Shown: positions 1 through 64,000 of the stretch, one piece after another
Layout of the letters: each line of letters begins with the position of its first letter
How positions within the stretch are numbered: position 1 is the first letter of the stretch
Sequence record: MK373794.1
DNA from: Escherichia phage vB_EcoS_HdK1
Length of the DNA: 64,000 nt
Reading direction: 5' to 3' (one strand)
Position numbers and translations under genes: made by a program
The notes under the pieces: generated by a model
What the model saw: the letters and a program-made list of their open reading frames with translations, nothing else
What the model was told of the DNA's origin: nothing
Database searches by the model: none

Positions 1-105
1 TTTATATAAATACACACATATACACATTTTTACCTTATTTTTCATGCACTTACCTCCTTTCATTTCGTATATTAAGCGACAATATACGAGCAATATAAGA
101 AATAT

Positions 106-119
106 TTGTTGCGCAACAA
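106..119. repeat. Perfect 14-bp palindrome TTGTTGCGCAACAA in the non-coding control region (second copy at 60798..60811)
   Basis: Read directly from the sequence; lies in the ~1.07-kb non-coding region spanning 60336..60692 and 1..678. Confidence 0.6.
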
Positions 120-617
120 CGAGGCGCTCACAAGCTCGCGCACGCGCATAATGCGGGCACGCGGTCTAACACAAAAGAAAATTGAATTGCAAGCGATTTT
201 TGCTGAGGTAACTCTCGAAGCGAAAGCGATTTGCGAGTTTGAAATTTTGTAGCCCGAAAACGATTCTATTTTATGGTATAAATGTCGGATTTTTCGGTGA
301 AAGGTGGCTTTTCGGTGAGGTTGGGTGGCTGGGATCGGTGTAACTGGTAGCCCATAAAGCGAAAATAGCCGCGAAAACGGGGCACGCAGCGCGATTAAAT
401 GGTTGGATCAGTGTAAGGGTGGCGGTGAGGGGGCGAAAATGCCGCAAAATCGCTTACAGGGATGCAGGGAGTGGGCCGCTGTAAGGGCGTATAAGGCGAT
501 TAAATTGGAGTCTATGGTAATGTATGGAAGATGGATTTAGGCTCTTAGAGCGCGAATGGTGGAGCTATGGGTGAGGAATATGTGGTCAGCAGGGTAGCGC
601 GGGAGGTTATGCAGGTA

Positions 618-660
618 CAAAAACGAAAGCGCCCCGTTGGACTTCAACAGGGCGCGGATT
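618..660 (-). terminator. Rho-independent terminator ending the leftward early operon
   Basis: GC-rich inverted repeat GCGCCC..GGGCGC directly downstream of the stop of the 679..927 gene; on the minus strand it is followed by a T-rich tract. Confidence 0.55.
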
Positions 661-678
661 GTATAATGCTTTTAGAAG

Positions 679-927
679 TTATTTACTAGTTAATAATACC
701 GCCCAGGTATTATCTGGAAGCGTACCAACTCCGAGTATCTTAAACTGAAGCGACTTGTTCTGCATGTTGTAGTTGTCGAGTAACTCCTGGGCAGCCGCAG
801 CAGCGTTCGCTTCACCGTTCAGGTTGTAGTCGTTTGCAGTTATTGCACACATACCGAGACCGACCGCTTTGAAGCGCATACCTTTGGATTGAGTCGGTGC
901 AAGTGCTTTAACATGGATAGCGTTCAT
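679..927 (-). CDS. Hypothetical early protein, 82 aa (paralog family A)
   Basis: ORF track; shares an AAAA(Q/E)EL..F(K/E)ILG/SGG..P(D)..(W/Y)A pattern with the 1458..1703 product. Confidence 0.5.
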   Translation of the reverse strand: MNAIHVKALAPTQSKGMRFKAVGLGMCAITANDYNLNGEANAAAAAQELLDNYNMQNKSLQFKILGVGTLPDNTWAVLLTSK

Positions 928-956
928 ATTATTTATCTCCGTTACAATTTGAAAGG

Positions 957-1220
957 TTAGCAGTTTTTTAACAGGTTGATGAAGCCCACCAGCGTGGACG
1001 CTGTTGCAACCAGGCGGCCCATAGTATGCAGTTCCGCGTAAACTTTACCGTCGTCAAACACAGTTAAATAAACGTTAAGACCATTGCAACGGACGCGATA
1101 TTTGCGCGAGTTATTACCAAAAGTTTCCAGCTCTGCGGTGATAGTCGCAAGATTAGCTATACGTTTGCCGATAATGCGGCGAGTGATAGTGGACTGGTTT
1201 AATACTGTAGACATAATCAT
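957..1220 (-). CDS. Hypothetical early protein, 87 aa (paralog family B)
   Basis: ORF track; N-terminal motif STITRRIIGKRI matches SQITKRIIGKRL of the 2529..2835 product; AGAGG ribosome-binding site upstream. Confidence 0.5.
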   Translation of the reverse strand: MIMSTVLNQSTITRRIIGKRIANLATITAELETFGNNSRKYRVRCNGLNVYLTVFDDGKVYAELHTMGRLVATASTLVGFINLLKNC

Positions 1221-1245
1221 TTCCTCTGTTAACTATGCGAAGTGC

Positions 1246-1274
1246 ATATTATTGCCCACTGTTACTATGGGCAA
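1246..1274 (-). promoter_or_regulatory. Sigma70-like promoter (minus strand: -35 TTGCCC, 17-bp spacer, -10 TAATAT) overlapped by an inverted repeat (candidate operator)
   Basis: Hexamers and spacing read from the reverse complement; inverted repeat TTGCCCA-N9-TGGGCAA at 1252..1274 covers the -35 box and spacer; lies 26 bp upstream of the 957..1220 start. Confidence 0.45.
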
Positions 1275-1282
1275 TGTATATG

Positions 1283-1447
1283 TCACTCAGCGGACACATA
1301 TTCTAACGCTTCTGATAGTGTAGCGAAGTAACCATCGCTCACCAGATTAATAGCGTACTCAAGTTGATCGCGGGTCAGGTTGCGAAACTTGTTACGGATG
1401 TGATAGCAACGACCGCGATAAATAACCTGGAAATAGTTGCGTTCCAT
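1283..1447 (-). CDS. Hypothetical small protein, 54 aa
   Basis: Internal ATG of the 1283..1603 track ORF preceded by AAGGGG; the longer track ORF would overlap the neighbouring gene. Confidence 0.4.
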   Translation of the reverse strand: MERNYFQVIYRGRCYHIRNKFRNLTRDQLEYAINLVSDGYFATLSEALEYVSAE

Positions 1448-1457
1448 AATTATCCCC

Positions 1458-1703
1458 TTATGCAACGATGAACGCGTAACCGCTTTGATCCGGGAGTTCA
1501 CCACCGGAAAGAATTTCAAACTCAACGCCCGCTTTATCGCTGAACTTTTTGATAAGCTCTTCCGCTGCGGCGCGGTGGTTGCCGTAAACACCAAGATCGT
1601 CACGCCACGTGATAGTCAAGGAGCCGTTCCAACCTGTTGCTTTTACGCGCGGGTTACGGGTGGCAGTCGGGTTCATGAATTTTGTGATGATAGCTTGAGC
1701 CAT
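1458..1703 (-). CDS. Hypothetical early protein, 81 aa (paralog family A)
   Basis: ORF track; paralogous to the 679..927 product. Confidence 0.5.
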   Translation of the reverse strand: MAQAIITKFMNPTATRNPRVKATGWNGSLTITWRDDLGVYGNHRAAAEELIKKFSDKAGVEFEILSGGELPDQSGYAFIVA

Positions 1704-1708
1704 GATAA

Positions 1709-1894
1709 TTACTCCGGTAAAATTACAGTGACGTTAATATTTGCAAGGCGAGCGCACTCGCGGAAACCTTTTACATAAGCATCCATTTCGTCATAGGATG
1801 CGAAAGTTGCGTCCGGGACTGGTCCGTTGTTAATATTCACGCAATATTCGTGTTCGTCCAGGTCAACCCAACAAGTCAGAACGATAGTTTCCAT
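1709..1894 (-). CDS. Hypothetical small protein, about 61 aa
   Basis: Internal ATG (METIVL..) preceded by GGAGGG; acidic, Cys-containing. Confidence 0.4.
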   Translation of the reverse strand: METIVLTCWVDLDEHEYCVNINNGPVPDATFASYDEMDAYVKGFRECARLANINVTVILPE

Positions 1895-1972
1895 ATTATT
1901 TGCCCTCCGTATAATACAGACCCGCAACTATTGGAGCTCCGAAAACTAAGAAAGCTAATAAATAGAACATAA

Positions 1973-2452
1973 TTAGTTACCCCCTTTATTGTTGAGCCCG
2001 TTGAATTTACGCCATGCGTAGAATTCAATCGTTGCATTATTAATATTCCAACCATTAGCTTTCGCAAGGTCACGGACGTTACCAATAGTTGGCACACCAT
2101 CAGGCAACATATTATCCAGGGCATTCCAAACGTCTGCGCATTTACCTTTAATCGGGCGACGAACCCCGTTGCGCGTTTCGCTGCGCGTTTTGCTCTTGGC
2201 TGGAGCGACCGGAGCTTGTTGTGTGGTCACTTCCACGACAGTCGCTTTATCAGCTTCCACCAGATCGCTAGCTGCCTTATTAACCGCGCTTTCGCTGTAC
2301 CAGTAGCGACCACCGTCTTCGTGCGGTTCCTGGTGAATAAAGCTATTTGCTGTCGCAGTGTCCACATCCAGAACCTTTTTTAAGGCACGGCGAGCGTTAG
2401 ACATAGTGGCGAAGAAGCGAGCGTCTTTTGCTACGCGAGTGATAGTAACCAT
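1973..2452 (-). CDS. Hypothetical early protein, about 159 aa
   Basis: ORF track; start placed at the ATG preceded by GGAGAT; no recognisable catalytic motif. Confidence 0.45.
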   Translation of the reverse strand: MVTITRVAKDARFFATMSNARRALKKVLDVDTATANSFIHQEPHEDGGRYWYSESAVNKAASDLVEADKATVVEVTTQQAPVAPAKSKTRSETRNGVRRPIKGKCADVWNALDNMLPDGVPTIGNVRDLAKANGWNINNATIEFYAWRKFNGLNNKGGN

Positions 2453-2492
2453 TGTGAATATCTCCATGTTGTTCTAGCGGATTGCTAGTGGG

Positions 2493-2513
2493 AGCCCACT
2501 GTTACAATGGGCA
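2493..2513. repeat. Second copy of the conserved inverted-repeat element GCCCACTGTTAC(A/T)ATGGGCAA
   Basis: Near-identical to 1252..1274; both sit in intergenic gaps between leftward early genes. Confidence 0.55.
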
Positions 2514-2528
2514 ACCATTAGCACGCTA

Positions 2529-2835
2529 TTATTGTTGAATAGCTTTATCTATCATTGCGATGAAGCAGAACACAGACCAAAGGCTATTCGCTTGGCATAC
2601 TGCGCGACCATACATTACGCTATAAGAGCTGACAGTACCGTCCTCGTTAATGCGAATATATAACGCGGTGCTGGAATACTTTTCGTTGCCCGGGAGCATT
2701 ACTAAATACTCGTCGAAACCCCAATCCCCGTCGACTTTTTCCGCAGTAAGGCCCAGTTGGTGCAGTCGCTTGCCAATAATGCGCTTAGTAATCTGAGATT
2801 GGGACATGGAACGCGGTAAGTAGATAATGGACATA
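2529..2835 (-). CDS. Hypothetical early protein, about 102 aa (paralog family B)
   Basis: ORF track; start placed at the ATG preceded by AAGGGAG; paralogous to the 957..1220 product. Confidence 0.5.
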
Positions 2836-2909
2836 ATGCAATCTCCCTTCGGGTGAGGCGGGCGCGGAACCCGTGTCCCGCTTAACAACCCCCTTAACCC
2901 TACACAGTT

Positions 2910-2938
2910 ATAGTATGACAACGGGGTATCAGATGCAA
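2910..2938 (-). promoter_or_regulatory. Sigma70-like early promoter for the leftward operon (minus strand: -35 TTGCAT, 17 bp, -10 TACTAT)
   Basis: Hexamers and spacing read from the reverse complement, about 75 bp upstream of the first leftward gene. Confidence 0.4.
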
Positions 2939-3014
2939 CTATTATCTGCAATATTTTAGAACTTTTTTAGTTGTGTTTCATAATAATAACATCCGGGACT
3001 ATGCGGTAGATGGT

Positions 3015-3088
3015 GTGCCGGAAATACCAGGTAGCGCGAGCGTGCCGAAAATACCAGGTAACAGCACGCGCCGAACATACCAGGTAGC
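3015..3088. repeat. Three tandem ~27-bp iteron-like repeats (core ATACCAGGTA) followed by an AT-rich tract; candidate origin or protein-binding array (second copy 63707..63780)
   Basis: GTGCCGGAAATACCAGGTAGC / GTGCCGAAAATACCAGGTAAC / CGCCGAACATACCAGGTAGC read directly; AT-rich stretch at about 3130..3230. Confidence 0.55.
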
Positions 3089-3476
3089 ACATACATAGAC
3101 AGCACATAGTGGGCAGGTGGATAGTAACAGATGCAATTATACTGGACGGTACAGTATAGTCATGTAATAGATAGCATACTAATTAAATAAAAAATAATAA
3201 CGCGTGTAACAATAAACAACGTTACAGTAGAGCGCGCAACAGTCACATGACGTAACAATCACCTCACTGACGATCACGGGACGTTATAGTAACGCCGCGG
3301 GGCGGCTCTTAGATCTCTGCCAAGGATTCTAGACGTAAACATTGAATCGCCACTAGACTATTTACATCACAACCTCACTCCTCACACAATAATACATAGA
3401 ATTTAAATCCGTATATAAATACTCGAGATAGTATCTACATATTCGAGGATGAGTGCTCAATCATTGTAGGTTATAA

Positions 3477-3956
3477 ATGCGTATCAATTGGTGTGATTAT
3501 TTCTCTTACGAAGATGGTAGACTTTACTGGAAGGCCAGTAGAGGAAGAATACGAGTAGGTTCAGAAGCCGGAAGCGAGGACCAACAAGGTTACATTGTGG
3601 TCAGGTTAAACGGGAAAGATTATAAAGCCCACCGCATCATTTGGGAAATGCACTATGGGCCGATACCAGAAGGAATGGAAGTTGACCACATTTGGCATAA
3701 CCGAAAAGATAACCGGATTGAGAATCTGCGGTTAGTGACGCGTACAGGTAATGGGCGTAATCAGTCTAAATTTGCGACAAATACATCAGGTGTAACTGGT
3801 GTGAATTGGAATAGCCGGGCTGGTAAATGGAGAGCGGAAATTTATGTTGATGGAAAGCATATATCTCTTGGTTTATTCACAATCTTTAATGATGCTGTCT
3901 TAGCGCGTAAATCGGCCGAGGCTAAGTATGGTTTCCATAAAAATCATGGCGAGTGA
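3477..3956 (+). CDS. HNH endonuclease with a C-terminal AP2-like DNA-binding domain (homing-endonuclease type)
   Basis: HNH motif region AHRIIWEMHYGPIPEGMEVDHIWHNRKDNRIENLRLV, then a GVTGV..W.A.I pattern typical of AP2 domains. Confidence 0.8.
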   Translation: MRINWCDYFSYEDGRLYWKASRGRIRVGSEAGSEDQQGYIVVRLNGKDYKAHRIIWEMHYGPIPEGMEVDHIWHNRKDNRIENLRLVTRTGNGRNQSKFATNTSGVTGVNWNSRAGKWRAEIYVDGKHISLGLFTIFNDAVLARKSAEAKYGFHKNHGE

Positions 3957-4016
3957 GCATGTTAATCAACTTGCGTATCCTGTTATAGTTATTCCGTTAA
4001 CGTTAAAGGGGTTTAT

Positions 4017-4382
4017 ATGAACGAGAATATAGTTAAAGCCTGGTCTATCTTACGACCACAGCTGAAAGACGATCATGTCGCTTTTGTTTTATGTCCTGCT
4101 AACGAATATCGCCGGAAGCTCGAAGAAGTGTTGCGCGAAGATCCTGAGTTCGTTCGCTGTGTGCAACTGTCGCGCGAGTCATCTGTGGTACAGTTTGATC
4201 GTTTCCATCTTCGTTTGGTTTCTCATCACAGAGCATCGTATGAAGACACTGTTATTCGTACGAGTGGCTTTCATTGCGATATTGCAATTCTTGACTGCAA
4301 ACTGGACATTGGGCAGAAACAGGATTTATATAATCTCGCTCGTGAACGTCATGGTGAATTGTTAATTGTGGAAGTGCAATAA
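4017..4382 (+). CDS. Hypothetical protein, 121 aa
   Basis: ORF track; AAAGGGG ribosome-binding site; stop/start coupled to the next gene. Confidence 0.45.
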   Translation: MNENIVKAWSILRPQLKDDHVAFVLCPANEYRRKLEEVLREDPEFVRCVQLSRESSVVQFDRFHLRLVSHHRASYEDTVIRTSGFHCDIAILDCKLDIGQKQDLYNLARERHGELLIVEVQ

Positions 4383-4720
4383 TGGCCAAAGATATCGTTA
4401 TTCCGAAAATGTATTGTCAGCTCCGTGATACTTTATTACAGAGCGGCTGGATTATTAGTCACAGCGATGTAAATGACACTTATATCGTTCTTATACCACC
4501 TGAAGGAACGATATCTTGCATTTTGCACTATATGCCCGAAGCAAAGACGGTTTATCCGAACGGGTCGTTCTTGCTTCGTCTGCGCTCCGACACATGGAAG
4601 ATCCAGACTGATACCTGTGCAATTGACGAGAATACCAGTAAAGAGTTTATTCGCAAGCTAACTCAGCTGAATAAAATCTACGAGCATGTTAAATTTGATT
4701 TGTTTAAGGAAGTGTTCTAA
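4382..4720 (+). CDS. Hypothetical protein, 112 aa
   Basis: ORF track; start/stop overlap coupling. Confidence 0.45.
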   Translation: MAKDIVIPKMYCQLRDTLLQSGWIISHSDVNDTYIVLIPPEGTISCILHYMPEAKTVYPNGSFLLRLRSDTWKIQTDTCAIDENTSKEFIRKLTQLNKIYEHVKFDLFKEVF

Positions 4721-5160
4721 TGGTTACTATTAACGATCGCATCACACATAAAACTCAGCCGACAATGATGTCTTGCATGGCAGCCTGTTTGGCTATGCTT
4801 CTTGACAGGGATGTTGAAGAGGTTGACAACGAATTCAGCCTAGACTACGTTCGTGGGTATATTGATGTTGCTACTTATCTATATCGACAAGGTATCTTTG
4901 CACAGCCACATATCACTGCCGGTATGCACCAAATATATCCAGGGCGCTTGTATCTTGCGACTGTACCTTCTTTGCAGTTACCTGGGCTTTTCCATCAGAT
5001 CATTATTGACGCTCGTTTTGACGGTGTAACCGTATACGATCCAGCTAAAGGTCTGGAAGGGAAACAATATTATTCCTATGACCACATTGCAGAAGAAAAC
5101 GAGCTGGCGTATCCTTTGCGGTCTTTCTTGATTGATTACGAAATTATATTACCGGAGTGA
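4720..5160 (+). CDS. Putative papain-like cysteine peptidase (C39-like)
   Basis: N-terminal Q-x5-C-x-A-A-C-L-A-M-L pattern (QPTMMSCMAACLAMLL) resembles the catalytic Gln/Cys signature of C39 peptidases; downstream His in a hydrophobic context (GLFHQIIID). Confidence 0.45.
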   Translation: MVTINDRITHKTQPTMMSCMAACLAMLLDRDVEEVDNEFSLDYVRGYIDVATYLYRQGIFAQPHITAGMHQIYPGRLYLATVPSLQLPGLFHQIIIDARFDGVTVYDPAKGLEGKQYYSYDHIAEENELAYPLRSFLIDYEIILPE

Positions 5161-5163
5161 TTC

Positions 5164-5517
5164 ATGAGCTTGCAACGTTTTGACAATGCAGAACTCGCGT
5201 GTGAATTTGCAAAGCGCAAGTTCGCTAAAACAGGTACGCCGCGATGCGTGCACGCGGCTATTGGGCAAAATGGGGCAAAGTATTGGTACGTTGGTACAGT
5301 AGCTCAGATCAAGCGAAGATTCGCGACTACGCTCGAAATGCGCCGGCTTGGGTCCCCTACACTTGTACGAAACAGGCACTTGGATAAAGAGGAAATTTAT
5401 CAATTTCTCAGAAATTACACTGGTAAAGAGAATAGATTTCAGGTTGCAGCGAAAGAGTTTAATATTGGTCTTTCCACTGCTTATAAAATTTATCACATAT
5501 ATGGGCGTTTAATATGA
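5164..5517 (+). CDS. Hypothetical protein with a C-terminal helix-turn-helix-like segment
   Basis: Segment AAKEFNIGLSTAYKIY fits an HTH pattern. Confidence 0.35.
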   Translation: MSLQRFDNAELACEFAKRKFAKTGTPRCVHAAIGQNGAKYWYVGTVAQIKRRFATTLEMRRLGSPTLVRNRHLDKEEIYQFLRNYTGKENRFQVAAKEFNIGLSTAYKIYHIYGRLI

Positions 5518-6017
5518 CCGCAATTGCTTATCGTAATGGGATATTAGCTGTAGATCGACAGGTTACATGGGGTAATATTGCAACGACTACGAATAAAGTT
5601 CATACTATCAGTATTCCAGGGATTGGTCTGTGTCTTGTTGCCATGTCTGGTAAACTACGTGCTGTAGATGACATTGTAGAACATTTACAAACTACGTCAC
5701 GTGGACGCAAAGAACCTTTCTCAGATTTAAACCCAGATTCGCGTTATGGTATTGCTGTGACGCAGGAACTTGTCGTATATCCTATCTACGGGGATGGTAA
5801 ATTAGGTCTACCGGACACTAACGAATTTATTGCGGAAGGTAGTGCGTTTGAGTTCTTGATGGGTGCAATGGCGGGAGGTTGCACCGCCGAAGAGGCTGTA
5901 CGACTGGCGTGCGTATACTGCGACAGTTGTGGTCAAGGGGTTAAGTTCTATGACGTAGCTTATACTCTAAAGTGGCGCAGTGTAAAATCGAGGAGAAACC
6001 ATTTTGAAGAAGCCTAA
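5514..6017 (+). CDS. Putative Ntn-hydrolase peptidase (HslV/proteasome-like)
   Basis: N-terminus MTAIAYRNGILAVDRQVTWGN parallels the HslV N-terminus with Thr directly after the initiator Met; G-rich hydrophobic cores follow. Confidence 0.4.
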   Translation: MTAIAYRNGILAVDRQVTWGNIATTTNKVHTISIPGIGLCLVAMSGKLRAVDDIVEHLQTTSRGRKEPFSDLNPDSRYGIAVTQELVVYPIYGDGKLGLPDTNEFIAEGSAFEFLMGAMAGGCTAEEAVRLACVYCDSCGQGVKFYDVAYTLKWRSVKSRRNHFEEA

Positions 6018-6195
6018 GACTGGTCTGTTCCTTTGTGTTGGTGGACCTTTTGACGGTAAGCGTATACGCTTAACAACATCAGATTTGTATCCAAGTTCTT
6101 CCGTTTTCTCTGTTCCATCCTATAAAAACGGTGAGAAGGGGAAATACGTCTGGAATGATGAAATTCGAAACAGTGTAATCTGGAGAACATCGTGA
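6004..6195 (+). CDS. Hypothetical small protein, 63 aa
   Basis: ORF track (TTG start). Confidence 0.3.
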   Translation: MKKPKTGLFLCVGGPFDGKRIRLTTSDLYPSSSVFSVPSYKNGEKGKYVWNDEIRNSVIWRTS

Positions 6196-6419
6196 GTGAT
6201 TCTACAAATGCGCAATTAGCCGCTGCAAGAGTGTATATGCGCGGAGCTGCCGCTGAGATTGATGCTTTGCCACAATTTGAAAAGCATGTACAGCAACTCG
6301 AAGATAAATTTAAGACTCTTAAAGATCTAGGGGATACGAAAGATGCTATAGCCTTTCTTCTTGCTATCCAATACTTGTCTATGGGGGTTGGTGACAAAGT
6401 ATGTTCCTTAGAAGAATAA
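6192..6419 (+). CDS. Hypothetical small protein, 75 aa
   Basis: ORF track (GTG start). Confidence 0.3.
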   Translation: MSDSTNAQLAAARVYMRGAAAEIDALPQFEKHVQQLEDKFKTLKDLGDTKDAIAFLLAIQYLSMGVGDKVCSLEE

Positions 6420-6931
6420 TTGGTATTGTTGCACCTTGGATACCACTTGTCATAATTGTTATTCTAGCCAACTGGGCTTATGACAATGCCATAGAATCAG
6501 CTAGAAAGGAGGGTTTCGATGCCGGTGTGTCGTACCAAAAAGAAACTCAGAAAGCGGTTGATTTCGAGGAGGAGAAACGAAGAGCGTATGAGAAAGACAC
6601 TATCGAACGTCAGTACAGATCTCGTATTGAATCTTTGGTTGCGATCTTAATAATTATCGCGCTACTAATGACAGGTTGCACAACGAAATCGCAACCGTCC
6701 GTAAGTACCTCGGTGACGCTACCGGCCCTCAGCCCGACAGCAAGACAACCGCCCAGATCGCCCGTGTGCTCACCGAGCTGTATTCAGAAAGCGTCACAGA
6801 ATACAGACAAGTGGCAGAAGAGGCTGAAAAGTATCGTATTGCCGGCGAGCAGTGCGAACTACAGTATGATGCAATGCGAAATCCGCGTAAAGAAAAGTGA
6901 TAAACTGCAAAGTCCTTGCCGGGTTGCGTAA
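6401..6931 (+). CDS. Candidate spanin locus: N-terminal transmembrane protein (i-spanin-like) whose frame also carries an internal lipobox and Pro-rich segment (o-spanin-like)
   Basis: N-terminal TMD IIGIVAPWIPLVIIVILA, charged helical region, then LLMTGC lipobox followed by a Pro/Cys-rich tail; sits directly upstream of the endolysin-like and holin genes. Confidence 0.4.
   Translation: MFLRRIIGIVAPWIPLVIIVILANWAYDNAIESARKEGFDAGVSYQKETQKAVDFEEEKRRAYEKDTIERQYRSRIESLVAILIIIALLMTGCTTKSQPSVSTSVTLPALSPTARQPPRSPVCSPSCIQKASQNTDKWQKRLKSIVLPASSANYSMMQCEIRVKKSDKLQSPCRVA
6676..6900 (+). CDS. Embedded alternate-frame ORF with coiled-coil character (possible C-terminal part of the i-spanin)
   Basis: Charged helical sequence lying wholly inside 6401..6931 in another frame; this frame is open from 6631. 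Confidence 0.3.
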   Translation: MHNEIATVRKYLGDATGPQPDSKTTAQIARVLTELYSESVTEYRQVAEEAEKYRIAGEQCELQYDAMRNPRKEK

Positions 6932-7022
6932 CTAAACGTTCAATCTTAATTGCACATAATTGATTGTGTACATGTGATAATTCAACTATGCTCTATTCGG
7001 TTTAACTGAATGGAGCTTTTTT

Positions 7023-7457
7023 ATGACTGTGCAACCACGAGGTATCCGGAATAACAATCCGGGAAATATTCGTTGGGGTGATAATTGGAAAGGTCTTGTT
7101 CCTGAAAACAAACGGACTGACCGTTCCTTCTGTCAATTTATCGATGTAAAATACGGTATTCGCGCCATTGCGCGTATTCTACTAAACTACCGCAACCGCG
7201 AAGGAATGAAACGTGTCGGAAACAAAGGGATTGACACTGTACGGGAGATTATTTCGCGCTGGGCTCCGCCGAATGAAAATAACACTGAAGCCTATATTCA
7301 ATCTGTGGCTAAGGCTTGTGGTGTTGGTGCAGAACAGCCGATTTCAGTGACCGATGATAAAATCATGCTTGCAATCGTGAAAGCGATTATCAAACATGAG
7401 AACGGTGTGCAACCTTATTCTGATGAAGTTTTGCTCGCGGGTATTCACATGGCATAG
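7023..7457 (+). CDS. Putative endolysin (peptidoglycan hydrolase), 144 aa
   Basis: Conserved N-terminal GIRNNNPGNIRWGDNWKG motif; position between the spanin candidate and the holin; GGAG ribosome-binding site. Confidence 0.5.
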   Translation: MTVQPRGIRNNNPGNIRWGDNWKGLVPENKRTDRSFCQFIDVKYGIRAIARILLNYRNREGMKRVGNKGIDTVREIISRWAPPNENNTEAYIQSVAKACGVGAEQPISVTDDKIMLAIVKAIIKHENGVQPYSDEVLLAGIHMA

Positions 7458-7470
7458 TAAGAGGTTATAA

Positions 7471-7779
7471 GTGTCGCCGAACTGGGATTGGAATATAGTT
7501 TTTATTCTCACTGCCATTGCGATGGTAGGGGGTTCCCTTGGCTACGCTGCAAGAACCCATGATGCTAAAGAAAGGTTCAGACTTAGTGTCTTCATTCAAG
7601 AGGGTGCTTTTTCTGCATTCTTTGGTTTCTTGATAGGTGTAATTAACGTGGAACATGGTGTCTCACTGGGGCTCAGTGGGGCGTTCATAGGCGTGTTATC
7701 TTGGTCCGGTTCAAGAACCATGCTAAAGTTTCTACGGAGAAAGACAGAAGCATGTGACCGAGAAAAGGAAAGAGGTTGA
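7471..7779 (+). CDS. Putative holin, 102 aa
   Basis: Small protein with at least two hydrophobic helices and a charged C-terminus, adjacent to the endolysin-like gene. Confidence 0.55.
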   Translation: MSPNWDWNIVFILTAIAMVGGSLGYAARTHDAKERFRLSVFIQEGAFSAFFGFLIGVINVEHGVSLGLSGAFIGVLSWSGSRTMLKFLRRKTEACDREKERG

Positions 7780-8018
7780 TTATGCGTCACTTCATCAATG
7801 ATCTTCTTATATTGTGTAAGAAACCGCGATTGCTTTTCATCTATATGATGATTGGACTTGCACAAATTGGAGTCAGTGCTATCGCCATTGATCAGATGCA
7901 CAAGAAACACAGGGCAAACCTGCAACCTTCAACACCACCTGTTTATGTGGTCAATAAGGTTGAACAAATCAAACAAGACATCCGGGAGATAACGTACATT
8001 CCTAAAGTTGAAATGTAG
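7776..8018 (+). CDS. Small membrane protein, 80 aa (possible antiholin or lysis regulator)
   Basis: Single hydrophobic helix; translationally coupled to the holin. Confidence 0.4.
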   Translation: MIMRHFINDLLILCKKPRLLFIYMMIGLAQIGVSAIAIDQMHKKHRANLQPSTPPVYVVNKVEQIKQDIREITYIPKVEM

Positions 8019-8033
8019 ATTGGTTTATAAGTA

Positions 8034-8071
8034 AAGCCCGCTCCTTGAATTTATATCGAGCGGGCTTTTTA
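8034..8071 (+). terminator. Rho-independent terminator after the lysis cassette
   Basis: AGCCCGCTC..GAGCGGGCT stem followed by TTTTT. Confidence 0.65.
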
Positions 8072-8101
8072 TTGACATTTGCTATAACCCTTGCAATTAA
8101 T
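8072..8101 (+). promoter_or_regulatory. Possible sigma70-like promoter upstream of the terminase genes (TTGACA, 18 bp, ATTAAT)
   Basis: Consensus -35 hexamer directly after the terminator; weak -10. Confidence 0.3.
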
Positions 8102-8147
8102 TAATCCACCGCTTATATTCGTGTCAAGAATCGACAGGAGTAACGTT

Positions 8148-8699
8148 ATGGTAAAGCCTATTCTACCTTGGACACGTAGCATTGAATACGAAGCCGATCT
8201 CACTAAAGAAGAGATGGCTATACGTGACTCTGTCGTTGAAGAATATCTGTTCGATTATGATTGGGTTAATGCGTGTAAACGTGTAGGCATGAGCTCCGCA
8301 ATGGCGTTTGATTATGCTAAACGTTTTCAGGATGATAGCTATTGCCAAAGACGAATTAAAGAACTTCAACAGCAGAAAGCAAGAAGTGCTCAACGTGACA
8401 GCAAATATGAAATAGAACAAGAGCGCCAGCGCATCATTGAAGGTCTTAGATTTGAATCCACTTATCGTGGTCCTGGATCTTCTCAAGCTGCTCGTGTTGC
8501 TGCATATAAACAATTATGTAGCATCTTTGGATTTGAAGCTCCTAAGCAACAGAAGATGGATGTTGGTGTATCTACTGGTGTTATGCTGGTTCCTATGGTT
8601 GGTTCTATGGATGATTGGGAAAGAGTTGCTGGGGAGTCTCAGACTAAGCTGCAAGAGGATACTTTAAATGGACTCAATGATTCAGACACCGTCCACTAA
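8148..8699 (+). CDS. terS: Terminase small subunit (putative)
   Basis: About 183-aa gene immediately upstream of and overlapping the large terminase; CAGGAG ribosome-binding site. Confidence 0.55.
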   Translation: MVKPILPWTRSIEYEADLTKEEMAIRDSVVEEYLFDYDWVNACKRVGMSSAMAFDYAKRFQDDSYCQRRIKELQQQKARSAQRDSKYEIEQERQRIIEGLRFESTYRGPGSSQAARVAAYKQLCSIFGFEAPKQQKMDVGVSTGVMLVPMVGSMDDWERVAGESQTKLQEDTLNGLNDSDTVH

Positions 8700-10266
8700 G
8701 GTAGTATGGAAACCACATCCAGGATCTCAGGTACTGGCACTGAGTTGTCCAGCGGATGAGATTTTATATCATGGTACTCGTGGCCCTGGAAAGACCGATG
8801 CCCAGTTGATGCGTTTTCGTCGTTATGTTGGCATGGGGTATGGTAAACACTGGCGCGGTATCATTTTTGACCGAGAATACAAAAACTTAGATGACTTAGT
8901 TGCAAAGTCACAGCGTTGGTTTCCTGAATTTAATGATGGTTGTAAATTCTTATCTTCCAAGTCAGATTATAAATGGGTATGGCCTAGCGGCGAAGAACTA
9001 ATGTTCCGTGTTGCTAAAAAGCCTAAGGATTACTGGCTGTACCACGGTCAGGAATTTCCATTTATTGGATGGAACGAATTAACTAAATATCCCGATAGTG
9101 GGCTTTATGAAGCAATGAAGTCTTGTAACCGTACATCCTTTGTTGCAGAAGAAAACCCGATAATTATTGACGGTGACGTGTATCAGAGAACTGGGCGTCT
9201 TGTGCTTGTTCAACCGGACCATGAATACGCAATGCAGTTCATACTACCACCTTTGCCGTTGCAGATCTTTTCTACGACTAACCCATTTGGGGTTGGACAT
9301 AACTGGGTCAAGAAATATTTTATTAACTCCTGTCCTCTTGGGTCCATGAAGAAGGAAGTAACAAACGTCTTCAACCCGCGTACACAGAAACGGGAAGACG
9401 TAGTTCGAACTCGCTGCCATATATTTGGTTCGTATCGAGAGAACCGCAACTTGACACCCGAGTATGTTGCGCAGCTTGTAAACATTGACGATCCTAACCT
9501 CCGTATGGCATGGCTCGGTGGTAGCTGGGATATTACGTCAGGTGGAATGTTCGACGACCTGTGGCGCCAGAATATACATGTGGTCAAACCATTTCCAATA
9601 CCTCACTCCTGGAGAATTGATAGATCATTTGACTGGGGCTCAAGTAAACCGTTTTCTGTCGGTTGGTGGGCAAGAAGTGATGGTAGCGATATCGTGTATC
9701 CAAATGGGCGTCGTGTACGAACAGTACGAGGTGACTTATTTAGGATCATGGAGTGGTATGGTACTAACGGGAAACCGAACGAAGGTTTAAGATTATTGGA
9801 TTCTGAAATTGCTCGTGGTATCATCGTCAGGGAAATTGAAGCTGGTTTATACGGTCGCGTAGTTCCAGGCCCTGCTGATAACAGCATTTGGGACGTTAAG
9901 GATGGTAACAGTACCGCAGCAACAATGTCTAAACCAATAACCATCAATGGTCGGTCTTATCCAGGTGTACAGTGGATTCGAAGTGATAAATCTCCTGGAT
10001 CTCGTAAAGCAGGTTGGAAACGAATGCGGGAATATTTAGCTGCTTCAATTCCGGATCCTAAGGTTGCCGCTTTACGTGAAAGACCTTCTATGTTTATTTT
10101 TGACAACTGTCATCACTTTATAGATCTTGTTCCAACTCTTGCCAGAGACGAAGATGATCTTGATGATGTCGATACTGATTCTGAAGACCACATTGCTGAC
10201 GAAGCTCGTTATCGCGTAGCCAACGAAGCACGTGGCGGTAGTATCGGTAAGACTGTGGGGACATAA
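8668..10266 (+). CDS. terL: Terminase large subunit
   Basis: 532 aa; N-terminal ATPase region with HGTRGPGKTD Walker A-like motif; C-terminal nuclease-type acidic residues; synteny with portal. Confidence 0.85.
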   Translation: MDSMIQTPSTKVVWKPHPGSQVLALSCPADEILYHGTRGPGKTDAQLMRFRRYVGMGYGKHWRGIIFDREYKNLDDLVAKSQRWFPEFNDGCKFLSSKSDYKWVWPSGEELMFRVAKKPKDYWLYHGQEFPFIGWNELTKYPDSGLYEAMKSCNRTSFVAEENPIIIDGDVYQRTGRLVLVQPDHEYAMQFILPPLPLQIFSTTNPFGVGHNWVKKYFINSCPLGSMKKEVTNVFNPRTQKREDVVRTRCHIFGSYRENRNLTPEYVAQLVNIDDPNLRMAWLGGSWDITSGGMFDDLWRQNIHVVKPFPIPHSWRIDRSFDWGSSKPFSVGWWARSDGSDIVYPNGRRVRTVRGDLFRIMEWYGTNGKPNEGLRLLDSEIARGIIVREIEAGLYGRVVPGPADNSIWDVKDGNSTAATMSKPITINGRSYPGVQWIRSDKSPGSRKAGWKRMREYLAASIPDPKVAALRERPSMFIFDNCHHFIDLVPTLARDEDDLDDVDTDSEDHIADEARYRVANEARGGSIGKTVGT

Positions 10267-10278
10267 GGAGTTCAACAG

Positions 10279-11805
10279 ATGGCCATTTCTTCGGTTCATC
10301 CTAAATATTTACAGTTTAGTGCATTATGGTTGAAGATGCGGGACTGTTTCCTTGGAGCTGACCACGTTAAGGCTCAAGGTACTTTGTATCTTCCACCGAC
10401 ACCTGCTATGCGTTATGACGGTATGAAACCAGGCGAAGATGGCTATATCCGTTACAACGATTATAAAGACCGTGCAGTGTTCCCGGAGTATGTCGCTGAT
10501 GCAGTAGTTAATCACAGTGGTATGCTTCATAGTAAGTCAGCTATTATTCAGTTGCCTGCTGCAATGGAACCCCTTCGTCAATCTGCTACCAGCAAGCGCG
10601 AAGGTTTAGATCAGCTATTACGCCGCATAAACGAGCTACAGCTACGCGATGGTCGTCTTGGCCTTCTGTTGGAGCTGCCAGCGGGAAGTACCCGTGACAC
10701 GCTCCCGTACATTGCGGTATACGAGGCGTTAAGTATACGAAACTGGGACGACGGTGAGGATGATCTTGGTTCACTTAACCTTAACCTAGTTGTTCTGGAT
10801 GAGTCCAAAGAAGTAATGGACAAGACTTCATTTGATTGGACTTATAAAGTTCAATACCGAGTTCTTGTTCTTGGAAGCGCCAATGTAGATGAACCATCAG
10901 ATAGCGGTTACGTGTATGGGCAGTACATGACAGAACTGCTTCCTGGTGAAGATGACGAACCAGAAGAGGTGAGCTCTGACGTTGTAGTTCCTCAATATAA
11001 AGGTACTCCGCTTGAGCAGATACCTTTCGTATTTTGTAACGCTATGGACTTAGTCCCAGAACCAGATAAACCACCGCTACTCGCATTAGCAAACAGATGT
11101 ATTTCCATTTATCAGGGTGAAGCTGATTATCGACAGGCTTTGTTTATGCAGAGCCAGGATACGCTGGTTGTTCGTGGTGGTATTACGAACAGTGACGCAG
11201 TTGATGATAAAGCTCCTGTTCGTGTCGGTGCTGGTGCTCGTATTGATGTATCTCCGGACGGTGATGCCAAATACATTGGTACTAACTCGCAAGGTCTACC
11301 GGAGCAACGTAAAGCACTTGAAGCTGACCATAAAGACGCTCAGACCCGTTCCGGGCATTTAACCAGTGCAGAAAGTGCTTCTCAAGAGTCCGGCGACGCA
11401 CTGGAAACACGTCTTATCACTAAGACTGCTTCATTAGTTGGTATTGCTAAGACTGGTGCTGCTGCGTTAGAAAAAATCCTTCGTATTTGCGCTATATGGA
11501 TGGGATTAAATCCAGACGAAGTTAAAGTTACACCTAACCTTGACTTCAGCAAAGCTAATATTGAAGGCCAGGAATTGGTGCAGGTGCAGACTGCCAAGAA
11601 TCTTGGTGCTCCGTTATGTGCTGAGTCTATGCACAACTGGTTGCAGGATAAGGGGATGACCTCTTTGACGTTTGAAGAGGAGATGAAACGGCTTGAGGAA
11701 GAGCGCAAAGAATACCCGTTCCTTTTACCTCAAGTTAAAAACGATCAGAACCAGATCCAGCAAACAACTGGAGAACAGACGGGGAATGAAAACGCCGCTA
11801 AGTAA
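10279..11805 (+). CDS. Portal protein
   Basis: 508 aa, directly downstream of the large terminase; AAGGAG ribosome-binding site. Confidence 0.75.
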   Translation: MAISSVHPKYLQFSALWLKMRDCFLGADHVKAQGTLYLPPTPAMRYDGMKPGEDGYIRYNDYKDRAVFPEYVADAVVNHSGMLHSKSAIIQLPAAMEPLRQSATSKREGLDQLLRRINELQLRDGRLGLLLELPAGSTRDTLPYIAVYEALSIRNWDDGEDDLGSLNLNLVVLDESKEVMDKTSFDWTYKVQYRVLVLGSANVDEPSDSGYVYGQYMTELLPGEDDEPEEVSSDVVVPQYKGTPLEQIPFVFCNAMDLVPEPDKPPLLALANRCISIYQGEADYRQALFMQSQDTLVVRGGITNSDAVDDKAPVRVGAGARIDVSPDGDAKYIGTNSQGLPEQRKALEADHKDAQTRSGHLTSAESASQESGDALETRLITKTASLVGIAKTGAAALEKILRICAIWMGLNPDEVKVTPNLDFSKANIEGQELVQVQTAKNLGAPLCAESMHNWLQDKGMTSLTFEEEMKRLEEERKEYPFLLPQVKNDQNQIQQTTGEQTGNENAAK

Positions 11806-11877
11806 AGGCGTGCAACGTAAAGCAAAAGCCAAGAGTAAAAAATAGTTGCTTCATTCTTAATGATGTATTAGTCTTTA

Positions 11878-11909
11878 TAGCGCGGTAGAACGGTCTATCG
11901 CGCTTTTTA
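11878..11909 (+). terminator. Hairpin plus T-run after the portal gene (terminator or attenuator)
   Basis: AGCGCG..CGCGCT stem followed by TTTTT. Confidence 0.5.
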
Positions 11910-11936
11910 GTGGAACGGTCCACAATGGAGAATTTT

Positions 11937-12815
11937 ATGAACAAATATCACATTCATCTAGCGGTAGCTTATTCCGCTGGCTTCTTCCAGTCCATGCCTC
12001 GTTTTGGTGCATTGGAACTTGAATATACTTCTGAGGATGAAATCCCGGAAAACGCTCGTGAGTATTATTCCCAAGAAGGTGATAAGTGGATCCTCACTGG
12101 TGTAAAGGGTGGCGGCAAACAGAATATTGACAGGTTGCAATCCGCACTTGAAAAAGAACGCAACGATCATAAAGCGGTTAAGAGTAAGCTAAGTAAGCTG
12201 AACGGACGTGATATTGACGAACTCTTGCAGCGCGACGCTGAATATGAAGAGCTTAAACTGCGTGCGGATAAAGTTGATGATGAAAAGTTGGAGCAGATCA
12301 TTAACGTGCGAATCCGTAACAAGTTGACTCCGCTTGAGCGTGAACGTGACGAGCTGAAAAACAAACTTTCCACCTATGAGAAGCAAGTGGAAGAGCTGAC
12401 CACAAAAGAGAAGAACCGCATCGTTAAGACCGCTCTGAGCAAGGCTGCAATGTCTGCTAAAGTGATCACGGAAGCTATCGACGATGTGGAACTGATTGGT
12501 TCTCGTTTGTTTGAGCTCACCGAAGACGGTCAGGTTGTAACACGCGACGGTGTGGGTGTAACTCCGGGCATCACTCCAGAAATGTGGTTACAGGACATTC
12601 AGGATAAGAAACCTCACTGGTTCCCTGGAAACGTTGGCGGTGGTGCTGGTGGCTCCCGTACTCCTGGCGCGGCTGGTAAGAACCCGTGGAGTGCTGACGG
12701 TTGGAACCTTACTGAACAGGGTAAAATTCTTCGTGAAAATCCTGAAAAAGCAGGCCGTCTGGCAGCCATGGTTGGCGTGGACTTGAAGCGTCCAGTACGT
12801 CCAGTTAAAAAATAA
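11937..12815 (+). CDS. Putative scaffolding protein
   Basis: Charged, coiled-coil-like, Gly/Pro-rich C-terminus; between portal and major capsid; start placed at the ATG preceded by GGAG. Confidence 0.5.
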   Translation: MNKYHIHLAVAYSAGFFQSMPRFGALELEYTSEDEIPENAREYYSQEGDKWILTGVKGGGKQNIDRLQSALEKERNDHKAVKSKLSKLNGRDIDELLQRDAEYEELKLRADKVDDEKLEQIINVRIRNKLTPLERERDELKNKLSTYEKQVEELTTKEKNRIVKTALSKAAMSAKVITEAIDDVELIGSRLFELTEDGQVVTRDGVGVTPGITPEMWLQDIQDKKPHWFPGNVGGGAGGSRTPGAAGKNPWSADGWNLTEQGKILRENPEKAGRLAAMVGVDLKRPVRPVKK

Positions 12816-12822
12816 TAAAATT

Positions 12823-12871
12823 TGTTGACACTCCCTCCGGTTGGTGCTAGTTTTACATCAACCGGAGCACG
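12823..12871 (+). promoter_or_regulatory. TTGACA hexamer plus 9-bp stem-loop upstream of the major capsid gene
   Basis: Inverted repeat CTCCGGTTG..CAACCGGAG at 12833..12871. Confidence 0.35.
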
Positions 12872-12953
12872 GGCTCCGATCAATCAAGGATTATTGGAGC
12901 CTCCCACGGCGGTAGAGTTCCAAAGTAAATCGATTAACTTTGCGGAGACTACC

Positions 12954-14071
12954 ATGTCTAAAATTCTGTCAGCTCCGATGCTTAATTTGCGAGCTACCAA
13001 TTCAATTCTTCTGTCTGCTGTTCGTCGTGGTGCAATCACTGAACTTGCAGATGTTATCGTTCCAGAGATCTTCGTACCGTATGTGCAGAACCGCACAACT
13101 GAAAAGTCCCGACTGATCCAGTCTGGTGCTATTGAGATTTCTGAGCGTCTTAACGCTGCATTGATGGGTGAAGGTACTACCTTTAACCAGCGTTTCTTCA
13201 AAGATCTGGATCGTGACGAAGAAAACGTTTCAAGCGCAAGCGATTCAACCGATTCTACTCCTGGTGGTATCAAATCTGGGCGTGAAATTCAGATCCGTCT
13301 GTCCCGTAACCATTCCTGGGGTTCTGCGGACCTGCTGGACAGCCTGATCTCCCCGGACCCGCTGGATGCTATCATTAACTTAGTGGCAAGCTACCGTCAG
13401 AGCCGTCTGCAACGTGCATTCGTTGCAACTGTCAGTGGTGTGTTTGCTATGAACGCCGCTGCTCTCCGGTTGGTTCCGGTGATAAGAAGTCTACCCATGT
13501 TCAGAACGATATGACCCATGATATCTCTGGTTCATCCTTCACTGATGGTGTGACTAACTTCAACCCGGCCGGTGTTATCCTGGCGGCTGGTACTATGGGT
13601 GACTCCCTGAACGACCTGTCCATGATGATGGTTCACAGTGTGGTTTACCAGCGTATGCAGCTGATGAACCTGATCGACTTCATCCCGGATGCCCGTGCTG
13701 AAGTAATGATCCCAACTTACATGGGCCGTGAAGTTATCGTTGATGATATGATGCCTCACGATAGCGGTAAGTACGAAACCTGGCTGGTCGGTCGTCGTGG
13801 TGCATTCCAGTTAGGTGTTGGTTCACCGAAAGTTCCTGTTGAAACTGAACGTAAACCTGCGTCCTACAAAGGTGGCGGTTCTGAAATCCTGTTCCACCGC
13901 TGGGAAAACATCATTCACCCTGTCGGTCACGCATGGGTTGGTACTGCTGCTGAAGGTGGCCCGGATAACGCCGCTCTGAAGACTGCTGCCAACTGGGCTC
14001 GTGTATTCCCTGAGCGTAAACAGATTAAGATTGCTCGCCCTGATCACTCGCGAACACGCTTAATGCTTTAG
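12954..14071 (+). CDS. Major capsid protein, split into two frames by an apparent frameshift near 13455..13510
   Basis: Track ORFs 12822..13514 and 13511..14071 are contiguous in different frames; alternate frame reads VGSGDKKSTHVQNDMTHD across the junction; position after scaffold; flanked by terminators. Confidence 0.7.
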
Positions 14072-14083
14072 CCATGTAATTAA

Positions 14084-14107
14084 AGGGGCCTATATGGTCC
14101 CTTTTTT
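14084..14107 (+). terminator. Terminator-like hairpin after the capsid gene
   Basis: GGGGCC..GGTCCC stem followed by TTTTTT. Confidence 0.5.
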
Positions 14108-14120
14108 GTTAGGAGGAAAC

Positions 14121-14555
14121 ATGCGTTATCAACGTCATTCAAGACATCGTCGTTATGTACGTCATGAACGTCACGGTTCAGATGCAACACCTAAAGCGAA
14201 GATTAAGACTGTAGGTAAAGTTCAGTATTCAGCTGATGGTGAAAGTGGTTGGCAAGATACAATCCCTGAAGGTCTTATGAAAGTAAGTACACCACTGACT
14301 TTCTACATTCGTGCTAAAGAAGTAGATCCAGAGGATGATGGTTCTTATATCTACAAGTTTGAAATTGCTGCTGGAACTGGTGATGCGTTGTCCCTTCAAA
14401 ATACGGACGTCAACAAAGCAAAAATCTCTGGTACGGCTCCAGAAGGTATGCTGAGTAAAACGTTCAGTGTGAACTGTACTGTTGAAGACAGTTATGGGAC
14501 AGAAGTTACGGGAACTGCATTAACGCAAGCCTGGTCTGCAGCTTCCGAAGTATAA
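14121..14555 (+). CDS. Putative virion protein with Arg/His-rich N-terminus and beta-rich (Ig-like) C-terminal region; possible head decoration protein
   Basis: AGGAGG ribosome-binding site; followed by a strong terminator; composition typical of Ig-like decoration domains. Confidence 0.4.
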   Translation: MRYQRHSRHRRYVRHERHGSDATPKAKIKTVGKVQYSADGESGWQDTIPEGLMKVSTPLTFYIRAKEVDPEDDGSYIYKFEIAAGTGDALSLQNTDVNKAKISGTAPEGMLSKTFSVNCTVEDSYGTEVTGTALTQAWSAASEV

Positions 14556-14579
14556 ACGTTAAATTGCTAGATGTTTTAA

Positions 14580-14615
14580 AGGGTGTTACACTTCGCTTGT
14601 AACACCTTTTATTTT
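14580..14615 (+). terminator. Rho-independent terminator
   Basis: GGTGTTACA..TGTAACACC stem followed by TTTTATTTT. Confidence 0.7.
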
Positions 14616-14625
14616 GAGGAATGAA

Positions 14626-15298
14626 TGATGAAAGACAAGATCATTGAAGGGCTTCGTAAACTCAACGTTGAGAATGACAATCATTGGACTGCCGATGGCC
14701 TGCCTAAAATTGAAGCATTGAAGTTTACAGTTGGCCCGTCCGTCACGCGAGAAGATGTCAATTCTGTTGCGCCTGGGTTCACTCGTTTCAAATCCTGTAA
14801 TTGAGGACGTCGAACATGAAGAAAAGCATGACACTTCCTCATTGCAGGAAACCGAACAGACGGAAGTTGTTGCAGATACCGACAATGCACAATATGAGTC
14901 CTTATCTAAGGCTGAAGCAGATAAGGAAACTGTTAACGGTAAATCGATTGTCACTACGCGAGTAGCTTTAGAAGTCAACGTGAGCGATGCAGTTAAAGCA
15001 ATGCTCAAAGATATTCCAGATATTGACTTTGACACTGTTTCTGTGGAAGAGCTTAAAGAATATGAAAAAGTTCTTTTCGGAACAAGTCAACGCAGACAAC
15101 CAGATGTTATCTGCAATGCACGAACTTGTTGAATCTCGTGCTAAACTGTACGCAAAAGTCAACACTGAAATTGAACGTCGTAAGCCTAAGACCGAGCTGG
15201 CTCACACGTTAGCATCTTTCCGCGATCAGATGGCACAAATCCCACATGTAGTCAATCAGCCTCGTATGGTTGTTCGTAACGGTATTCGCACTCGTTAA
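14626..15298 (+). CDS. Hypothetical structural protein, fragmented by two apparent frameshifts (near 14790 and 15075)
   Basis: Three consecutive frames each read as plausible protein (MMKDKIIEGL.., ..NPVIEDVEHE.., ..EQVNADNQML..); the second junction lies in a GAAAAAGTTCTTTTC homopolymer context. Confidence 0.4.
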
Positions 15299-15306
15299 GG
15301 TGACAT

Positions 15307-15636
15307 ATGGCATTTCGAACAGACAAAAAGTTCTTGTTTCATATGATGCAACGTAACAGACGTCGTCGAGATGCCACGTTGAACCCTGTAAGCGGTGTCC
15401 TGGGGTGGGTAACGCCGCCCCCGTCGACAGGTGTGGTAGATACCGATTACGTTACAACGTGGCAGAATGGACAAACACCTTACGTTGTACAGGTCTTTAA
15501 AGATAAAGAATTGGTCTCACAGAATCAGTCTGATCTGCAGACCTTCACAATTAACGAATCGTCTGCTGCAAGGTATGACATTAAAATTATAAGTGCAGAC
15601 GGTCAGATTCTTAATGGTACAATAGATATTGCCTGA
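15307..15636 (+). CDS. Hypothetical structural protein, 109 aa
   Basis: ORF track; within the head-tail joining region. Confidence 0.4.
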   Translation: MAFRTDKKFLFHMMQRNRRRRDATLNPVSGVLGWVTPPPSTGVVDTDYVTTWQNGQTPYVVQVFKDKELVSQNQSDLQTFTINESSAARYDIKIISADGQILNGTIDIA

Positions 15637-15642
15637 GGTGCA

Positions 15643-16148
15643 TATGACTGTAACTATCATTGTTGAAGATGGGTCTTGTGTACCTAACGCAAATAGCTAT
15701 ATTGATGTCGAATATGCTACGCAATATTTAGAAGACCGTGGATTTACTGTTCCGGGCGGAAGATAAGTTGAAACCTATGCTTATCAACGCAATGGATTTT
15801 ATGGAAAGTCTTAATCGCTATAAGGGTAAGCGCACCAACCAGGATCAGGAACTACAGTTCCCGCGCAGCGGCTTATACAGCGACGGTGTAGAGATTCCAG
15901 GTAATACCATACCCGTAGCAATTAAGCGAGCACAGGCCCAACTGGTCGCGGATACGGTGCAGAGCGGTAAGCCATTATTAAGTAACAGTACCAATTATGC
16001 ACTGAAAAAACGTATTCTTGGACCGCTGACGCTTGAATATGCAGTTGGTCAGAGTGCTGTATTAGAAAGTGCGACACCACACCCGCGTTTCTGGGCTTTG
16101 ATTAATGACTACCTGCGAAGCTCTAGCTCACAAGGAGTAATGCGATGA
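15643..16148 (+). CDS. Putative head-tail adaptor/connector protein, with an apparent frameshift near 15765
   Basis: Short N-terminal frame (MTVTIIVEDGS..) continues in the frame of track ORF 15738..16148; junction at the CCGGGCGG run. Confidence 0.4.
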
Positions 16149-16519
16149 CAATTGCTTCAGAATTTATTGCAATGGCACATGAGATGTTGAACGACCAAGA
16201 AATTGGTTTTGATGGAACACTCATTGTTAAAGTAAAAGAAGATGGAAGTGAATCAAAGCCTTGGGCTCCCACTTTTAAAGAACAAGAAATACCACTGCGT
16301 TTGTTCTATGACGAGCAGTCAAAGACTAGCGTAAACGGTAGTATAGTTCTTCAAGGTGAAAAGGTCTTTATCACTTACGAACCGGACGGTATTAGTCTGG
16401 AAGATTGCATTGGTTTTAAATTTATTGACCACAAAGGGCGCTCGTTCGTTGTTAATGCAGTTGAGCCTATCGGTGCGGGTGGAACTACAATCATTAGTTA
16501 CGTTAAAGTTGGTTCCTAA
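16145..16519 (+). CDS. Head-tail joining protein (putative)
   Basis: ORF track; overlapping-coupled small genes between capsid and tail modules. Confidence 0.4.
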   Translation: MTIASEFIAMAHEMLNDQEIGFDGTLIVKVKEDGSESKPWAPTFKEQEIPLRLFYDEQSKTSVNGSIVLQGEKVFITYEPDGISLEDCIGFKFIDHKGRSFVVNAVEPIGAGGTTIISYVKVGS

Positions 16520-16938
16520 TGGCTAAGAAGAGCTTCCGTGATCAGTTTACCAGTGCTCGATTAAGAGCTATGCAAAAAGCCGCAGGTGAGGTAAAACAAA
16601 GACTTTATGGCTTCGTTAGTGCTGTTGTTGATGACACTCCTGTTAAGGACGGTGAATTACGCGGAAGTTGGCAGATACAGAAATCACCCGACCTTATTGA
16701 GGACAATCTGCCGGAAGACCCGTCCGGAGCTGCTACGAAACAAAGATTGTTTACTATAATAAGATATCTCCCAATCCATCAAGATTGGGATATTTATTTT
16801 GGTAACGGTAAGCCTTATGCTCAGAAGATCGAATATGAAGGTTACAGTAAGCAGGCGCCTAACGGGATGTTGCGTAAGAACATCGCAAGAGGTGGACAAG
16901 CATTCAGTGGATTTAAACTTGGGAGCTTTGATAAATGA
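16519..16938 (+). CDS. Head-tail joining or tail completion protein (putative)
   Basis: ORF track; synteny. Confidence 0.4.
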   Translation: MAKKSFRDQFTSARLRAMQKAAGEVKQRLYGFVSAVVDDTPVKDGELRGSWQIQKSPDLIEDNLPEDPSGAATKQRLFTIIRYLPIHQDWDIYFGNGKPYAQKIEYEGYSKQAPNGMLRKNIARGGQAFSGFKLGSFDK

Positions 16939-17402
16939 TCCCGTATCCGTTTCATTGGGTAGAAGATACCCTGAAATCACACTTAGTGAATAACTATGCT
17001 GAAATGTCACACGCTATGGCGTGGAAGAACTTGACATTTGATGCCAGCGGCTTTAAAGTGTGGTTAAAGATTATCAATACCCCATCCAGTGAAGATCCTG
17101 TAACGTTAGGCCCTTATGGCGATAATGAAATGCGTGGGTTTTTACAGATTGGTATATATTCACAGTTGAATATCGGTATTGAAGAATCTAACGCTGTTCT
17201 TGGGCATGTGAGTAAAATCTTTAGTGTGCCAAGACAGCTCCAGGCACCGGACGGCTGCATGTTAAGACTGACAAGAAAGACGTTTTCCCAGGGCGGGCAG
17301 ACGTCAATTGCAGACTTCACTCGCGGTGGTGTTGAAGGTGTTTGGGATGCTCAATATGTAACAATCTACTGGCTCGCACGTGAGCCTAAACAGAGGATAT
17401 AA
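16935..17402 (+). CDS. Tail completion/terminator protein (putative)
   Basis: ORF track; immediately upstream of the major tail protein. Confidence 0.4.
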   Translation: MIPYPFHWVEDTLKSHLVNNYAEMSHAMAWKNLTFDASGFKVWLKIINTPSSEDPVTLGPYGDNEMRGFLQIGIYSQLNIGIEESNAVLGHVSKIFSVPRQLQAPDGCMLRLTRKTFSQGGQTSIADFTRGGVEGVWDAQYVTIYWLAREPKQRI

Positions 17403-17404
17403 CG

Positions 17405-18586
17405 ATGGCTGAAGGTTCACGTTATAGTAGCTATTACATCAAAGAACAGACCTCCGGTGTCACTCCGTCTAGCGGAACTCTGAAGGTCTTTCGTGCTACT
17501 AAATCGGGTCTTGATATTAAAGTCGCTACTCTGCAATCTGAAGAAATTCGAGATGACGCGGAAGTGGCGGATTTCCGTCTTGGTGCTCGTCACGTAGAAG
17601 GTACAGCAACGGGTGAATTGTCTTATGAGACATTTGACGACCTGTTGGGTGGTGCATTACGTGGTACGTTTGCGGGAGAAGCGTTGACCGCAAGTATCGA
17701 GCGCCAATCTTTTACCTTTATTGACTATAACGCAGATATTCCGGATTTCCCGTATACCATCTATCGTGGTTGTGAAGTTAACAGTCTTGCAATTACTGTA
17801 AGTGCTGAAGCTATCACCAGCGTGGAATTCGGTATCGTTGGTCGTACAATGGAACAGGCTGCTACCCTGCCGTCTGGTCTAAGTAAAGGTACTCGTACGA
17901 CTACGTCACCTATGGATGGCTTCTCTGGTAAGCTAACTATGGGCGATGTGTCTGTTGATGTTATCACTGAGATGGCTATTAACATTGAGAACGGCATCGA
18001 GCCTCGTTTCGTTGTTGGTTCCAAGTTCTCTATCAAGCCAAGCTCTAAACGTCGTCAGATCAGTGGTACACTGACCGCCTACTACGAAGATAACAAACTG
18101 CGTAGTAAATTCCTGAACGAACAGGAAAGCGACCTAACTATCGACATCCTGGACGGAACTACTGGTGCTGGTTATCGTTTCAGTATGCCTCGTATCAAGA
18201 TTACGGAAGCTCCGCGTCCGATCGATGGTGAAGGCGATATCATGCTGAACATGAGTTATACTGGTCTGTTGGACCAAGACGAAGGTTACAGCATTCGTAT
18301 TACTAAACTTCCTCCGATGTCTTTCACGACCGATCTTACAGGAAACAAGACTATCACTAAAGGACAAACACTAACCCTTTCAGTTGTGGTCAAAGGTGGC
18401 GAAGAACCTTATACCTATGTATGGAAGAAAGGTGGTGTTGTTATTCCGGAAGCTAAACAAGCGACATACACTAAATCTAACGCACAAGAGGTGGATGCCG
18501 GTCAGTATGTATGTGAAGTAACAGATTCACATGGTCGTACTATACCGAGCACACCTTGCCTTGTTGCTGTTAATCCTGGTGAGTGA
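17405..18586 (+). CDS. Major tail protein with C-terminal Ig-like domain
   Basis: 393 aa; position upstream of the chaperone pair and tape measure; C-terminal Ig-like pattern (..YTYVWKKGGVVIPEAKQATY..GQYVCEVTDSHG..); followed by a terminator. Confidence 0.7.
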   Translation: MAEGSRYSSYYIKEQTSGVTPSSGTLKVFRATKSGLDIKVATLQSEEIRDDAEVADFRLGARHVEGTATGELSYETFDDLLGGALRGTFAGEALTASIERQSFTFIDYNADIPDFPYTIYRGCEVNSLAITVSAEAITSVEFGIVGRTMEQAATLPSGLSKGTRTTTSPMDGFSGKLTMGDVSVDVITEMAINIENGIEPRFVVGSKFSIKPSSKRRQISGTLTAYYEDNKLRSKFLNEQESDLTIDILDGTTGAGYRFSMPRIKITEAPRPIDGEGDIMLNMSYTGLLDQDEGYSIRITKLPPMSFTTDLTGNKTITKGQTLTLSVVVKGGEEPYTYVWKKGGVVIPEAKQATYTKSNAQEVDAGQYVCEVTDSHGRTIPSTPCLVAVNPGE

Positions 18587-18591
18587 TTGGA

Positions 18592-18613
18592 ACGGGGTGC
18601 AAACCCCGTTTTA
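18592..18613 (+). terminator. Terminator-like hairpin after the major tail gene
   Basis: CGGGG..CCCCG stem followed by TTTT. Confidence 0.55.
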
Positions 18614-18626
18614 TTAAGGAACGATT

Positions 18627-19055
18627 ATGTCTTCAGAAAACAAACAAGTATCCACTGAAGTTGCAAAGAAAGCTGTTGGTACATCTTTCCGTGACTTTAA
18701 CTTGAAAAAGAAATTAGAGAACGCTCCGCTGCTGCATTACCCGCTTGTTTTTCCAGGACAGGGCGATACAGGTCACTGGTTGAAAATTCGCAACCGCCAC
18801 AGCGAAGAATTTCGTCAAGCAGATTTAAAAGCACAACGTCAGATCAGTGCGCTTGTCGTTGCCAACGGATCTTTTGAAAAGATTGATAAGGACATGCTCG
18901 ACGATATCAATATGCGAGCGTTCTGTAAGTTGGTTGCTTCGTGGAGCTTCGAAGAAGAATGCAACGAAGACAATCTTCTTGAATTCTTTGATAATAACCC
19001 GTTTGCGTATGACGACATCAACCGTCTGGCAGCGCAAGATTCCCTTTTTTTCTAA
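18627..19055 (+). CDS. Tail assembly chaperone (G-like)
   Basis: 142-aa acidic protein between major tail and tape measure genes; ends at a slippery T TTT TTC heptamer. Confidence 0.65.
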   Translation: MSSENKQVSTEVAKKAVGTSFRDFNLKKKLENAPLLHYPLVFPGQGDTGHWLKIRNRHSEEFRQADLKAQRQISALVVANGSFEKIDKDMLDDINMRAFCKLVASWSFEEECNEDNLLEFFDNNPFAYDDINRLAAQDSLFF

Positions 19056-19447
19056 GATCCCGCGAAAAGCTAATTGATCACTTACTGCTCGAATGGCAAT
19101 TGCACAGTTGCCCGCCGGGCAGTAAGACTCCAACAATTAAACATCTCCAGCACGTTAAAAAAGTCACTGGTAAGACTCCCTCCTTACTAGCAAAGTACGA
19201 ATCCAGCTCCGTACCACACGAACTCAGATACATTTACAAGTTATTTCTTGACTTTTATAATGGTGATAAATTCAGTTACAGCGAATTTAACGCCTGGCAA
19301 GATTATATAGGTGTAGAACTTGATTTCAGAGAGCGTGAACTAATTCGGGCCAGATTTGTCTTGAACGGCAAGCATTTGATATTAGGCGTCAACAAGAACT
19401 TATGCAACACGCTCAGACCAATAATAAAGGAGGTAAATAATGGCTGA
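19046..19447 (+). CDS. -1 frameshift extension of the tail assembly chaperone (GT-like fusion product)
   Basis: The -1 frame is open from 19013 through the chaperone stop to 19447; slippery heptamer T TTT TTC at 19046..19052; the extension overlaps the tape measure start. Confidence 0.5.
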   Translation, partial: FFLRSREKLIDHLLLEWQLHSCPPGSKTPTIKHLQHVKKVTGKTPSLLAKYESSSVPHELRYIYKLFLDFYNGDKFSYSEFNAWQDYIGVELDFRERELIRARFVLNGKHLILGVNKNLCNTLRPIIKEVNNG

Positions 19448-22400
19448 TGCAGCTGACATCGTCATTAGAGTCCGTGCTGAAGGTATTCAGAATGCTGAAA
19501 CAGCACTGCGACGCTTGCAAGCGGCAGGTGTAAGAGTTGAGACTGTCAGCTCGCGTATGGAGAATGGTTTTCACCGTGCGGCTACAAGTGCTGACGCGTT
19601 CCATCATGCCATTAGTGCAATCTATACGGTAATGACTGTAACCACACTGACATCCTACGTCGGTGGGCTTGCTAAGTTATCGGATGCGTGGCTGGACGTT
19701 ACTAACAAACTGGCTAACGCCAACTCTGCAAACGAGCAGATGGTTGATATTCAAGAGCGAGTATTTGGTATCGCTCAAAGAACTCGTACGAGCCTGGAAG
19801 CTACGTCAACTCTTTATGCTCGTATGGAACGTTCACTGAACCAGTACGGTGTGACTGGTAAACAGGTCGCTCAGATCACTGAAACAATTAACAAGGCAAT
19901 GATTGTTTCTGGTGCAACCACTGCGGAATCCACTGCTGCTATTATCCAGTTCTCACAGGGTCTGCAATCTGGTGTGTTACGTGGGGACGAATTCCGTTCT
20001 GTAATGGAACAAGCTCCTCGTCTTGGTAAGATGATTGCAGATGGTCTTGGTGTTGGTACTGCTGGTCTACGCCAGATGGCTAACACTGGACAATTAACCG
20101 CTGATGTTGTTATTAACTCCATCTCTAAAGCTGCATCAACTATTGACGATGAGTTTAATCGTACAATACCAACGTTCTCTCAGCGAATGGAGATTGCGAA
20201 TAACAACTTAATTAAATTCGCGGGGAACGTCAACCTCGGTACAAACTGTGGTCAATTCAATGGGTGCTGTCATTGAAACTGCTACAGACCACCTCACCTT
20301 GCTGTCTAATGTCGCAATCGGTGTTGCTGCTATTGTTGGCGGTCGAATGATTACTGCACTGGCTGCACAGATTGCGGCATTCATAAAGCTCAACGCGATA
20401 CAAGCAAGTAGCTCGGCCATAAACATTAAGACTATTGATGGTATCACAAGATCCGCAGTAGCTCGATATAATGAAGCACAAGCAACGTTAGCACAGGTTG
20501 CAGCCGAGCGCACCAAGATTCAGGCAGCATTGCAAGCCAACCAAACGTATTATAAAGGTATAGCGACACTCAACGCATACATGCAGAATACGCGGCAGGT
20601 GCGCGAAGCTACGGAAGCGGTTGCTATTGCCCAGACTACCATGCAGGCGCGTATGTCTGCCGCGACCGTAGCGTCCCGTGTGCTTACTGTCACCATGACA
20701 GGACTGCGGACGGTAATGGGCTTGATGGGTGGACCTGTAGGTGTGGTCACATTGGCTGCTGCCGCATGGTTCATGTGGAGTCAAAATAGCAAACAAGCTG
20801 TCCAGGATGCACAGAACCTTGCTTCCTCCCAAGAAGATTTAAAGAACAAGTTAAAAGAAACAACTCTTGAACAGCAACGAGCTCTTAGTGTTCAGTTGCA
20901 ACGTGCCGCTATTACGTTGGACGAACAGATTGCCTCTGAAAACAGGGAGTTGGCTGAATTAAAGAACCGTCTTAGCACAGTAACGCGCTATCAAGCTGAA
21001 GCAACTGAAGGAACAAGCGAGTATAACCGACTCACTAAAGACCGTAAGGAATTAGAAGGTGATGTCGCTATTAAGATTGGTGAAATATCCACTCTTGAGC
21101 AAAAAGCACAACAGATTAAATCTAATTTAACGACTGTACTGAACAATTTAACTGCTGCTGTAATGGGTCACACCGATGCACTCAAAGCAGAAAACGAGCA
21201 GTTATCTATTAATATCAGTTCTGCTGCCGGTCGTTCGAAGGAGCTAGTTAGTGCAATCCAAGCTCAGAATAATGAGCTCGATGTTGCTCAATTGAAGATG
21301 TCTGGTCATGCACGACAAGCAAGCATCTTAAAAGATGCTCAGACAGCTCTTGGTAAGAAGTATAAAGAAAACGAATCGTTCATCCAAGAATTATATTAGC
21401 GGTCACGCTGACGCAACTGCTGTATTAACGGATGAGCAACGAGGACTGGTTGAATTTATCAACTTGTCTGGAAAGAACTATGACGCTCAGAAGAAGATCC
21501 ATGAACAGCAAGAAAAAGAACGTCAGAGTAAGAAAGACAATAAAGCTGCCATACGCTATGCTGAACAATGGGATAAAGCATATGAACGCGTAGAAGCGCG
21601 TGGTGCTACTGGTTTACAGCGTCTTAACTTACAGCAAGAAGCTGAAGTTCGTGCTATTCGTGATAAAGCTGAACGAGCTAAAGCATCTGAAGAAGAATTA
21701 CAGAATGCCTTACTGGCTATTCAACGTAAGTACGATCTGAAACGTGCAGAACTGGCAGAGCAGTACAAGCCAGGCGTTGCAATGGTGCGTGCGTACAAAG
21801 AAGCCCAGCAAGAAATAAATCAGTTGCTTGAAGCTGGTTTATTGACAGAGCAACAGGCATATACGGCTAGATTGAATTTGCAGGCGGATTATTATACAAA
21901 ACGTGCGCAAATGCAATCTGAATTGAACCCCGCTGGACAAGCTGCTGATCAAGAAGCTGCTGAACTTGCAACACTTAAATCCCAGTATGAAACAGCGATT
22001 GAATTAGCTACTGGTAAGGAAGAGCAACTAACCGCTATCAAAGAGAACTATGAGCGCATACGACACGACATTCAGTTGAAGTACGCTCAGAAGCAGATGC
22101 TCGCACAGAACCAGACGGCAATGGCTTACATTGAAAGTCTGAGCTCTATGGCTGGATCAATGACCACAATTATGGCGGCTGCTGGCGATGATGCTAGTGG
22201 TGCTTACAGGGTTATGTTCGCACTGTCTAAATCGTTCAGTATTGCTCAGTCGATGTTAAGTATTACTACCGCACTGTCGCAGGTGTTAGCAGATCCGACA
22301 GCATTGACACCGATGCAAAAGATGGCCAACTACGCGACTATTGCAGCCGCTGGTGCTAACATTATTTCGACATTATCCAGTGTCGCCCTTACTGGTATGG

Positions 22401-22702
22401 CTCACGATGGTATAGCCAACGTTCCAGAAGAGGGTACGTGGCTTCTGAATAAAGGTGAACGAGTTCTTAGTCCCCAACAGAACGCGGACTTTACTAACTT
22501 TATGAAGGGTCAATCAAATACTGGCAATAATTCGGGTGGGGGTGTTATCATTAACCAGAACTTTAACATCCAGGGTAATGGTGATGCAGCTTTGAAAAGC
22601 GCAGTTCAACAAGCTGCGAGAGATGGCGCCCAGCAAGGTTATAACATGGTACTCCAAGACTTTGCTAACCGTGGATCAATTAGAAAATTAGCGTTGGGGT
22701 AA
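19440..22702 (+). CDS. Tape measure protein, fragmented into three frames by apparent frameshifts near 20240 and 21390
   Basis: Three contiguous track ORFs (19440..20276, 20248..21399, 21335..22702), all Ala/Gln-rich and helical; about 1087 aa combined, located between chaperone and distal tail genes. Confidence 0.75.
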
Positions 22703-22704
22703 AG

Positions 22705-23295
22705 ATGGCGATATTAACCTGGCCTGAAGCCTTAAGACCTTCTACGATGGACTGGGATCTCGTATCTAACTCTGTAAAATTTACAAGCCCCTTCAACGGG
22801 GCTTCACAGGTTGTAGGATATCCAGGATCACGTTGGAAGGCGAGTCTTAAATTTAATAACTTGGACGATTGGGAATCCAGAAAGCTGGAAGTCCTTATCG
22901 CTAAGTTGGACGGCATGGTTGGCATGATAAAGTTACACGACTTCGGTAGATGGGGACGTCCACCAGTTGGGACACCTGTGGTCAAAGGAGCAAATAATAC
23001 CGGGACACAGATACAGTCAAGAGGTTGGCTCGCTAAACGCCTTGTTCTACAAGAAGGTGATTACATTACTGTCAACAACGAACTCAAACTTGTTACGGAA
23101 GATGTATGGAGCGACGCGAGTGGCCTTGCTACGGTGTACTTTGCACCTATGTTAAGAAATGTCCCACCTGACGGAGCTAAGATAGAGACTGAAAACCCAT
23201 TTGGATTGTTTCGTTTATCCGATAACACAAATGGCGTGTCCCGTCAACCTGCATTCAATAACTCGTTCACGTTAGAGTTTGAGGAGACTTTTTAA
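22705..23295 (+). CDS. Minor/distal tail protein (putative)
   Basis: ORF track; synteny directly after the tape measure. Confidence 0.5.
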   Translation: MAILTWPEALRPSTMDWDLVSNSVKFTSPFNGASQVVGYPGSRWKASLKFNNLDDWESRKLEVLIAKLDGMVGMIKLHDFGRWGRPPVGTPVVKGANNTGTQIQSRGWLAKRLVLQEGDYITVNNELKLVTEDVWSDASGLATVYFAPMLRNVPPDGAKIETENPFGLFRLSDNTNGVSRQPAFNNSFTLEFEETF

Positions 23296-23880
23296 ATGAT
23301 ATTTAGTCCGTTCAGTGACTCTTTATTGGACTCTATGGAACAACCTAGCGTCACGATGATAATTGCAGTTGCAATTTATTTTGATTCAGGAACAACGAGA
23401 GTCCATTCTGGTACTGGAGTATTATCCATTGATGGCCAGACATTCGTTGGTGTCGGTAATCTTGGTGATGTAGGTGGTGTCACGGAAGAGAATACTACCA
23501 GTGCAAGTACGATGTCTCTTACATTAAGTGGACTTGATATGACACTTGTTGGGCAGACACTCAATGAAAACTGCGTAGGACGCGATGTGAAATGTTATAT
23601 CGCTACTATGGATGAAAGAGGGCAAGTGACTAACGCTAACGTCCTTTTTGAAGGTTTTATTAGTGATACTGCAATGCAAGCTGGCACAACAAACGCTATC
23701 ACATATACGGTGTCAAATATATTTGAAAAGTGGTCTTCCGGTATACCGGATCGTTATACGGATGAAAGCCAACAGCGATTACATCCAGGAGACCGCTTCT
23801 TTAGATATGTTGCACAGATGGCGGAGCGTTCAATTTATTGGGGAAGTAAAAAAGATGCACCAGGATTCAACTACAATTAA
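23296..23880 (+). CDS. Minor tail protein (putative)
   Basis: ORF track; synteny. Confidence 0.5.
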   Translation: MIFSPFSDSLLDSMEQPSVTMIIAVAIYFDSGTTRVHSGTGVLSIDGQTFVGVGNLGDVGGVTEENTTSASTMSLTLSGLDMTLVGQTLNENCVGRDVKCYIATMDERGQVTNANVLFEGFISDTAMQAGTTNAITYTVSNIFEKWSSGIPDRYTDESQQRLHPGDRFFRYVAQMAERSIYWGSKKDAPGFNYN

Positions 23881-24289
23881 GATTCCAGGTTGGCAGACAC
23901 GCTTGCTAACCACAGTTAACTCCCTCAAAGAAGTTCCTTTCCAATGGGGTCAAAATGATTGCTGCATCTTTGCTGCTAAGTGTATTGATGCTCAATATGG
24001 TACAAAGATTGCGGATGAAGTTATCGGTCAATATGACTCCGAGATTAGCTGTAAACGCTTTATGCTAAAACGAGTCAAAGACACATCCTTAGCAATGGTT
24101 CTGGACTCATTCTTACCAGTTCGTGTAGACAGAAAGTTTGCTCAACGCGGTGACGTAGTGACATTTAACGGGGATCTTGGCTTAACTGCTGGGGTACTGT
24201 GGACAGGTTGCATCTGGGCGATGGGCCCGAATGGTGTTGTTACCTTTAAACTGGCGGACGTCGAAATCACAGACGCGTGGAGGGTGTAA
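23855..24289 (+). CDS. Tail assembly protein (lambda K-like, possible NlpC/P60-type Cys peptidase fold)
   Basis: In-frame ATG at 23855 within track ORF 23648..24289; contains WGQNDCCIFAAKCI; directly upstream of the J-like gene. Confidence 0.4.
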   Translation: MHQDSTTIKIPGWQTRLLTTVNSLKEVPFQWGQNDCCIFAAKCIDAQYGTKIADEVIGQYDSEISCKRFMLKRVKDTSLAMVLDSFLPVRVDRKFAQRGDVVTFNGDLGLTAGVLWTGCIWAMGPNGVVTFKLADVEITDAWRV

Positions 24290-27200
24290 ATGCCACCAGC
24301 AATAATTGGAGCTGTAGTTGCTATCGGGGCAGCGGCTGGCGCAGCGGCAGGTATTATCACAGCCACTACCGCGCTTGTGATTGGTATTGCTGCCAGTGCT
24401 GCTGGAGCTCTACTTACAAAAACTCAGAGCTATAACTTTGACTCCTATACACCTCAGAGCGAGCGTAAACAGGTTATTCGTGCCGCCGCTGCATCTAGAA
24501 CTGTGATTTATGGGACAACTGTGTCTAGTGGTGTTCTTGTATTTGCAGAAGAAGAACCAGGAGTACAAGATCCAGATAAACACGGTGAGAACTACGAGAA
24601 GTTGACTCTTGTATTGGCGTTAGCCGGACACGAACTGACAGAAGTAGGACAAGTGTGGTTAGGGGACGATCCAATAGGTACTTATGCTGGAAACGCATCC
24701 TATAAGGTATACAACAACCCTACTACGGTCAGTCAAGACATGTTAAATCGTTGCCCATCATGGAAAAGGGACATGATTGGTAAAGGTATCTGCTGGATGC
24801 AATTGAATCTAGTATATGATTCACAGAAGTTTCCAGCTGGGCTTCCTAATGTCAAATGTGTTAAGAAGGGGAGAAAAGTTCTAGACCCTAGAACTGGTCA
24901 GATGGTGTTTAGCAATAATGCCGCCCTTGTGATTTTGGACTATCTTCGAGTGTATCTTAAACGCGGAGACGATTCAATTCTTTGGGACCAGTTCAAAGAG
25001 GCCGCTAACATATGTGATGAAAGAGTTAAGAACGCGGATGACACGTTTGAATCCCGGTATACTATCAACGGGGAATTTGACATGGATGAAGCACCTTCCA
25101 AGATCCTGGAAGACATGCTTGACGCTTGCGGTGGGGAGTTGACTTATATCGGCGGTAAGCATGGTATCCTAGTAGGTGCATATTACGGGCCTCCTGAATT
25201 AACTCTGGATACGAGTTGCATTGCTGGTGACATTAAAATCACACCAGAGACAGCTTTTAAAGATCGAACTAATACAATCACAGGTACTTACATCGATCCT
25301 CTGCAAAACTATCAAGAAGCAGACTTCCCGTCTGTAAGTGTTTCTGAATGGGTACAACAAGACGGTCAAGAGATTACACAAGACGTCGATTATCGTTTTG
25401 TCACAAGCCCATATCAGGCTCAACGTCTAGCTAACTTGACGTTGAAACGCAAACGTATTGGTCGTTCCATCGAGATACCATGTAACATGCGTGGGTATCG
25501 TTTCCGTCCAGGTATGTATGTCTACGTTGACATTCCTAATATTGGAATGAACAAAGTAGAGATGCGTGTTATTAAGTGGCAGTTTGATCCGAAAGGTGGT
25601 GTCACTGTAACTGTACGTCAAGACTTCCCGGACTTATGGGACGATGCAATTGGCAAACCTGTAGAGCGACCAGATCTAGTGGATTTGCCTACTGGTGGCG
25701 CTATGCAACCTCAGAACCTACAATATGAAGTCTTACAAATTAGCGACGTTGTACAGGGTGTTCTGTCGTGGCAAAATATAATGGCTGTAGCCTACAACAA
25801 CGTAGTAATTAAGAAAGATGGTACTACCGTATTGACGGTGCAAGTACCGGGCCAGAGCACGCGGATTACGGGGCTTATTCGCGGCGCTTATACAGCACAT
25901 GTGAAAGCTGTGGCGTATACCGGCGCAACAAGTCCAGAAGCGTATCTTGAATTCAATATTCAAGCACCTTCCGCTCCTACGTCTGTTGAAGTGACGCAAG
26001 GCTACTTCGCAGTAACATTGAAACCAAAATCTGCAGATCTAGCTAACGTTAGTACACAATATGATTTCTGGACGTCCGGTGAAACAAGATTACCATCCGC
26101 CGCTGTAGACGTTGTAGAACGACAGGCCACCCGTGCTGGTATGGGCACAACGTGGACTTCAGAGGGGTTGCTTAATGACCACACTTATTACTGGTACGTG
26201 CGGGCAATTAATGCTTTTGGTTCTTCTTCATTTGTAGAGGTGGCTGCAAGATGCTTCACAGATGCTGCTGGCCTTATTCCGCAAATTGACACAGAGTTCA
26301 AAGGTACTAACACCTATAAAGAACTTATGGCTGAGATTGGAAGCGTCAGCGATGGTGTCAAGAGTTATGTGGACGACCAAATTGAAACCTCTGAAGGGCG
26401 CTTAACTCAAACAATAGATACAGTGCAACAATCTGTAGTTCTTGTTGACGGTAAAGTGCAGCAACAAGGCGTCACAATCAATGAACAGGGGCAGTTAATA
26501 GATGCTCAAGGTAAGTTAATTGAGACAAACGGCCAACAGATTAATGTGGTCAAAGCTACCGTACAGGAAGTCAGTAAGTCCGTTGTGGATCTTGAAGGTA
26601 ACGTCAACGCTCAGTGGGGTGCCAAGATCCAGGTGGATAGTAAAGGTCAAAAATACGTTGCCGGTATTCAGTTAGGTATGGAAGGTTCCGGTGGAGCTAT
26701 CCAATCTTACTTTATGGTCAACGCCAACAACTTTGCTATCTATAACCCAACTAACAGCACAGCGGATTTAGCATTTGCAGTTAAAAACGGTCAAGTGTTC
26801 ATGAAGGCAGCGTTCATTGAGAACGGTTCTATTGATAATGCTAAGATCGGTAACTATATTCAATCTAACAACTATGTAGCTGGTTCTGCAGGCTGGAAGT
26901 TGAATAAAGCTGGGGATGCTGAACTGAATAATGTTGTCGTGAGGGGTACGGTATATGCCACAAACGGTAGATTCACAGGCGAGATACAAGCAACTAGTGG
27001 GACATTTAAAGGTACAGTTGAAGCAAGTAGATTTATCGGGGATGTAGTCGCAATCTATACTTTCCCAGATATATTAAGTATAGGTACGGATATTTCCGGT
27101 GAGCAATATAAAGTATACACTTATAATGACTCGTCATCCTCCCCACAAGCAAGATCTGTTGTATTTGATTGTATAGTGAGAACTACAAATACTACAAATG

Positions 27201-27418
27201 GATATAAATTAAAACTAACATTAGCAGGTCAATATAGGGAATATGTATTCTATCAAACTAATACTATGATTCCTATAAAATTCGGAGTAAGTGGAGTTAC
27301 AACACGTAGTATACAACTGATTCTGGATACAGATAGGGGTAGTGGTACACATATAGATATAATAGCACCGACATTAACAATAGGGAGAGCTAGTGGTACT
27401 TTCACTGTAAGTGGATAA
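24290..27418 (+). CDS. Tail tip / central fibre protein (lambda J-like) with hydrophobic N-terminal segment and FN3-like repeats
   Basis: 1042 aa; hydrophobic Gly/Ala-rich N-terminus; FN3-like segment (..YYWYVRAINAFGSS..); synteny. Confidence 0.75.
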   Translation: MPPAIIGAVVAIGAAAGAAAGIITATTALVIGIAASAAGALLTKTQSYNFDSYTPQSERKQVIRAAAASRTVIYGTTVSSGVLVFAEEEPGVQDPDKHGENYEKLTLVLALAGHELTEVGQVWLGDDPIGTYAGNASYKVYNNPTTVSQDMLNRCPSWKRDMIGKGICWMQLNLVYDSQKFPAGLPNVKCVKKGRKVLDPRTGQMVFSNNAALVILDYLRVYLKRGDDSILWDQFKEAANICDERVKNADDTFESRYTINGEFDMDEAPSKILEDMLDACGGELTYIGGKHGILVGAYYGPPELTLDTSCIAGDIKITPETAFKDRTNTITGTYIDPLQNYQEADFPSVSVSEWVQQDGQEITQDVDYRFVTSPYQAQRLANLTLKRKRIGRSIEIPCNMRGYRFRPGMYVYVDIPNIGMNKVEMRVIKWQFDPKGGVTVTVRQDFPDLWDDAIGKPVERPDLVDLPTGGAMQPQNLQYEVLQISDVVQGVLSWQNIMAVAYNNVVIKKDGTTVLTVQVPGQSTRITGLIRGAYTAHVKAVAYTGATSPEAYLEFNIQAPSAPTSVEVTQGYFAVTLKPKSADLANVSTQYDFWTSGETRLPSAAVDVVERQATRAGMGTTWTSEGLLNDHTYYWYVRAINAFGSSSFVEVAARCFTDAAGLIPQIDTEFKGTNTYKELMAEIGSVSDGVKSYVDDQIETSEGRLTQTIDTVQQSVVLVDGKVQQQGVTINEQGQLIDAQGKLIETNGQQINVVKATVQEVSKSVVDLEGNVNAQWGAKIQVDSKGQKYVAGIQLGMEGSGGAIQSYFMVNANNFAIYNPTNSTADLAFAVKNGQVFMKAAFIENGSIDNAKIGNYIQSNNYVAGSAGWKLNKAGDAELNNVVVRGTVYATNGRFTGEIQATSGTFKGTVEASRFIGDVVAIYTFPDILSIGTDISGEQYKVYTYNDSSSSPQARSVVFDCIVRTTNTTNGYKLKLTLAGQYREYVFYQTNTMIPIKFGVSGVTTRSIQLILDTDRGSGTHIDIIAPTLTIGRASGTFTVSG

Positions 27419-27423
27419 AAAAT

Positions 27424-27447
27424 AGGCGCTCTATCGAGCGCCTATAA
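27424..27447. terminator. Bidirectional terminator between the convergent J-like gene and the minus-strand secreted-protein gene
   Basis: Perfect 8-bp inverted repeat AGGCGCTC..GAGCGCCT with A/T-rich flanks on both sides. Confidence 0.6.
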
Positions 27448-27448
27448 T

Positions 27449-27739
27449 TTATTTACAACCTTCAGACCAACCAATACGGTTCATAGCCGGTGAGCAATCA
27501 GGTTTGACTTTTTTACCTTTCATCCACTCAGCTTTAGCTTTACCAGCGGTAGTACCTTCGTAGATGGAAGTCTGGTGCTCAATGTTACTTACTCCACCAG
27601 TATGCCCGCCTAATGATGAACCACTACCAGGACCACCAGCTCCACCATTACCTGGACCACCAGTACCACCGGAAGGACCAGTCGCGTAAGCAAAAGTAGC
27701 AGTCATAGAAAGGATAATGGCGCAGATTAAAGTCTTCAT
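27449..27739 (-). CDS. Secreted Gly-rich small protein with signal peptide; opposite-strand insert in the tail module (candidate superinfection-exclusion or moron protein)
   Basis: N-terminus MKTLICAIILSMTATFAYA with AYA cleavage context; Gly-rich segment; two C-terminal Cys; AAGGAG ribosome-binding site. Confidence 0.5.
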   Translation of the reverse strand: MKTLICAIILSMTATFAYATGPSGGTGGPGNGGAGGPGSGSSLGGHTGGVSNIEHQTSIYEGTTAGKAKAEWMKGKKVKPDCSPAMNRIGWSEGCK

Positions 27740-27767
27740 TTCGAACTCCTTTATGTTTGTGTGTAAC

Positions 27768-27796
27768 AACTATATAGGGATATAATTTAAGATGTA
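27768..27796 (-). promoter_or_regulatory. Sigma70-like promoter for the secreted-protein gene (minus strand: -35 TTACAT, 17 bp, -10 TATAGT)
   Basis: Hexamers and spacing read from the reverse complement. Confidence 0.4.
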
Positions 27797-27825
27797 AACC
27801 CCGATCTTATATAAGGGCACAACTC

Positions 27826-30800
27826 ATGGCAATTCGTTTACAAGGTATTTTAGTTGATGGATTGAATAAACCAATCGTCAACGCAAACGTGTTCTTACTT
27901 GCACGAAGCAATACTATTGTAGTTCTAGGTGGAAGTAAAGCGGTATTTAAGACTGATTCGCAAGGTGCTTACGACGTCACAGTGAACACCGGCCACTATG
28001 TGGTTATCATTGGGCCAGAAGGTAAGGAACCGTATAAAGCGGGTGACATTGTAATCTATGCGGATAGCCAGAACGGTTCACTTAACGCATATCTTACTAA
28101 ATGGGCTCCAGAAGAAACCACACCTGAAATACTTCAGGGAAATAAAGCAACTGGTGTCTAACTCTGAGCAATTTGCATTGCAGGCGTCTGAATCCGCTGC
28201 TAATGCTAAGAAGAGTGAGCTTAACGCAGAGACAAGTAAAAACTCTGCTGCAACGGATGCAGCGTCAGCTCTGCTGTCAAAACAGGAATCTGCTGCTAGT
28301 GCGTCTTCCGCATTGCAATCCAAGAACGCTGCGGCTGGTTCTGCTACATCAGCTCAACAAGCTCTTACTGCTGTGCAAGGACTCAAGGCTGAAGTCCAGC
28401 AATTAAAAACCGACACGCAGCATATTAAAGAAGAGGGTGTCGCTGAAGTAACAGCTCTCAAGAATGCTGCAACTACTTCGGCCAACAATGCTAAAGCATC
28501 AGAAACTGCATCTGCTAATAATGCGACTTTGGCTGATACTAAAGCAAAGGAAGCGTCTGTAAGTGCAACCACCGCTAATCAAGCGAAAGTAGCTGCTGAG
28601 GCAGCAAAGGCCGCATCCGAAGCAAGTGCAGTTGAGTCCGCTACTTCTGCCGGTAAATCGCAGACCGCAGCTAATGCAGCTAAGGCAAGTGAGACGGTTG
28701 CAACACAGAAGGCAGCTTCGGCGTCTACGTCTGAAACTAATGCGGCAGCTTCCGCTCAGACTGCGACTAACAAAGCTGGTGAGTCCGCCGCTAGTGCTAC
28801 CGCAGCTAAGGCAAGCGAAACTAATGCTAAAACTTCAGAAACTAATGCTGGTACATCAGCTGGAAGATCTGAGTCTGCTGCTTTACGCTCAGAAGCTGCT
28901 GCCCAACGTGCGGAAGACATTGCTGATGCAATTGGTCTTGAAGATGCAACTTTAACTGTTAAAGGTATCGTTCGTCTTAGCAATGATACTAACAGCACTG
29001 CTGAAAACCTGGCAGCTACGCCAAAGGCTGTTAAAACAGTCATGGACGTTGCTAATACTAAAGCTCCGTCAAATAGTCCTGTTCTAACTGGCGTACCAAC
29101 GGCACCAACTCCAGCACCTGAAGTTAATAACAATCAGATTGCCACAACTCAGTTTGTACACCAAATTATAAGCGCACTGATTGGTGATGCACCAGACGCG
29201 TTAAACACTCTGAAAGAGTTAGCTGACGCTCTTGGTGATGATCCGAATTTTGCAACGACGATAACCACACTTATTAACAGTAAGTTGGCTAAAGATCAAA
29301 ATGGTGCTGACATTCCTAATAAGCAACTGTTCATTGATAACGTTGGTCTACGTGAGACTGTCAACTTAGCTCTCGGTGCATTGAAGAAGAACCAAAACGG
29401 TGCAGATATACCGGATAAAGGTGTCTTCCTTAATAACATCAATGCTGCCAGCAAGACGGATATGGCCGCCAAGAAAGGTATGAGATATACTGTGGTCAAT
29501 GCCCCAGCGGGAGTTGAAGCAGGTAAGTTTTATCCTGTTGCGATTCGTCGTTCTTCTGGATTCAGCAGTGAATTAGCATCCAGGGTGACAATAAGTACAG
29601 GTTCAAGAACGGGAAACCATAGGTTGAACAACTGCGAGTTCAATGGTTTTGTTATGACTGGTGGTTGGACTGACAGGGGACGTTATGCTTATGGAATGTT
29701 CCACGCATATACTGCAAATGAACGTGCTATTCATTCCATTCTGATGAGTAATAAAGATGATGATCTGTGCTCTGTGTTCTATGTCGAAGGTGAAGCGTTC
29801 CCTATCTCTGTATATGTAGAAGAAGGTTTATCTGTTGTTGCACCATCTGCCGACTATGTTGTCGGACAAACGACTTACAAATGGGGTGCTACAGACCCTG
29901 GAACAGAATGCGTGGCCGCTGAAACTGTACTTAATTTCTCCAATGGTAGAGGATTCTATAGTTCGCACGCACTCCTCACAAATGCGGATATTAGTGGCAA
30001 TAAAATTTACGCCAACGGTGAAATCGTAGCTCGCGGTGAGAATCAAGTTCGCATGATTGGTGGGGACTACGGTGCGTTATGGCGTAACGACGGTGCCAAG
30101 ACCTATCTCTTATTTACCGCTAAAGGCGATCAATACGGTGGTTGGAACGATTTAAGACCATTTATGATTGATAACGCTACTGGTGAGTTTACCATCGGTA
30201 CTAAATTGAACGCCGGTCAAGGTGTGAATGGTAACGCATCCAGTGCTACTAAGTTACAAACAGCGCGTAAAATTGGTGGCGCCTCATTTGATGGTACTGC
30301 TGACGTCAATCTTCCAGGCGTTAACATTCAGGGTAATCAGAACACAACTGGTAATGCGGCAACTGCCACCAAACTACAGACAGCACGTAGGATTGCCAAT
30401 GTGCCTTTTGATGGTAGTGGCGATATATCGATTCCAGCTAGAAACGTGAATGCGTTTGCGTTAGGTTTGACTCAAATAGTACAAGATCCAGAAGATGGAA
30501 ATCTATCTAATGGTGTACCTTGGAATGCTATAACCGGTGTTTACAGACAACAAGGTATAGGAGCCTCTAATATTGTTGCTCATTTTTGTGATGGTGGTGG
30601 TTCAACACCTTCTTTGCAGATAAGAGCTATGTATAGGAATGGTGGTCTTTGGTATCGTACATCACGTGATGGTTATGGTTTTGAAGAAAACTGGGATCAA
30701 ATTTACACTAAAAAGAACCCGCCTCCGGCTGGCGAAACCTTACCTGTAGGTGTTCCATTACCGTGGCCCACGGATACACCTCCGTCCGGTTATATTGTAA

Positions 30801-31492
30801 TGCAGGGTCAACCCTTCGATAAAGCTGCATACCCGAAACTTGCTGCTGCATACCCGTCGGGTGTACTTCCAGACATGCGTGGTCAAACTATCAAAGGTAA
30901 ACCAGCAAGCGGTCGTGACGTACTTTCTACAGAAGCTGATGGTGTGAAATCACATACTCACACTGCGTCTACTGCATCTGTCGATCTTGGAAGCAAGACA
31001 ACTTCTAGCTTTGATTATGGTACTAAAGGGACAAGTAGTTTCGACTACGGTACTAAGACGAGTAATAATACTGGTGCGCATACACATGGTATTAGCGGAA
31101 CAGCAAATAGTGCAGGTGGGCACCAACACCATAGTTCTGGACCATATGCGAATTCTAGTGATAGTGATCTCTTTCCTAACGGTTATACCCAGGTTTCAGT
31201 CACAAACAAACCAGTTGTACCACGGCAAGGTGGCGCAGGTATGACCCGTGTATCAGGGAAGACATCATCAGATGGAGCACATACCCACTCGTTATCCGGT
31301 AGTGCCGCAAGCGCAGGTGCTCACGCACACACTGTTGGTATTGGTGCTCACACACACTCAGTCGGTATTGGTGCTCATAGTCATACAGTCGCTTTAGGTT
31401 CACACAGCCACGGTGTTACAGTTAACGCAACTGGTAACACGGAAAACACCGTTAAGAACGTTGCATTCAACTATATTGTGAGGGCTGCTTAA
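27826..31492 (+). CDS. Side tail fibre protein, with an apparent frameshift near 28150..28160
   Basis: Track ORFs 27826..28161 and 28058..31492 are contiguous in different frames; Ala/Ser-rich N-terminal region; C-terminus with repeated His-x-His segments ([16 protein letters not shown]..). Confidence 0.75.
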
Positions 31493-32071
31493 TGTCTTTT
31501 GAAATGAGTAATGAAGACCAGACTGTAACTGTGTACGACTACTCCAATGATACGGGGCGAATATGTGGGAACCCGTGAAGCGTATGTGGTGGCCAACACA
31601 GGTCTTCCAGCATGTTGTACTGATATGGAGCCTCCAGTGGCTCCAGAAAATCATGTGGCAGTATTTAGACCGGAAAGTCAGGTATGGATTCTGCGTGAAG
31701 ACCATCGAGGGAAAGTTGTATATGATAAAGATACAGGACTTCCTTTAGTGATAACCACAATAGGATCTCTTCCGGATAATGTAACCTATATTGCTCCCGA
31801 TGGTGAACACATGAAGTGGAACGGCGATATGTGGGTAAACGATCCGGACGCACAACATGCTAAGTCGGTTGCGGATGCAGCACAACATAAAACGGATCTT
31901 CTTAATTTAGCAGATTATAAAATCAGTATTCTGCAGGATGCTGTGACTTATAATCTAGCTACTGACGAAGAAAGTTCGATGCTTGACTCCTGGAGAAAGT
32001 TTCGCGTACTTGTCAACCGTATAAACGAAAACAATCCACAGAATATTATCTGGCCTGAGTCTCCAGAATAA
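31492..32071 (+). CDS. Tail fibre assembly protein (Tfa-like chaperone), with an apparent frameshift near 31555
   Basis: ATG overlapping the fibre stop (TAATG); N-terminal frame [22 protein letters not shown] continues in the frame of track ORF 31547..32071. Confidence 0.65.
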
Positions 32072-32110
32072 TACCTGTCGTAGTGACCTCCATTAGCTTG
32101 ATATAAATAA

Positions 32111-32154
32111 TTATCCGCTGTAAGTCCAACGACCAGCGGATAATTTTTATTTTC
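32111..32154 (+). terminator. Rho-independent terminator after the fibre/Tfa operon
   Basis: Perfect 10-bp stem TTATCCGCTG..CAGCGGATAA followed by an 11-nt T-rich run. Confidence 0.75.
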
Positions 32155-32265
32155 AATATTTACAAATCATTTTTACGCTTTACCTTGTGATTCCCCACTT
32201 TTGCTATATGCTTGCTCTGTAACGTAAGAGTTACATCAATTTAACAATCTAAATGGGGAATCCAT

Positions 32266-32979
32266 ATGTCTGACATGACTCTTATTCCGGGCGGTTTGGG
32301 TGGCGGTTTCGGTGGTGAAGCTGGCGCAGCGGCCGTTGGCGGTGGTATCGGTGGCTTAATCGGTTCGTGGATCGGAAATGGTTGGGGTGGCAATGTCGGT
32401 TGGGGTGGTCGCGGCGGTTGGGGTGGTGGTGTCGGTGAAGTCCAGGCTTCCGTAGATACTAACGCAATTCTGCAAGCCATCAATAACGGCAACCTGCAAA
32501 ACATCCAGGGCCAGAACGGTACTAACCTGACTGTCGAACGTTCTGCGGCGTCCACCTTCAACGGTATTACTCAACAGAACACTCAGAACATGCTGGCTTC
32601 CGTTCAGGGCTTTGCTGGTCTGAACACTGAAATTCGCACTGGTACAGCGTCTGTCGTAGCTGCTGTCAATGCTGCGGATGTAAACGCGTTGAACCGTTCC
32701 TTCCAAGCTCAGTTAGCTGCTCAGGAATGTTGCTGCGAGACCAACCTGAACATCGAACGTCAAGCGAACGAAACCCGTGGCCTGATCCGCGATCAGTTTG
32801 CTCAGTCTCAGGCTGTTCTGATCTGTGATCTGAAATCTCAGTTGCAGGAAGCTCGCTTTGCGAACTCCCAGCTTCATCAGACCGCTCAGATCGATTGTAA
32901 GATCAATCAGGTTGCACAGCTCGTTAACTTCAAACTGCCAACTCCTCCGACTCCGCCGACTGGTTGTTGTGGTTGCTAA
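32266..32979 (+). CDS. Gly-rich, Gln/Asn-rich protein with C-terminal Cys cluster (..PTGCCGC); unknown function
   Basis: 237 aa; N-terminal 60 aa dominated by GG/GW repeats; ECCCE and CCGC motifs; own upstream region and terminators on both sides. Confidence 0.5.
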   Translation: MSDMTLIPGGLGGGFGGEAGAAAVGGGIGGLIGSWIGNGWGGNVGWGGRGGWGGGVGEVQASVDTNAILQAINNGNLQNIQGQNGTNLTVERSAASTFNGITQQNTQNMLASVQGFAGLNTEIRTGTASVVAAVNAADVNALNRSFQAQLAAQECCCETNLNIERQANETRGLIRDQFAQSQAVLICDLKSQLQEARFANSQLHQTAQIDCKINQVAQLVNFKLPTPPTPPTGCCGC

Positions 32980-33001
32980 GATCCTAAAGTGTGGTCAACT
33001 A

Positions 33002-33025
33002 AACGCCTCTCACGGGGCGTTTTTA
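33002..33025 (+). terminator. Terminator-like hairpin after the Gly-rich gene
   Basis: AACGCC..GGCGTT stem followed by TTTTT. Confidence 0.5.
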
Positions 33026-33041
33026 AAAAGAGGTCAGACAT

Positions 33042-33407
33042 ATGGGTCACATTAAATTAGCAACATTTGCGTTACCACATATCCGTCTTCCAATGATTGC
33101 TTTACCGCATCTGGTTTACAAGACGGGTGAGCACCATACAGAGGAGCATCACGAACATGATAAACTTCATGCTAGAGATCATGAATCTATGGCAGTTATG
33201 GAAGATGTGCATGAGCGGATGGAACAACCTCCGTCAACTTGGGCGGCGTACAGTAGCAAGTCCGGCGGTATGATGTCAATTGTCGAAATGGAGTATCGTG
33301 AACTGATGGAAAAGAAAGCTGAAGGTTCACATACTGGTGTAGAAAAAGAACTAACTGATCTTGCTGCCGCTTGTATTTGTGCGCTCAAGAAAATGAAAGC
33401 GAAGTAA
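33042..33407 (+). CDS. Hypothetical protein, His/Glu-rich; possible all-alpha NTP-pyrophosphohydrolase-like (MazG-like) fold
   Basis: Clustered acidic residues (EMEYRELMEKKAEG..EKELTDLAAA) resemble MazG-type metal-binding helices; weak. Confidence 0.3.
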   Translation: MGHIKLATFALPHIRLPMIALPHLVYKTGEHHTEEHHEHDKLHARDHESMAVMEDVHERMEQPPSTWAAYSSKSGGMMSIVEMEYRELMEKKAEGSHTGVEKELTDLAAACICALKKMKAK

Positions 33408-33423
33408 AAGATAGGAAGCCGAC

Positions 33424-33972
33424 ATGCAGAACATAAACAATGGTATGGGCGTTACTCAATTCAACGGTATGAAACCGAAAAGCTCCATCAGCGTTGGCGG
33501 CGTTGAATGGGCGTTACGTCGGGACGCTACCGATTCAACGACTGCATTTCCGCACCAAAAGGTCAGCTGGCTAAATGCTGGTTGCGAACCTATGGCAGAT
33601 GGTCGGGTTCATTATTGTTGGATAATGGGTGTGATACCACCAACGCCAGGTACTATCGAACGTCCAGTGAATGTGATGTATGTTGGCTTCCACCAGTTTA
33701 AGATCACAATAGCTCCGAACTCCATTAGCCAATCCGATCTTGATCGTATGCACGTATATGTGAGCGATAATTCTGACTTTGCAGGTGAATTCGTAAGTAA
33801 GTTCTTAGGTCTGGAACCCGCGCAGCCTGTAGAATCCCGTGAGAGCATTAGCCCATGGCCACCAACGATAGATCAGAGCGTGTTACACGCGAATCCGCAG
33901 ACTCCAGAACCTCAGGCACAACCTCAACCGCAAACTGTGGTTAAGCCAGAGCAGAAAGGTGAAGTTAAATGA
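33424..33972 (+). CDS. Hypothetical protein, 182 aa, Pro/Gln-rich C-terminus
   Basis: ORF track. Confidence 0.4.
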   Translation: MQNINNGMGVTQFNGMKPKSSISVGGVEWALRRDATDSTTAFPHQKVSWLNAGCEPMADGRVHYCWIMGVIPPTPGTIERPVNVMYVGFHQFKITIAPNSISQSDLDRMHVYVSDNSDFAGEFVSKFLGLEPAQPVESRESISPWPPTIDQSVLHANPQTPEPQAQPQPQTVVKPEQKGEVK

Positions 33973-34238
33973 CGAAGAACGAAGGTATTGATAAAGTAGT
34001 TCAGCAACTGGCAATACGTGCCCACGTTGTAGTAGACGAAGGTCATTCCGAATTAGACATCCTAAAGTCCGCTTTCAATGACTTCAAATCCATGGGCTCT
34101 TTAACTGGTATTATGTCAGTGATGAGCTCAGGTAAATTAACTCAGCAACAAGTTGATGTTGCGCAACGTATTGCTGTAAAGGTCTTGGCTGTGCTAGGCA
34201 TCCAAGAATCAAATAAAAAACAAGAAAAAGAAGAATAA
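33969..34238 (+). CDS. Hypothetical protein, 89 aa
   Basis: ORF track; last gene of the rightward block. Confidence 0.4.
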   Translation: MTKNEGIDKVVQQLAIRAHVVVDEGHSELDILKSAFNDFKSMGSLTGIMSVMSSGKLTQQQVDVAQRIAVKVLAVLGIQESNKKQEKEE

Positions 34239-34274
34239 GCAGAGGCAACGTGCGGCATTTTGGGGCATTTTATT

Positions 34275-34307
34275 GTGGGCCAGTATAAACGTATTGGCCC
34301 ACTTTTT
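34275..34307. terminator. Terminator between the convergent rightward block and leftward replication block
   Basis: GTGGGCCA..TGGCCCAC stem followed by TTTTT, between two convergent gene ends. Confidence 0.6.
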
Positions 34308-34308
34308 A

Positions 34309-36282
34309 TTAAGCGGCGTATGCGAGTTTTTCCAGCAATTTTTCCGCTTTAGCTATGTACACTTCGTGGTTGAGATCTGGCGGTAACTGGTCAGTGAGTT
34401 CCATCATAGGTTTACCCCCTGCTGTTTTACCGACACGACCGCCACTCTTGACTATCAATATCTCAGGTACTTCCTCTTTCGTATAGTACCAACGAACGAC
34501 TTTACCTAATGGTTCATTATTCCATGCAGCACCACCATTAGCAGTCTTGATACAAACAAACTTACGAATGTCCTGACACTCTGTGATGGTTTTGGCAATT
34601 GGTGTACCGTCACGAAGAAGGTTAACCACAGCATCCATAATGATCTCGCCTTCCGCGTTCTTAGCTAGACCAGTCTCGGCAAACCAACCTTTACGCTTGG
34701 CTTTACCATCTGCTTTGATTGCAACGTAGTTGTTAACGTTTGCAGAGTTAAGGCGCAGGTACTGGTTCAACTCCATTTCAAAGCCAGTTGTTTCTTCCCA
34801 CCACTTGATGATATCAGTCATTAATTGCTTCTTAGCTTTGCAAGGTTTAATAACAATACCATCCGTGTTAGCACTGACGACCTGAATACCATTAAGCTCC
34901 AGTGTCTCAATGAGCATAAGCAGAGCTAACTGTCCTGTCAGCGTAGTCTGAATAATAAGATGCGGTGCATACAGAATAGAGAACGGTGAACCGAACTTAC
35001 CATAAGAGCCGTTGATAACGATCTTAAGAGTTTGTGCAGTCTTATCGTCATGAGCCATCTTGGCTGCAATACGTCGTTCTACGATCTTAACGAAGATATC
35101 GATAAAGCGCGGGCCCAGGTGTTCAGGATACAGTTGCTGGTTAATGATACAGATCGGGTAGTATGACGTTACGTCAGCATCCCACATCTCTTCATCTTCA
35201 GATGGTACAATCTCCATTAACTCTTCGCAGGAGTGCAGACCACCGATACCCATGTTGTAAGTTGTCTGGTTGATTGTAAACTTCAAAGAGTTCATTGTAG
35301 ATGGTTGCTTAATTTTACCATCTTCTGCGACTCGGAAGTAACTATCAAGCACAACCTGAAATACGGACTTCATTAGTGGCGTTTGGAAACCTAACCACAC
35401 TGGAGGATTGTACCTAAAGGTTCTGCCGACTTCCACCATACCCTTCTGAGGTACGAAGCCCAACATTTCCTTCATTTCGTGACGGATTACAGCTTCTGCA
35501 ATCTGTGCATCTGATTTAGAGCGAAGGTCCACTTTGTACTCTTCACTCATAATCTCACGTAGATGGATCTGCTCTTCCAGTGAGTTAAACAGAGCCATTG
35601 TTGTATCAAGGTCGTTAATACAGTAGAAGCGCACAATAGCAATCTGTTCTACGGATAACGCCCAATGTGGTGGGAATGGTAAGTCCTGGAGCTTCTGCAT
35701 GTGCATACGGCCACCATACAGCTTCAACGAACCGAAGCCAGGAGCTACCTCTTGAACGTCAATGTGGTCAATCCAAAACTGTTTTACACCAAAACTGTTA
35801 AGAATGTCCCACGGAGCCCACTCTTCCTGGATCATCCTGTCACTTGCTTCTTTCAGCTTGTCAACAGTCAGACCAGCAATGGCAAGGAATGTCATCGTAT
35901 TATCGTAGTTTCTTGAGTTGAAACCAACAGTACGAAAGTTCTTCATTATCCATTCATATTTTTCCGTGTCAAGTGTCTGACCGGCAGTCATTTCTAGATA
36001 ATAGACCTTACCAAACTTAACCCCTTTAAACGCCACAAGAAAATAGTTCTTATAACATTCGATATCGTATACGAACGTTTCTTGTGCAAAATACATCTCC
36101 ACTAATTCACCGTCTGTCATACGCGGATCATTAGCTGCAAAACGCATTGCTGCATCAAGACCTGGAAGGTAGTCCGGACGCTCCCATACTCTTTCAACTG
36201 GTTGACGTTTTACTTTCTGTTTCTTCTCTTTCTTAGCGGGAGGTAAATCCTCCCAAAAGAAACCAATAGCATCTTTTCTCAT
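34309..36282 (-). CDS. DNA polymerase (family B-like polymerase motifs, no obvious exonuclease domain)
   Basis: 657 aa; motif-like segments DADVTSYYP, K..INGSYGKFG and VSANTDGI. Confidence 0.7.
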   Translation of the reverse strand: MRKDAIGFFWEDLPPAKKEKKQKVKRQPVERVWERPDYLPGLDAAMRFAANDPRMTDGELVEMYFAQETFVYDIECYKNYFLVAFKGVKFGKVYYLEMTAGQTLDTEKYEWIMKNFRTVGFNSRNYDNTMTFLAIAGLTVDKLKEASDRMIQEEWAPWDILNSFGVKQFWIDHIDVQEVAPGFGSLKLYGGRMHMQKLQDLPFPPHWALSVEQIAIVRFYCINDLDTTMALFNSLEEQIHLREIMSEEYKVDLRSKSDAQIAEAVIRHEMKEMLGFVPQKGMVEVGRTFRYNPPVWLGFQTPLMKSVFQVVLDSYFRVAEDGKIKQPSTMNSLKFTINQTTYNMGIGGLHSCEELMEIVPSEDEEMWDADVTSYYPICIINQQLYPEHLGPRFIDIFVKIVERRIAAKMAHDDKTAQTLKIVINGSYGKFGSPFSILYAPHLIIQTTLTGQLALLMLIETLELNGIQVVSANTDGIVIKPCKAKKQLMTDIIKWWEETTGFEMELNQYLRLNSANVNNYVAIKADGKAKRKGWFAETGLAKNAEGEIIMDAVVNLLRDGTPIAKTITECQDIRKFVCIKTANGGAAWNNEPLGKVVRWYYTKEEVPEILIVKSGGRVGKTAGGKPMMELTDQLPPDLNHEVYIAKAEKLLEKLAYAA

Positions 36283-37271
36283 AGACGAAATCCTACAATT
36301 ACCCCACGTAGATTTTCACCATAAAAAATAATAGGAGTTGAAAGACCCCTTTCGTCCTTGTCATTGAAACGAGAAGCATCCCAATCCGTTGCAAGTCCTT
36401 TCAACTGCATAATAAGATCTATATTATACACGCCAATTGACTTAGATTCACGGAACATTGCACTAGCACCATCCAACTCGTTGTAATGTGTGCGTACAAC
36501 ACCATTTTCCATGTAAATACGCCCATCCCGCTCACAGAACGGTTTTATCTTTTCTAAGCAATTAAAAAGCTCAGTATCAAGCGTATAAACGTTGGACCCC
36601 TTTTCTGTACGTTCAATTATCTTATCAATATTAGGCCACTTTAATTCCAGCAATTGTGTACGCAACCAGCAACCGTCTTCGTAGTGGAATGTCATGCTGG
36701 TATCTGTACACTGAATTCTTACTGGTGGCTTTTTAATACGCAATAATTCTTTGATGGCCATACGTGGCACAACACAATCCACAGGGAATACAGCACCGAA
36801 CCAATATTGTATAATACTAGCGTTGTTGGTCGCGTACATGCTGCCCTGTTTTACCAGCACGCCGCAAGACCACGGGCGGGAAGCATCGTCGCTTATAAAT
36901 GGCGTTACGCGGCTTAAACCGTTGAGAAAAAGCTGACCGTCTATTTCGTGAATTGTTCCTTCTGGCTCTACGTGTGCAGTTGGTTTCTGAAGAGTATCCA
37001 CACTGACCTTAAAGCCACCAGACTTAATGCTCAACTTACCGTTCGCTAACATTGTCATTTGTACAGCTTCGTCACATGCTGCAATAGCCTTCAACATTGG
37101 TTCAGCTTTAGGAGTACAGTCAATATTCAGCGGCACTGGACTACACAATGAAATAGTTCCGTTAAACCCGCGCACAGTACCGTCAACAATACGGAAGTGA
37201 GTTAAACCTTCCTGAAGTTCTTTCTTAGCTACAGAACCCTGAACAAACTTTAAAGCATCAAGTAAATCCAT
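36279..37271 (-). CDS. Possible sliding-clamp-like processivity factor
   Basis: 330 aa, translationally coupled to the polymerase; residue spacing loosely parallels beta-clamp N-terminal conservation. Confidence 0.35.
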   Translation of the reverse strand: MDLLDALKFVQGSVAKKELQEGLTHFRIVDGTVRGFNGTISLCSPVPLNIDCTPKAEPMLKAIAACDEAVQMTMLANGKLSIKSGGFKVSVDTLQKPTAHVEPEGTIHEIDGQLFLNGLSRVTPFISDDASRPWSCGVLVKQGSMYATNNASIIQYWFGAVFPVDCVVPRMAIKELLRIKKPPVRIQCTDTSMTFHYEDGCWLRTQLLELKWPNIDKIIERTEKGSNVYTLDTELFNCLEKIKPFCERDGRIYMENGVVRTHYNELDGASAMFRESKSIGVYNIDLIMQLKGLATDWDASRFNDKDERGLSTPIIFYGENLRGVIVGFRL

Positions 37272-38234
37272 AAGTAACCTTATTCGTCAAATAAATCCTG
37301 GAGGCGTTCGTTGAACTTCCCATTGTGGTTAGCAAGAATCATAGCGTTGACCACACCATACGCCCATAAATTATATGCAGCGCGTGATTCGTATATCGTT
37401 GAAAGTCGTTCGTATGTGAAACCTGACTCCTCTAAGTAGCGGTAGAACGTTATTTTGTTCTATTTCTGAAAGATTACAGATATGTTGTCCTTGATAGTGG
37501 CGTGACGGTGATTTTTCGGATACCTGCATTGGGCCCCACTTTGGAGTTTCAATAGCACCAAACGCCGCAGATTGAATCCAGGAGGATGAGTCACAGGAGT
37601 ACCACGGGTAACGCTCCATAAGCGGACGGGACGTAATACCAAAACCATGTACTTTAATCTTAGCGCGTCCACTACCGTCTACAAGGTGTTTATCCCATAC
37701 CCTGTCCAACCATACCTGGAGTTGTTGTGTACTCGCTCCAACAAGACCACCAAGAGTGATGTATTCATAATTTCGCACATAATGGTCCAGGTATTCAAAA
37801 GGTTCGCCGGCGTGGAAGCATGGTAAAGGTCTTACACCCCTGGCTTCCATCTCTTCCTGGTTGCGCCACGTTTGAAGTGGATCCCCGATACCATCGAGTA
37901 CAGAAGCCATAAGCGAACCATCTTCTACACGAATAATATCTATGTTTCGTTGGATGTAATCACAGTATTCTTTAACCGATAACGTAACTCCCAAAGTGTA
38001 AGCTGAGAACGCCCCGGAGTCGAGGAATATCTTGGCCCCATCGGCACGCATGGCATCAACATAGGATTGTTTTCCAACGTAGTGCCAGGATTCAAGAATG
38101 TTTGGAATATTCTCGACAACACGTTTTTCTTGTTCGTTGAGTTTAACATAGCGGTTCATTCCTGGTTTATAGCTGTTCGTATATACGGCAGCCATATAAA
38201 TCTGAAAGGTATAGTTGATATCTTGTCTGTGCAT
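37265..38234 (-). CDS. dpdA: DpdA-like 7-deazaguanine DNA transglycosylase (TGT-like fold), with an apparent frameshift near 37440
   Basis: TGT-like fold assigned from overall pattern (KIFLDSGAFS, VHGFG); the C-terminus of track ORF 37371..38234 reads as junk, while the alternate frame continues as KITFYRYLEESGFTYERLSTIYESRAAYNLWAYGVVNAMILANHNGKFNERLQDLFDE to a stop at 37265; junction at an AAAA run. Confidence 0.6.
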
Positions 38235-38303
38235 TGTTCACCTAACAAATAAGCGCCCGTAGGCGCTTATTATATTAAAGATAATGTATGATTCGCAAAT
38301 CAG

Positions 38304-38954
38304 TTACTTTTTACACGCTTCAAGAAATTCCCGACGCCATGTGTCACCAGTTACGTCCGGTAATACACCATCACCCAATGCAGTACGTCCGCGGAATGCT
38401 TTAGTGATGGTTGAGCTTCCGCATACCTGTTTAATACCGCGCGACTCCATGCACATATGTTTTGCATCGATGTAGACACACACAGCTTTCGGCTCTAAAT
38501 GGTCACGGATAGCGTCCGCAATTTGATTAGTCAGACGTTCTTGGACTTGCAAACGTCGAGCAAAAGCATCAACCACACGAGATAACTTACTAAGGCCAAC
38601 AATTTTTCCATTCGGGACATACCCGACCACCGCATGACCAATAATAGGAGCCATATGATGCTCACAATGACTGTAGACAGGGATATCACGGACGATGACC
38701 ATTTCATCACAGTTTTCCCCACCATCCTCAAACGTTTTGAACAGGGATGCAATATCGACAGAATAACCCCCGAACCACGTTTCAAATGCTTTAGCGACGC
38801 GCAATGGAGTTTCAACTAGACCTTCACGCAAGTCATCGCCACCTTCAATCAACTTTAAAATCTTTTCGATACTGTGCGAAATTTCTGCTCGGTTTGTCAT
38901 CTTTGTAAATTCATTCATGGTTTGCAGTTTCCTTGTGTGGTCAATTATTTGCAA
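38304..38954 (-). CDS. folE: GTP cyclohydrolase I (FolE)
   Basis: Signature CEHH (..YSHCEHHMAPI..) and flanking conserved segments. Confidence 0.85.
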   Translation of the reverse strand: MQIIDHTRKLQTMNEFTKMTNRAEISHSIEKILKLIEGGDDLREGLVETPLRVAKAFETWFGGYSVDIASLFKTFEDGGENCDEMVIVRDIPVYSHCEHHMAPIIGHAVVGYVPNGKIVGLSKLSRVVDAFARRLQVQERLTNQIADAIRDHLEPKAVCVYIDAKHMCMESRGIKQVCGSSTITKAFRGRTALGDGVLPDVTGDTWRREFLEACKK

Positions 38955-39481
38955 TAGTTAACATGGCATTTAGATGTTTCTTCAATGGTACATTCTACCA
39001 GTTCAACACCATATTGGTCAAGCAGTTGAGGACCAATTACGTCAACCATATATGCAGCTAAGTTTTCCGCAGTTGGGTTGAATGGTAAAGCTACCAAAGA
39101 ATTAAAGAAAGGATCATAATCTTCATCCGTCACTAAATTGTTCTCGCGCGCAAACTTAGTCGATGCAACAACAATGAGCGAATTAATCAGGCTGTCTTGT
39201 TCCCAATGCAGGAACTTATGATCCCAATTATCTTCCAGCCACTGGCAGAGCGTAGTTTTAACCACACTAAAGTCGATAACGCGGCCTACATCGTCCAGGG
39301 ATCCTTCTAAAGCAAATCCACTTACAGACTTAACGTAACCTTCCGACAATGTTTTCTTTGGTGCGACTTTAAAATGGAACTTATAGTTGTGACCATGAAG
39401 ATGGCGACATTTGCTTTCGTGACCTACAACACGATGACCAGCGCAAATCTCGTGTGTGAAACGAATAACAGTGTAACCCAT
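38945..39481 (-). CDS. queD: 6-carboxy-5,6,7,8-tetrahydropterin synthase (QueD)
   Basis: C-x3-H-G-H motif (CRHLHGHNY) characteristic of the QueD family. Confidence 0.7.
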   Translation of the reverse strand: MGYTVIRFTHEICAGHRVVGHESKCRHLHGHNYKFHFKVAPKKTLSEGYVKSVSGFALEGSLDDVGRVIDFSVVKTTLCQWLEDNWDHKFLHWEQDSLINSLIVVASTKFARENNLVTDEDYDPFFNSLVALPFNPTAENLAAYMVDVIGPQLLDQYGVELVECTIEETSKCHVNYCK

Positions 39482-39483
39482 TT

Positions 39484-40900
39484 TTATTCCTCGTTTTCGT
39501 ATTTAATAACTTCTTGTGCGTTATTAATATTAAACGCAGTCCGGCGCATCATGCAAGGGCCACAAGTACCGCAATGCAAATCCCCGTTACGGTAACAGCT
39601 CCAGGTGTGCTCCAACGGGGCCCCTAAACGCAGACCTGTAGCGACAATCTCGTGCTTCATTAAGTTACCTACAGGCATGAGCACTTCAACGCGCTTACCG
39701 TCCCCTACAGCGAACGGTAACACCTGATTAAAGCGATTAATAAACTCAGGTTCGTTGTCCGGATAGGCTCCAGCTTCTTCTAGGTTGTTACCAAGAACAA
39801 TATAGTCGAAACCGTTAGCTTCTGCGTATGCAGTAGCAACAGAAAGCATCACAAGGTTACGAGCTGGAACCCATTCATGCGCGAACTCAGCGCCTTCTTC
39901 ACCGCCCGCAATTGCAGCATCTTGGTCAAATAACGGGCTATCTTTTTTATCGTAAATTGGGATTGGGAATTCAACTAATGGAACTTCCATCACTTCCGCA
40001 ATTTTACGAATAGCCTTCAACTCGTTAGTTTCTGCACGACAACCATACTGGAAGTTAATTAGAGTGACATCTAAACCATTGGACTTACACATTTGAGCTG
40101 CTACTGTGCTGTCCATACCACCACTGGCGACAACTAACGCACGTTGAGTTTGCTTATTTGGAATAAGATCAACTTCATTACATACATCAGTGGATGTGAC
40201 CACATTACATGAATAAGGCTTCAGCATTTGCTTAATAGCGCGTGTTGGTAGCATGTCTTCCTGGCTGGCGAAATACATACCAGTATCAGTCTTACCAATC
40301 CAGATTGGACGATAATTACATGCTGTAAACACACATCCCGGAAAGGAATCATGTGTCGCAAGGATTGCGAAGCTACCTTTTAATTTGCGAACAACTTCAT
40401 GAAACACACTGTACAGGTAATTAAAGTCAGACAAACACATTTCATCTGCTGAAAGTGTACATTCCGCTAACTGTTCAACAATCGCAGCACTATCAATCTT
40501 AGTCTGTAGGGCATAGGTACGAAGGTCTTTATCGTTCGCAATAGTACCGTTATGAACAATAGTCCAACCATCCATATGATACGGTTGCTGGTCCCACTCA
40601 TTCTTGTCAACGACCCACTCTGTAGTCGGTTCAGCGCGAGCGTTACCAATCATTGTGAAGCTACCAATAGCTCCAGCATGAGATACAATGCGCCCAACTT
40701 TAACAAGACGTTCCAGCGATGTTTTCTTACCGACACTAACAATACGTTGCGGGTGCATACTGTGGTCACCATGCGTAAAGCGTACACCAAGACCATCACG
40801 ACCACGGTTGATACTAGCTTTAATAAGATCCTCAATGTCGTTACGGATAATAAGACTTTCAGGTTGACCGTTAGTAATAACACCAAAGATAGAGCACATA
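39484..40900 (-). CDS. queC: Glutamine amidotransferase (class II, N-terminal Cys) fused to 7-cyano-7-deazaguanine synthase (Gat-QueC)
   Basis: MCSIFG N-terminus typical of Ntn amidotransferases (start placed at the Met-Cys preceded by AAGGAAGG); QueC PP-loop SGGMDS and C-terminal Zn cluster C..CGTCGPC. Confidence 0.8.
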
Positions 40901-41647
40901 TTATTTACCTTCCTTAACCATTTCAATTTCACGCTCAACGGATGCAATAATATCGTTGAGGTCTTCCAGTAAGTCTTTATGACCGCGCTCACCCGCACAC
41001 AGCACTTTCTTCAGTGCATGTTGCATGGGCCCACTGGTTACATTGAATGCTTTAATTACGTCGTACACGTCAACCCATACATCAATTTCAATTGGGCTAC
41101 CATTAATGTCATGGGATTCAAAAGTTTTAATTTTGCGCATATATTTATTCGGACGTGGAGCTTTAATCTCCTGGATACAACCCTTGTCGATAAACGTTTC
41201 TTTAATAAATACTTCAGGATTACCTTCTTTGTCACGATCAACGTTAAAGACATTCGTAAGTAGATCGTCCATGATACTGGTTAATTTCTGAGTAGACGTC
41301 GTATGCTTCACGGTATTCACTTCCTCTTCTGCTTTCTGACTTCTTCTGGCAGAAGTATTGATACGCCATTTGTAAAGTGCATTACGTGGAGGCGTTACAT
41401 GCGTGTTGTAGACCGTCTTTAAGTTCATAAGATCGTGTCCATCCATACCTTCAACAAAGACAGTGAGTGCAGGGCAACTATCGTTCAGAACATCCACCAT
41501 ATACCCTTCTCGAATCACAGATGCAAGAGCTGCATGGGACGCAGCCTGAGAAACTGTGGTTACATAATGTTTTACAAATCCGTCTTCATCAAACAGACAC
41601 TGGTTCAACACATTTTCTGGAACGATTTCACCGAGTAAACTGAACAT
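40901..41647 (-). CDS. Hypothetical protein embedded in the 7-deazaguanine cluster
   Basis: 248 aa, tightly packed between the Gat-QueC and QueE genes on the same strand; no motif assigned. Confidence 0.45.
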   Translation of the reverse strand: MFSLLGEIVPENVLNQCLFDEDGFVKHYVTTVSQAASHAALASVIREGYMVDVLNDSCPALTVFVEGMDGHDLMNLKTVYNTHVTPPRNALYKWRINTSARRSQKAEEEVNTVKHTTSTQKLTSIMDDLLTNVFNVDRDKEGNPEVFIKETFIDKGCIQEIKAPRPNKYMRKIKTFESHDINGSPIEIDVWVDVYDVIKAFNVTSGPMQHALKKVLCAGERGHKDLLEDLNDIIASVEREIEMVKEGK

Positions 41648-41720
41648 ACTTATTCATAATAACCTACCTTATTAGTTGAACATACCATGTCTTCTAGCGT
41701 GTGCGTGAGTATGTATAGCT

Positions 41721-42509
41721 TCACTCTACACCTAAATATTTGTGGATCTGCAATTGCACGATGTAATTGTGCTTCATTGCATATTTAACGACAGCTTGAG
41801 CGTTTGCTTTATTAGCATCGTCGTCCTGTTCATCCATAGGTTGAAGATAAATCTTACCTTTAAAGTGTACAGGCGGACGTGCGATAAATGGTGTCGCACG
41901 GTGATCCAGTGCCTGCAACGGTAAACCATCTTCCTCGTTGACGTTTCCGCTTTTCATTACATATTTGAAAGCATCCGCTCGAGCGGAAACGCTAGGGTGA
42001 ACCTTTGCTGCCTTAGGACTACATACTACCACACAGTTATAGTTGAGTTCACGCGGGATAGGCATAGTTCCGTTAGTTTCAACCTGTACGCGATAACCTT
42101 TCATATCAATAAGGTAATTGATAAAATTAGCAACTTCAGGTTGACGGAAAGGTTCTCCGCCAGTAATGACAACTAAGTTAGTCTTGGCTTCACCAGTAAC
42201 ACGGACAATCTCTTGCCAGATGTCACCGTGATTCATCTTCTTACGATTGGACGTGTAGTTTGTATCACATCCTGGGCATTGCAAATTACAACCAGCTAAT
42301 CGAACAAACACGGCAGGTTGACCACAAAACGGGCCTTCGCCTTGAATGGTATGAAAAATGGAATGCACGTCAAGAATACCACGTTCACGAACTAACTTCT
42401 CAGGTTCCTGAGTATTAATAATTTTCATATGATTTCCAAATTTGGCTTGAGCCCAGTGGTGGGCGATAATGGCTTGTGCAAACATTTGAACCTCGGGGTA
42501 AGATAACAA
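41721..42509 (-). CDS. queE: 7-carboxy-7-deazaguanine synthase (QueE, radical SAM)
   Basis: Motif RLAGCNLQCPGCDTNYT matches the QueE Cys-x3-Cys-x2-Cys-type iron-sulfur cluster signature. Confidence 0.8.
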   Translation of the reverse strand: MLSYPEVQMFAQAIIAHHWAQAKFGNHMKIINTQEPEKLVRERGILDVHSIFHTIQGEGPFCGQPAVFVRLAGCNLQCPGCDTNYTSNRKKMNHGDIWQEIVRVTGEAKTNLVVITGGEPFRQPEVANFINYLIDMKGYRVQVETNGTMPIPRELNYNCVVVCSPKAAKVHPSVSARADAFKYVMKSGNVNEEDGLPLQALDHRATPFIARPPVHFKGKIYLQPMDEQDDDANKANAQAVVKYAMKHNYIVQLQIHKYLGVE

Positions 42510-42548
42510 AGGGGCAGTAAATGCCCCTTCTGAGTTTCCGAAGTATCT

Positions 42549-43379
42549 ACAGATTACTCTGCAGTTTTCTGAGACGGAATTTCTACGTTAGCGGCCGCTT
42601 GTGCAATATTAGCAGGTACTGGAACGGATACGCGACCAGTAATGCCCATGTATTTCTTCCAGCGAGCGTATTCCGCTTTAACGTTGGCTTCGTTCAGGCC
42701 TTTGTCCAGTGCAACAGGCCAGAACGTAGCTGATCGGTGCAGTCTGCCCCAGCTCCAGGGTCACAGCGTCAAAGATATCCCATGCAGCACGGCACAGAGT
42801 ACCAACACCAGGCTTGCGAATACCGTTCTGTTCAGGCTCTTTCTTAGCTTCGCGTTCTGCTGCTTTACGAGCACGCTCTTCGTCCTGCAGACGTTTCTTC
42901 TCAGCGCGTTGTGCGTCACGTTTCGCTTTTTCAGCGGCCTTAGTGGCTTCGCGGGCAGCGGATACACGACCTTTAACATCTTTCAGAGTGGATTCAATGG
43001 AGGAAACCAGATCTTCAGATGCTGCAACGGCAGTTTTCAGCTGATCGTTGTCTTTAACTTTACGTGCTGCCGCTTTAACAGCTTTCAGACCTTCTTTAGC
43101 GGTCTTCAGCTGAGCGGTAACTACGCCTTCAACTGCTTTAACTTCGTCCAGCAATGAACCTTCGTTCAGGGTCGCGAACTGTTCTTTAACAGCGGACGTA
43201 GCACCTTCGATCACATTGTAACCGGCAGTGGCTTCGTTCATTGCGGCGTCAACTTTAGCCTGCAATTCACGTGCTGCTTTTTCTTCAGCTTCACGTTTTT
43301 TCTTTGCTTCAGCTTCTTTTGCTGCTTTCTTTGCTGCTTCTTCTGCTTCCAGTTGTTCTGGAGTTTTCTCTTTAGCCAT
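42549..43379 (-). CDS. Lys/Ala/Glu-rich protein (histone-like N-terminus), with an apparent frameshift near 42725
   Basis: Track ORF 42678..43379; an alternate frame continues plausibly (..ALDKGLNEANVKAEYARWKKYMGITGRV..) to a stop near 42549. Confidence 0.4.
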
Positions 43380-43475
43380 GATTTAAATCCTCACAGTGTG
43401 GTTATTGGTTGTGAACTACGTTCTAAGTGGTTGCACTATAACCCCTCTAAAAGAACTATGCAATATTTTAGTTAA

Positions 43476-44199
43476 TTAATTTAAGCCACGTTCTTTTACC
43501 CAGACCCCTAATGTATTACTTGATGTATTACGCTTCACACCTTGTGCCTCTAAACGATCCATCATTTGTTTTCTAAGCTGAAGGATTTCCTTCTTGTCAC
43601 GAGGTTCACCAGCTTCTTTCCACATTTCGTCAGCAACAGCGAAAATAATATCGCGAGTGCCGGCTGTACGCGACGTTGCGGCACGTTTTTCGTTTGCCGG
43701 TGTGCTAGTACCTTGCCGCTCTCTTGTCGGTGTCCATGCCCCTTGTATGCCCATATTTGTTTGTACGGTTGGGCCGTCAATGATGGCGGATTCCAATGAA
43801 CTATCATTCCGTACTTGAATATTAGGCTCCTCCCCCAAATCTGGAACAGAGCTGCCTTCGCGGTACATGCACTCACCCTCTTTATTACTAGCAATTGCCC
43901 AGTCCGCTTGTTCAGCCACATCCGCATCTATTACTGTCTCCGGTATTTCATTTAAAAAGTAATGGATGATCTTACTGATCATTTTCTTTGGATATAAAGC
44001 ACCTTGCTTATTACCCGTTAAGTTGATGTACAAAAGCTGCATTTGCACATCATCAAACTCTTTATACAGTTCTTCAACTTCTAACGGGAAAGAACTACAG
44101 AACTTTCGCTACAGCATAGAATTCCATACTCATGAAGACGTTGAAAGTTTGGATGTTTGGCTAATACCTGCATCCGATCGTAATCAATTAAGACGTACA
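43476..44199 (-). CDS. Hypothetical protein, with an apparent frameshift near 44090
   Basis: Track ORFs 44081..44278 (MYVLIDYDRMQV..) and 43476..44048 join across a frame change. Confidence 0.35.
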
Positions 44200-44201
44200 T
44201 A

Positions 44202-44441
44202 TTAATCCTTCCACCATTCGGGCCCACAATACATTCCACGTAGTTCTTCACGCATGTAATTTTCAAACTCGTCTTCAATATTGATTACTTGACTTTCGTG
44301 AAAAACTGCTACACCATGAATAAATCGTTTAGCTCTTTCTCCTTTAATTACACCGTAACCTAACGCCTCCCACTCTTTAAAAGTCTTCCATTCACCATCT
44401 TCCGGTGAATAGTCGTCACTTCTAAACGTCATCTTTGCCAT
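44202..44441 (-). CDS. Hypothetical protein, about 80 aa
   Basis: Internal start MAKMTF of track ORF 44202..44609, avoiding overlap with the helicase. Confidence 0.4.
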   Translation of the reverse strand: MAKMTFRSDDYSPEDGEWKTFKEWEALGYGVIKGERAKRFIHGVAVFHESQVINIEDEFENYMREELRGMYCGPEWWKD

Positions 44442-44448
44442 ATAAGCC

Positions 44449-46452
44449 TCAAAACGGAATGTCGTCATCAAAGTCTGGTGGTAGTTCTTTACCGTTACCA
44501 GTAAGAATAGGTTGATTAGACGTAGAATGCAATACTGTCGTACGGGAATCAGTCTGCTCATCTTCATCAAACTTATTCGTATAACTTCCACCAAACTGGG
44601 ACAGACCATTCATTGCTGCAATTTGTACAACCGGACGTTCGTTTGTTGCTTCTTTCTTACCGAATTCACTACCATCATAGCAACTATTCAACACTTCGGG
44701 GAACTTACCCTTCAAGTTGACATATATGTGCGTCGGTACACGAAGCTGGCTGACCACATTGAGTGCTTCGTCAATGTTAGCTGGGATTGCCAAGCTGCAA
44801 TGCTCGCGCCACCAGTTACGCGCTTTCTTACCTGCAAAGCCGGTATGGAACAGGCAAATATATTGTTGAATAGTTTGTGAGCCACAAAGATAGTCCACGC
44901 GAAGTGTCGGTGGCTTAGAACGGTCACCCCTGTTCTCGTGGCGGTAGTAACTCACCATATCAACTTTCAATACCTCAGTGACTGGTAAATCATTCTTGAT
45001 AATAGCTTTCGTACTAGCACTCGCCATTAGTTTCTTCTCAAAAGTAAACTCATGACCGCAATAACCAGCACGGCACGCTTTATTATTCGTAATGGTATAA
45101 CCTAATCCTTGCAGATAGAGTATTTCTTCATGTGACATGCTACTTGTGTCGAATGGTTTTAACCCACCACAGAAGCGAACTGACGCATGGTTCCATGTTT
45201 TACATATTGGGCATTCCTTAACAGGTGCAGCGGATTTTCCTTTCTGCCCTGGACGCTTAGGAATAACAGGGTCATTAATAGGCCCAAGGCGCCTTGTGTT
45301 ACCTGCATAATCCAATACAAGACAGTTCTGTTTATGCGAAGCGGAGATAGCTTGCAAACGACCCTCTGTTGTGGTCAAATCAAAACCATCTGCATAATCA
45401 GGTCGTGTACCACGTCCAAGCATCTGAACCCACAAACGGGAAGATTGAGATGGTCGCATACCAATTATCAAGTCAAGTCCTGGATGGTCAAAGCCTGTCG
45501 TTAATACGTTGTTGTTTGCTATTGCCTGTAAACGACCAGCTTTAAAATCAATAAGATACTGGTCACGCAAGGCTTTCGGTGTATCACCAGTTACAACTTC
45601 ACAACTAATACCGCGCTCGTTGAGGTAGTCCTTGACATCTTTTGCATGGTCTACACCAGCACAAAAGACAAGCCAACTCATTCTATTCTCTTCTTCCGCA
45701 ATACTAATCGCATCATCTAATAAATGGCGAGTTACATCAGGATCGTTTACAACCTTTTGAAGCTCACTTTCAATGAACTCACCGCCTCGAGTATGAACAC
45801 CACTTACATCATACTCTTTCTTTGTTTTACGTGGTACTAACGGAACAAGATAACCCTCATCAATGAACCAGTTGAAGCACTCTACGGTACATGCGTTAAA
45901 TACGATTTCATCAAATAAAGCATTAGGCGCATAATCATCTTTGATAATAGAACCAAAACCAAGACGCCAACTCGTAGCAGTAAGACCGATAATCTTTAGA
46001 TATGGATTCTTTTCACGAATGTGCGCAAAGAACTTCTGGTAACTTGTTTGTTGATTTGGGCTAATAAGGTCACATTCGTCAACTATAATAATATCAACGT
46101 CCTCAAAGTATTTAGCTTGTTTTGCAACAGACTGAATACCCGCGAACGTTATCATTGCGTTCTTATCTTTGCGGCCCATACCAGCACTATAAATACCAGT
46201 CGGTGCTTCAGGCCACAACTTCTTAAATTTATCGTGGTTCTGGTCTATCAATTCTTTTACGTGAGTAATTACCATCATGCGGGTACTACCCCAATTATCG
46301 TGAATTGTCTTTAATAGACCAGCAATTACAAGGGACTTACCAGTCCCTGTAGGCAACAAGATAACAGGATTTCCTGACTTTTCACCATGCTTGATGAAAT
46401 AGCGCAATGTACTGTTTACAGCTTCTTGCTGATAATCACGTAGTTTGAACAT
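44449..46452 (-). CDS. Superfamily-2 DNA helicase (DEAD/DEAH-type) with C-terminal Cys-rich region
   Basis: Walker A LLPTGTGKS, motif II IIVDECD, SAT-like TATSWR; C-terminal zinc-finger-like Cys pairs. Confidence 0.8.
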   Translation of the reverse strand: MFKLRDYQQEAVNSTLRYFIKHGEKSGNPVILLPTGTGKSLVIAGLLKTIHDNWGSTRMMVITHVKELIDQNHDKFKKLWPEAPTGIYSAGMGRKDKNAMITFAGIQSVAKQAKYFEDVDIIIVDECDLISPNQQTSYQKFFAHIREKNPYLKIIGLTATSWRLGFGSIIKDDYAPNALFDEIVFNACTVECFNWFIDEGYLVPLVPRKTKKEYDVSGVHTRGGEFIESELQKVVNDPDVTRHLLDDAISIAEEENRMSWLVFCAGVDHAKDVKDYLNERGISCEVVTGDTPKALRDQYLIDFKAGRLQAIANNNVLTTGFDHPGLDLIIGMRPSQSSRLWVQMLGRGTRPDYADGFDLTTTEGRLQAISASHKQNCLVLDYAGNTRRLGPINDPVIPKRPGQKGKSAAPVKECPICKTWNHASVRFCGGLKPFDTSSMSHEEILYLQGLGYTITNNKACRAGYCGHEFTFEKKLMASASTKAIIKNDLPVTEVLKVDMVSYYRHENRGDRSKPPTLRVDYLCGSQTIQQYICLFHTGFAGKKARNWWREHCSLAIPANIDEALNVVSQLRVPTHIYVNLKGKFPEVLNSCYDGSEFGKKEATNERPVVQIAAMNGLSQFGGSYTNKFDEDEQTDSRTTVLHSTSNQPILTGNGKELPPDFDDDIPF

Positions 46453-47403
46453 TTACTCACCGTAATAATCTGCTGCTTCGTATTGACCACATGCTGCCAT
46501 TTGATCTTCCTTCGTTAACACACCTTCGGTTCCATCGGTGATGTATGCAGTAGCAGAAGCTACTTTGATTGCGCATCTCCAGGTTCCATCTTCAAGCGGA
46601 TAAGAGTGCTTACAGGTGCGGCAGTTAACTTCAGGCATTTTGTTGTTATGGCACACCGCTTTGTGGTCACACCATTTGCATTTATAGTAAGATTTACTTT
46701 CATTGATCTTAGGTGGTGGGCATTCCGCCAGTGCAATTACAAATCCACGGTCTTTGTAGCGTTCTGCTGTTTCTTTATCAAACGGTACAAGCTCTGCCCA
46801 AATCTCGTCCGTGTTCTTATTAACTGCAATATAAAGAGCGGCTGGGAGTCCATAATACAACATGTATTCCTGCATCTGAACATAGTGCTCCCATTTGGAT
46901 TCCATCACACCATTAACGACAAGTTTCTTGAACGAATCGTTATTGTGCGTTTTCATCTCCGTTAAGATTGGTGTAGAAGGTTGTGGCATGTCAGGACAAC
47001 CAATGACAATACCATCTATCGCGGAACCAAAGTGCCCGTTGAGATAGCTGACTCTATACTGGCTGCCATTTTCGTCTTGTTGGATGACTTGCATACCGGC
47101 GGTAAGTAATAAGGCCACGAAGCGACCTTCTTCAAGATGCCCGCGATTGAATAGACGTAAGGTCTTACCGTTAAAGTGTGGTTTTGTTGCCCATCGCCAT
47201 CCGTAGAAGATTGCTCTGCTACACTCCTGCCCGATAAGACTAATCCCAAGATGCGAACGGAATCCGCCATCCCCCTCTCGATATGCGTCTTCAATATGCG
47301 GTAATACTTTTCCGAGCCATACTCTGTAAGCGGATCCTTGATCTCGTTCAATACAGTCATTGAATAACTCCATTGTCTTAGTAGCAGGATAAAAATGTGG
47401 CAT
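46453..47403 (-). CDS. PD-(D/E)XK exonuclease (Cas4/RecB-like) with C-terminal Cys cluster
   Basis: Acidic/Lys nuclease-core pattern and a C-terminal CKWC..C..C..C cluster typical of Cas4-like Fe-S nucleases. Confidence 0.5.
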   Translation of the reverse strand: MPHFYPATKTMELFNDCIERDQGSAYRVWLGKVLPHIEDAYREGDGGFRSHLGISLIGQECSRAIFYGWRWATKPHFNGKTLRLFNRGHLEEGRFVALLLTAGMQVIQQDENGSQYRVSYLNGHFGSAIDGIVIGCPDMPQPSTPILTEMKTHNNDSFKKLVVNGVMESKWEHYVQMQEYMLYYGLPAALYIAVNKNTDEIWAELVPFDKETAERYKDRGFVIALAECPPPKINESKSYYKCKWCDHKAVCHNNKMPEVNCRTCKHSYPLEDGTWRCAIKVASATAYITDGTEGVLTKEDQMAACGQYEAADYYGE

Positions 47404-47465
47404 ATCATAATCCTATATAGAAAAATAAAGCTCCCGGAGGAGCTTTATTATAACATGATTTTTAA

Positions 47466-48386
47466 TTACTGTGCAGCGTCATCGCCTTCGGTGGAACGTT
47501 TCCACGGTGGAGTCTTGGTCTGAGCTGCTTTAGCGATATCGTCCTGGACTTCAGGTTCTGCATGGTTAGCAGTACCAGTGTTCTGAGCTTGAGTTTGCGG
47601 TTGCTCCGCTCCAGGCTGTACCTGCTGAGTTGCCCAGTTAGGCTGCTGTGTGGCTTGTTGCTGCGGCTGCTGCGCACCAGTAGCCCACGGTTGAGATTGT
47701 GCCGCGCTGTTAAAATCAACTGTTCCAGACTGCTGCTGTTGCTGTACCGGCTGCTGCGGCTGTTGTTGCTGCTGCGGCTGCTGGAACCCCTGAGTCTGAG
47801 GTTGTTGCTGCTGTTGCTGCGGCTGCTGCCCAAATGCGCCCGGGAAACCCTGCTGCGGTTGCTGCTGTTGTTGCTGAGCACCACCGAACGCACCGCCACC
47901 AAATGCTGGGGATTGTGCTGCCGCTGCCGGAGTTGATTTAGGCAGGTTAGCCATATCCGCCTTAGTTGCGTATACAACACCTTCCATATTATCAATTGCT
48001 TGATAAATCTGAGGTTCGTTGTTTGGCTCATAGCCGGGTTGCTGACGAACTTTCACTTTCAGGTTAAACGGGATACCGTGCAGTTGTTCAGTATCGTTCC
48101 AGACTGGAACTTTAACAGCACGAGACAGCTCTGCCAGTTCTTCCATTGCAATCTGTACAGCGACAGGGTTCGCGTTCTTGACGTTGTAACCGCCAAACAT
48201 TACACGACCAGCAAAATCACCCTGCATAATCTTAAACTGAAGATTCAGACGCGCACCGCCTGGAGTTTTAGTCGGTTTGATTTCAGAGTTTACAATCTGA
48301 ACAACATACCAACCAGCGGGCATCAAGCTGTTGTGTTGACGCTCTGCGTGTTGTCCAGCGTTAAATTGCATTCCTAAACCGGCCAT
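47466..48386 (-). CDS. Putative ssDNA-binding / recombination-associated protein with long Gln/Pro-rich low-complexity C-terminal region
   Basis: Structured N-terminal ~130 aa; then repeated Q and P with an acidic tail; adjacent to the Sak4-like ATPase. Confidence 0.45.
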   Translation of the reverse strand: MAGLGMQFNAGQHAERQHNSLMPAGWYVVQIVNSEIKPTKTPGGARLNLQFKIMQGDFAGRVMFGGYNVKNANPVAVQIAMEELAELSRAVKVPVWNDTEQLHGIPFNLKVKVRQQPGYEPNNEPQIYQAIDNMEGVVYATKADMANLPKSTPAAAAQSPAFGGGAFGGAQQQQQQPQQGFPGAFGQQPQQQQQQPQTQGFQQPQQQQQPQQPVQQQQQSGTVDFNSAAQSQPWATGAQQPQQQATQQPNWATQQVQPGAEQPQTQAQNTGTANHAEPEVQDDIAKAAQTKTPPWKRSTEGDDAAQ

Positions 48387-48407
48387 TATTGTACCCCTTT
48401 GATTTTG

Positions 48408-49136
48408 TTAATGATTGCACCGAGATGTGGATATTCCATCTGTTCTAACGAACGAACCAGAACGATCTTTACATACATTTGACAGATCTGGTCTTGTCAG
48501 CAGATAACGAAAATCTGCTTGAGTATTTTGGTCTTTACCAACACTAATCTTGAACACTTCGTCAAAAAAGTATGGTAATTCTGGACCTAATTTTGCACCA
48601 GGCATAGAAGGACCATAAGACGTAATACCTGTTAACTCGTCCTTATTACGGGACATTTTAGCTGCCATGTATACGTTAAGTCCAGGGATATCTCGAAAAG
48701 CACGAACCAACGTTTGCATCTTCTCAATGAGATCCCCATAAGCCTGACGCGGATCCTTTACAGTACGCTTCGCATTGTTAAGGCACTTTTCAGCAATCTC
48801 AGTAAGTGAATCCAGCGCAAGAGATTGAAAGCGCGGTAAACCATCTTCACCTACAGGATTGTTTGCAGGATTAGTTGCCCAAACATAAGCCTGCTCCACA
48901 TCCTGGATATTTTCAACCGTGATGGTTGGAATATCGTAACAGATATCTGGTCTGTTTTCACCAAACACACGAGCAATGTTATTCGGTGTTAAAGACAGAA
49001 GCCCAGACTCTGCAGAAATCAGCAACGGTCTTGGAAGAGTTGCTGTAAGCATGGTCTTACCCATACCGGATTCACCATACACAAGCATCTTGACACCAGT
49101 GTCCAAAACTGCCTGCGCGGTAGTTGTAAATTGCAT
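48408..49136 (-). CDS. RecA-like / AAA ATPase (Sak4-like recombination protein)
   Basis: N-terminal Walker A VYGESGMGKT; size of about 240 aa. Confidence 0.55.
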   Translation of the reverse strand: MQFTTTAQAVLDTGVKMLVYGESGMGKTMLTATLPRPLLISAESGLLSLTPNNIARVFGENRPDICYDIPTITVENIQDVEQAYVWATNPANNPVGEDGLPRFQSLALDSLTEIAEKCLNNAKRTVKDPRQAYGDLIEKMQTLVRAFRDIPGLNVYMAAKMSRNKDELTGITSYGPSMPGAKLGPELPYFFDEVFKISVGKDQNTQADFRYLLTRPDLSNVCKDRSGSFVRTDGISTSRCNH

Positions 49137-49200
49137 AAGTTGTTCCTTGTGTGGTTACGGTTGCAATACTAGGACCTAATTAACCTGAATGCAAACGTGA

Positions 49201-50145
49201 TTATTCACTAATATCTGTTGGATCACGGAAACTTTGATGCGTAGGAATACGCAATTTGTCTTTCATACCGTGAGCAAAGAATTTCCATTTAGAAATCTTC
49301 CCAATGAATTCATCAGGATGCTCAAAATAATATTTACGTTCTTCGTGCGTAAGACGACCAGCACCTACACGCATCTCTTGCCCGACTTCAATAAGATCTT
49401 CAAGGCCTTCTGGTACTGTAAGCACACGTACATCAAATGAGCCGACCATACCATTTGGAACCATATTAGCTTGATGGCTTGAACGATAAGTCTGCCCTAA
49501 CTCATTAATCTGGGCTTCATTCCCATTGGTGCAACCTTCGATAATACGAATGATCTCACCTTCACCATCAGTGAAACGCTTAATGCGGAGATAACCGCCT
49601 TCACGCTGCGTACTACGACCCCATTTATATTTCGCTTCAAGGTCACGAATAATAACACCTTCGTATCCCATATCGAGCCAAATATTTTCCCACTCCAAGA
49701 GTTCTTGTTCGTTGTTGACCACATACAGTGGCACAAGTTTCACGTCCATTAACTCACCGTTAGCGTGGCATTCGTCCACGTACTTCTTGAGCATGTCATA
49801 ACGCTCTTTGTACGGTAGATGTGCAACATTCGGTTCGCATAAATCGAACACATGCCACGTCCAAACGTATTCAGCTTCGATTTTAGATGTTGCACTACTT
49901 GTCTTGCGACATAAATCAAAGTCTGTTTCGTCCCCAACGGCAAGCTCACCGTCCATACCATCATAGATGGGAGATCCAAATACCTTTGCGACCTGCTTAT
50001 TTGCAAAAGATTTAAGACTTCGTCCAACAAGCTCCCCAAACGGTTTCATCCCACGAACGCCGTCAATTTTAGGCATGATACCTACAGGGTATTTCTGTTT
50101 AGCTGAATCCCAATCTGTTGCTAGATAAGGTTTAAATCGAGCCAT
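49201..50145 (-). CDS. ATP-dependent DNA ligase
   Basis: Motif I KIDGVRG (K-x-D-G-x-R), motif IV-like EGVIIRD, motif V-like YLRIKR. Confidence 0.8.
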   Translation of the reverse strand: MARFKPYLATDWDSAKQKYPVGIMPKIDGVRGMKPFGELVGRSLKSFANKQVAKVFGSPIYDGMDGELAVGDETDFDLCRKTSSATSKIEAEYVWTWHVFDLCEPNVAHLPYKERYDMLKKYVDECHANGELMDVKLVPLYVVNNEQELLEWENIWLDMGYEGVIIRDLEAKYKWGRSTQREGGYLRIKRFTDGEGEIIRIIEGCTNGNEAQINELGQTYRSSHQANMVPNGMVGSFDVRVLTVPEGLEDLIEVGQEMRVGAGRLTHEERKYYFEHPDEFIGKISKWKFFAHGMKDKLRIPTHQSFRDPTDISE

Positions 50146-50722
50146 TGAAATTTACCTTTGTGTGTTCCCGAACAAGAAGTTTTAACTTCCTAACCCAAGA
50201 TTGCTGTTTCTCAATGTTAACTTTCTTCGGTTTAGGAATAACGGATTTTGCTGTATCTACTTTTAATTTATCGTAGTCCATGCGTCGTCTACCTGTTCGC
50301 ATGTGCATACCCGCAATTTCATCGCACTTGTCTTGTGCAAGACTACGGGGATCCATCCTACCCGAATGACCTTTAACATGACGGAATTGGAAACTAAGCC
50401 TATTCTCGACAATAGTATCCATGAACCATTTATATACTTGCTGTTCTTCTCCTCTCGGTGGACGTTTACCTTCGAACATATGGATTGCTGCTTTGCAATC
50501 CGTCTGGAATAATATAACGTCGTTTGTGTAGATAAGTCCAGCTTCTATGCCGTGATATAAACCGTTAGCTACTGCAATACATTCAACTACGGTATTATCT
50601 GTGTGACCATGTGCAGGGCCACCAAAAGCCTTCTTACCCCGTTTGGAGGCTACCCAAATCCCATAGCCTCCACATTTAGTACGGTGACAAAACGACGCAT
50701 CCGATATTATCGTGATGAGCAT
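50132..50722 (-). CDS. Ribonuclease H
   Basis: Pattern ..TDNTVVECIAVANGL.. and HVKGHSG resembling RNase HI conserved segments. Confidence 0.7.
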   Translation of the reverse strand: MLITIISDASFCHRTKCGGYGIWVASKRGKKAFGGPAHGHTDNTVVECIAVANGLYHGIEAGLIYTNDVILFQTDCKAAIHMFEGKRPPRGEEQQVYKWFMDTIVENRLSFQFRHVKGHSGRMDPRSLAQDKCDEIAGMHMRTGRRRMDYDKLKVDTAKSVIPKPKKVNIEKQQSWVRKLKLLVREHTKVNFNGSI

Positions 50723-51148
50723 TTAACCCTTCTTAACAGCGATCTTAACCTGTGGAGAACCTGGAGTTGTGGTCACACATTCATCAAAGATTGCCAACTG
50801 TTCCGGTGTTAACTGACGGTATTTAGCAACTCGAAGTTCTACTTTAGTTTCAGTAACTTCGTTGACGTCAACTCCAGCTTTTACAAGATCTGGAAGGATT
50901 TGACTAAAGATAGCCTTATCAACTTTACGAGTATAAGGTTGAGTAACAACAAGATCGTCACCTGTATCAAGTTTGATCTTGTTAGTATTTTCATTGAGAC
51001 CATCTGGAAAGAAGACGCTAACCACACTCTGGCGCAGTGCGCGTTCTTGCGCTTGCACTTTGGTTAATTCTTCTTTCTTAGAATACCAGTTGTAAAGGAG
51101 TTCGTACTTCTGCTCTTCAGTTAAGTTCATTTCTGGTAACTGGACCAT
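50723..51148 (-). CDS. Hypothetical protein, 141 aa
   Basis: ORF track. Confidence 0.4.
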   Translation of the reverse strand: MVQLPEMNLTEEQKYELLYNWYSKKEELTKVQAQERALRQSVVSVFFPDGLNENTNKIKLDTGDDLVVTQPYTRKVDKAIFSQILPDLVKAGVDVNEVTETKVELRVAKYRQLTPEQLAIFDECVTTTPGSPQVKIAVKKG

Positions 51149-51223
51149 GTTATTGCCCTCGTTGTTTGCTAATAGGGGTATAATACTTAGAATTAAATTC
51201 CTTGTAAATACCCCTAAATATGA

Positions 51224-51742
51224 TTACAACTTACCAGTAGAACCAAAACCCCCGCGGCCTGTTTCTTCTACAATACCAGAAACAATGCGCGTACGAACCA
51301 ACTCCACAAGACGTGCCTGTGCAATACGTTCGCCAACCTGGACTGTGTAAGGTTCACAAGAGTCGTTATGTAGACGTATTTTCAACTCATCACGGTAATC
51401 ATGATCGATGATACCAGTACAGTTACCTAAACGAATCCCGTGTTTAAACCCGTGACCGCTACGTGAATAAACTTCCAGGCCATAACCATGAGGGATCTGT
51501 AGCTTAATACCCGTGCTGAACGTATACGCACGACCTGCATAGATAGTTACGGGCTCTGGTTCATCCGCATAGATATCAAAGCACATAGAACCTGGAGTGG
51601 CAAATCGTGGCATTTGAGCAGTGTCCGTAAGGAGCTCCACGATTAGCTGTTGCACAGCGCCATCTTGAACCGCAATAGTACCTTTGACAGTTACATCTTT
51701 GATAATATTAGACATATCGCCTTTGTTAGTCATGTTTTTCAC
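51224..51742 (-). CDS. dut: dUTP diphosphatase (dUTPase)
   Basis: Motifs RSGHGFKHG, GIIDHDYRDE, GERIAQ and C-terminal RGGFGSTG. Confidence 0.85.
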   Translation of the reverse strand: MKNMTNKGDMSNIIKDVTVKGTIAVQDGAVQQLIVELLTDTAQMPRFATPGSMCFDIYADEPEPVTIYAGRAYTFSTGIKLQIPHGYGLEVYSRSGHGFKHGIRLGNCTGIIDHDYRDELKIRLHNDSCEPYTVQVGERIAQARLVELVRTRIVSGIVEETGRGGFGSTGKL

Positions 51743-51881
51743 TCTCTTTATCGGACAGACGTTGTTCCCACTGTTGCTTTAACTGATAATAACGATAAGC
51801 GTCCTCACCAGTTTCAGCTTCCCGTTGCATACGTTCACACCATTGAACGGGACTTTCCTCACTACTCACTTCTTACACCTC

Positions 51882-52343
51882 CTAAGCGTGGCCGTTTCTC
51901 TTAATGTATTCGTAAGCATGTGATTTAAAGATCATTCGAAAATCTTCCAGGGATATTTCACATCTTGGGGGATCTTCTTTGTGATGTTTCGCTTCATCAG
52001 CGAAAAGCATGATAGGGTTCATATACAGGACTACGCGCCAGGACTTTTTATTTTGACGGTACATAAGAACTGGAAACTTGTCTGCTTCCAATGCACTCTT
52101 AACACACTGCGCCCACCATGTGTTAATTGATAGCTGCTCCTGTCGTTTAACTTCTACCGCATAGAAACAGGTATTTGTGATATCACAACCACCTACAGCA
52201 CTCTGATTCTGGTTACGTTGTGCTATGGGCTTTTCTGGATAAGTCATTCCAAGAGCGGCGTAAACTTCTTCGTAGATATCATTAAAGAATTTACAAATTT
52301 CACGCTCACCTGTTTGACCTTTAGTACGAGGATTAGCTCCCAT
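51882..52343 (-). CDS. Putative PD-(D/E)XK-type nuclease (possible Holliday-junction resolvase)
   Basis: Pattern KGQTGERE ... DITNTCFYAVEVKR; start placed at the ATG preceded by GGAG. Confidence 0.4.
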   Translation of the reverse strand: MGANPRTKGQTGEREICKFFNDIYEEVYAALGMTYPEKPIAQRNQNQSAVGGCDITNTCFYAVEVKRQEQLSINTWWAQCVKSALEADKFPVLMYRQNKKSWRVVLYMNPIMLFADEAKHHKEDPPRCEISLEDFRMIFKSHAYEYIKRNGHA

Positions 52344-52528
52344 GTTATAAATCTCCATCCAAAAAATAGGGGTACACAAGTACCCCCGAAAGCGAAGCAT
52401 ATAATAGATAATAACATGTCAGCGAGAGGCAGCCTTCGAAAAGGGGTAATCTACCAACCACTCTCGCAAATAATGTTAACCTGTTTACGTGTTTGATTAC
52501 AATACACGAATTCGTCAGAATTCACAGG

Positions 52529-52804
52529 TCATACCGTACATTTTTGCCAATGGCCCATAGAAAATGACAGCGAAGTGCAGACAACTTCCAACCCGTCATC
52601 ATCACGTACCACGGGCAAAGCTAGGCCGCTGCGGGCGTTATGTACAGTGCGGTGTACTCTATACACAGAGTTATGCGTAAAGCGCCGCGTGTTCGCGTTT
52701 GTGCAGCGTAATAACGATCCGATATGCACAAGTGGAGCAGGCATAGTAAAACCAATCATTAGATCCTTCTCTTTCTTATTAGGCTGGCGTACAGTTACAT
52801 TCAT
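52529..52804 (-). CDS. Hypothetical protein, 91 aa
   Basis: ORF track. Confidence 0.35.
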   Translation of the reverse strand: MNVTVRQPNKKEKDLMIGFTMPAPLVHIGSLLRCTNANTRRFTHNSVYRVHRTVHNARSGLALPVVRDDDGLEVVCTSLSFSMGHWQKCTV

Positions 52805-52979
52805 TGTGTCGTCCCCTCATTTAAAGATTCCAGGCGCCCACCTAACAAAATGAGCGATTTAATTTGATGCGGTTTCTTACCAAGATGTTCAGCAATGTGG
52901 TTATAAGTAAAACCTTTCTCCCGCATACGATAAGCAGTAATGGCGGCATTGCGATTGCGGATATCGGTTTTCTTACTCA
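52800..52979 (-). CDS. Small HTH DNA-binding protein (Ner/Nlp-like), 59 aa; below the ORF-track size cutoff
   Basis: Manual translation MSKKTDIRNRNAAITAYRMREKGFTYNHIAEHLGKKPHQIKSLILLGGRLESLNEGTTQ; HTH-like core. Confidence 0.3.
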
Positions 52980-53285
52980 TGGTAAACTAGCTCCCCTTAA
53001 TTTAGCTTCAATACGATTAATTAGCATCGACATACTACGATCTGCAACCATATGATGCGGTTCGTAGTAACCATATGCCCAATAGTTTACCTCTTGCCCA
53101 CAATGATTACAATTAATCTTTGACTCGCATACAGGCGAATAGTAGCCATCCACTTGATCTACGACAATCTCTGTAAACTCAGTGTGACCACACTTTGGGC
53201 ATCGTATGCACTTCATTTTCTTGTCGTAGTTTGAGCGAAAAGTATAAGGCTTCCACCCTAACACCTTGTATATTTTGCTAGGCAT
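52977..53285 (-). CDS. Zinc-ribbon protein, 102 aa
   Basis: Two C-x2-C pairs (CIRCPKCGH ... CNHCGQ). Confidence 0.4.
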   Translation of the reverse strand: MPSKIYKVLGWKPYTFRSNYDKKMKCIRCPKCGHTEFTEIVVDQVDGYYSPVCESKINCNHCGQEVNYWAYGYYEPHHMVADRSMSMLINRIEAKLRGASLP

Positions 53286-53509
53286 TAGTGTAGATTCTCT
53301 TTAGGTTGTTCTTCGCTCGTCATAAGGTGAGCTAATACGCTACATGTGTTTGATTTCTGCCAGGCTTTCTCAATTTCATCTAGCGAGGATTCTGGTTTAC
53401 ATAAGCGATAGGCTTCCATGAAGGAATTCTGGGCTGCTTCAATGATTGCCAAAGACACCAACACTCTTTCGTCTATCATTGTCATCATTTCTTCACATTT
53501 ATCACACAT
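53285..53509 (-). CDS. Hypothetical protein, 74 aa
   Basis: ORF track. Confidence 0.35.
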   Translation of the reverse strand: MCDKCEEMMTMIDERVLVSLAIIEAAQNSFMEAYRLCKPESSLDEIEKAWQKSNTCSVLAHLMTSEEQPKENLH

Positions 53510-53526
53510 ATTATTTCTCCAGTGTC

Positions 53527-53748
53527 CTAATCATCAATTAATGTGATATCATCCACAAAAAATAAGCTATCGTTCTGGATACATTTACGTCGATTGATAA
53601 TATCGTCGACATTGTAGTCCATCAAGGAAGGGTACTCGACCTCATCCTTCATACAAGGCCCATACACACTCAGACCCAACTCAGCCAAATGTTGCATGAA
53701 TCCTTCAAGAGATTTTTTAGTATAAATTGTCGTTTTTAATTTACCCAT
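53527..53748 (-). CDS. Hypothetical protein, about 73 aa
   Basis: Internal ATG (MGKLKTT..) preceded by AAGGAG. Confidence 0.4.
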   Translation of the reverse strand: MGKLKTTIYTKKSLEGFMQHLAELGLSVYGPCMKDEVEYPSLMDYNVDDIINRRKCIQNDSLFFVDDITLIDD

Positions 53749-53783
53749 CGCCCACTCCTTAAATCTTAATGGTAAACTGGAAG

Positions 53784-53981
53784 TTAAAAGAACGTACCAG
53801 TTAACACATACAGCACAGCGTCGCGCAGTGTTGGTAACAAAGGTGAACAATTAGGAACGCTGTAGAATTTACGTGATCCCACTTTAACACTCACTATTGT
53901 AATAGAACGTTTATTGCGCTCTACTGCGTAGAGACCACCACCGAGACGACGGACTTTATATAGAGGTTGATGCTTTTGCAT
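53784..53981 (-). CDS. Hypothetical small protein, 65 aa
   Basis: ORF track. Confidence 0.3.
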   Translation of the reverse strand: MQKHQPLYKVRRLGGGLYAVERNKRSITIVSVKVGSRKFYSVPNCSPLLPTLRDAVLYVLTGTFF

Positions 53982-53998
53982 GTTTTAACTCCTTTCTT

Positions 53999-54277
53999 TT
54001 ATTTGCTGACACGTATGGCTCTACCTGTTAAGAAGGTGTATCCACAGTGCCGCATTAAGTCACGTTCTTCTATTACACTTCGTAACTGGCGTGACAGCGT
54101 TTCATAGTAAGGACGGACTTCGTTCTTACTTATAGCTAAAGCATAGGCGAACAGTTGTTCCGAGTCAATACGATTAGACTTGATTCTTTTGATCGCCTGC
54201 TCAATTCCTGGGAACTCCTCATCCTGGTATAGAGCACCGTACACAATTTTAATAGCTGCTAGATTGTAACTGGACAT
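53999..54277 (-). CDS. Hypothetical protein, 92 aa
   Basis: ORF track. Confidence 0.4.
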   Translation of the reverse strand: MSSYNLAAIKIVYGALYQDEEFPGIEQAIKRIKSNRIDSEQLFAYALAISKNEVRPYYETLSRQLRSVIEERDLMRHCGYTFLTGRAIRVSK

Positions 54278-54312
54278 TTGACCCTCGGACGTAAAATAAT
54301 TCTTGATACCTA

Positions 54313-54340
54313 TTGCATTCCTAAGGAAATGCTCTATAGT
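54313..54340 (+). promoter_or_regulatory. Sigma70-like promoter (TTGCAT, 16 bp, TATAGT) for the plus-strand moron
   Basis: Near-consensus hexamers about 35 bp upstream of the 54376 start codon. Confidence 0.45.
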
Positions 54341-54375
54341 ATGTATTATACAGTTTGTAAGCGGAGGAACACAAA

Positions 54376-54606
54376 ATGACTCACCAAGATCTTATAAAAA
54401 GAAACATCAGAACTGCAATGAACAAGTCAGAGGAATTCTCACATAACTGTACTGATGGTACTCATAAAATTAGATACGAATATATGGGATCCTCAACTGT
54501 GGTTAAGTTTGAGAAAGATGAGTATCACGTTGGAGATTTTTCAACACCAGATTACGACGAGATGTTTGAATACGTTGTATGTGGGTTCTTAAAATTGCAC
54601 GAATAA
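54376..54606 (+). CDS. Hypothetical small protein, 76 aa; lone plus-strand gene inside the leftward replication block (moron-like)
   Basis: GGAGG ribosome-binding site, own promoter and own terminator; opposite orientation to all neighbours. Confidence 0.45.
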   Translation: MTHQDLIKRNIRTAMNKSEEFSHNCTDGTHKIRYEYMGSSTVVKFEKDEYHVGDFSTPDYDEMFEYVVCGFLKLHE

Positions 54607-54610
54607 TATA

Positions 54611-54636
54611 ATGGGCGCATATAGCGCCCATTTTTT
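54611..54636. terminator. Terminator after the plus-strand moron (also downstream of the primase-like gene end)
   Basis: ATGGGCGC..GCGCCCAT stem followed by TTTTTT. Confidence 0.6.
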
Positions 54637-57201
54637 ATAACTTAATAACTTCGTTCATTCTCTCAATATCTACCAAATAACACTTCATTCTCGGTGGTGT
54701 AAACTCTGCGCCGAAGAAATTTGAAAAGTCCATTGGCCTCATCTCGGTAAGAACTTCCATAGACATCAAACCATAGATTGTATTGTCTATGACCTGTAGG
54801 ATGTTGTCATTTCTTGTCTGTTTAAAAGCCTTGAACTGGCGACATACTGTGCATAGATCACTCCTTGTGACAATAAATGCGTCCTTAAACATGGGAAACC
54901 GTTTATATACACCAGCTTTAACTTCACCATCCAAGAACTTCTTAATGGAGTTCAGCATTATCTTCTCACGACTTGTACTGTCCGTAGAACCAATCTGCCC
55001 ACTGTTACGCTTCTCTAAGAAACGCTCGTTACCCTGATCGATAAATGACTCAGCCCAACGATAATGTTCCATAGTGACAACAGGACGCTCACTGTTATCT
55101 GCAACAGCAAGAAGAGAAGCTATACGCAATACCTTCAACGCCTTCCTTGTGTACATCTGACGAATTACTTCGTCTTGCACCTGCTCACCATCATTGCCGC
55201 TGTTCAGGAACTTCGCAACAATATTATCAAGATTATCAAACGCTTCGTGTACCTCTGCTTCCATTTCAACATAACACGGAGCAGTCCCTGACATAATACG
55301 CACAGCTTGTTTATAGATAGCTCCAATAGTGCGCAGTATTGCTTCTGGATATTCCAGGAGCATACTCTTATTCATCAATGGGCGGTTAGCTGTACATTCC
55401 CATGCGATAATACGGGACATGAAACCACTCGACATCATGCGGTCATCTACGTTCCCGTAAAATTCATCTGGTGTTGTTTCACCTGCAAAACTATACGCCT
55501 TAACCTTACCGCCAGCAGTCGTATTATCTTTACTAGAGTGCTTTGAACCACCAGAGAAAGCATAGAAATGCCCCTTGTCATAAAGGGAAAGCATTTCATC
55601 CATAATGTCTTTAGCTTTACCGACTTCCATCTTACCGTTACGGAAAAAATGCACCGACTTCAGTCTTATAGTTAATGGATGAGCCACAAGACATAACGGA
55701 CGTATCCATTATGACATCCTTGCGCAATGCAGCATCAGACGCATAGGTACTTGTATCCAAGACACGTTCGATACCAAATATCTGCTGACCGTCTTGACCG
55801 CCATAATTGGATACTTGAGAAAAAAAAGAATAGTTTCAATGTTGGAGCGAAACGCTTCTTTACCAATACCAGAACGTGCAATTAGTACAAAGTAGTTATT
55901 CAAACCACTTCGTGTGACTGTGTTCCACGCCTTACCGCACATACCACTAAATAAAGCAAGCGCAGACAGAATACTAATGTCTTTAATAGGCAACAAGCTC
56001 GCTTTATACATATTACGCGCAACCTCGCCCATAAAGCCCGGAGGCCAAGCCAAACCGTCTGCCTGCTCTTCAGTGTAATTACCATCTGTAGTCAACACTT
56101 CTTCAGGTGGGCGTTCTGGTGTAGTTGCTTGACGTAGTTTTTCCGTGCGCTCTATAGCTGCATTAACGTTATTCTGAACTATCTGCATAAGTCCCATAGA
56201 TTTAACATGGGCATCGTAGCGATAGTTGCGAATCATTCTATCCAGGTGGTACGGACGTTTAATTTTTTCACCAGGCATACGACGGGGAATCATCGTAACG
56301 GCTACTCATTGGTGAATACATGAATAGACGTCTTACCTGGAAATTGTACTTACTCTTAAAGCAAAGAAAGTCAATTAATGCAAATTCTGCTTCAGACTGA
56401 GAAGGGAAACAACGTTCACCGATTAGAAGTATCAACTTCTTCAGCTCTCCAACGACCCTCCCATAGCTGCTTAAACAATGTTCCGTTTTCTTGTTCGCAC
56501 AACTGAATATAGACATCCTGGTCTTCCATTGCATATGGGTCGTTACTAAAATCTTCTTCAGTAAGTTCCAGCATTTGGAAGCCATCAGACTCATTAATCT
56601 CACTCATCTCAGACATAAGTTGGATGAATGAGATTAGCGATATACCCTTCGCTTTCACTGCCTGGAGCACCAGACACAGTGCGCGGGAGTAAAGTAACAT
56701 CCCAGTGATCCCCTGTACAGATAATAAAACGATACTGGGAATACACTTCCACACCGTCACGGCGCTTACCAGCCTGAGGGGATGGAATAAATCCATGTGT
56801 GCAACCCATCACCGCTTCTGGAAATTTCCGTATAGCTATGGAAACGATTCAACAATCTTCTTATATCGCTCACCAGCAACTTTCTTTTCCATTTCAGACA
56901 TGGTATCTTTAATGTCCATGTCGATACAACAGAACGGGTCACTTGGAAGTAGATAGAAACCTAAACGCAAGTTATGACCAATCTCGTTATAATAACGAAC
57001 GCAGCGTTCAGCATCTTCAAAAGACATAAGTAAATGCAGGTTAGACGGTTTCTTATCATTACCGTCTTTACGAAGTGGGACCATATCCCCTAAATCATCG
57101 TCCCATACATAAGGTTGTTTTTCTGATGATGTACCCGGATGGAAACCGCAGACAGCCCACTGTTCGTATTGTTTAATTTCTTGAGGAAAAAGTTCCAGCA
57201 T
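54635..57201 (-). CDS. Putative bifunctional DNA primase-polymerase (AEP-type N-terminal domain plus C-terminal domain), fragmented into at least five ORFs by apparent frameshifts
   Basis: Track ORFs 54635..55687, 55709..56293, 56416..56796 and 56836..57201 plus alternate-frame readings form one continuous coding region; AEP-like motifs CIDMD and RSGDGLH; frame changes at plus-strand A6 (55645..55650) and A8 (55821..55828) runs. Confidence 0.45.
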
Positions 57202-57210
57202 GTTATTACC

Positions 57211-57447
57211 TTAAAACGTAGCGGGATTAATTTCAAATAACGAACGTGATGGTACAACATCAAAGTTGACATCTACCAGCTTAAAAGAATTCGTGTAAAC
57301 ACACCATGTACCGACTTTTTCATTAAAGACGGGCTTGTCATTATTAAATGCGTACACGCAACCATCAGAATCTGTTGCAATATATCTTGTGTCTTTTGGT
57401 ACTTCTACATCTGAACCATAATAGTGAACGATAATTAAATCTGACAT
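57211..57447 (-). CDS. Hypothetical protein, 78 aa
   Basis: ORF track. Confidence 0.4.
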   Translation of the reverse strand: MSDLIIVHYYGSDVEVPKDTRYIATDSDGCVYAFNNDKPVFNEKVGTWCVYTNSFKLVDVNFDVVPSRSLFEINPATF

Positions 57448-57520
57448 GTTATTCTCCTACGATCCATTAGGACACACATAGTATATACTGATGGATCGCA
57501 GGGGGCTAACCCCCTGCAAA

Positions 57521-57919
57521 TTATGGTACTAAGACCCAACGACAGGTGATAGGTTTACACGTTACTTGTTCTTTAGAGATAGTAATTCTGTCCCTGAACA
57601 TTATTCTCGGATAAAAGTATTGCATGTAATTATCCGAATCCGTTTTACATTGTGCATTCAATATGCGGGAGCTAACAATAAACTTTAAATCCGCCCAATC
57701 CTCCATAGAATCAGAAAAAGATAGGATACGCCCATTTCCACGAACTTTAGCCGTTGACTCAGCTGGTAGTCTGTGGTTAATATCACACGGTAAATCTAAA
57801 GCAGGTAGCTTCCCTTTGATTAATTTATCGGTATTAAAAGAGCCAATTTCTAAAGTATGAATATTCTGACCTTTAATTGGTTCTTCAAACTTAACATCAA
57901 CAACAAGTTTGACTAGCAT
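57521..57919 (-). CDS. Hypothetical protein, 132 aa
   Basis: ORF track. Confidence 0.4.
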   Translation of the reverse strand: MLVKLVVDVKFEEPIKGQNIHTLEIGSFNTDKLIKGKLPALDLPCDINHRLPAESTAKVRGNGRILSFSDSMEDWADLKFIVSSRILNAQCKTDSDNYMQYFYPRIMFRDRITISKEQVTCKPITCRWVLVP

Positions 57920-57933
57920 AGCTTACCCTATAA

Positions 57934-58203
57934 TCACCATAAAATTTCTACACTTTCAGTATCCAGCTGACTTAATGGTTGCTTATATGAGATTGTATAT
58001 CCAAATGATACCAGTTGTTCAGTTACCTTTCTCATTACAGGACGTGCATTAGGACTACCGATTTCACTATATGGCTTTTTAAATAATTTAATATGATCCC
58101 TGCCATCTAGAGATGCTTTAGTAATCCATTTATCCAAATCATCAAGATATGCACTGGTATCCAGACTTTCACTATTTGTACGGGCTTCTTGTGCTGTAAT
58201 CAC
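57934..58203 (-). CDS. Hypothetical protein, 89 aa
   Basis: ORF track. Confidence 0.4.
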   Translation of the reverse strand: MITAQEARTNSESLDTSAYLDDLDKWITKASLDGRDHIKLFKKPYSEIGSPNARPVMRKVTEQLVSFGYTISYKQPLSQLDTESVEILW

Positions 58204-58205
58204 GA

Positions 58206-58514
58206 TTATTGCTCCATAGCTTGTTTCATCAATGCGTCATAGATACGTTTCGTGCTAGACGCGTTCCACAGTTGTTCGTCTGTCTGAACTTCCTGGTTCC
58301 ATTGCTTGTCCAATAAACCTTCTTCATACGCATCTTTAATACGCTTGCACAAAGTAAGGATGTCTGTTTGAAGAATATCAATTTCTTCTTGAGTTAACGG
58401 AGCATTCTTAAATGGCTCTTTAACTACTGCAATAATTGCTTCATAAATGCTGTATGCAATGCCGCCGCAACAATGTGCCTCCCGCGCAATAGCTTCACCA
58501 ATGTCGTCTGTCAT
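58206..58514 (-). CDS. Hypothetical protein, 102 aa
   Basis: ORF track. Confidence 0.4.
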   Translation of the reverse strand: MTDDIGEAIAREAHCCGGIAYSIYEAIIAVVKEPFKNAPLTQEEIDILQTDILTLCKRIKDAYEEGLLDKQWNQEVQTDEQLWNASSTKRIYDALMKQAMEQ

Positions 58515-58546
58515 TTCACGCGGGATAATAACAGGATCTGCAAGGA

Positions 58547-58756
58547 TTAGATAGAGCGAAGAGCCTGCAACTCTTTCTCCAATTGGTCGATTCGCATATC
58601 ACGATGTCCCAACTCCGCAGCAATAGCACTTTTACTATGCAGTTGTTCGGACGTCATTGCCATAACGTGACGAGAATAAAAACCACCAGCTTTATCTAAT
58701 TCAAAAGCGTCACGCTCTTGATATAAACGCACACATTCTTTACTCATCTTTGCCAC
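58547..58756 (-). CDS. Hypothetical small protein, 69 aa
   Basis: ORF track. Confidence 0.35.
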   Translation of the reverse strand: MAKMSKECVRLYQERDAFELDKAGGFYSRHVMAMTSEQLHSKSAIAAELGHRDMRIDQLEKELQALRSI

Positions 58757-59099
58757 CTTCTTTATTCAGTTGACTACATGCTGGAGTCCATTGTCCGTTC
58801 AATGTCCGCTTAAGATCATCTTTGCGCATACGTTCGAACCATTCAGTGTGGTCATGAGGATTGTCGCTTACTTTATAGTCAATATTAACACACGTTTCTT
58901 TGAAATCCATACCTTCCAGGTCCACGTTATAACAGATATCTATTTCAATACCTGGCTCAGTTAATACCCAAAAACCATCGCCATCGATACATTCGCACCA
59001 CTGAGGCTCATTCTCGAACGCAGTTAAAGTACCGTCCTCGTCGACCGCAAGGTATTTCGCCCACACTGGAACAAACAACACTTCACCGAAGTATCGCAC
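58740..59099 (-). CDS. Hypothetical protein, 119 aa
   Basis: ORF track. Confidence 0.4.
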   Translation of the reverse strand: MRYFGEVLFVPVWAKYLAVDEDGTLTAFENEPQWCECIDGDGFWVLTEPGIEIDICYNVDLEGMDFKETCVNIDYKVSDNPHDHTEWFERMRKDDLKRTLNGQWTPACSQLNKEGGKDE

Positions 59100-59116
59100 A
59101 GCCTTCTGGAGTAAGA

Positions 59117-59446
59117 TTAATTTGCATGTTCACCTCGAAGCAGACGCTCGAGCTTCGATTTATTTTTGATAAGCTGATATTGCCGATCCACCACAAGCGC
59201 CTTCTGACGGTTACGCATAAGGTATTCGAACGCACTTTGAAAATCTTCGACTTTACCTTCATAACCTAAAGCCTTGGCGACGTGCGACACGCGATGGAAC
59301 AGAAAGTCCGCAAAGTCCATAATTTCCATCGCATTGACAATAGCGTCAAGTAAATCAGGATTTATATTCGGGTCCACCTTTTTAGCTTGTTCAAGAAGTC
59401 GCACCTTTGCTTTATATAAAGGTGAATTGCTTACTGTTTGCATCAC
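59117..59446 (-). CDS. Hypothetical protein, 109 aa
   Basis: ORF track. Confidence 0.4.
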   Translation of the reverse strand: MMQTVSNSPLYKAKVRLLEQAKKVDPNINPDLLDAIVNAMEIMDFADFLFHRVSHVAKALGYEGKVEDFQSAFEYLMRNRQKALVVDRQYQLIKNKSKLERLLRGEHAN

Positions 59447-60335
59447 TTCCTCCAGATATCACGCGATTCTTTAATACGGATGTTATACCGTATAAGTTGC
59501 TGCATAACTTTATGCAGGTCATCGAGATGCTTCCTTAAACGAAGACGTTTCTTGATAGCCCACAAGTTCTTCATATCCGTTCGTTGGAGATCCTCCCTTA
59601 AATACAATGAAAAGTCAGTCTGGTGATCTAAGATAAATTGGATACGCATCAAAGTATCCGACTTACGATAATCAGGATACCACTTAGGAAGCACATCTTG
59701 TTCGCCAATCATCTTACGCTCCAAACTGATCAATGTATTCAATGAGCTCTTGCAATTCTTGCTGTAACTGCACATTACCACTATTATTCGTCTGAAGTCT
59801 AACGAGGCGTTCCTTGATATGTGCAATGTGGTTAGTGCCCATCCGACGCTTCTGTACATCACACCAGCGAACAACACCATCTTCAATATATGCACGACGG
59901 GCTTTACCACGCGGGTATCGCAGCGGCGCCGAATTTCACACTTATCGCCCACCCACTTAAAGCCCAGGATCATAACAGCGTTACCTTCCGTATCAGGACA
60001 CACGTCAAAACAACTGTTGAACCCTTTACTGCGCATATACTCGTCGAGCGGAATCACCTTATCAGGCGACAACCATTGATACCCGAAGTAAATATCGACA
60101 GTGAACACCGTACCCAACATCGGAGCCGACCAGCACATATACATCCGCCCGTCATCCAACTTCTTGACCGCATTCGGCCCGCAACACGAGGCCAGCCGCC
60201 TTCCACGCTTTGACCACATTAATCGTGTTGTCCTGCTCCTGAAAGATTGCGTCTGCCTGCATATATGTAGGCGCGTCCCAGCCCGAACATTTCCTTTACA
60301 TGAGCATTAGTGATTTTAACCTTTTGATTGCGCAT
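59443..60335 (-). CDS. First gene of the leftward replication-block operon; hypothetical, with apparent internal frameshifts
   Basis: ATG at 60335 preceded by AGGTGAGG; protein-like reading switches frame at least twice before joining track ORF 59443..60219. Confidence 0.3.
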
Positions 60336-60414
60336 AACCTCACCTTTGATGATAATAAATCGATTAATTTTGAAATTCAGTTGCCGGTTTTATGTTTATT
60401 TTACGCAATGTGTT

Positions 60415-60545
60415 TTGCAATACAATATTGATATATTTTGTTTTTGCATTGCAATGTTTTTGTATTGCAAAAATTACAACAGTCTGAAGGTGAGAAATTG
60501 CAAATTTATAAAGATTGGTGAAAAAATGCACAATTTATAAAGATT
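60415..60545. promoter_or_regulatory. Early control region with four ATTGCAA/TTGCAAT half-site motifs (one perfect palindrome ATTGCAAT at 60448..60455) and a 14-bp direct repeat AATTTATAAAGATT (60503..60516 and 60532..60545)
   Basis: Motifs read directly from the sequence in the AT-rich region upstream of the leftward replication operon. Confidence 0.45.
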
Positions 60546-61309
60546 CAGCAATATACGAAACGGCGAAGCGAAGTGTATGAAAAATAAGGGAAAATTTCGA
60601 GAGTTGGGAGGTTTGTAGTGATTTATATTATTTATAAAGGGGTCTCGTGGGGTCGTCAGTAGACAACTCAAAAATAAAAAATCTTTATAAAATTTATATA
60701 AATACACACATATACACATTTTTACCTTATTTTTCATGCACTTACCTCCTTTCATTTCGTATATTAAGCGACAATATACGAGCAATATAAGAAATATTTG
60801 TTGCGCAACAACGAGGCGCTCACAAGCTCGCGCACGCGCATAATGCGGGCACGCGGTCTAACACAAAAGAAAATTGAATTGCAAGCGATTTTTGCTGAGG
60901 TAACTCTCGAAGCGAAAGCGATTTGCGAGTTTGAAATTTTGTAGCCCGAAAACGATTCTATTTTATGGTATAAATGTCGGATTTTTCGGTGAAAGGTGGC
61001 TTTTCGGTGAGGTTGGGTGGCTGGGATCGGTGTAACTGGTAGCCCATAAAGCGAAAATAGCCGCGAAAACGGGGCACGCAGCGCGATTAAATGGTTGGAT
61101 CAGTGTAAGGGTGGCGGTGAGGGGGCGAAAATGCCGCAAAATCGCTTACAGGGATGCAGGGAGTGGGCCGCTGTAAGGGCGTATAAGGCGATTAAATTGG
61201 AGTCTATGGTAATGTATGGAAGATGGATTTAGGCTCTTAGAGCGCGAATGGTGGAGCTATGGGTGAGGAATATGTGGTCAGCAGGGTAGCGCGGGAGGTT
61301 ATGCAGGTA

Positions 61310-61352
61310 CAAAAACGAAAGCGCCCCGTTGGACTTCAACAGGGCGCGGATT
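61310..61352 (-). terminator. Second copy of the early-operon terminator (same as 618..660)
   Basis: Within the terminal duplication. Confidence 0.55.
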
Positions 61353-61370
61353 GTATAATGCTTTTAGAAG

Positions 61371-61619
61371 TTATTTACTAGTTAATAATACCGCCCAGGT
61401 ATTATCTGGAAGCGTACCAACTCCGAGTATCTTAAACTGAAGCGACTTGTTCTGCATGTTGTAGTTGTCGAGTAACTCCTGGGCAGCCGCAGCAGCGTTC
61501 GCTTCACCGTTCAGGTTGTAGTCGTTTGCAGTTATTGCACACATACCGAGACCGACCGCTTTGAAGCGCATACCTTTGGATTGAGTCGGTGCAAGTGCTT
61601 TAACATGGATAGCGTTCAT
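61371..61619 (-). CDS. Duplicate of the 679..927 gene (paralog family A)
   Basis: Identical translation in the ORF track. Confidence 0.5.
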   Translation of the reverse strand: MNAIHVKALAPTQSKGMRFKAVGLGMCAITANDYNLNGEANAAAAAQELLDNYNMQNKSLQFKILGVGTLPDNTWAVLLTSK

Positions 61620-61648
61620 ATTATTTATCTCCGTTACAATTTGAAAGG

Positions 61649-61912
61649 TTAGCAGTTTTTTAACAGGTTGATGAAGCCCACCAGCGTGGACGCTGTTGCA
61701 ACCAGGCGGCCCATAGTATGCAGTTCCGCGTAAACTTTACCGTCGTCAAACACAGTTAAATAAACGTTAAGACCATTGCAACGGACGCGATATTTGCGCG
61801 AGTTATTACCAAAAGTTTCCAGCTCTGCGGTGATAGTCGCAAGATTAGCTATACGTTTGCCGATAATGCGGCGAGTGATAGTGGACTGGTTTAATACTGT
61901 AGACATAATCAT
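61649..61912 (-). CDS. Duplicate of the 957..1220 gene (paralog family B)
   Basis: Identical translation in the ORF track. Confidence 0.5.
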   Translation of the reverse strand: MIMSTVLNQSTITRRIIGKRIANLATITAELETFGNNSRKYRVRCNGLNVYLTVFDDGKVYAELHTMGRLVATASTLVGFINLLKNC

Positions 61913-61974
61913 TTCCTCTGTTAACTATGCGAAGTGCATATTATTGCCCACTGTTACTATGGGCAATGTATATG

Positions 61975-62139
61975 TCACTCAGCGGACACATATTCTAACG
62001 CTTCTGATAGTGTAGCGAAGTAACCATCGCTCACCAGATTAATAGCGTACTCAAGTTGATCGCGGGTCAGGTTGCGAAACTTGTTACGGATGTGATAGCA
62101 ACGACCGCGATAAATAACCTGGAAATAGTTGCGTTCCAT
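61975..62139 (-). CDS. Duplicate of the 1283..1447 gene
   Basis: Within the terminal duplication. Confidence 0.4.
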   Translation of the reverse strand: MERNYFQVIYRGRCYHIRNKFRNLTRDQLEYAINLVSDGYFATLSEALEYVSAE

Positions 62140-62149
62140 AATTATCCCC

Positions 62150-62395
62150 TTATGCAACGATGAACGCGTAACCGCTTTGATCCGGGAGTTCACCACCGGA
62201 AAGAATTTCAAACTCAACGCCCGCTTTATCGCTGAACTTTTTGATAAGCTCTTCCGCTGCGGCGCGGTGGTTGCCGTAAACACCAAGATCGTCACGCCAC
62301 GTGATAGTCAAGGAGCCGTTCCAACCTGTTGCTTTTACGCGCGGGTTACGGGTGGCAGTCGGGTTCATGAATTTTGTGATGATAGCTTGAGCCAT
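62150..62395 (-). CDS. Duplicate of the 1458..1703 gene
   Basis: Identical translation in the ORF track. Confidence 0.5.
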   Translation of the reverse strand: MAQAIITKFMNPTATRNPRVKATGWNGSLTITWRDDLGVYGNHRAAAEELIKKFSDKAGVEFEILSGGELPDQSGYAFIVA

Positions 62396-62400
62396 GATAA

Positions 62401-62586
62401 TTACTCCGGTAAAATTACAGTGACGTTAATATTTGCAAGGCGAGCGCACTCGCGGAAACCTTTTACATAAGCATCCATTTCGTCATAGGATGCGAAAGTT
62501 GCGTCCGGGACTGGTCCGTTGTTAATATTCACGCAATATTCGTGTTCGTCCAGGTCAACCCAACAAGTCAGAACGATAGTTTCCAT
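62401..62586 (-). CDS. Duplicate of the 1709..1894 gene
   Basis: Within the terminal duplication. Confidence 0.4.
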   Translation of the reverse strand: METIVLTCWVDLDEHEYCVNINNGPVPDATFASYDEMDAYVKGFRECARLANINVTVILPE

Positions 62587-62664
62587 ATTATTTGCCCTCC
62601 GTATAATACAGACCCGCAACTATTGGAGCTCCGAAAACTAAGAAAGCTAATAAATAGAACATAA

Positions 62665-63144
62665 TTAGTTACCCCCTTTATTGTTGAGCCCGTTGAATTT
62701 ACGCCATGCGTAGAATTCAATCGTTGCATTATTAATATTCCAACCATTAGCTTTCGCAAGGTCACGGACGTTACCAATAGTTGGCACACCATCAGGCAAC
62801 ATATTATCCAGGGCATTCCAAACGTCTGCGCATTTACCTTTAATCGGGCGACGAACCCCGTTGCGCGTTTCGCTGCGCGTTTTGCTCTTGGCTGGAGCGA
62901 CCGGAGCTTGTTGTGTGGTCACTTCCACGACAGTCGCTTTATCAGCTTCCACCAGATCGCTAGCTGCCTTATTAACCGCGCTTTCGCTGTACCAGTAGCG
63001 ACCACCGTCTTCGTGCGGTTCCTGGTGAATAAAGCTATTTGCTGTCGCAGTGTCCACATCCAGAACCTTTTTTAAGGCACGGCGAGCGTTAGACATAGTG
63101 GCGAAGAAGCGAGCGTCTTTTGCTACGCGAGTGATAGTAACCAT
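62665..63144 (-). CDS. Duplicate of the 1973..2452 gene
   Basis: Identical translation in the ORF track. Confidence 0.45.
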   Translation of the reverse strand: MVTITRVAKDARFFATMSNARRALKKVLDVDTATANSFIHQEPHEDGGRYWYSESAVNKAASDLVEADKATVVEVTTQQAPVAPAKSKTRSETRNGVRRPIKGKCADVWNALDNMLPDGVPTIGNVRDLAKANGWNINNATIEFYAWRKFNGLNNKGGN

Positions 63145-63220
63145 TGTGAATATCTCCATGTTGTTCTAGCGGATTGCTAGTGGGAGCCCACTGTTACAAT
63201 GGGCAACCATTAGCACGCTA

Positions 63221-63527
63221 TTATTGTTGAATAGCTTTATCTATCATTGCGATGAAGCAGAACACAGACCAAAGGCTATTCGCTTGGCATACTGCGCGAC
63301 CATACATTACGCTATAAGAGCTGACAGTACCGTCCTCGTTAATGCGAATATATAACGCGGTGCTGGAATACTTTTCGTTGCCCGGGAGCATTACTAAATA
63401 CTCGTCGAAACCCCAATCCCCGTCGACTTTTTCCGCAGTAAGGCCCAGTTGGTGCAGTCGCTTGCCAATAATGCGCTTAGTAATCTGAGATTGGGACATG
63501 GAACGCGGTAAGTAGATAATGGACATA
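63221..63527 (-). CDS. Duplicate of the 2529..2835 gene
   Basis: Identical translation in the ORF track. Confidence 0.5.
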
Positions 63528-63706
63528 ATGCAATCTCCCTTCGGGTGAGGCGGGCGCGGAACCCGTGTCCCGCTTAACAACCCCCTTAACCCTACACAGT
63601 TATAGTATGACAACGGGGTATCAGATGCAACTATTATCTGCAATATTTTAGAACTTTTTTAGTTGTGTTTCATAATAATAACATCCGGGACTATGCGGTA
63701 GATGGT

Positions 63707-63780
63707 GTGCCGGAAATACCAGGTAGCGCGAGCGTGCCGAAAATACCAGGTAACAGCACGCGCCGAACATACCAGGTAGC
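63707..63780. repeat. Second copy of the three tandem iteron-like repeats (same as 3015..3088)
   Basis: Within the terminal duplication. Confidence 0.55.
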
Positions 63781-64000
63781 ACATACATAGACAGCACATA
63801 GTGGGCAGGTGGATAGTAACAGATGCAATTATACTGGACGGTACAGTATAGTCATGTAATAGATAGCATACTAATTAAATAAAAAATAATAACGCGTGTA
63901 ACAATAAACAACGTTACAGTAGAGCGCGCAACAGTCACATGACGTAACAATCACCTCACTGACGATCACGGGACGTTATAGTAACGCCGCGGGGCGGCTC

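What the first reader, a model, noticed from the sequence alone, without database searches (positions are those of the whole stretch)
4720..6017. Two peptidase-like genes in the early rightward region (C39-like Cys peptidase and HslV-like Ntn hydrolase)
The 4720..5160 product carries a Gln/Cys signature (QPTMMSCMAACLAMLL) like papain-fold C39 peptidases, and the 5514..6017 product begins MTAIAYRNGILAVDRQVTWGN, closely paralleling the HslV/proteasome N-terminus with catalytic Thr directly after the initiator Met. They are separated only by a small HTH-like gene. Two proteases in a phage early region are unusual and suggest a host-takeover, processing or anti-defence role.
Basis: inference. Interest (0 to 1): 0.6.

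Follow-up and report, generated by a model that had tools for sequence, protein, structure and literature searches.

The report
Two conserved phage peptidase genes

Summary
The window is a 60.7-kb Nonagvirus (phage 9g-like) genome. ORFs 4720-5160 (146 aa) and 5514-6017 (167 aa) are real genes under purifying selection.

Both labels already exist in public annotation: PHROG 1040 "peptidase HslV family", and "papain-like cysteine protease" in phage ESCO3. No functional study was found.

The pair is syntenic across enterobacterial Queuovirinae, and each gene also occurs alone in other phage groups. The "early region" claim is unproven: the genes head the rightward block that runs into the lysis and packaging genes.

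The best lead on function is that standalone C39-like toxins (Cpe1, StbD-CT) cleave host GyrB/ParE at a Gly-Gly site, and the Kuttervirus homolog lies between that phage's own topoisomerase II subunit genes. Overall these are new members of known enzyme kinds, of moderate interest.

The parts
4720..5160 (+). Gene for a standalone C39-like (clan CA, papain-fold) cysteine peptidase, 146 aa. Predicted catalytic residues are Gln13 (oxyanion), Cys19, His92 and Asp107, with a second near-invariant Cys23.
5164..5517 (+). Small 117-aa gene between the two peptidase genes, with a possible C-terminal helix-turn-helix. It is the most conserved gene of the cluster within Nonagvirus but is not conserved across genera.
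   Evidence: Weak HTH_7/HTH_23 hits at residues 71-113 (E 0.09-0.19). PHROG 17085, unknown function. The positional equivalent in Klebsiella phage Kpn2-P2 weakly hits PHROG 532 'late transcriptional activator' (E 1.9e-4). BLASTP between the two gives only E 0.085. Seurat has a 61-aa hydrophobic protein in this position. dN/dS 0-0.16.
5514..6017 (+). Gene for a propeptide-less HslV-like Ntn threonine peptidase (family T1 fold), 167 aa. Thr2 corresponds to Thr1, Asp14 to Asp17 and Lys28 to Lys33; Gly46 and Gly109 are invariant.
4017..4720 (+). Two upstream, translationally coupled genes of unknown function in the same operon (121 aa and 112 aa). The 112-aa gene also directly precedes the C39-like gene in Klebsiella phage Kpn2-P2.
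Evidence: ORFs with overlapping stop/start codons. PHROGs 17838 and 21152. Kpn2-P2 synteny.
6004..6419 (+). Two small downstream genes (63 aa and 75 aa) that link the peptidase genes to the lysis cassette.
   Evidence: ORFs. PHROGs 12090 and 19774, unknown function. Annotated in HdSG1 and JenP2.
6401..7779 (+). Lysis cassette immediately downstream: Rz-like spanin (6401-6931), a terminator-like hairpin (6990-7016), endolysin (7023-7457) and holin (7471-7779).
   Evidence: PHROG hits for spanin and endolysin. Relatives' annotation. Hairpin from the consensus scan.
2952..3476 (.). Highly conserved divergent intergenic region upstream of the rightward operon. It has sigma70-like promoter matches in both directions and three 16-nt direct repeats.
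   Evidence: Near-invariant alignment with HdSG1, JenP2 and ESCO3. Promoter-like sites. Repeat CCGAAMATACCAGGTA occurs three times against 0.07 expected by chance.

Best explanation
Shown: these are two real, conserved accessory genes of a Nonagvirus phage.

Shown by fold and residue conservation: both encode catalytically competent cytoplasmic peptidases.
- The 146-aa protein is a free-standing C39-type cysteine peptidase (Gln13/Cys19/His92/Asp107). It lacks the ABC-transporter body that normally carries this domain.
- The 167-aa protein is an HslV-type N-terminal-nucleophile threonine peptidase. Removal of the initiator Met exposes its nucleophile, Thr2.

Inferred for the cysteine peptidase: like every characterised close structural relative, it makes site-specific cuts at a Gly-Gly-type motif, in one or a few cytoplasmic host (or phage) proteins.

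Inferred for the HslV-like subunit: it assembles into HslV-like rings and degrades unfolded substrates. Because the phage encodes no unfoldase, it most likely either borrows the host's HslU or acts on peptides without a partner.

The two genes are independent modules that have become syntenic in enterobacterial Queuovirinae. They are transcribed rightward from the divergent control region, ahead of the lysis genes, and most likely serve host manipulation rather than virion assembly.
For: ORFs, coupling and selection.

C39-like protein:
- Confident model.
- Of 774 representative clusters, 110 diverse members conserve only Q13, C19, H92, D107 and P108.
- Twenty-four of 110 members hit Pfam Peptidase_C39.
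- HMM alignment to LahT pairs the Gln and Cys and lines up the conserved His and DP motifs.
- The catalytic spacing equals that published for StbD-CT (Gln177/Cys183/Cys187/His258/Asp275).

HslV-like protein:
- PHROG 1040 and a confident model.
- Invariant MTAIA...D14...K28...G46, with a full-length hhalign mapping onto E. coli HslV.

No HslU or other unfoldase is annotated in the collinear JenP2 genome, and others have noted the same for phage HslV genes.

Synteny holds in at least 21 listed Queuovirinae records at 30-40% identity. Each gene occurs alone elsewhere. Genes in those other contexts are small hypothetical or DNA-metabolism genes, not morphogenesis genes.
Against: - The window proteins themselves reach no Pfam or NCBIfam threshold, and profile-to-PDB sequence hits are weak.
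- Catalytic geometry could not be measured because model coordinates are not exposed.
- No substrate, oligomeric state or HslU interaction was testable.
- In the hhalign mapping a 2-residue gap falls at HslV Met27-Lys28. From memory, Lys28 helps bind the HslU C-terminus, which would argue against canonical docking.
- The deposited phage 9g sequence has a frameshifted HslV-like gene, so the gene may be dispensable, or that may be a sequencing error.
- Expression timing is unknown.
Confidence: 0.6

Rival explanations
1. The C39-like enzyme is a phage-borne counterpart of the interbacterial toxins Cpe1 and StbD-CT. It would cleave host GyrB and ParE between the two glycines of LHAGGKF, shutting down host chromosome topology as a takeover step.
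Against: PCAT1, LahT and ComA are closer structural matches than StbD-CT. There is no significant sequence link to the toxins. The topoisomerase adjacency is confined to Kuttervirus, and other contexts show none. Nonagvirus encodes no topoisomerase of its own, so destroying gyrase might hurt the phage. From memory, loss of the Gly-Gly is a general trait of T4/eukaryote-type topo II rather than a specific adaptation.
Confidence: 0.1
2. The C39-like enzyme is an anti-defence deconjugase. It would remove ubiquitin-like modifiers, which end in Gly or Gly-Gly, that bacterial Bil-type or CBASS Cap2-type systems attach to phage or host proteins.
Against: The DUB families score clearly lower than the C39 domains. 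There are no PADLOC or anti-defence family hits. No phenotype data link Queuovirinae to these systems.
Confidence: 0.07
3. One or both enzymes belong to the lysis programme. The C39-like protein could be a peptidoglycan or lipoprotein isopeptidase released through the holin. The HslV-like protease could degrade an envelope-biogenesis factor.
Confidence: 0.08
4. The HslV-like protein is a non-degradative decoy that titrates host HslU, protecting a phage protein from HslUV.
For: The phage encodes no HslU. From memory, phages are known to inhibit host proteases, for example T4 PinA against Lon.
Against: The Thr1/Asp17/Lys33 equivalents and the MTAIA N-terminus are invariant down to 30% identity. 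A pure binder would not need them. The gap at HslV Lys28 argues against canonical HslU docking.
Confidence: 0.07
5. One of the enzymes is the prohead or virion maturation protease of this phage group.
For: No canonical prohead protease is annotated between the portal, scaffold and major head genes in JenP2.
Against: The genes lie outside the morphogenesis module. A separate scaffolding protein is present. Homologs occur in phages with unrelated head modules, including Kuttervirus, Vequintavirinae and jumbo phages. The HslV-like gene is frameshifted in the deposited sequence of the viable phage 9g.
Confidence: 0.04

Closest known systems
C39 peptidase domains of AMS/PCAT bacteriocin exporters (PCAT1 8vp3/7s5j, LahT150 6mpz, ComA 5xe8/3k8u)
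   Different: The phage protein is free-standing, with no ABC transporter, no secreted-peptide locus and no membrane association. The window protein is below the Pfam threshold. It has an extra near-invariant Cys at +4 that is absent in LahT. Its substrate is unknown.
Interbacterial papain-like cysteine protease toxins Cpe1 (PMC12136450) and StbD-CT (bioRxiv 10.64898/2026.05.07.723447; PDB 8ssm/8ssk)
   Different: The toxins are delivered by T6SS or CDI as fusions and come with a dedicated immunity gene. The phage gene has no delivery domain and no conserved downstream partner. Cleavage of GyrB/ParE by the phage enzyme is untested.
HslV (ClpQ), the peptidase subunit of the HslUV ATP-dependent protease (e.g. 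T. maritima 1m4y)
Orphan bacterial proteasome homologs BPH (5ovs/5ovu) and Anbu (5loy)
   Different: They score slightly lower than HslV. Their ring symmetry and operon contexts differ (from memory). The oligomeric state of the phage protein is unknown.
Pseudomurein endoisopeptidase PeiR (8z4h)
   Different: PeiR is a larger protein (228 aa) that acts on archaeal pseudomurein. The phage protein shows no cell-wall-binding or export features, and its link to lysis genes is lineage-specific.

Membership tests
Peptidase family C39 (MEROPS C39 / Pfam PF03412, clan CA) | Papain-like alpha+beta fold closest to C39 domains | tested here: met
Peptidase family C39 (MEROPS C39 / Pfam PF03412, clan CA) | Catalytic Cys/His/Asp with an oxyanion Gln six residues before the Cys | tested here: met
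   Q13, C19, H92 and D107 (plus P108) are the only invariant columns among 110 homologs with mean column identity 23%. They align with the Q, C, H and DP of LahT150. The 3-D geometry itself could not be measured because no coordinates are available.
Peptidase family C39 (MEROPS C39 / Pfam PF03412, clan CA) | Sequence match to the family model above the curated threshold | tested here: inconclusive
   The window protein gets no Pfam hit even at E 10. Twenty-four of 110 family members hit PF03412, best E 2.4e-6.
Peptidase family C39 (MEROPS C39 / Pfam PF03412, clan CA) | N-terminal domain of an ABC exporter that removes double-glycine leaders from bacteriocins or quorum peptides | tested here: not met
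   It is a stand-alone 146-aa ORF. No transporter is annotated in the collinear genome. Most of the 150 best homologs are also 135-160 aa.
Peptidase family C39 (MEROPS C39 / Pfam PF03412, clan CA) | Cleavage after a Gly-Gly motif | not testable with these tools
   This needs biochemistry.
Cpe1 / StbD-CT type topoisomerase-cleaving PLCP toxins | Free-standing ComA/LahT-like protease domain active in the cytoplasm | tested here: met
Cpe1 / StbD-CT type topoisomerase-cleaving PLCP toxins | Fusion or linkage to T6SS/CDI delivery domains and a cognate immunity gene | tested here: not met
   It is a phage gene, and its downstream neighbour varies: HTH-like gene, small membrane protein, topoisomerase subunit or resolvase.
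Cpe1 / StbD-CT type topoisomerase-cleaving PLCP toxins | Cleaves GyrB G101-G102 and ParE G97-G98 | not testable with these tools
   There is only circumstantial synteny in Kuttervirus.
Peptidase family T1, HslV subfamily | Ntn-hydrolase alpha-beta-beta-alpha sandwich closest to HslV/proteasome beta subunits | tested here: met
Peptidase family T1, HslV subfamily | N-terminal Thr nucleophile (Thr1) exposed without a propeptide | tested here: met
   The MTAIA start is invariant in 27 homologs. No upstream in-frame start exists. Removal of the initiator Met before Thr is expected from established methionine aminopeptidase specificity.
Peptidase family T1, HslV subfamily | Asp17 and Lys33 catalytic partners, plus the Gly45/47 loop and the GSG segment | tested here: met
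   D14 and K28 are invariant and map to Asp17 and Lys33. G46 and G109 are invariant. S110, the Ser124/129 equivalent, is conserved in most members but not all. The exact register of G46 against Gly45 is ambiguous in the sequence alignments.
Peptidase family T1, HslV subfamily | Sequence match to curated family models | tested here: inconclusive
   PHROG 1040 'peptidase HslV family' matches at E 3.5e-35. Pfam Proteasome is hit by only 1 of 27 members, at E 0.11. There are no NCBIfam hits. The profile against PDB HslV chains gives E 0.035.
Peptidase family T1, HslV subfamily | Works with a cognate HslU AAA+ unfoldase (adjacent gene in bacteria) | tested here: not met
   No HslU or AAA+ unfoldase is annotated in the collinear JenP2 genome. 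Use of the host's HslU cannot be tested here.
Peptidase family T1, HslV subfamily | Double-ring (dodecameric) self-compartmentalised assembly | not testable with these tools

The most novel reading that the evidence does not exclude
The phage C39-like enzyme is a viral version of the Cpe1/StbD-CT interbacterial toxins. It would cut host gyrase (GyrB) and topoisomerase IV (ParE) at the conserved LHAGGKF Gly-Gly site to disable the host chromosome, while phages such as Kuttervirus carry a cleavage-resistant topoisomerase II encoded around the same gene. In parallel, the HslV-like subunit would hijack the host's HslU to redirect ATP-dependent proteolysis. Together they would form a proteolytic host-takeover module in Queuovirinae.
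Probability: 0.1. Interest if true: 0.75.

Novelty: new member of a known kind. Interest (0 to 1): 0.35.

Why it matters
Phage-encoded proteases with known host targets are few. If these two enzymes are active, they would be tractable examples of proteolytic host manipulation in a well-used phage group, since Nonagvirus and Seuratvirus phages are in the BASEL collection. The C39-like family is large (774 representative clusters), is labelled 'unknown function' in PHROGs, and now has a concrete, testable candidate substrate class through the Cpe1/StbD-CT precedent. The orphan HslV-like gene raises a direct question: can a virus re-programme a host AAA+ unfoldase by supplying its own peptidase ring? 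If they turn out to be ordinary accessory genes, the gain is limited to a better annotation of PHROG 4049.

Tried and rejected
- Single-sequence searches of both proteins against PDB, Pfam, NCBIfam and PADLOC gave nothing significant.
- Profile-to-PDB searches gave only weak hits.
- Model coordinates are not exposed, so catalytic distances could not be measured.
- The annotation of phage CSP1C looks shifted by one gene and was not used.
- The 'late transcriptional activator' label for the intervening gene rests on an E 1.9e-4 match to an HTH only, and was not adopted.
- Domain fusions in the C39-like family were uninformative: YunG-like, Zn-ribbon and unannotated extensions.
- The search for a Gly-Gly substrate in the operon found only a Nonagvirus-specific 63-aa ORF (MKKPKTGLFLCVGG/PFDGK). 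It is not conserved in other genera, so it is not a general partner.
- The topoisomerase adjacency was sought in Vequintavirinae, Samunavirus, Vibrio Queuovirinae and Halocynthia phage and was not found.
- An HslV-like gene was sought downstream of the C39-like gene in Vibrio phage pVco-14 and was not found.
- Literature searches for functional work on phage HslV or C39-like genes, or for Queuovirinae transcriptomes, found only descriptive mentions.
- I could not confirm that PDB 9l5u is Cpe1.

Full report
**What the window is.** The region matches Nonagvirus phages (Queuovirinae; phage 9g, JenP2, HdSG1) at 90-97% identity. The first 3,308 bases of the window are identical to the last 3,308, so the window wraps a 60,692-bp genome. 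The region under study is single-copy.

**Checking the observation.** ORFs 4720-5160 (146 aa) and 5514-6017 (167 aa) are present with the quoted motifs. Only a 117-aa ORF (5164-5517) separates them.
- All three starts are coupled to the preceding stop: TAATG with an AAGGAAG ribosome-binding site, TGA-TTC-ATG with GGAG, and an ATGA overlap.
- No in-frame start lies upstream of 5514, so Met-Thr is the only possible N-terminus.
- Both proteins fall in phage protein families: PHROG 4049 (unknown function, E 4e-56) and PHROG 1040 ('peptidase HslV family', E 3.5e-35).
- dN/dS against relatives is 0.05-0.23 for the first gene and about 0.10 for the second.

**The 146-aa protein.** Direct Pfam, NCBIfam, PADLOC and PDB sequence searches gave nothing.
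- An alignment of 22 homologs gave a confident AlphaFold model (pLDDT 93.5).
- Other papain-fold families score lower: staphopain 8.1, AvrPphB 7.2, AvrRpt2 6.4, NlpC/P60 about 5.5.
- An exhaustive profile search found 774 representative clusters, mostly stand-alone proteins of 135-160 aa.
- In an alignment of 110 of them (mean column identity 23%) the only invariant positions are Gln13, Cys19, His92, Asp107 and Pro108.
- Those positions align with the Gln, Cys, His and Asp-Pro of LahT150, and 24 of the 110 members hit Pfam Peptidase_C39, best E 2.4e-6.
- The protein is therefore a catalytically intact C39-like clan CA peptidase. It is free-standing, which fails the transporter-domain criterion of canonical C39 enzymes.

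**The 167-aa protein.** The model is confident (pLDDT 92.5).
- The MTAIA N-terminus, Asp14, Lys28, Gly46 and Gly109 are invariant in 27 homologs down to 30% identity.
- A full-length hhalign to E. coli HslV maps Thr2, Asp14 and Lys28 onto Thr1, Asp17 and Lys33.
- The first hairpin and the 60-75 segment are shorter than in HslV, and a 2-residue gap falls at HslV Met27-Lys28.
- It is an HslV-type Ntn threonine peptidase with no propeptide.

**Context.** The collinear JenP2 map shows a rightward block running in this order: small genes, C39-like, HTH-like, HslV-like, two small genes, spanin, endolysin, holin, terminase, portal, scaffold, capsid, tail. A leftward block holds replication and 7-deazaguanine genes.
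- No HslU or other unfoldase, no topoisomerase and no canonical prohead protease are annotated.
- Upstream lies a 500-bp divergent intergenic region that is nearly invariant among relatives. It has sigma70-like matches in both directions.
- The promoter scan is not above chance (21 sites against 15.4 ± 3.5), and I found no expression data. 'Early' therefore remains plausible but unproven.
- A terminator-like hairpin (6990-7016) separates spanin from endolysin.

**Distribution.** tblastn finds the C39-like gene in 139 phage records and the HslV-like gene in 80.
- Both occur about 650 bp apart in at least 21 listed records: Nonagvirus, Seuratvirus, and Klebsiella, Aeromonas and Hafnia relatives. 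This holds even at 30-40% identity.
- The intervening gene varies: HTH-like in Nonagvirus, a 61-aa hydrophobic protein in Seurat.
- The C39-like gene occurs alone in Kuttervirus, Vequintavirinae, Samunavirus and Vibrio Queuovirinae, usually among small hypothetical or DNA-metabolism genes.
- The HslV-like gene occurs alone in jumbo Erwinia and Salmonella phages, in Aeromonas phages and in Edwardsiella phage PEi21.
- These are two independent accessory modules that became syntenic in one lineage.

**What is already known.**
- RefSeq and PHROG annotation already calls the second gene 'peptidase HslV family'.
- ESCO3 calls the first 'papain-like cysteine protease (AvrRpt2)' and the second 'proteasome subunit alpha type-2'. 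Both are in the right superfamily but neither is the closest family.
- Genome papers note phage HslV genes without HslU but report no function.
- All significant BFVD structural neighbours of the C39-like model are uncharacterised.

**Mechanism.** What is shown is two intact active-site signatures on confident folds under purifying selection.
- I infer that the cysteine peptidase makes site-specific cuts at Gly-Gly-type motifs in cytoplasmic proteins, as its characterised C39-type relatives do.
- I infer that the HslV-like subunit forms rings that degrade unfolded substrates, either with the host's HslU or alone.
- The strongest functional lead comes from two recent studies. The free-standing ComA/LahT-like toxins Cpe1 (PMC12136450) and StbD-CT (bioRxiv 10.64898/2026.05.07.723447) cleave GyrB G101-G102 and ParE G97-G98 in LHAGGKF.
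- In Kuttervirus the homolog lies between the phage's two topoisomerase II subunit genes. That enzyme reads LYAGSNF at the site.
- Against this, the adjacency is lineage-specific, sequence similarity to the toxins is not significant, and Nonagvirus has no topoisomerase of its own. I rate this reading at about 10%.
- Deubiquitinase-like anti-defence, lysis-associated isopeptidase, HslU decoy and prohead protease readings are each less supported (see the rival explanations).

**Verdict.** The biological reading is untested, and the 'early' and 'unusual' claims are overstated. These are new members of known enzyme kinds with unknown substrates, of moderate interest.

Noticed in passing
window 1-3308 and 60693-64000: The two stretches are 100% identical, so the 64-kb window wraps around (or concatenates) a 60,692-bp phage genome.
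   Followed up: yes
window 2952-3440: This divergent intergenic region is almost invariant among Nonagvirus relatives, more conserved than the flanking genes. It carries three direct repeats of CCGAAMATACCAGGTA at 3018-3033, 3045-3060 and 3071-3086 (0.07 expected by chance) and sigma70-like promoter matches in both directions. It may be a regulatory hub or an origin.
   Followed up: partly
window 3477-3956: This HNH endonuclease gene (PF13392, E 1e-22, plus a weak AP2 domain) is absent from all 17 close relatives. The slot holds a small ORF in HdSG1 and JenP2 and nothing in ESCO3, so it is probably a mobile homing endonuclease insertion.
   Followed up: partly
L012:1646-2149 (phage 9g NC_024146, 30245-30748): In the deposited sequence of the type phage 9g, the HslV-like gene is frameshifted (net -1 nt around codon 60) and only its C-terminal 83 aa are annotated. 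This is either a real pseudogene, which would mean the gene is dispensable, or a sequencing error.
   Followed up: partly
window about 5967: A 1-nt difference relative to relatives shifts the frame of the last ~14 codons of the window's HslV-like gene (…KWRSVKSRRNHFEEA instead of …KMAQCKPEEEPF). The ORF then overlaps the next gene by 14 nt.
   Followed up: partly
window 4017-4382: The first gene of the coupled operon (121 aa, PHROG 17838) is noted as 'potential sigma factor' in the phage 9g record and gives a weak NCBIfam sigma-factor hit (E 0.046). If real, it would bear on the timing and regulation of the operon.
   Followed up: no
window 6990-7016: A terminator-like hairpin (12-bp stem followed by TTTTTT) lies between the spanin and endolysin genes. 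It may separate the peptidase/spanin unit from endolysin and holin.
   Followed up: no
L010:2986-3435 (Salmonella phage allotria NC_049501): The Kuttervirus homolog of the C39-like gene sits between the topoisomerase II large and medium subunit genes, with overlapping stops. The large subunit reads LYAGSNF where GyrB has the toxin-cleaved LHAGGKF.
   Followed up: partly
window 6004-6195: The 63-aa ORF directly after the HslV-like gene begins (L/M)KKPKTGLFLCVGG-PFDGK, with a Gly-Gly 13-14 residues from the N-terminus. The motif is conserved in Nonagvirus, but the gene is replaced by unrelated ORFs in Seuratvirus and Kpn2-P2. It is a possible lineage-specific C39 substrate, but that is speculative.
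   Followed up: partly

Follow-up and report, generated by a model that had tools for sequence, protein, structure and literature searches.

The deposited genome of Escherichia phage vB_EcoS_HdK1 (Nonagvirus) raises the question of whether the many changes of reading frame within its conserved genes belong to the phage or to its sequence record. The window analyzed here comprises 64,000 nucleotides of this record, MK373794, which is 64,059 bp long with its terminal repeat included, the unique part amounting to 60,692 bases. The source study reports MK373794 with 64,059 bp, 100 CDS and 228.7x coverage (Korf et al. 2019, Viruses 11:454, Table S4), and describes HdK1 as isolated, plaque-purified, host-range tested and TEM-imaged (Korf et al. 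2019, Viruses 11:454). Its platforms were PacBio RS II or Illumina, without saying which was used for HdK1 (Korf et al. 2019), and the word 'frameshift' does not occur in its text, so that the frameshifts go unmentioned. Eight of ten queried window ORFs, among them five fragments of genes and two chimeras created by frameshifts, matched GenBank CDSs with HdK1rev_ locus tags exactly. In the annotation of MK373794, gene fragments are entered separately as 'hypothetical proteins', giving 100 CDSs compared to 93 in the sister phage HdSG1, in line with the initial annotation of this DNA, which had considered its gene boundaries provisional.

As a reference set, we employed five complete Nonagvirus relatives, JenK1 (NC_029021), HdSG1 (MK373795), 9g (NC_024146), JenP2 and ESCO3, which show 92–97.5% nucleotide identity to HdK1, full synteny and the same cluster for deoxyarchaeosine (dG+) synthesis, together with as many as nine additional loci from IMG/VR at the sites that these covered. 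The IMG/VR loci covered 23 event sites (7–10 loci per site), and seven sites between 28137 and 44088 were compared with the complete genomes only. An indel was considered private when the window state differed from all aligned relatives, and each relative was subjected to the same test.

This comparison with the five genomes and the IMG/VR loci revealed 30 private indels, every one within conserved genes. None of the 30 was present in the five complete relatives, where all 16 affected genes were single ORFs, and among the extra IMG/VR loci the window-like state was not found at the 23 covered sites, with the exception of Salmonella phage SE1 at 55644. Twenty-six events in the 60,692 unique bases were out of frame (24 insertions and two deletions), compared to 0–7 events in each of the five relatives, and the 16 genes affected include those for the major capsid, adaptor, tape measure, tail fibre, DpdA and the primase (seven frameshifts). 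By size, these events were 19 of +1, four of +2, one of +5 and two of −1; the lesions, described earlier as +/-1 frameshifts, are nearly all insertions rather than a mixture. Every junction listed in the initial annotation lay within approximately 20 nt of a private indel, and the sites at 5968 (−T), 6642 (−C), 14038 (+C), 19349 (+2), 41637 (+1) and 59108 (+G) were absent from it.

The events of the left arm and the virion genes all concern the plus strand. At 5968..5968, one T is missing (TT in relatives) 12 codons short of the end of an HslV-like gene, the homologue of JenK1 gp80; this state is private with respect to the five genomes and 10 IMG/VR loci and, with only the C-terminal tail altered, may reflect an error or natural variation alike. 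The loss of a C at 6642..6642 (GCC in relatives), in the middle of an Rz-like spanin gene, creates a 176-aa fusion ORF (6401..6931), deposited as QBQ80919.1, which clusters with o-spanins. The major capsid gene is broken at codon 170 by two extra bases (CT, i.e., a duplicated minus-strand GA) at 13462..13463, and its C-terminal fragment (13511..14071) was deposited as QBQ80928.1. The same gene carries a private in-frame GTC repeat (+3, 13789..13794), either error or natural, and a second shift close to its 3' end (14038..14040; CC to CCC in a GCC context). A gp07-like structural gene is cut into three pieces by single insertions at 14786..14788 (TT to TTT, followed by C) and 15074..15077 (TTT to TTTT, followed by C), and the head-tail adaptor Ad1 is broken at codon 37 (15754..15756; GG to GGG, followed by C). 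Two neighbouring runs were extended at 19347..19351 (+2; GGC to GGGCC), which changes the last 29 codons of a Phage_TAC_18-like gp15, a tail assembly chaperone-like gene. The tape measure gene is likewise in three pieces, owing to extra bases at 20222..20225 (GGG to GGGG, followed by A) and 21384..21385 (C to CC, preceded by T). A 35-mer with the extra G at 20222 was not found in IMG/VR, JGI metagenomes or GTDB genomes, whereas the 35-mer without it was found in IMG/VR. Further downstream, one G at 28137..28139 (GG to GGG, followed by A) separates codons 1–104 from the remainder of the tail fibre gene, and another at 31554..31557 (GGG to GGGG, followed by C) splits the tail fibre assembly gene, a fragment of which was deposited as QBQ80951.1 and which after repair gave a 192-aa match to the 9g tfa.

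The events from 37441 onwards lie in minus-strand genes. An extra G at 37441..37442 (G to GG, followed by T and hence outside GA or GGC) removes the last 52 codons of DpdA, and the truncated 287-aa product is the deposited QBQ80958.1. Near the start of QueD, a private in-frame +3 combines a TG repeat with the extension of an A-run (39457..39459). The +1 at 41637..41640, accompanied by an adjacent substitution, falls at the 5' end of a gp35-like gene whose ORF is kept from an alternative ATG, and this event is probably natural. A gp37-like Lys/Ala/Glu-rich gene is interrupted at 42719..42720 (+1; GGC to GGCC), with a fragment deposited as QBQ80964.1, and a gp38-like gene at 44086..44091 (+2; GGAA to GGGAAA); here, as at 19349, two neighbouring runs each gained one base, a pattern suggestive of a stretched signal.

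The primase gene is the most heavily affected, being cut into eight stop-free pieces. Single-base insertions were found at 55644..55649 (A5 to A6 after GG, the same over-length run as in the SE1 record), 56284..56287 (GGG to GGGG, followed by A), 56423..56424 (GAT to GATT, the run itself being outside the motif), 56622..56623 (G to GG, followed by A), 56778..56781 (GGG to GGGG, followed by A) and 56842..56844 (AA to AAA after GG), together with a +5 at 55820..55827 (A3 to A8 after GAG) and an in-frame +6 at 56687..56692, which consists of GG to GGG plus an AGTAA duplication.

Towards the right end, an extra G (59108..59109; G to GG, followed by A) lies at codon 7 of a gp63-like gene, and a private in-frame deletion of 24 bases at the 3' end of a gp64-like gene (59136..59136) is probably natural. 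More generally, the events at 41637, 5968 and 59108 and those in frame scarcely affect the ORF and may represent real differences of the phage. The region 59443..60335, previously taken as one split gene, does contain two frame-changing indels, at 59926..59927 (+2; CGGCCG to CGGCGCCG) and 60178..60180 (+1; GGCC to GGCCC), both in the gp66-like gene; however, it corresponds in relatives to two separate genes, gp65 and gp66, and the 258-aa ORF 59443..60219 (deposited as QBQ80996.1), which the two indels together produce, is a chimera.

Alignment to intact homologs located the individual indels. When 25 events were reverted, every split gene became one stop-free segment spanning the whole JenK1 orthologue with 94–100% identity; gp66, with its divergent N-terminus, aligned over residues 18–206 with 84% identity to JenK1. 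Past the first frameshift, differences from JenK1 were mostly at third codon positions, with 283 synonymous and 102 non-synonymous changes overall (53:2 in the primase and 35:5 in the tape measure). Because repair restores full-length ORFs, downstream differences are mainly synonymous and HdK1 was isolated and propagated, the frameshifts are very probably consensus errors in the deposited MK373794, rather than mutations, pseudogenes or recoding signals. Judged from these comparisons, the genes of the real phage are almost certainly intact at all or nearly all sites. The earlier attribution of these private lesions to indel error thus agrees with the repaired orthologues, the persisting purifying selection and the viable, TEM-imaged isolate.

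Errors arise almost exclusively by insertion, with one extra copy of a base in a short run or, sometimes, in two neighbouring runs. Among 23 run extensions, the reference-state run length was 1 nt in seven, 2 nt in nine, 3 nt in six and 5 nt in one, so that 22 fell in runs of 1–3 nt, and no event occurred in the 439 runs of 4 nt. Runs of at least 6 nt had the same length as in relatives in 27 of 29 cases. The claim that the breaks lie mostly at homopolymers therefore stands insofar as a base is copied beside itself, but long runs were spared.

A hypothesis on sequence context was framed after the sites had been seen, with a motif taken from a sister genus. Against a null in which base identity and run length were matched, 21 of the 23 extensions lay in a GA or GGC context (a G-run followed by A, or GGC, on either strand), where 10.6 were expected (P ~2e-6). 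GA-type contexts accounted for 14 of 23 (31% expected, P=0.003) and GGC-type contexts for seven of 23 (4.2% expected, P=3e-5); extended G-runs were followed by A in eight cases, C in four and T in one, GT being depleted. A candidate modified G was present on both strands within 3 nt in 9/19 events (24% under the null, P=0.02). The process is systematic rather than coverage-limited: coverage was ~229x, the indels came without accompanying substitution errors (none of 257 window-specific substitutions lay within 10 nt of a frameshift), and 21/23 run extensions were in motif contexts.

This pattern of short-run insertions with a GA/GGC bias argues for a systematic cause, possibly linked to base modification, and not for the usual miscounting of homopolymer lengths. 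The likeliest cause, to which we give roughly even odds, is that extra bases were called at positions carrying deoxyarchaeosine when native DNA was sequenced, probably on PacBio RS II. Native, unamplified virion DNA would carry dG+ at DpdA target sites, and its sequencing would have been of the single-molecule type, probably PacBio RS II with HGAP3; polymerase pausing or changed pulse kinetics at the modified G might then produce reproducible extra-base calls, which the consensus step would keep. If HdK1 was sequenced on Illumina after PCR, this mechanism does not hold, since amplified DNA no longer carries the modification. In CAjan, a phage of the same subfamily (Queuovirinae), the DpdA motifs have been mapped to GA and GGC (Kot et al. 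2020, PMC7544227); its DpdA shares 69% identity with that of Nonagvirus, and the same contexts are prominent in its native-DNA sequencing data. In CAjan, a 7-deazaguanine (preQ0) was mapped on purpose from raw nanopore signal against mutant and amplified controls (PMC7544227), whereas HdK1 carries dG+, not preQ0, and its signal is limited to ~23 errors in the consensus of a finished record, without a control. For 9g-like phages, the literature describes the dG+ motif as unknown; 25–27% dG+ was measured in 9g DNA, and 26.5% of the G of the repaired HdK1 genome lies in GA. HdK1 DNA is resistant to some restriction enzymes (Korf et al. 2019, Viruses 11:454).

Several observations weigh against a link to modification. 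A bias inherent in the platform towards G-then-A junctions would give the same picture, in the right arm the G was on the plus strand in all 10 contexts, and ~8,100 candidate GA/GGC sites contrast with only ~25 errors. A rival cause, somewhat short of an even chance, is residual indel error of the kind common in long-read or flow-chemistry data, with a context bias of its own and no part played by DNA modification. PacBio RS II is among the source-study platforms, and its dominant raw error is an inserted base identical to its neighbour. Insertions per 1000 runs climbed with length (0.21, 0.97 and 2.8 for 1, 2 and 3 nt). Seven errors clustered in a 1.25-kb stretch of the primase gene (P=1e-4), which the motif alone does not explain and which would be expected where coverage or quality is locally poor. 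In HdSG1, sequenced in the same study and presumably as modified as HdK1, such errors were nearly absent. On the other hand, random errors should have been outvoted at this coverage, the longer runs were right, and the GA and GGC enrichment with depleted GT fits the published DpdA motif; we know of no generic sequencing bias that would fit it. Of the original proposal of long-read homopolymer miscalls, the long-read origin remains plausible, but long homopolymers are essentially error-free and a GA/GGC bias takes their place.

Genuine mutations, in a defective or decaying genome, a pseudogenised phage or a dead-end variant sweeping the stock, are very improbable. The junctions were judged from the consensus, and the A5 to A6 change at 55644 is shared by SE1, which would suit a slippage hot spot. 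Nevertheless, 26 frameshifts in 16 genes, from capsid, adaptor, tape measure and tail fibre to a primase hit seven times, cannot be reconciled with an isolate that forms plaques; selection is unrelaxed past the breaks, no stop codons are left after indel removal, the 24:2 insertion bias and double adjacent-run extensions are unlike the expected mutational spectrum, and the other relatives lack the events, SE1 at 55644 excepted. Tailed phages express tail assembly chaperones by −1 frameshifting, and programmed recoding by ribosomal frameshifting or transcriptional slippage might be suspected for the 19349 event in the chaperone-like gp15 or for the slippery-looking A8 at 55820, but its probability is negligible, since the same genes are uninterrupted with a shorter run in every relative, so that the two-frame arrangement is not conserved, the A8 is A3 in 14/14 relatives examined there, and eight interruptions of one primase gene cannot be programmed.

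Read as consensus errors, the frameshifts are of low biological interest; their worth lies in a warning on data quality and in a motif hint, in that the error positions may indicate which guanines HdK1 chemically modifies. A similar profile was observed in the independently deposited record of the Nonagvirus Salmonella phage SE1 (NC_042025 / KY926791), in which the tape measure, major tail and primase genes are each split. SE1 carries 11 private out-of-frame indels, with the primase A5 to A6 identical to that of HdK1, and four of its five private single-base run insertions are GA-type; compared to HdK1, however, its events are fewer and its mix of insertions and deletions is more even.

The unique part of the genome was aligned to five complete relatives, JenK1 (NC_029021), HdSG1 (MK373795), 9g (NC_024146), JenP2 and ESCO3, and a length change was kept as private to the window only if the same net difference was found in every aligned relative. 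This yielded 30 private indels, 26 of which shifted the reading frame (19 of +1, 4 of +2, 1 of +5 and 2 of -1). With the same test applied to each relative in turn, no out-of-frame private event was found in JenK1 and 6, 3, 7 and 4 in the others, i.e., 0–7 in the control genomes against 26 in the HdK1 record. Each of the 30 private events fell within a gene annotated in JenK1, and at least one frameshift was present in 16 genes. An extra comparison comprised 17 IMG/VR loci (metagenomic relatives together with JenP1, JenP2 and the Salmonella phage SE1), with 7–10 loci per covered site. At the 23 sites covered, these loci showed the relatives' state throughout, with SE1 as the sole exception (A5>A6 at 55644); the other seven sites, between 28137 and 44088, lay outside the locus coverage, and privacy there was taken from the complete genomes. 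Furthermore, no copy of a 35-mer with the extra G at 20222 was found in IMG/VR, in JGI metagenomes or among GTDB genomes. The initial annotation had listed many conserved genes as split by frameshifts; a private indel was present within about 20 nt of each site that it named, and further sites were found at 5968, 6642, 14038, 19349, 41637 and 59108.

The record of Escherichia phage vB_EcoS_HdK1, MK373794, is 64,059 bp long, with 100 CDSs and a ~3.4-kb terminal repeat, and was sequenced at a coverage of 228.7x (Korf et al. 2019, PMC6563267). The window held 60,692 unique bases and, after them, an exact copy of its own first 3,308 bases (1-3308 identical to 60693-64000). Given the length and repeat of the record, the window corresponds to its first 64,000 bases and the duplicated end to the direct terminal repeat, clipped by the window end; a wrap of a circular genome was therefore rejected as the origin of the duplication. 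No private frameshift event was present within the terminal repeat. Nucleotide identity was 97.4% to JenK1 and 92–96% to HdSG1, 9g, JenP2 and ESCO3, with complete synteny in all cases. This genome-wide identity (92–97.5%) and the synteny with 9g and JenK1 place HdK1, a 9g-like coliphage, within Nonagvirus (Queuovirinae), and every JenK1 gene of the DpdA-FolE-QueD-GatQueC-QueE cluster mapped to the window.

With regard to the genes affected, those encoding the capsid, the adaptor, the tail fibre, the tail fibre assembly protein, DpdA (of the deoxyarchaeosine, dG+, synthesis cluster), the spanin and the gp37-like and gp38-like products (named after JenK1 genes) were each in two pieces, the tape measure, gp07-like and gp66-like genes in three, and the primase gene in eight. 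Reversion of 25 events removed these interruptions and restored full-length collinear ORFs: each affected gene became one stop-free segment that covered the whole JenK1 orthologue at 94–100% identity, apart from gp66, in which residues 18–206 aligned at 84% and the N-terminus was divergent. Several events may instead be genuine variation. This group includes 41637 (N-terminus of gp35) and 59108 (codon 7 of gp63), both of which leave the ORF essentially intact, 5968, whose effect is confined to the final 12 codons of an HslV-like gene, and the in-frame events at 13789-13794 (+3), 39457-39459 (+3), 56687-56692 (+6) and 59136 (-24), the last of which looks natural. The in-frame +6 and one of the +3 events could each be broken down into a run extension in a GA context and a short tandem duplication, and may thus be compound errors.

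The broken reading frames are also those of the public record. Eight of the ten window ORFs that were looked up were exact deposited GenBank CDSs of HdK1, with HdK1rev_ locus tags on the 64,059-bp contig, and five gene fragments and two frameshift chimeras were among them. Deposited CDSs included a C-terminal capsid fragment of 186 aa (QBQ80928.1), a truncated DpdA of 287 aa (QBQ80958.1), a primase fragment (QBQ80986.1), a chimera of 258 aa (QBQ80996.1) and a spanin fusion of 176 aa (QBQ80919.1). HdK1 is, however, an isolate that was plaqued, tested for host range and imaged by TEM (Korf et al. 2019, PMC6563267), and thus viable despite lesions in essential genes; since it forms plaques, it cannot be without capsid, adaptor, tape measure, tail fibre and primase. 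We therefore hold with high confidence that the frameshifts are consensus errors in the deposited sequence; as biology, they are no real feature.

The errors were strongly biased in kind, with 24 insertions versus 2 deletions among the out-of-frame events. Run-length and context counts were based on 23 elementary run extensions, for which the reference-state run was 1 nt in seven cases, 2 nt in nine, 3 nt in six and 5 nt in one; that is, 22 of the 23 occurred in runs of 1–3 nt. No run of 4 nt was affected (0 of 439), and 27 of the 29 runs of at least 6 nt had the same length as in the relatives, the other two having been created by the insertions at 55644 and 55820. Neither the concentration in the longest runs nor the mixture of over-calls and under-calls expected from classic long-homopolymer miscalling (454, Ion Torrent or ONT type) was observed among these events. 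At 19349 (GGC>GGGCC) and 44088 (GGAA>GGGAAA), two adjacent runs had each gained one base, which looks like signal stretching and not like mutation. Moreover, the events were clustered, with seven of them in a 1.25-kb stretch of the primase gene (P ~1e-4 if events are spread uniformly). As a coverage of about 229x should have outvoted random read errors, the underlying process must have been systematic. Generally poor regions were rejected as an explanation of the indel clusters, because substitutions should then cluster there too: the 257 window-specific substitutions did not track them, and none was within 10 nt of a frameshift.

The extended runs shared a sequence context. In 21 of the 23 cases, the run belonged to GA or GGC on either strand, compared to 35% of all runs (binomial P = 4e-8); the motif hypothesis itself was framed only once the error sites had been seen. 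A null model that kept run base and run length predicted 10.6 such cases (P ~2e-6, or 2e-5 with the two double events collapsed). Both components contributed, the GA type with 14 of 23 against 31% (P = 0.003) and the GGC type with 7 of 23 against 4.2% (P = 3e-5), and the base after an extended G-run was A in eight cases, C in four (always after at least two Gs) and T in one. A candidate modified G on both strands within 3 nt was present at 9 of 19 events, with 24% expected (P = 0.02), which lends weak support to a role of DNA modification. Regarding strand, the G lay on the plus strand in all ten GA/GGC-type error contexts of the right arm (37441-60178), where genes are on the minus strand, and the left arm was mixed (5 to 6); the right-arm skew may reflect strand-biased read support.

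These error contexts are exactly those in which the DpdA of CAjan, a phage of the sister genus, places preQ0, i.e., GA and GGC, whereas GT, GGT and single-G GC are unmodified (PMC7544227). JenK1 DpdA was 69% identical to that of CAjan over 304 aa, at full length, and the repaired window DpdA was 99.7% identical to JenK1 DpdA, so that an orthologue of the CAjan protein is present. In 9g, deoxyarchaeosine accounts for 25–27% of dG; in the repaired HdK1 genome, 26.5% of G was found in GA and 30.4% in GA or GGC. As for the platform, insertion errors in such number are hard to obtain from Illumina reads assembled with SPAdes, and the typical raw error of SMRT sequencing is insertion of a neighbouring base, from which we infer a PacBio assembly of modified DNA. 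Polymerase kinetics at dG+ would then give rise to reproducible extra pulses, which would end up as inserted bases in the assembly. Both kinds of data were generated in the source study, either PacBio RS II reads from sheared native DNA (HGAP3) or Nextera/PCR Illumina reads (SPAdes), with the platform of HdK1 unspecified, and HdK1 DNA was resistant to some restriction enzymes (Korf et al. 2019, PMC6563267). A literature search on PacBio insertion errors at modified bases found nothing specific.

Plain platform error, with modification playing no role, is a serious alternative as the proximate cause. An intrinsic bias at G-then-A junctions would mimic the observed pattern, the motif does not account for the clustering of errors, and the record of HdSG1, which was produced in the same study, is almost free of such errors. 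Taking these points together with the post hoc choice of the motif, the right-arm strand skew and the occurrence of errors at only about 25 of some 8,100 candidate GA/GGC sites, we see the chances as evenly balanced that the insertions are over-calls linked to dG+. That they form a footprint of DNA modification, with GA and GGC, the dual motif of CAjan, as candidate targets of the Nonagvirus DpdA, is a tentative proposal that we place a little below even chances. If true, it would reveal the motif at which dG+ is placed in 9g-like phages, for which the literature offers none (no motif was found in 9g; Tsai et al. 2017), and expose a reproducible way in which assemblies of 7-deazaguanine-modified phage genomes go wrong.

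Genuine mutation or decay, i.e., a pseudogenised or defective phage genome, is contradicted by several results. When the window was projected onto the JenK1 reading frame, codon differences 3' of the first frameshift were 283 synonymous versus 102 non-synonymous, and 307 of 420 base differences fell at third codon positions, a pattern like that of unaffected genes (703:164); in particular, the ratios were 53:2 for the primase and 35:5 for the tape measure. This excess of synonymous, third-position changes indicates that the downstream sequence was under purifying selection until essentially the present. No stop remained in it after repair, and neither relaxed selection nor secondary lesions were detected downstream of the first break. 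The viability of HdK1, the 24:2 ratio of insertions to deletions and the lack of the events in all relatives likewise speak against mutation. Programmed frameshifting or recoding at the junctions is contradicted by the eight interruptions in a single gene and by the relatives, in which every site has a shorter run within a single ORF, so that neither a two-frame arrangement nor a slippery site is conserved. The core of the initial annotation, indel error with provisional gene calls, is hence supported by the private lesions, the repair to full-length orthologues, the intact selection signature and the viable isolate. Its attribution to homopolymer miscalls was right as to indel errors but not as to long homopolymers, since these were rather over-calls in short runs in GA and GGC contexts.

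With consensus error as the reading, MK373794 as it stands should not serve for inferring gene content or pseudogenes or for clustering proteins, because no fewer than 15 of its genes are broken up or chimeric, and its fragments are already in protein databases as separate 'hypothetical proteins'; 25 edits would give a normal Nonagvirus proteome. The case illustrates that dozens of systematic frameshifts can persist when a hypermodified phage genome is assembled from long reads at high coverage. Besides this warning about the record and its propagated fragments, the context bias, if truly due to dG+, would offer a cheap and testable hint as to which motif DpdA targets in 9g-like phages.

Similar trouble was observed in the records of relatives. 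The SE1 record (NC_042025; loci L033/L034) had the tape measure, major tail and primase genes each in two to three CDSs, e.g., at 4959-8221, 9073-10255 and 30337-32888, and carried 11 private out-of-frame indels; it also had a GG-A5>A6 change identical to that at window 55644. Four of its five private single-base run insertions were in GA-type contexts (next to GA/TC), which is weak support for the link to modification. In the 9g record (NC_024146; locus L005), three private 1-nt deletions at about 22112, 24874 and 30418, none of them in a GA or GGC context, are probably errors too; they coincided with an annotated primase of 2,268 nt (versus 2,550) and a truncated HslV-like gene of 252 nt (versus 495). 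In 9g the tail fibre assembly gene was intact, as it was in the window after removal of the additional G at 31554. It was split in JenK1 (-1) and HdSG1 (+TC) at one GGATCTCTTCCGG site (window 31760-31775; about 23600 in locus L001 and about 31671 in locus L003), a TC/GA dinucleotide repeat, where either an error has recurred or there is a hot spot of slippage.

Other features of the window were also recorded. In the fused spanin ORF at 6401-6931 (+), a 1-nt deletion at 6642 joined the N-terminal half of the i-spanin to another frame. This ORF grouped with annotated o-spanins of BASEL phages, which implies an embedded +1-frame o-spanin gene that is unannotated in JenK1 and 9g. An HNH_3 homing-endonuclease ORF (Pfam E = 1e-22) was present at 3477-3956 (+), the position of JenK1 gp75, and the JenK1 HNH gene between ligase and RNase H was missing in the window (50128-50145); the HNH genes thus look mobile, occupying alternative sites. 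A small gene at 44202-44441 (-), also present in HdSG1, JenP2 and ESCO3 and missing in JenK1 and 9g, encoded a product that matched the ArdC N-terminal domain (anti-restriction, ssDNA-binding) weakly and below threshold (E = 5e-4). Finally, the central tail fibre J protein (24290-27418, +; 1,042 aa) was 100% identical to that of JenK1, although the genomes differ by 2.6% overall, and the side tail fibre (28058-31492) diverged sharply from JenK1 near 30470-30565.

Follow-up and report, generated by a model that had tools for sequence, protein, structure and literature searches.

The spanin-like locus at 6401 to 6931 of Escherichia phage vB_EcoS_HdK1 (MK373794.1; the window is the whole 64,000-nt stretch of this record that was analysed, and all positions refer to it) is, judging by its homology, the standard two-component spanin pair of the 9g-like (Nonagvirus) coliphages, a known pair, with annotations already in place in sister phages. 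The frame layout in which it was deposited is very probably, at roughly 90%, an artefact of this known locus, caused by a consensus or base-calling error that removed a single C. Both of the predicted spanin genes are broken in the deposited sequence. The biological weight of the finding is small, the spanin pair being standard for 9g-like phages and annotated in sister genomes, and the odd layout most probably being no biological feature at all; its practical value lies in the curation of the record.

As deposited, the plus strand carries an open reading frame of 176 aa (6401..6931), the product of which begins with MFLRRIIGIVAPWIPLVIIVILANW and is recorded as a 'hypothetical protein' (QBQ80919.1 / HdK1rev_00015). 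The original prediction had placed in this long frame an N-terminal transmembrane helix and, further along, a lipobox LLMTGC with a tail rich in proline and cysteine, and both were found there. The most hydrophobic 19-residue window of the ORF covers residues 6-24 with a mean Kyte-Doolittle value of 2.49 (plus strand, 6416..6472), a putative i-spanin helix that is kept in 12/12 relatives. After this transmembrane part follow about 55 charged residues, then ...LVAILIIIALLMTGC, and then a tail rich in Pro, Ser, Thr and Cys. LLMTGC forms residues 88-93, its L-M-T-G-C portion (plus strand, 6665..6679) fitting a PROSITE PS51257-type pattern and being invariant in 12/12 relatives, and the 84 residues from the lipobox Cys (codon 6677..6679) onward include 9 Pro, 5 Cys and 21 Ser plus Thr.

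An i-spanin periplasmic domain contiguous with the transmembrane domain (TMD) in one ORF is absent from the deposited sequence, the remainder of that domain lying in another frame, as had also been predicted. This frame is open from 6631 only (plus strand, 6631..6900) and encodes ...DLNNYRATNDRLHNEIATVRKYLG...EQCELQYDAMRNPRKEK, the C-terminal 85 residues of an Rz-like i-spanin. Its sole start is a TTG at 6676 without an SD sequence, from which a 74-aa ORF (6676..6900) had been called; exact look-up of this ORF returned no record, and it is never called as a gene elsewhere. There is also a third piece, absent from the original prediction. ATG 6588, which would be the true o-spanin start and has an SD-like GGAGGAG upstream, lies in the third frame, where its translation gives an o-spanin N-terminal remnant of 20 codons, MRKTLSNVSTDLVLNLWLRS* (plus strand, 6588..6650), closed by a TAA at 6648..6650 with a second TAA directly after it. 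In the deposited sequence, a frameshift separates the lipobox from this ATG and from the R2/K3 n-region of the signal peptide. When the 176-aa ORF was compared with profile libraries, no match was obtained in Pfam, and two partial matches were obtained in PHROG, to phrog_312 over residues 10-81 only (E=6e-10) and to phrog_11621 over residues 80-157 only (E=3.5e-21). With both halves of the ORF matching spanin families, the observed layout of frames is evidently not due to chance.

The lesion itself lies at 6641/6642, where the window reads TTGGTTGCGATC and 23/23 related Nonagvirus (9g-like) genomes and contigs read TTGGTTGCCGATC. Their CC, presumably the ancestral state, is reduced by one C in the window (GCCGATC to GCGATC on the plus strand), which on the minus strand amounts to the loss of a G from GATC-GG-CAA. 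A MAFFT alignment of the window with 12 annotated relatives shows a difference at this one place, where the window has TTGGTTGC-GATC and 12/12 relatives have TTGGTTGCCGATC. The 11 further independent contigs, drawn from metagenomes in ENA, Logan assemblies and a single NCBI assembly and sharing the window's neighbouring proteins, read GCCGATC without exception (11/11), and for most of them the missing C is the sole gap across 6001..7500 of the window. The original prediction of a frameshift error between about 6630 and 6680 is thus supported at a definite position. Since the lesion falls in a 314-nt stretch common to both genes, at codon 81/82 of the i-spanin and codon 19 of the o-spanin, the deletion swaps the frames of both. 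The one-base deletion in this overlap leads i-spanin residues 1-81 to continue into o-spanin residues 20-114, yielding the chimeric 176-aa ORF (the junction was computed); the o-spanin start enters the third frame and terminates after 20 codons, and the C-terminal domain of the i-spanin is left without a start. The original prediction had located the frameshift in the i-spanin, which holds, but the o-spanin is hit as well, being cut off from its start codon and from the positively charged N-region of its signal peptide.

Repair consisted of one C inserted after 6641. The interrupted i-spanin gene (plus strand, 6401..6900; residues 1-81 read in the 6401 frame and 82-166 in the 6631 frame), which measures 500 nt in the window versus 501 nt in relatives, then encodes a 166-aa protein that agrees letter for letter with a 'DUF2514 family protein' found on 39 contigs. 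The protein matches Pfam PF10721 (3.7e-11, above the gathering score) and, over its full length (residues 10-163), phrog_312 'Rz-like spanin' (9e-42), and its residues 82-166 are identical to the translation of the frame left without a start. The interrupted o-spanin gene (plus strand, 6588..6931; its ATG 6588 shares a frame with signal-peptide residues 1-18, and residues 20-114 are read in the 6401 frame) becomes a 114-aa ORF in the +1 frame, MRKTLSNVSTDLVLNLWLPILIIIALLMTGC..., which matches phrog_11621 (3e-21). The pair would accordingly comprise an inner-membrane i-spanin, with an N-terminal TMD and an Rz-like helical periplasmic domain (DUF2514), and an outer-membrane lipoprotein as o-spanin. 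Lipoprotein and transmembrane features, which had been proposed for checking on corrected frames, appear there as a PS51257-type lipobox with Cys31, in the repaired o-spanin and in 12/12 relatives alike, and as a Kyte-Doolittle TMD at residues 6-24 of the i-spanin, conserved in 12/12 relatives with a presumed type II (N-in/C-out) orientation.

The proposed comparison with the spanins of related phages also bears on the repair, in that the i-spanin frame runs uninterrupted in 23/23 relatives. When 6150..7000 was searched by blastn against annotated phages, 17 records were returned, all of them Nonagvirus (9g-like, Queuovirinae) at 92-99% identity. Every relative has the i-spanin as a single CDS of 501 nt and 166 aa (in JenP1, 498 nt and 165 aa), a downstream start being used in some records, at 477 nt. 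A 114-aa ORF in the +1 frame is present in 12/12 relatives, with its ATG at +187 of the i-spanin (184 in JenP1), GGAGGAG upstream, an invariant LMTGC, Cys31 and a mature part of 84 aa; as a gene, this 345-nt o-spanin is annotated in two BASEL phages, FritzHoffmann and ChristophMerian. Fragments of a Nonagvirus i-spanin also occur on short contigs (819 and 4,020 nt) of a Sulfoacidibacillus thermotolerans assembly (PWI50799.1 / PWI54341.1). These fragments, of 74 and 92 aa, were considered as a second sighting of the frameshift and rejected, as they keep the normal ...SLVADLNNY... frame and differ by substitutions only; they are almost certainly contamination by another Nonagvirus coliphage.

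In the overlapped architecture, as defined by Kongari et al. 2018 (PMC6139136), the o-spanin starts within the i-spanin in another frame and runs beyond its stop. The repaired window and 12/12 relatives agree: the o-spanin starts at 0.37 of the i-spanin length, overlaps the i-spanin gene by 314 nt and runs on for 31 nt beyond its stop. Because of this 31-nt overhang, the predicted native architecture is 'overlapped' under the published definition (PMC6139136) and not 'embedded'. Of the original proposal of an embedded o-spanin combined with a frameshift, the frameshift therefore stands and the embedding does not.

Several known spanin systems can be set beside the repaired pair. The closest are those of other Nonagvirus phages, namely the pair of FritzHoffmann (Bas20; i-spanin QXV79353.1, o-spanin QXV79354.1) and ChristophMerian (Bas19), which represents the same locus, and the 'Rz-like spanin' of 9g, JenK1, JenP1, JenP2 and SE1, which occupies the same genomic place. 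In all of these and in the window, the spanins lie between a cluster containing an HslV-like gene and the endolysin and holin genes, with 92-99% nucleotide identity over 851 nt. Once the one C is added, the proteins of the window and of the Nonagvirus pair are nearly identical, only the missing C at 6641/6642 setting the window apart. LysB/LysC of phage P2, the prototype of overlapped two-component spanins (PMC6139136), was compared by architecture alone; it shares with the Nonagvirus pair an o-spanin that starts inside the i-spanin in the +1 frame and passes its stop, as well as the combination of a type II inner-membrane protein with an outer-membrane lipoprotein. In contrast to LysB/LysC, the mature Nonagvirus o-spanin is long (84 aa), and the overlap of 314 nt leaves an overhang of just 31 nt. 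Rz/Rz1 of phage lambda resembles the pair in its N-terminal TMD, helical periplasmic domain and Pro-rich lipoprotein in the +1 frame, and the Nonagvirus i-spanin belongs to the 'Rz-like spanin' PHROG. Lambda Rz1 is, however, wholly contained in Rz and so embedded, whereas the Nonagvirus o-spanin overruns the i-spanin stop.

The quality of the whole record was assessed by comparing the window with three complete relatives, HdSG1, 9g and JenK1, an indel being counted as private where one genome departs from all the others, which agree among themselves. In the window, 35 indels are private (25 insertions and 10 deletions), 26 of them single-base and 31 not a multiple of 3, compared with 1 in JenK1, 11 in 9g and 20 in HdSG1, where they are mostly clustered in divergent stretches. 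Examples in the window lie at 13462, 14038, 14786, 15074, 15754, 19349, 20222 and 21384, and further ones at 28137, 37441, 42719, 44088, 55644-56842 and 59109-60178. When 59 JenK1 RefSeq genes were translated and searched in each genome, 12/59 conserved genes proved to be split across frames in the window, as opposed to 1 in HdSG1 and 1 in 9g. The split genes are those for the major head protein (12819..14071), gp07, the head-tail adaptor, gp15, the tape measure (19437..22702, in three frames), the tail fibre, DpdA/TGT, gp37, gp38, the primase (54635..57210, in at least four pieces), gp66 and the i-spanin. Korf et al. 2019 (PMC6563267) propagated and purified HdK1, imaged it and determined its host range, and as it is thus a viable phage, frameshifts in its capsid, tape measure and primase genes cannot all be real. 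By these counts, MK373794 is indel-error-prone, with roughly one indel per 2 kb. The annotation lists 100 CDS and 89.8% coding sequence for HdK1 and 93 CDS and 91.1% for its sister HdSG1 (PMC6563267 Table S4), a combination of more CDS and a lower coding fraction that is to be expected from split genes. With the chimeric QBQ80919.1 and a dozen or so essential genes in pieces, the record needs polishing and, if left uncorrected, will mislead automated annotation, pangenome work and spanin surveys.

Other irregularities were noted in the course of this comparison. A private one-base deletion (T) at 5968, about 670 nt upstream of the spanin lesion, lies in the HslV-like peptidase gene (5514..6017) and the C-terminus of the product is altered, with 167 aa in the window versus 164 aa in relatives. 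The direct terminal repeat of about 3.4 kb (1..3428 and 60631..64000; 3.48 kb in Table S4) differs from HdSG1 by the same set of indels in both copies. For the tail-fibre assembly gene, HdSG1 (31398..31978) and JenK1 each list two CDS, HdSG1 with the remark 'putative frameshift'; the window (31529..32071), where there is an insertion at 31554 and 2 nt are deleted at 31771, has one longer ORF.

The deletion in the spanin locus, its uniqueness, the exchange of frames and the record-wide excess of indels are direct observations, from which we infer an error rather than a true mutation. The spanin indel is regarded as an artefact because it belongs to the record's population of about 30 private indels, and this reading is further supported because one added C restores a sequence present on 39 contigs, while exact look-up finds the 176-aa chimera on 1 contig only, the HdK1 record itself. 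Several points weigh against an error. The lesion is a deletion, whereas the private indels of the record are mostly insertions (25 vs 10); the coverage of HdK1 was high, at 228.7x; and a true frameshift in the spanins would be tolerable, unlike lesions in the capsid or the tape measure.

The one-base deletion could instead be genuine in the laboratory stock of HdK1, making the phage a natural double spanin knock-out that lyses its host through shear or a fragile outer membrane, although this is unlikely. Phages can do without spanins in laboratory cultures that are shaken and given no extra divalent cations, and lambda spanin knock-outs fail to lyse shaken cultures only when divalent cations reach millimolar levels (PMC6139136), so that such a mutant could be isolated and propagated. 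Another public contig, a Nonagvirus contig of 58,890 bp in ENA, carries an i-spanin truncated to 53 aa (...EEEKRF), an independent frameshift or error at a different site, which lends some support to real spanin mutations but could equally be an error. The prior for a genuine mutation is nevertheless low, given that 23/23 relatives are intact at 6641/6642; the spanin site shares its GGC context with other errors of the record; and the approximately 30 other private indels, which break the capsid, tape measure and primase, cannot be real. Slightly more doubtful still is the corollary that HdK1 would be a naturally spanin-null Nonagvirus, lacking both spanins and still forming plaques, that expresses a chimeric membrane protein with a TMD and a lipobox.

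The original prediction had also left room for a novel arrangement. It can be set aside, since no homologue covering both halves of the chimera was found among 5.8 billion protein clusters (maximum coverage 49%) and about 30 comparable indels occur in the record. Programmed -1 ribosomal frameshifting, or another form of recoding, might join the two frames into a full-length i-spanin, and the two i-spanin halves are indeed exactly -1 apart, with the target frame opening at 6631, just before the junction. This is very improbable, as the sole permissible interval (6631..6645) contains neither an X_XXY_YYZ heptamer nor a homopolymer run of 4 or more, the single heptamer in 6401..6700 (GGGTTTC at 6511) precedes stops in the target frame, 0/23 relatives need a shift, all being in frame, and the o-spanin would not be rescued by recoding. 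Least credible of all is a new single-chain spanin, in which the 176-aa ORF would link an inner-membrane anchor to an outer-membrane lipoprotein module; TMD and lipobox do share one frame, but the Rz-like C-terminal domain is missing from the ORF in its entirety, the ORF occurs in a single error-prone record, one base separates it from two normal genes, and we know of no precedent for the processing of an internal lipobox that follows a type II TMD. Unimolecular spanins do exist, and gp11 of phage T1 is superficially similar to the 176-aa ORF in having a lipobox and a TMD in one polypeptide, but such u-spanins carry the lipobox N-terminally and the TMD C-terminally (PMC6139136), the reverse of the order in the window, where the TMD lies at residues 6-24, the lipobox at 89-93 and no TMD at the C-terminus; the ORF is most probably an artefactual fusion.

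A possible source of the proposed errors is suggested by their sequence context. Contexts were counted on either strand as a run of G before A, GG before C, or a run of A after G, and 18/20 private single-base insertions lie at such GA or GGC-type contexts, which make up 35% of positions in the background (binomial p=6e-7, to be read with regard to the categories having been fixed after the contexts had been looked at). With the G-only categories, the figure is 13/20 insertions versus a background of 18%. On the minus strand, the spanin deletion takes a G out of a GGC. In the related Queuovirinae phage CAjan, 7-deazaguanine is inserted at the two motifs GA and GGC (PMC7544227; summarised in PMC10484667), which have been published for CAjan and not for any Nonagvirus. 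In phage 9g about 25% of G is replaced by deoxyarchaeosine (PMC10484667); no dG+ motif for 9g is apparent in Tsai 2017 (PMC5567051), and none is mentioned by Hutinet 2019 (PMC6884629). The study from which HdK1 derives sequenced part of its phages with PacBio RS II/HGAP3 and part with Illumina/SPAdes, the platform for HdK1 not being stated (PMC6563267). We infer that the errors of the record would arise from 7-deazaguanine-modified DNA disturbing single-molecule sequencing; if the consensus fails at particular motifs on native modified DNA, the indels would be expected to be as dense as they are and to lie in these contexts. The clustering at GA and GGC suggests that such modification of phage DNA lowers consensus accuracy in a motif-specific manner, which calls for caution in the assembly of Queuovirinae genomes from native DNA. 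There is also a hint that the errors might mark the positions of modified G, and that the Nonagvirus DpdA might target the same motifs as that of CAjan.

The remainder of the lysis cassette follows directly downstream of the spanins, in the order spanins, endolysin, holin. The endolysin gene (plus strand, 7023..7457) was assigned by its match to phrog_873 'endolysin' (2.9e-64) and by its annotation as endolysin in relatives, and the gene for a LydA-type holin (plus strand, 7471..7779) by matches to PF16083 Phage_holin_3_3 (1.4e-7) and phrog_785 (1.2e-27). The endolysin has no Pfam match in the library used, and its match to phrog_873 covers positions 353-487 of 1277. It also matches profiles annotated as tail injection transglycosylase and as tape measure, and its domain looks like one that is also found in virion-associated lysins.

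Follow-up and report, generated by a model that had tools for sequence, protein, structure and literature searches.

Does the short gene upstream of the tape measure gene in Escherichia phage vB_EcoS_HdK1 make one protein or two? In the 64,000 nt stretch of record MK373794.1 that we analysed as a whole (the window), this gene ends at a run of Ts abutting its stop codon, and the −1 frame is open from before this end to beyond the tape measure start. The original prediction attributed this arrangement to the programmed −1 ribosomal frameshift of a G/GT-type tail assembly chaperone gene. Our analysis supports this reading: judging from the phase of the slippery heptamer, its conservation in the family, the match of the fused product to phrog_569 in one stretch and the PF23812 domain behind the slip site, the chaperone gene of this 9g-like (Nonagvirus) siphophage very probably undergoes programmed −1 ribosomal frameshifting. 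The genes around the site are as follows.

17405..18586, + strand: gene of the major tail tube protein with a C-terminal Ig-like domain, the upstream neighbour of G
18591..18615, + strand: terminator-like hairpin AACGGGG-TGCAAA-CCCCGTT, then TTATT, read from the sequence between the tube and chaperone genes
18627..19055, + strand: ORF of the G-like tail assembly chaperone, the zero-frame product of 142 aa and 16.4 kDa, assigned by PHROG matches
19052..19447, + strand: T part, as it would be read in the −1 frame after the slip, assigned by Pfam PF23812, phrog_569 and gap-free alignment from the slip site
19349..19350, + strand: private GC insertion, missing in the 16 relatives compared
19427..19433, + strand: Shine-Dalgarno sequence AAGGAGG serving the tape measure ATG at 19440
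19440..22702, + strand: tape measure protein gene, the downstream neighbour, present as three ORFs in the window

A 5.4-kb query around the slip site found full-length matches in 17 records of Nonagvirus, the 9g-like coliphages of the Queuovirinae, the closest of which was JenK1 (98.7%); by this identity MK373794.1 is a Nonagvirus (9g/JenK1-like coliphage) genome. Positions 1..3308 are the same as 60693..64000, and the window is thus longer than the genome and wraps a sequence of approximately 60,692 bp. Compared with JenK1, the window carries many insertions of 1–2 nt within genes, most of which lengthen the adjacent base. Single-base insertions at 20222 and 21384 break the tape measure gene into its three ORFs. 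Because of the private GC at 19349–19350, the T part falls out of register with the family over its final 32 codons: the conserved T tail ...ELIRQICLERQAF... is exchanged for unrelated residues, and the Pfam and PHROG matches of the T part as read in the window are shortened. These insertions are probably sequencing or assembly errors. Where the GC is lacking, as in the 16 relatives, the −1 ORF ends in TAATG and overlaps the tape measure ATG by 1 nt. Unlike these insertion-bearing positions nearby, the slip site of the window is identical to that of the relatives.

The chaperone pair lies between the major tail and tape measure genes, as originally claimed, and both neighbours were assigned by Pfam and PHROG profiles. 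The tube protein matched Phage_tube_2 (1.3e-41) together with Ig_3, Ig_2 and I-set in Pfam, and phrog_290 (2.8e-99); the intact JenK1 homologue of the tape measure protein, 1086 aa in length, matched TMP_3 (8.1e-57) and phrog_339 (8.6e-198). The HdSG1 record has a putative terminator annotated at the place equivalent to 18591..18615, and a scan for consensus terminators made no call for this hairpin. The chaperone ORF, which is preceded by the Shine-Dalgarno sequence AAGGA, matched phrog_569 (1.9e-30) and phrog_313, described as 'Tail assembly chaperone' (2.1e-14). Its score against Pfam Phage_TAC_4 (PF08748) was 16.9 bits, below the cut-off of 21.1, and 10 of 11 family members matched the same profile with a best E-value of 2.8e-5. 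Alignment profiles of G and T compared with PDB sequences gave noise only (E ≥0.01).

The 3′ end of the chaperone gene holds two adjoining elements.

19046..19052, + strand: slippery heptamer T_TTT_TTC in X_XXY_YYZ phase, formed by the last T of CTT and the codons TTT and TTC
19053..19055, + strand: zero-frame stop TAA directly adjoining the heptamer, a candidate 'shifty stop' read from the sequence

The G ORF occupies the frame in which position modulo 3 is 0 and ends ...GAT TCC CTT TTT TTC TAA, so that the gene ends at T TTT TTC just as predicted, in phase and with TAA immediately 3′. The −1 frame (position modulo 3 of 2) is closed by TGA at 19010..19012, open from 19013, and ends with TGA at 19445..19447; the predicted overlap with the tape measure start amounts to 8 nt with the ATG at 19440.

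The T7 run at 19045..19051 is the only run of seven or more Ts in the genome, where approximately 5.7 would be expected, and TTTTTTC is also rarer than expected, with 8 occurrences on the two strands of the window vs 17.4. In a scan of the genome for look-alikes, the 126 stop-to-stop ORFs with 100 codons or more contained 66 X_XXY_YYZ heptamers in phase. Just two of these have a −1 frame open for at least 100 codons beyond the zero-frame stop, and the second, G_GGA_AAC at 9769, was dropped as lying in a spurious frame over the real terminase frame. Among real genes, the site at 19046 is therefore alone in having a −1 frame that reaches at least 100 codons past the stop, and the slippery motif at 19046 is not a chance occurrence.

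The two frames belong to one protein family. The conceptual G–T fusion comprises 273 aa as read in the window and 270 aa (31.6 kDa) when the private GC is removed. The T part matched PF23812 (Phage_TAC_18) with 51.7 bits, and with 59.2 bits in JenK1, against a gathering cut-off of 27. Profile phrog_569 covers G with its positions 5–125 and the −1 part with positions 160–249, and residues 1–267 of the GC-corrected fusion align to positions 5–249 of its 256 in a single stretch (E 9.8e-43), the score rising from 107.6 bits for G alone to 147.8 bits for the fusion. Since the fusion aligns in one stretch, the phrog_569 family profile is itself that of a G–T fusion. The alignment of the T part with its relatives begins at the slip site and is gap-free onward.

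Would the downstream frame instead be translated on its own, as a separate gene without any fusion? This is how seven Nonagvirus records, among them JenK1, 9g, BRET and HdSG1, are annotated, with a separate 'hypothetical protein' starting at a TTG that falls within an RNA hairpin.

19081..19126, + strand: RNA hairpin with stems of 11 bp and 7 bp separated by a 3x3 internal loop, and a terminal loop of 4 nt, starting at +29, 28 nt 3′ of the heptamer
19100..19102, + strand: TTG in the inner stem of this hairpin, the annotated start of the 'hypothetical protein' in relatives

From 19013 to 19250, the −1 frame has no start codon other than this TTG at 19100, which is sequestered by the hairpin (about −26 kcal/mol) and has no Shine-Dalgarno sequence in the 20 nt upstream of it, acttactgctcgaatggcaa. 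An independent start with its own ribosome-binding site, the exclusive use of which, with no fusion product, the original prediction had named as evidence against itself, was sought, and a structured TTG is all that the frame offers. Moreover, the stretch from the slip site to the TTG, 16 codons long (LRSREKLIDHLLLEWQ), aligns without gaps to all relatives and is conserved as protein across clades. In 14 Nonagvirus haplotypes, the 48 nt before the TTG contain three variable sites, all of which are synonymous in the −1 frame and amino-acid-changing in both other frames. The annotated starts of other clades are placed elsewhere, and the family profile phrog_569 is a fusion. The TTG is probably not a real start, and translation of two separate genes is very improbable.

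The wider family was compared with regard to the slip site, as the original prediction had proposed for homologous chaperone pairs. The in-phase heptamer was retained in 15 of 15 GenBank relatives, comprising nine Queuovirinae records and six distant phages. T_TTT_TTC followed immediately by TAA or TAG was found in all Nonagvirus records and in K9PH25C2, Seurat, STP-SP5 and yong3, the G proteins of which are 57% (Klebsiella phage K9PH25C2) or 42–46% (the other three) identical to that of the window. In EC151 the slip site consists of T_TTT_TTA overlapped by T_TTA_AAG. Phages of the Seurat type have a TAA in the −1 frame immediately 5′ of the heptamer, and the shift would therefore be possible only at the heptamer. 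The six distant homologues (26–36% identity), from phages of Providencia, Pseudomonas, Xanthomonas, Vibrio and Stenotrophomonas, retain T_TTT_TTC in phase with the zero-frame stop 18–93 nt further downstream, and several of these loci are GC-rich.

We also scanned IMG/VR with the G alignment and obtained 80 related metagenomic loci, down to approximately 25% identity. A slippery heptamer was found in phase at the homologous spot in 78 of them; 67 loci carry T_TTT_TTC with at least 80 open −1 codons after it, and the others have T_TTT_TTA/T_TTA_AAG (three), T_TTT_TTT (two), A_AAA_AAG (five, one at a contig end) or A_AAA_AAA (one), with only a degraded motif in the remaining 2/80. All 43 distinct T-type contexts have a codon ending in T (for L, R, A, V, N, Y or H) just before the heptamer. 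In the five distinct A-type contexts the site is displaced by 2–3 codons and still lies in X_XXY_YYZ phase. Where FF gives way to KK, the new site is always another in-phase slippery heptamer, which indicates that selection acts on the ability to slip and not on the peptide. The homologous pairs thus keep the heptamer and the two-frame layout, and only other slippery heptamers replace it; by these alignments the frameshift site is strongly conserved in the chaperone family (PHROG 569/313). An arrangement that had come about by chance, a slippery-looking run beside an open frame with no recoding, would accord with the low intrinsic efficiency of the heptamer and with nothing else that we found. 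The family-wide conservation, the invariance of the third base and the uniqueness of the site in the genome speak against it, and we consider it scarcely credible.

The same comparison bears on transcriptional slippage, in which RNA polymerase would add an extra U on the T7 run at 19045..19051 and translation of the resulting U8 mRNAs would give the same fusion. The protein product would be identical, and no variant of the slip site in the family has fewer than six As or Ts in a row. These runs are short, however, with seven Ts in Nonagvirus and six in the Seurat and Vibrio types. Productive sites of bacterial transcriptional slippage are usually 8–9 nt or longer. The run is always placed in X_XXY_YYZ phase, even in the displaced A-type sites, although phase is irrelevant to the polymerase; its final base is nearly always the one that is efficient on the ribosome (C after U6 and G after A6); and T_TTA_AAG of the EC151 type is not homopolymeric but a motif for ribosomal slipping. 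We regard slippage by the polymerase as improbable, and return to the −1 shift by the ribosome.

Most ribosomes would read 18627..19052 and stop at the TAA to yield the 142-aa G, and a minority would slip one base back on U_UUU_UUC, where tRNA-Phe in the P site (UUU) and in the A site (UUC) would re-pair to UUU UUU. In E. coli, one tRNA-Phe (anticodon GAA) reads both UUU and UUC, so that re-pairing in the P and A sites after a −1 slip would be fully cognate. Alternatively, the slip may take place while the ribosome waits at the adjoining stop. Decoding would then run CUA AGA UCC... and produce a G–T fusion of approximately 270 aa, ...AQDSLFF-LRSREKLIDH.... If the two products act as gpG and gpGT of lambda do, the tape measure protein would be coated by G together with the G portion of GT, and the T portion would bring in the tube protein. 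We infer the slip itself at 19046, its rate and its function; the anatomy of the site, its conservation and the chaperone homology of both halves are direct observations. On the other side of the balance we counted the weakness of the unstimulated heptamer, the lack of a canonical stimulator, the homopolymeric nature of the run and the score of G under the Phage_TAC_4 cut-off.

Frameshifting has been described in this genus before. Kulikov et al. (2014, Viruses 6:5077, PMC4276943) reported G and T of phage 9g (Nonagvirus nv9g) as nested genes with a programmed frameshift at the Sanger-confirmed motif 5′-CCCUUUUUUU. Phage 9g shares with the window the nucleotides of the slip site, including the CCCUUUUUUU motif, and the nested G/T between the tube and tape measure genes; it differs in that the GenBank record has two ORFs instead of a joined CDS, and the private GC insertion near the end of T occurs in the window alone. 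According to that paper, the motif 'programs a -2 translational frameshift' (PMC4276943), but the sequence requires −1. The deposited T ORF of 9g is offset from G by 2 modulo 3, which is the −1 frame, at a site identical to that of the window, and the −2 (= +1) frame stops after eight codons (...LFFSKIPRKAN*). The −2 direction of the 9g paper is ruled out by this frame arithmetic on the deposited sequence, and a −2 shift on CCCUUUUUUU is left with almost no probability.

In the Seurat record (KM236243, Seuratvirus), the 'tape measure chaperone' is annotated as a joined CDS and marked 'ribosomal slippage'. Its G is 45% identical to that of the window, and the locus likewise has T_TTT_TTC, an adjoining stop, a T frame in −1 and a hairpin about 29 nt downstream; it differs in having AAT TTT TTC with six Ts, the −1-frame stop just before the heptamer, and hairpin arms of another sequence and register. 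The EC151 paper makes no mention of a frameshift, the Seurat announcement names the chaperone only, and a literature search on Nonagvirus and frameshift returned unrelated papers only. None of the seven Nonagvirus records inspected has a joined chaperone CDS annotated.

The frameshift is therefore of the ordinary G/GT type, already published for the genus and not new, and the remaining interest lies in the correction of annotation and direction, the wide invariance of T_TTT_TTC and the unexplained distant hairpin. The main value concerns annotation, since in at least seven public records of Nonagvirus the chaperone is divided between G and an unrelated 'hypothetical protein' from an implausible TTG, and the sole paper noting the frameshift gives it the wrong direction, −2. 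A corrected joined CDS (G of 142 aa and GT of 270 aa, with −1 at T_TTT_TTC) can be transferred to the entire genus, and the invariant heptamer can be used to annotate PHROG 569/313 chaperones in phages of Enterobacteria, Pseudomonas, Xanthomonas, Stenotrophomonas and Vibrio.

The gpG/gpGT pair of lambda has reportedly been studied by Levin et al. 1993 and by Xu et al. 2004, 2013 and 2014, work that PMC5009743 summarises. The locus resembles it in gene position, in yielding two products through a −1 slip close to where G ends, in the lack of a canonical downstream stimulator and in the presumed role in tape measure coating and tube protein recruitment, membership of the family being assigned here through Pfam Phage_TAC_18 and the PHROGs. 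In lambda the slip takes place on G_GGA_AAG, with tRNA-Lys occupying the A site, whereas U_UUU_UUC would be read here with tRNA-Phe in both sites and a stop adjacent. In lambda, both G and GT are needed for tail assembly and are missing from virions (PMC5009743). The G/GT criteria of Xu, Hendrix and Duda (2004) find their counterparts at this locus in the position of the genes, the −1 overlap without a credible start, the in-phase slippery site and its conservation.

What could raise the slip to a useful rate? In E. coli reporters, U_UUU_UUC without a stimulator gives 0.121% frameshifting against a background of approximately 0.055%, which increases to 0.89% with the IS911 stimulators and to 7.6% with the IS3 pseudoknot. 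When a stimulator is present, this heptamer is one of the efficient H_HH.U_UU.Y class, and some IS elements use it (PMC4066793). The GT level in lambda is a few percent of G, approximately 1:30 (PMC5009743). As the heptamer alone yields only about 0.12%, a lambda-like ratio of a few percent would need help. The signals of dnaX and IS3/IS911 likewise consist of an X_XXY_YYZ heptamer read by E. coli ribosomes, but they rely on an upstream Shine-Dalgarno-like element and/or a hairpin or pseudoknot 5–9 nt downstream, neither of which is found at such distances here. The sequence 5′ of the heptamer, ctggcagcgcaagattcc, contains none of GGAG, AGGA and GAGG, and the 20 nt upstream show no Shine-Dalgarno-like element of the dnaX/IS3 type, for which a distance of 6–17 nt 5′ of the heptamer was the criterion. 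No stable hairpin or pseudoknot starts 5–9 nt 3′ of the heptamer at 19046, and the segment from +5 to +44 is unusually unstructured (−2.2 to −3.3 kcal/mol, 81st–90th percentile of local segments). Nor did hairpins at +5 to +9 stand out across the wider family, where about a quarter of loci fell below the 10th percentile and the distribution was indistinguishable from uniform (KS p = 0.10). An Rfam scan of 18500..19600 gave sub-threshold noise only, such as RF01098 with 17.4 bits against a gathering threshold of 70, on the wrong strand and elsewhere.

A stimulator is likely; candidates for it are the stop codon that adjoins the heptamer and, as a less conventional choice, the hairpin 28 nt downstream. 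An arrangement of 'slippery run plus shifty stop' was reportedly described by Weiss et al. 1987, and the abutting TAA here resembles such an arrangement. From the weak U_UUU_UUC, a useful G:GT ratio would have to be reached with the help of an adjoining stop and a remote hairpin only, a minor mechanistic point that is open to testing.

The hairpin at 19081..19126 has a minimum free energy of −29.1 kcal/mol (z −4.0 to −4.3), and synonymous recodings of its peptide folded as well in 9 of 1000 cases. For the analogous segments of the relatives, the counts per 1000 were 0 in Seurat, 11 in STP-SP5, 22 in K9PH25C2 and 61–63 in yong3 and EC151. In Nonagvirus contexts, the hairpin region falls in the lowest ≤1% of the 50-nt segments of its locus, and in all seven distinct Queuovirinae contexts the segment +28..+77 falls in the lowest ≤5% of its own locus; its median in 49 other contexts was the 60th percentile. 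Analogous hairpins are located in K9PH25C2, EC151 and the Seurat group, and the G–U pairs on the sense strand, together with arms that differ between clades, point to an RNA structure. RNAalifold on a codon-level alignment of eight Queuovirinae sequences returned no consensus hairpin, and counting pairs in a fixed register gave 65.6% of cells paired vs 63.0% in shuffles, 129 of 500 shuffles being as high. With 3′ arms whose register varies between clades, neither test gave significant covariation of homologous pairs. From these comparisons, we treat the hairpin as a real structure, conserved at the level of position only.

With the zero-frame stop directly behind the slip site, a ribosome would have to shift first in order to get as far as the hairpin. 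That the distant hairpin is a functional part of the recoding signal, at a non-canonical distance, is conceivable but doubtful. In one hypothesis, a ribosome pausing at the stem entry, with its A site about nine codons beyond the heptamer, would stimulate the trailing ribosome; a stalled leading ribosome at a spacing of approximately nine codons stimulates −1 slipping of the trailing one (Smith et al. 2019, PMC6815119). Equally plausibly, the hairpin may protect the T region, which few ribosomes would translate, against internal initiation at the TTG, decay or Rho. If true, either of these roles would make the combination of a shifty stop and a distant hairpin an undescribed variant of the G/GT signal.

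The slip site at the 3′ end of chaperone gene G is followed on the sense strand by a strong RNA hairpin.

19081..19126, sense strand: strong RNA hairpin, 28 nt 3′ of the slip site

Analogous hairpins of different sequence occupy the same position in K9PH25C2, EC151 and Seurat-type phages of the sister Queuovirinae clades; fixed-register covariation was not demonstrated for the 19081..19126 hairpin and these analogues. The canonical spacing of a stimulator is 5-8 nt after the heptamer, and a hairpin starts at this distance in several distant members of the chaperone family among the IMG/VR and GenBank relatives (L016, L037, L042, L065, L066, L072, L086 and L092), all of which have a zero-frame stop 33-93 nt beyond the heptamer. 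Across the family overall, the trend toward a hairpin at the canonical spacing was not significant (KS p = 0.10). Different clades of the chaperone family may use different stimulators.

In two family members, L097 and L100, the homologous position holds no canonical heptamer, with ...GTTTTTC... in one and ...TATTTCG... in the other, and both still have the long -1 T frame. These loci may use a U_UUC tetramer or contain sequence errors. As for the direction of the shift, the CCCUUUUUUU motif was said to program a -2 frameshift in phage 9g (PMC4276943). In the sequence deposited for 9g itself, the T ORF lies in the -1 frame (L101, KJ419279, 1228..2039), with which the -2 statement, read against this record, is in conflict.

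Putative transcription signals were found on either side of the slip site.

18591..18615, + strand: terminator-like hairpin in the gap separating the tube and chaperone genes; T tail weak
19233..19261, + strand: promoter-like site TTTACA-17 nt-TATAAT (11/12 matches), within the T reading frame and upstream of the tape measure gene

A putative terminator is annotated at the equivalent place in the HdSG1 record, and the terminator-like hairpin could hold expression of the chaperone and tape measure genes below that of the tube protein. The promoter-like site may act as an internal promoter, or it may match by chance.

In the window, the tape measure gene (19440..22702) falls into three ORFs, 19440..20276, 20248..21399 and 21335..22702, on account of single-base insertions at 20222 and 21384. 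It is a single 1086-aa ORF in JenK1, FritzHoffmann and ESCO3, which lack these insertions. Compared with JenK1, coding regions across the window carry dozens of insertions of 1-2 nt.

13462, 14038, 14786, 15074, 15750, 28137, 31554: example insertion sites versus JenK1
31770, 37441, 39481, 41640, 42719, 44088, 56284: further example sites

As the insertions mostly duplicate the neighbouring base, they suggest a homopolymer-type sequencing error profile, and caution is due for ORF calls anywhere in the window. The sole A run of at least 7 nt in the genome, A8 at 55820..55827, falls where the window has 5 extra A compared with JenK1, which makes its length suspect. Positions 1..3308 and 60693..64000 of the window are 100% identical; therefore, the window wraps a genome of ~60,692 bp, which it represents in circularly permuted or concatenated form.

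Follow-up and report, generated by a model that had tools for sequence, protein, structure and literature searches.

A predicted periplasmic protein encoded beside the receptor-binding domain of Escherichia phage vB_EcoS_HdK1, a candidate exclusion factor in a slot of lipoproteins

Background

Cor, known from phages T1, phi80, N15 and mEp167, is a small exported lipoprotein of about 75 aa that inactivates FhuA, and its gene is convergently placed where the tail and receptor-binding genes end. T4 and P1 encode exclusion proteins that are soluble in the periplasm after cleavage of a signal peptide (Spackle, Sp, and Sim, respectively); these act after adsorption, on tail lysozyme or DNA entry, and are encoded outside the receptor-binding locus. 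Among plasmids, TraT of F-like plasmids, a large outer-membrane lipoprotein, hinders the use of outer-membrane proteins by mating adhesins and phages.

The locus considered here, which follows the J gene, was described by Maffei et al. (2021, PMC8594841) as determining receptor specificity and as coding for the matching exclusion proteins, a description repeated elsewhere (PMC11990801). Lipoproteins of the Lpp010 type (phrog_12984) are found there in phages mEp010 (gp116), 9g (gp69) and KurtStettler (bas22_0021); expression of mEp010 gp116 (Lpp010) excludes LamB-dependent phages, including lambda (PMC11893012), and KurtStettler is LamB-dependent (PMC8594841). The lipoprotein Llp of T5, also small and encoded beside the receptor-binding gene, acts on FhuA from the periplasmic side, as van den Berg et al. 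(2022) describe from structural work.

HdK1, JenK1 and HdSG1 carry at this locus an allele that matches no known receptor, and are the Nonagvirus phages that lack a receptor prediction in an otherwise complete scheme for small coliphages (PMC8594841). The only other gene in the receptor locus of HdK1 is a small gene on the opposite strand, and it is the subject of the present analysis. The window analysed is the whole stretch of 64,000 nucleotides of Escherichia phage vB_EcoS_HdK1 (sequence record MK373794.1), and all positions without further indication refer to it. Already known were the allele, flagged without receptor match, and the protein family, which existed as an unnamed PHROG. What is new, as read from sequence comparison, is the definition of the family, its predicted soluble non-lipoprotein character in a slot otherwise held by lipoproteins, its pairing with several types of J domain, its apparent exchange between prophages and Nonagvirus phages, and its presence beside an adhesin gene on IncX plasmids.

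The gene and its expression signals

The small gene lies on the minus strand (27449..27739, including the stop codon) and, according to the ORF listing, runs from an ATG at 27737-27739 to a TAA at 27449-27451, encoding a precursor of 96 aa. An in-frame TTG upstream of the ATG would give a product of 106 aa; it is the ATG that has the spacing expected from the ribosome-binding site AGGAG, read from the sequence at 27746..27750 (minus strand), 6 nt before the start codon. Pairwise dN/dS values, computed on the last 32 codons of phage, prophage and plasmid copies, are between 0.03 and 0.2, with dS reaching saturation, which shows that this ORF is a real gene under selection. The 96-aa minus-strand ORF of the original prediction, which had been made from the letters of the sequence alone, is thereby confirmed.

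Upstream of the gene, a scan detected a sigma-70-like promoter, TTTACA-18-TATAGT (27769..27798, minus strand), with 10 of 12 matches to the consensus. Promoter hexamers had indeed been predicted here, but as TTACAT-17-TATAGT, which is off by one base. Promoter-like sites as such are not in excess around the ORF (3 found, against 3.9 expected in shuffled sequences). An element identical to that of HdK1 is present about 30 nt upstream of the ATG in a copy from an E. coli prophage (L017), and TTGACA-17-TATGGT occupies the equivalent position in a diverged allele (L008).

Between J and the small gene, a GC-rich hairpin with a 10-bp stem (27422..27445) scores as a terminator on both strands in the scan, in agreement with the bidirectional terminator that had been proposed for the two convergent genes. 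Hairpins of other sequence are found at this position in L008, L013 and L017, and a terminator is annotated at the equivalent position in the records of HdSG1 and mEp010. A promoter of its own, kept in the prophage copy, and a terminator of its own would fit a moron expressed from the prophage.

Predicted export and organisation of the precursor

A rule-based script predicts a Sec-type signal peptide in residues 1-19 (MKTLICAIILSMTATFAYA; 27683..27739, minus strand), with an N-terminal Lys, a 10-residue hydrophobic core (mean Kyte-Doolittle value 2.58), an A-x-A motif before the predicted cut between AYA and T, and no lipobox. A cysteine within this segment, Cys6, is not conserved among family members. 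At least four unrelated signal peptides occur in the family, and in the 22 members inspected all of them end in a small-x-small motif just before a polar linker, as is expected of a cleaved Sec signal. The lipobox motif [LVI][ASTVI][GAS]C is absent from every family member, both by script and by inspection. From these features the small protein is predicted to be exported by Sec and to be a soluble periplasmic protein, not a lipoprotein.

The signal peptide is followed by a Gly-rich linker (residues 20-48; 27596..27682, minus strand), which contains a 24-nt tandem repeat in 2.1 copies (27620-27670, Tandem Repeats Finder). Precursors of relatives measure 72 to 101 aa and differ in the length of this linker, and in the versions of 75-80 aa it is replaced by a stretch of NS.NSQ type, so that the Gly-rich segment can be considered as a dispensable spacer.

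The remainder, residues 49-96 (GVSNIEHQTSIYEGTTAGKAKAEWMKGKKVKPDCSPAMNRIGWSEGCK; 27452..27595, minus strand), is the conserved mature core of 48 aa defined by the alignments. Its pattern reads GVSNIE.QT.IYE.T..GK..AEW.KG[KR], followed by a Cys loop, C..P[AS][ML].R.G....C, whose two cysteines are Cys82 and Cys95 in HdK1. Cys95 is invariant; Cys82 is lost only in a member of 72 aa (P0037), which has a Tyr there. The two residues probably close a C-terminal loop by a disulfide. In the AlphaFold2 model of the mature domain (mean pLDDT 68), two short helices are accompanied by a beta-hairpin that extends from Cys82 to Cys95; the model of the full precursor is poor (pLDDT 52). The Sec signal peptide, the Gly-rich linker and the C-terminal region with two cysteines had all been part of the original prediction, and each of them was recovered.

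Family definition and homology searches

The HdK1 product is identical to family member P0001, recorded as a hypothetical protein of this phage, and matches PHROG 2243, a family whose function is not annotated, over residues 1-96 (E 5.5e-30); homologues from Klebsiella and Enterobacter match PHROG 2243 too. Among 1.84 billion representative proteins, a profile search retrieved only nine clusters, 1 of which is spurious, and the phages, prophages and plasmids that carry family members are all enterobacterial. Pfam and PADLOC gave no match to the small protein and NCBIfam gave sub-threshold matches only, while a PDB profile search returned no significant match, and a Foldseek search of the mature-domain model against PDB and BFVD returned nothing except another family member.

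One copy, 85% identical, was found in a Firmicute assembly (L036, Sulfoacidibacillus thermotolerans Y002 contig63, 2.6 kb) during a scan of one genome per species. It is probably a contamination.

Position beside J

The convergent partner of the small gene is the J-like tail-tip gene (24290..27418, plus strand; Pfam Phage_Tail_Tip, Ig_J_second and Phage-tail_3). Its last ~125 codons (about 27041-27415, plus strand) are taken as the variable receptor-binding domain from a drop in identity: compared with 9g and PD328, J is more than 90% identical and falls to 5-23% over the last ~125 residues. The neighbour at the opposite end, transcribed divergently, is a side (lateral) tail-fibre gene (27826..31492, plus strand; Pfam phage_tail_N, Gp34_trimer and Collar); the flanking genes also include one for tail-fibre assembly. 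The whole region is 97-99% identical to that of the Nonagvirus phages JenK1 and HdSG1.

When the locus was compared across related genomes, the convergent ORF, located 25-41 nt away, was found to be J-like in 21 of the 23 phage or prophage loci; in the other two, from Klebsiella siphophages of about 48 kb, the small gene is convergent with a tail-fibre gene. The J-convergent loci include the Nonagvirus phages HdK1, JenK1, HdSG1, ESCO3 and PD328 with their metagenomic relatives, T1-like Drexlerviridae contigs (L011-L013) and lambdoid E. coli prophages (L014-L017), and the same position is kept even by copies with no more than 29-52% identity, in further siphophages both temperate and virulent. 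In the lambdoid prophages, the small gene has J on one side and an invertible tail-fibre segment on the other.

Three of these prophages (L014-L016), which combine a J domain of PD328 type with the small gene, adjoin tonB-yciABC, and the flanks of L017 differ. In L014-L017 the invertible segment, which includes a recombinase as well as tail-fibre assembly genes in opposed orientation, is located between the small gene and the chromosome.

Alternative alleles of the slot

Relatives of each of these phage groups carry another gene at the same place. In T1-like phages, L011-L013 have the small gene where phage damhaus has Cor. Within Nonagvirus/Seuratvirus, 9g and KurtStettler (Bas22) have a 77-aa lipoprotein (phrog_12984) in the slot, and the lambdoid prophages are divided between the small gene (L014-L017) and the phrog_12984 lipoprotein (MS 115-1 prophage). 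The slot lipoprotein is 67% identical to that of mEp010, mEp013, mEp044 and mEp554, and gp116 of mEp010 is convergent with J and has a terminator in common with it, which is the arrangement of HdK1. The location between the tail-tip and tail-fibre genes given in the original prediction thus stands, but the insertion that it described is not a one-off: the gene occupies a conserved slot with alternative alleles in relatives.

The coordinates of the slot lipoprotein are 3686-3919 in L003, 1899-2132 in L024, 4097-4330 in L018 and 2273-2521 in L030. In HK97, which has a J domain of LamB type, the slot is without gene. A third family of small secreted non-lipoproteins with two cysteines, also convergent with J, was seen in the Salmonella Tlsvirus GS166 (L034, 1966-2235, minus strand) and in Enterobacter phage BHUENT9 (L035, about 518-780, minus strand); it is unannotated, has no PHROG match and occurs in only 4 phage records (GS166, GS71, BHUENT9 and BHUENT2). 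As a route to the receptor this family was discarded, no receptor being established for its four phages.

Comparison with described exclusion proteins

Cor and the small protein are both small and exported, and their genes are convergent with J and take the same slot in T1-like contigs; Cor is a lipoprotein with the lipobox LIAAVTMTGC, whereas the HdK1 protein has no lipobox. Homology between the two was rejected, as hhalign of the family alignment against the Cor of damhaus aligns the signal peptide only.

The Lpp010-type lipoproteins resemble the small protein further, in slot, orientation and J terminator, in a mature part of about 60 aa with two cysteines, the last of them near the C-terminus, and in being associated with more than one type of J domain. 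They differ from it by their LTAC lipobox. The similarity in sequence is marginal: hhalign of the full alignments gave a probability of 19% (E 0.0012), and with the mature parts the score was 14.1 against a shuffle null of 9.0 +/- 2.2, a score that 10-12 of 300 column shuffles reach.

With T5 Llp, the small protein has in common its size, its location beside the receptor-binding gene and the mechanism proposed for it below, a receptor inactivated from the periplasmic side; Llp is a lipoprotein, whereas the small protein lacks a lipid anchor and has no PDB profile or fold match. Spackle and Sim are soluble and periplasmic, as the small protein is predicted to be, but differ in their step of action and genomic location, and no similarity to solved structures was found. 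TraT, a plasmid envelope protein, can be compared in concept with the IncX copies described below, but is unrelated to the small protein in sequence and in genomic context.

Pairing with J receptor-binding domains

The mature core is 72-96% identical across phages of otherwise unrelated genome organisation and plasmids, and the cores of the E. coli subfamily are 83-96% identical. This subfamily is associated with at least four types of J domain (HdK1-type, PD328/prophage-type, L008-type and L011-type), which are mutually only 22-45% identical, and the J domains that adjoin PHROG 2243 genes do not cluster together. For reference, the domains of the LamB group (9g, KurtStettler, mEp010 and HK97) are 66-95% identical. 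A nearly unchanged protein next to divergent J domains means that the pairing is looser than would be expected for a receptor-specific factor: either one receptor is recognised by all these divergent domains, or the specificity of the factor is not tied to a single type of domain. Such looseness is not unique to the PHROG 2243 family, since Lpp010-type proteins also pair with domains that are about 35% identical.

Such low identity was observed where the phrog_12984 lipoprotein adjoins the J domains of the MS 115-1 prophage and of Enterobacter phage AS5. Deduction of the receptor from the J domain was also attempted and abandoned: the nearest relatives of the HdK1 and PD328 domains are of LamB type but only 28-35% identical, which is too distant for a receptor to be assigned.

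The module of PD328 is 87-91% identical to that of the prophages. At this level of identity, the comparison points to an exchange of the module between temperate prophages and virulent Nonagvirus phages.

Copies on IncX plasmids

A search with the C-terminal part of the gene found 54 plasmid sites among complete E. coli genomes (84-88% nucleotide identity) and 63 plasmids in PLSDB, of which 56 are conjugative. Carriers include pEC4115, the NC101 plasmid and pCROD2 of Citrobacter rodentium (IncX4), and another has an IncX1 replicon; phage genes are absent from the IncX carriers. The plasmid member has 75 aa, and its signal peptide is ~60% and its core ~80% identical to those of HdK1. Its gene is located after taxB and trbM and 29 nt downstream of a gene for a YadA-like trimeric autotransporter, with a ribosome-binding site and no room for a promoter.

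The adhesin locus is found at 4207-6086 in L020 (pEC4115), 4415-6086 in L021 (NC101) and 2500-4171 in L022 (pCROD2). In the adhesin, a very small head with a Cys loop is combined with a long stalk of repeats and a YadA anchor. In P0055 and P0057, from E. coli and Salmonella records, in-frame deletions have fused part of the adhesin, either signal peptide and head or part of the stalk, to the C-terminal half of the small protein.

A literature search on the IncX YadA-like adhesin or its partner small protein found nothing relevant. In phages and plasmids alike, the small gene therefore adjoins a gene for a protein that contacts the surface of another cell. This adjacency fits exclusion or self-masking, and an envelope-accessory role fits it too. 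According to this second explanation, the protein would be a helper or modulator of the display of a surface protein or of an outer-membrane protein, carried by phages as a moron, and the promoterless plasmid gene 29 nt after the adhesin would be co-expressed with it. A precedent is provided by SadB and TpgA, dedicated partners of certain trimeric autotransporters. A search of phages with the IncX adhesin returned partial matches (at most 61% coverage, below 60% identity), none of them in the coliphages that bear the family, and yet the gene is under purifying selection next to J in these phages. J itself is assembled in the cytoplasm, so that a periplasmic protein cannot act as its chaperone, and the alternative alleles of the slot are exclusion factors. 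As an adhesin helper, the protein would thus fit the plasmids but not the phages, and we consider an accessory role unlikely, even if it is the most serious of the alternatives.

Proposed function

The original prediction pointed to superinfection exclusion by a block of the receptor, as a common role of small exported proteins encoded near receptor-binding genes in siphoviruses. This proposal draws strong support from the slot, which is that of Cor and of the Lpp010-type proteins, and it has to accommodate the lack of a lipobox, the association with at least four types of J domain and the occurrence on IncX plasmids. Positional equivalence in three independent phage lineages makes an exclusion factor the best-supported reading, and since the core is conserved across unlike phages and plasmids, a target in the host envelope is more likely than a part of the phage. 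We therefore lean, with moderate confidence, and from sequence and from analogy with known systems, towards the small protein being an exclusion factor that acts on a host envelope target.

Such a factor would be made as a small periplasmic protein from its own promoter of host type, exported by Sec and cut after AYA. The mature protein would then bind a component of the host envelope from the periplasmic side; for a soluble periplasmic protein, a plausible route is the binding of a periplasmic face or domain of an outer-membrane receptor, and the likeliest target would be the outer-membrane protein used by the J receptor-binding domain. With its receptor bound and unusable, related phages could not infect the cell, and progeny would not be lost on debris. 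The role would parallel that of Cor and Llp on FhuA and that of Lpp010-type proteins for LamB-dependent phages, without a lipid anchor.

Several points count against exclusion. The small protein shows no homology to any characterised exclusion protein, beyond the marginal similarity to the Lpp010 type. All characterised factors of the slot are outer-membrane lipoproteins; the IncX copies are located beside an adhesin gene and not beside a phage gene; and the structural model is of moderate confidence only, with fold searches that came back empty.

Instead of the receptor, the protein might be directed at a later step, binding the tail tip, the tape-measure protein or the ejection step after adsorption so as to block DNA entry in the periplasm. 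A soluble periplasmic protein would be well suited to this, as are T4 Spackle, P1 Sim and the bacterial HXS effector (PMC13128918), and an association with several types of J domain would be natural if the identity of the receptor were irrelevant. However, nearly the same mature protein is found in Nonagvirus, T1-like and lambdoid phages that differ in their other tail genes, and on IncX plasmids, which makes a common target on the phage side unlikely. The small gene also strictly adjoins the variable 3' end of J and is exchanged along with it, which points instead to a receptor-recognition module, and a block of DNA entry appears to us more doubtful than the accessory role considered above.

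A secreted toxin or bacteriocin-like peptide of the class II microcin type, or a part of a lysis system, can practically be dismissed: the likeness to microcin V, in which a C-terminal Cys loop also comes after a Gly-rich region, is superficial, hhalign gives a probability of 0.1% against microcin V (MccV), the signal peptide is of Sec type and not a double-glycine leader, the Gly-rich part is dispensable in relatives, there are no immunity, export or other partner genes nearby, and the lack of a lipobox rules out an o-spanin.

If the preferred reading of an exclusion factor acting on the host envelope is correct, the small protein would be, as far as was searched, the first factor of this slot without a lipid anchor, which would imply that a soluble periplasmic protein can do the work of exclusion. 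The mature protein could in that case serve as bait for the receptor of HdK1-type phages.

IncX1 and IncX4 plasmids include major carriers of mcr-1, and the adjacency to the adhesin gene suggests that parts for envelope recognition or exclusion are exchanged between phages and plasmids, with possible consequences for the susceptibility to phages and for the spread of plasmids. A bolder and rather improbable extension is that the family would serve as a self-exclusion factor for siphophages, through the receptor bound by J, and also for IncX1 and IncX4 plasmids, through the receptor bound by the adhesin. Superinfection exclusion in phages and surface exclusion in plasmids would then be linked through one host target, carriage of an IncX plasmid would be predicted to give protection from HdK1-type phages, whose receptor the protein could help to find.

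Other features of the neighbourhood

One inserted nucleotide breaks the side tail-fibre gene of HdK1 into two ORFs, an N-terminal one of 111 aa (27826-28161) and one of 1144 aa in another frame (28058-31492), as established by alignment with HdSG1 and 9g. The change is located near 28136-28139, where an extra G gives CAGGG in place of the CAGG of HdSG1. The extra base may be an error of sequencing, or else the lateral fibre may really have been lost, as it was in laboratory lambda.

An ORF of 237 aa (32266-32979, plus strand), located after the gene for tail-fibre assembly, matches phrog_9288 (E 2e-130), a family whose function is not annotated; its product is very rich in Gly at the N-terminus, and its last four residues are CCGC.
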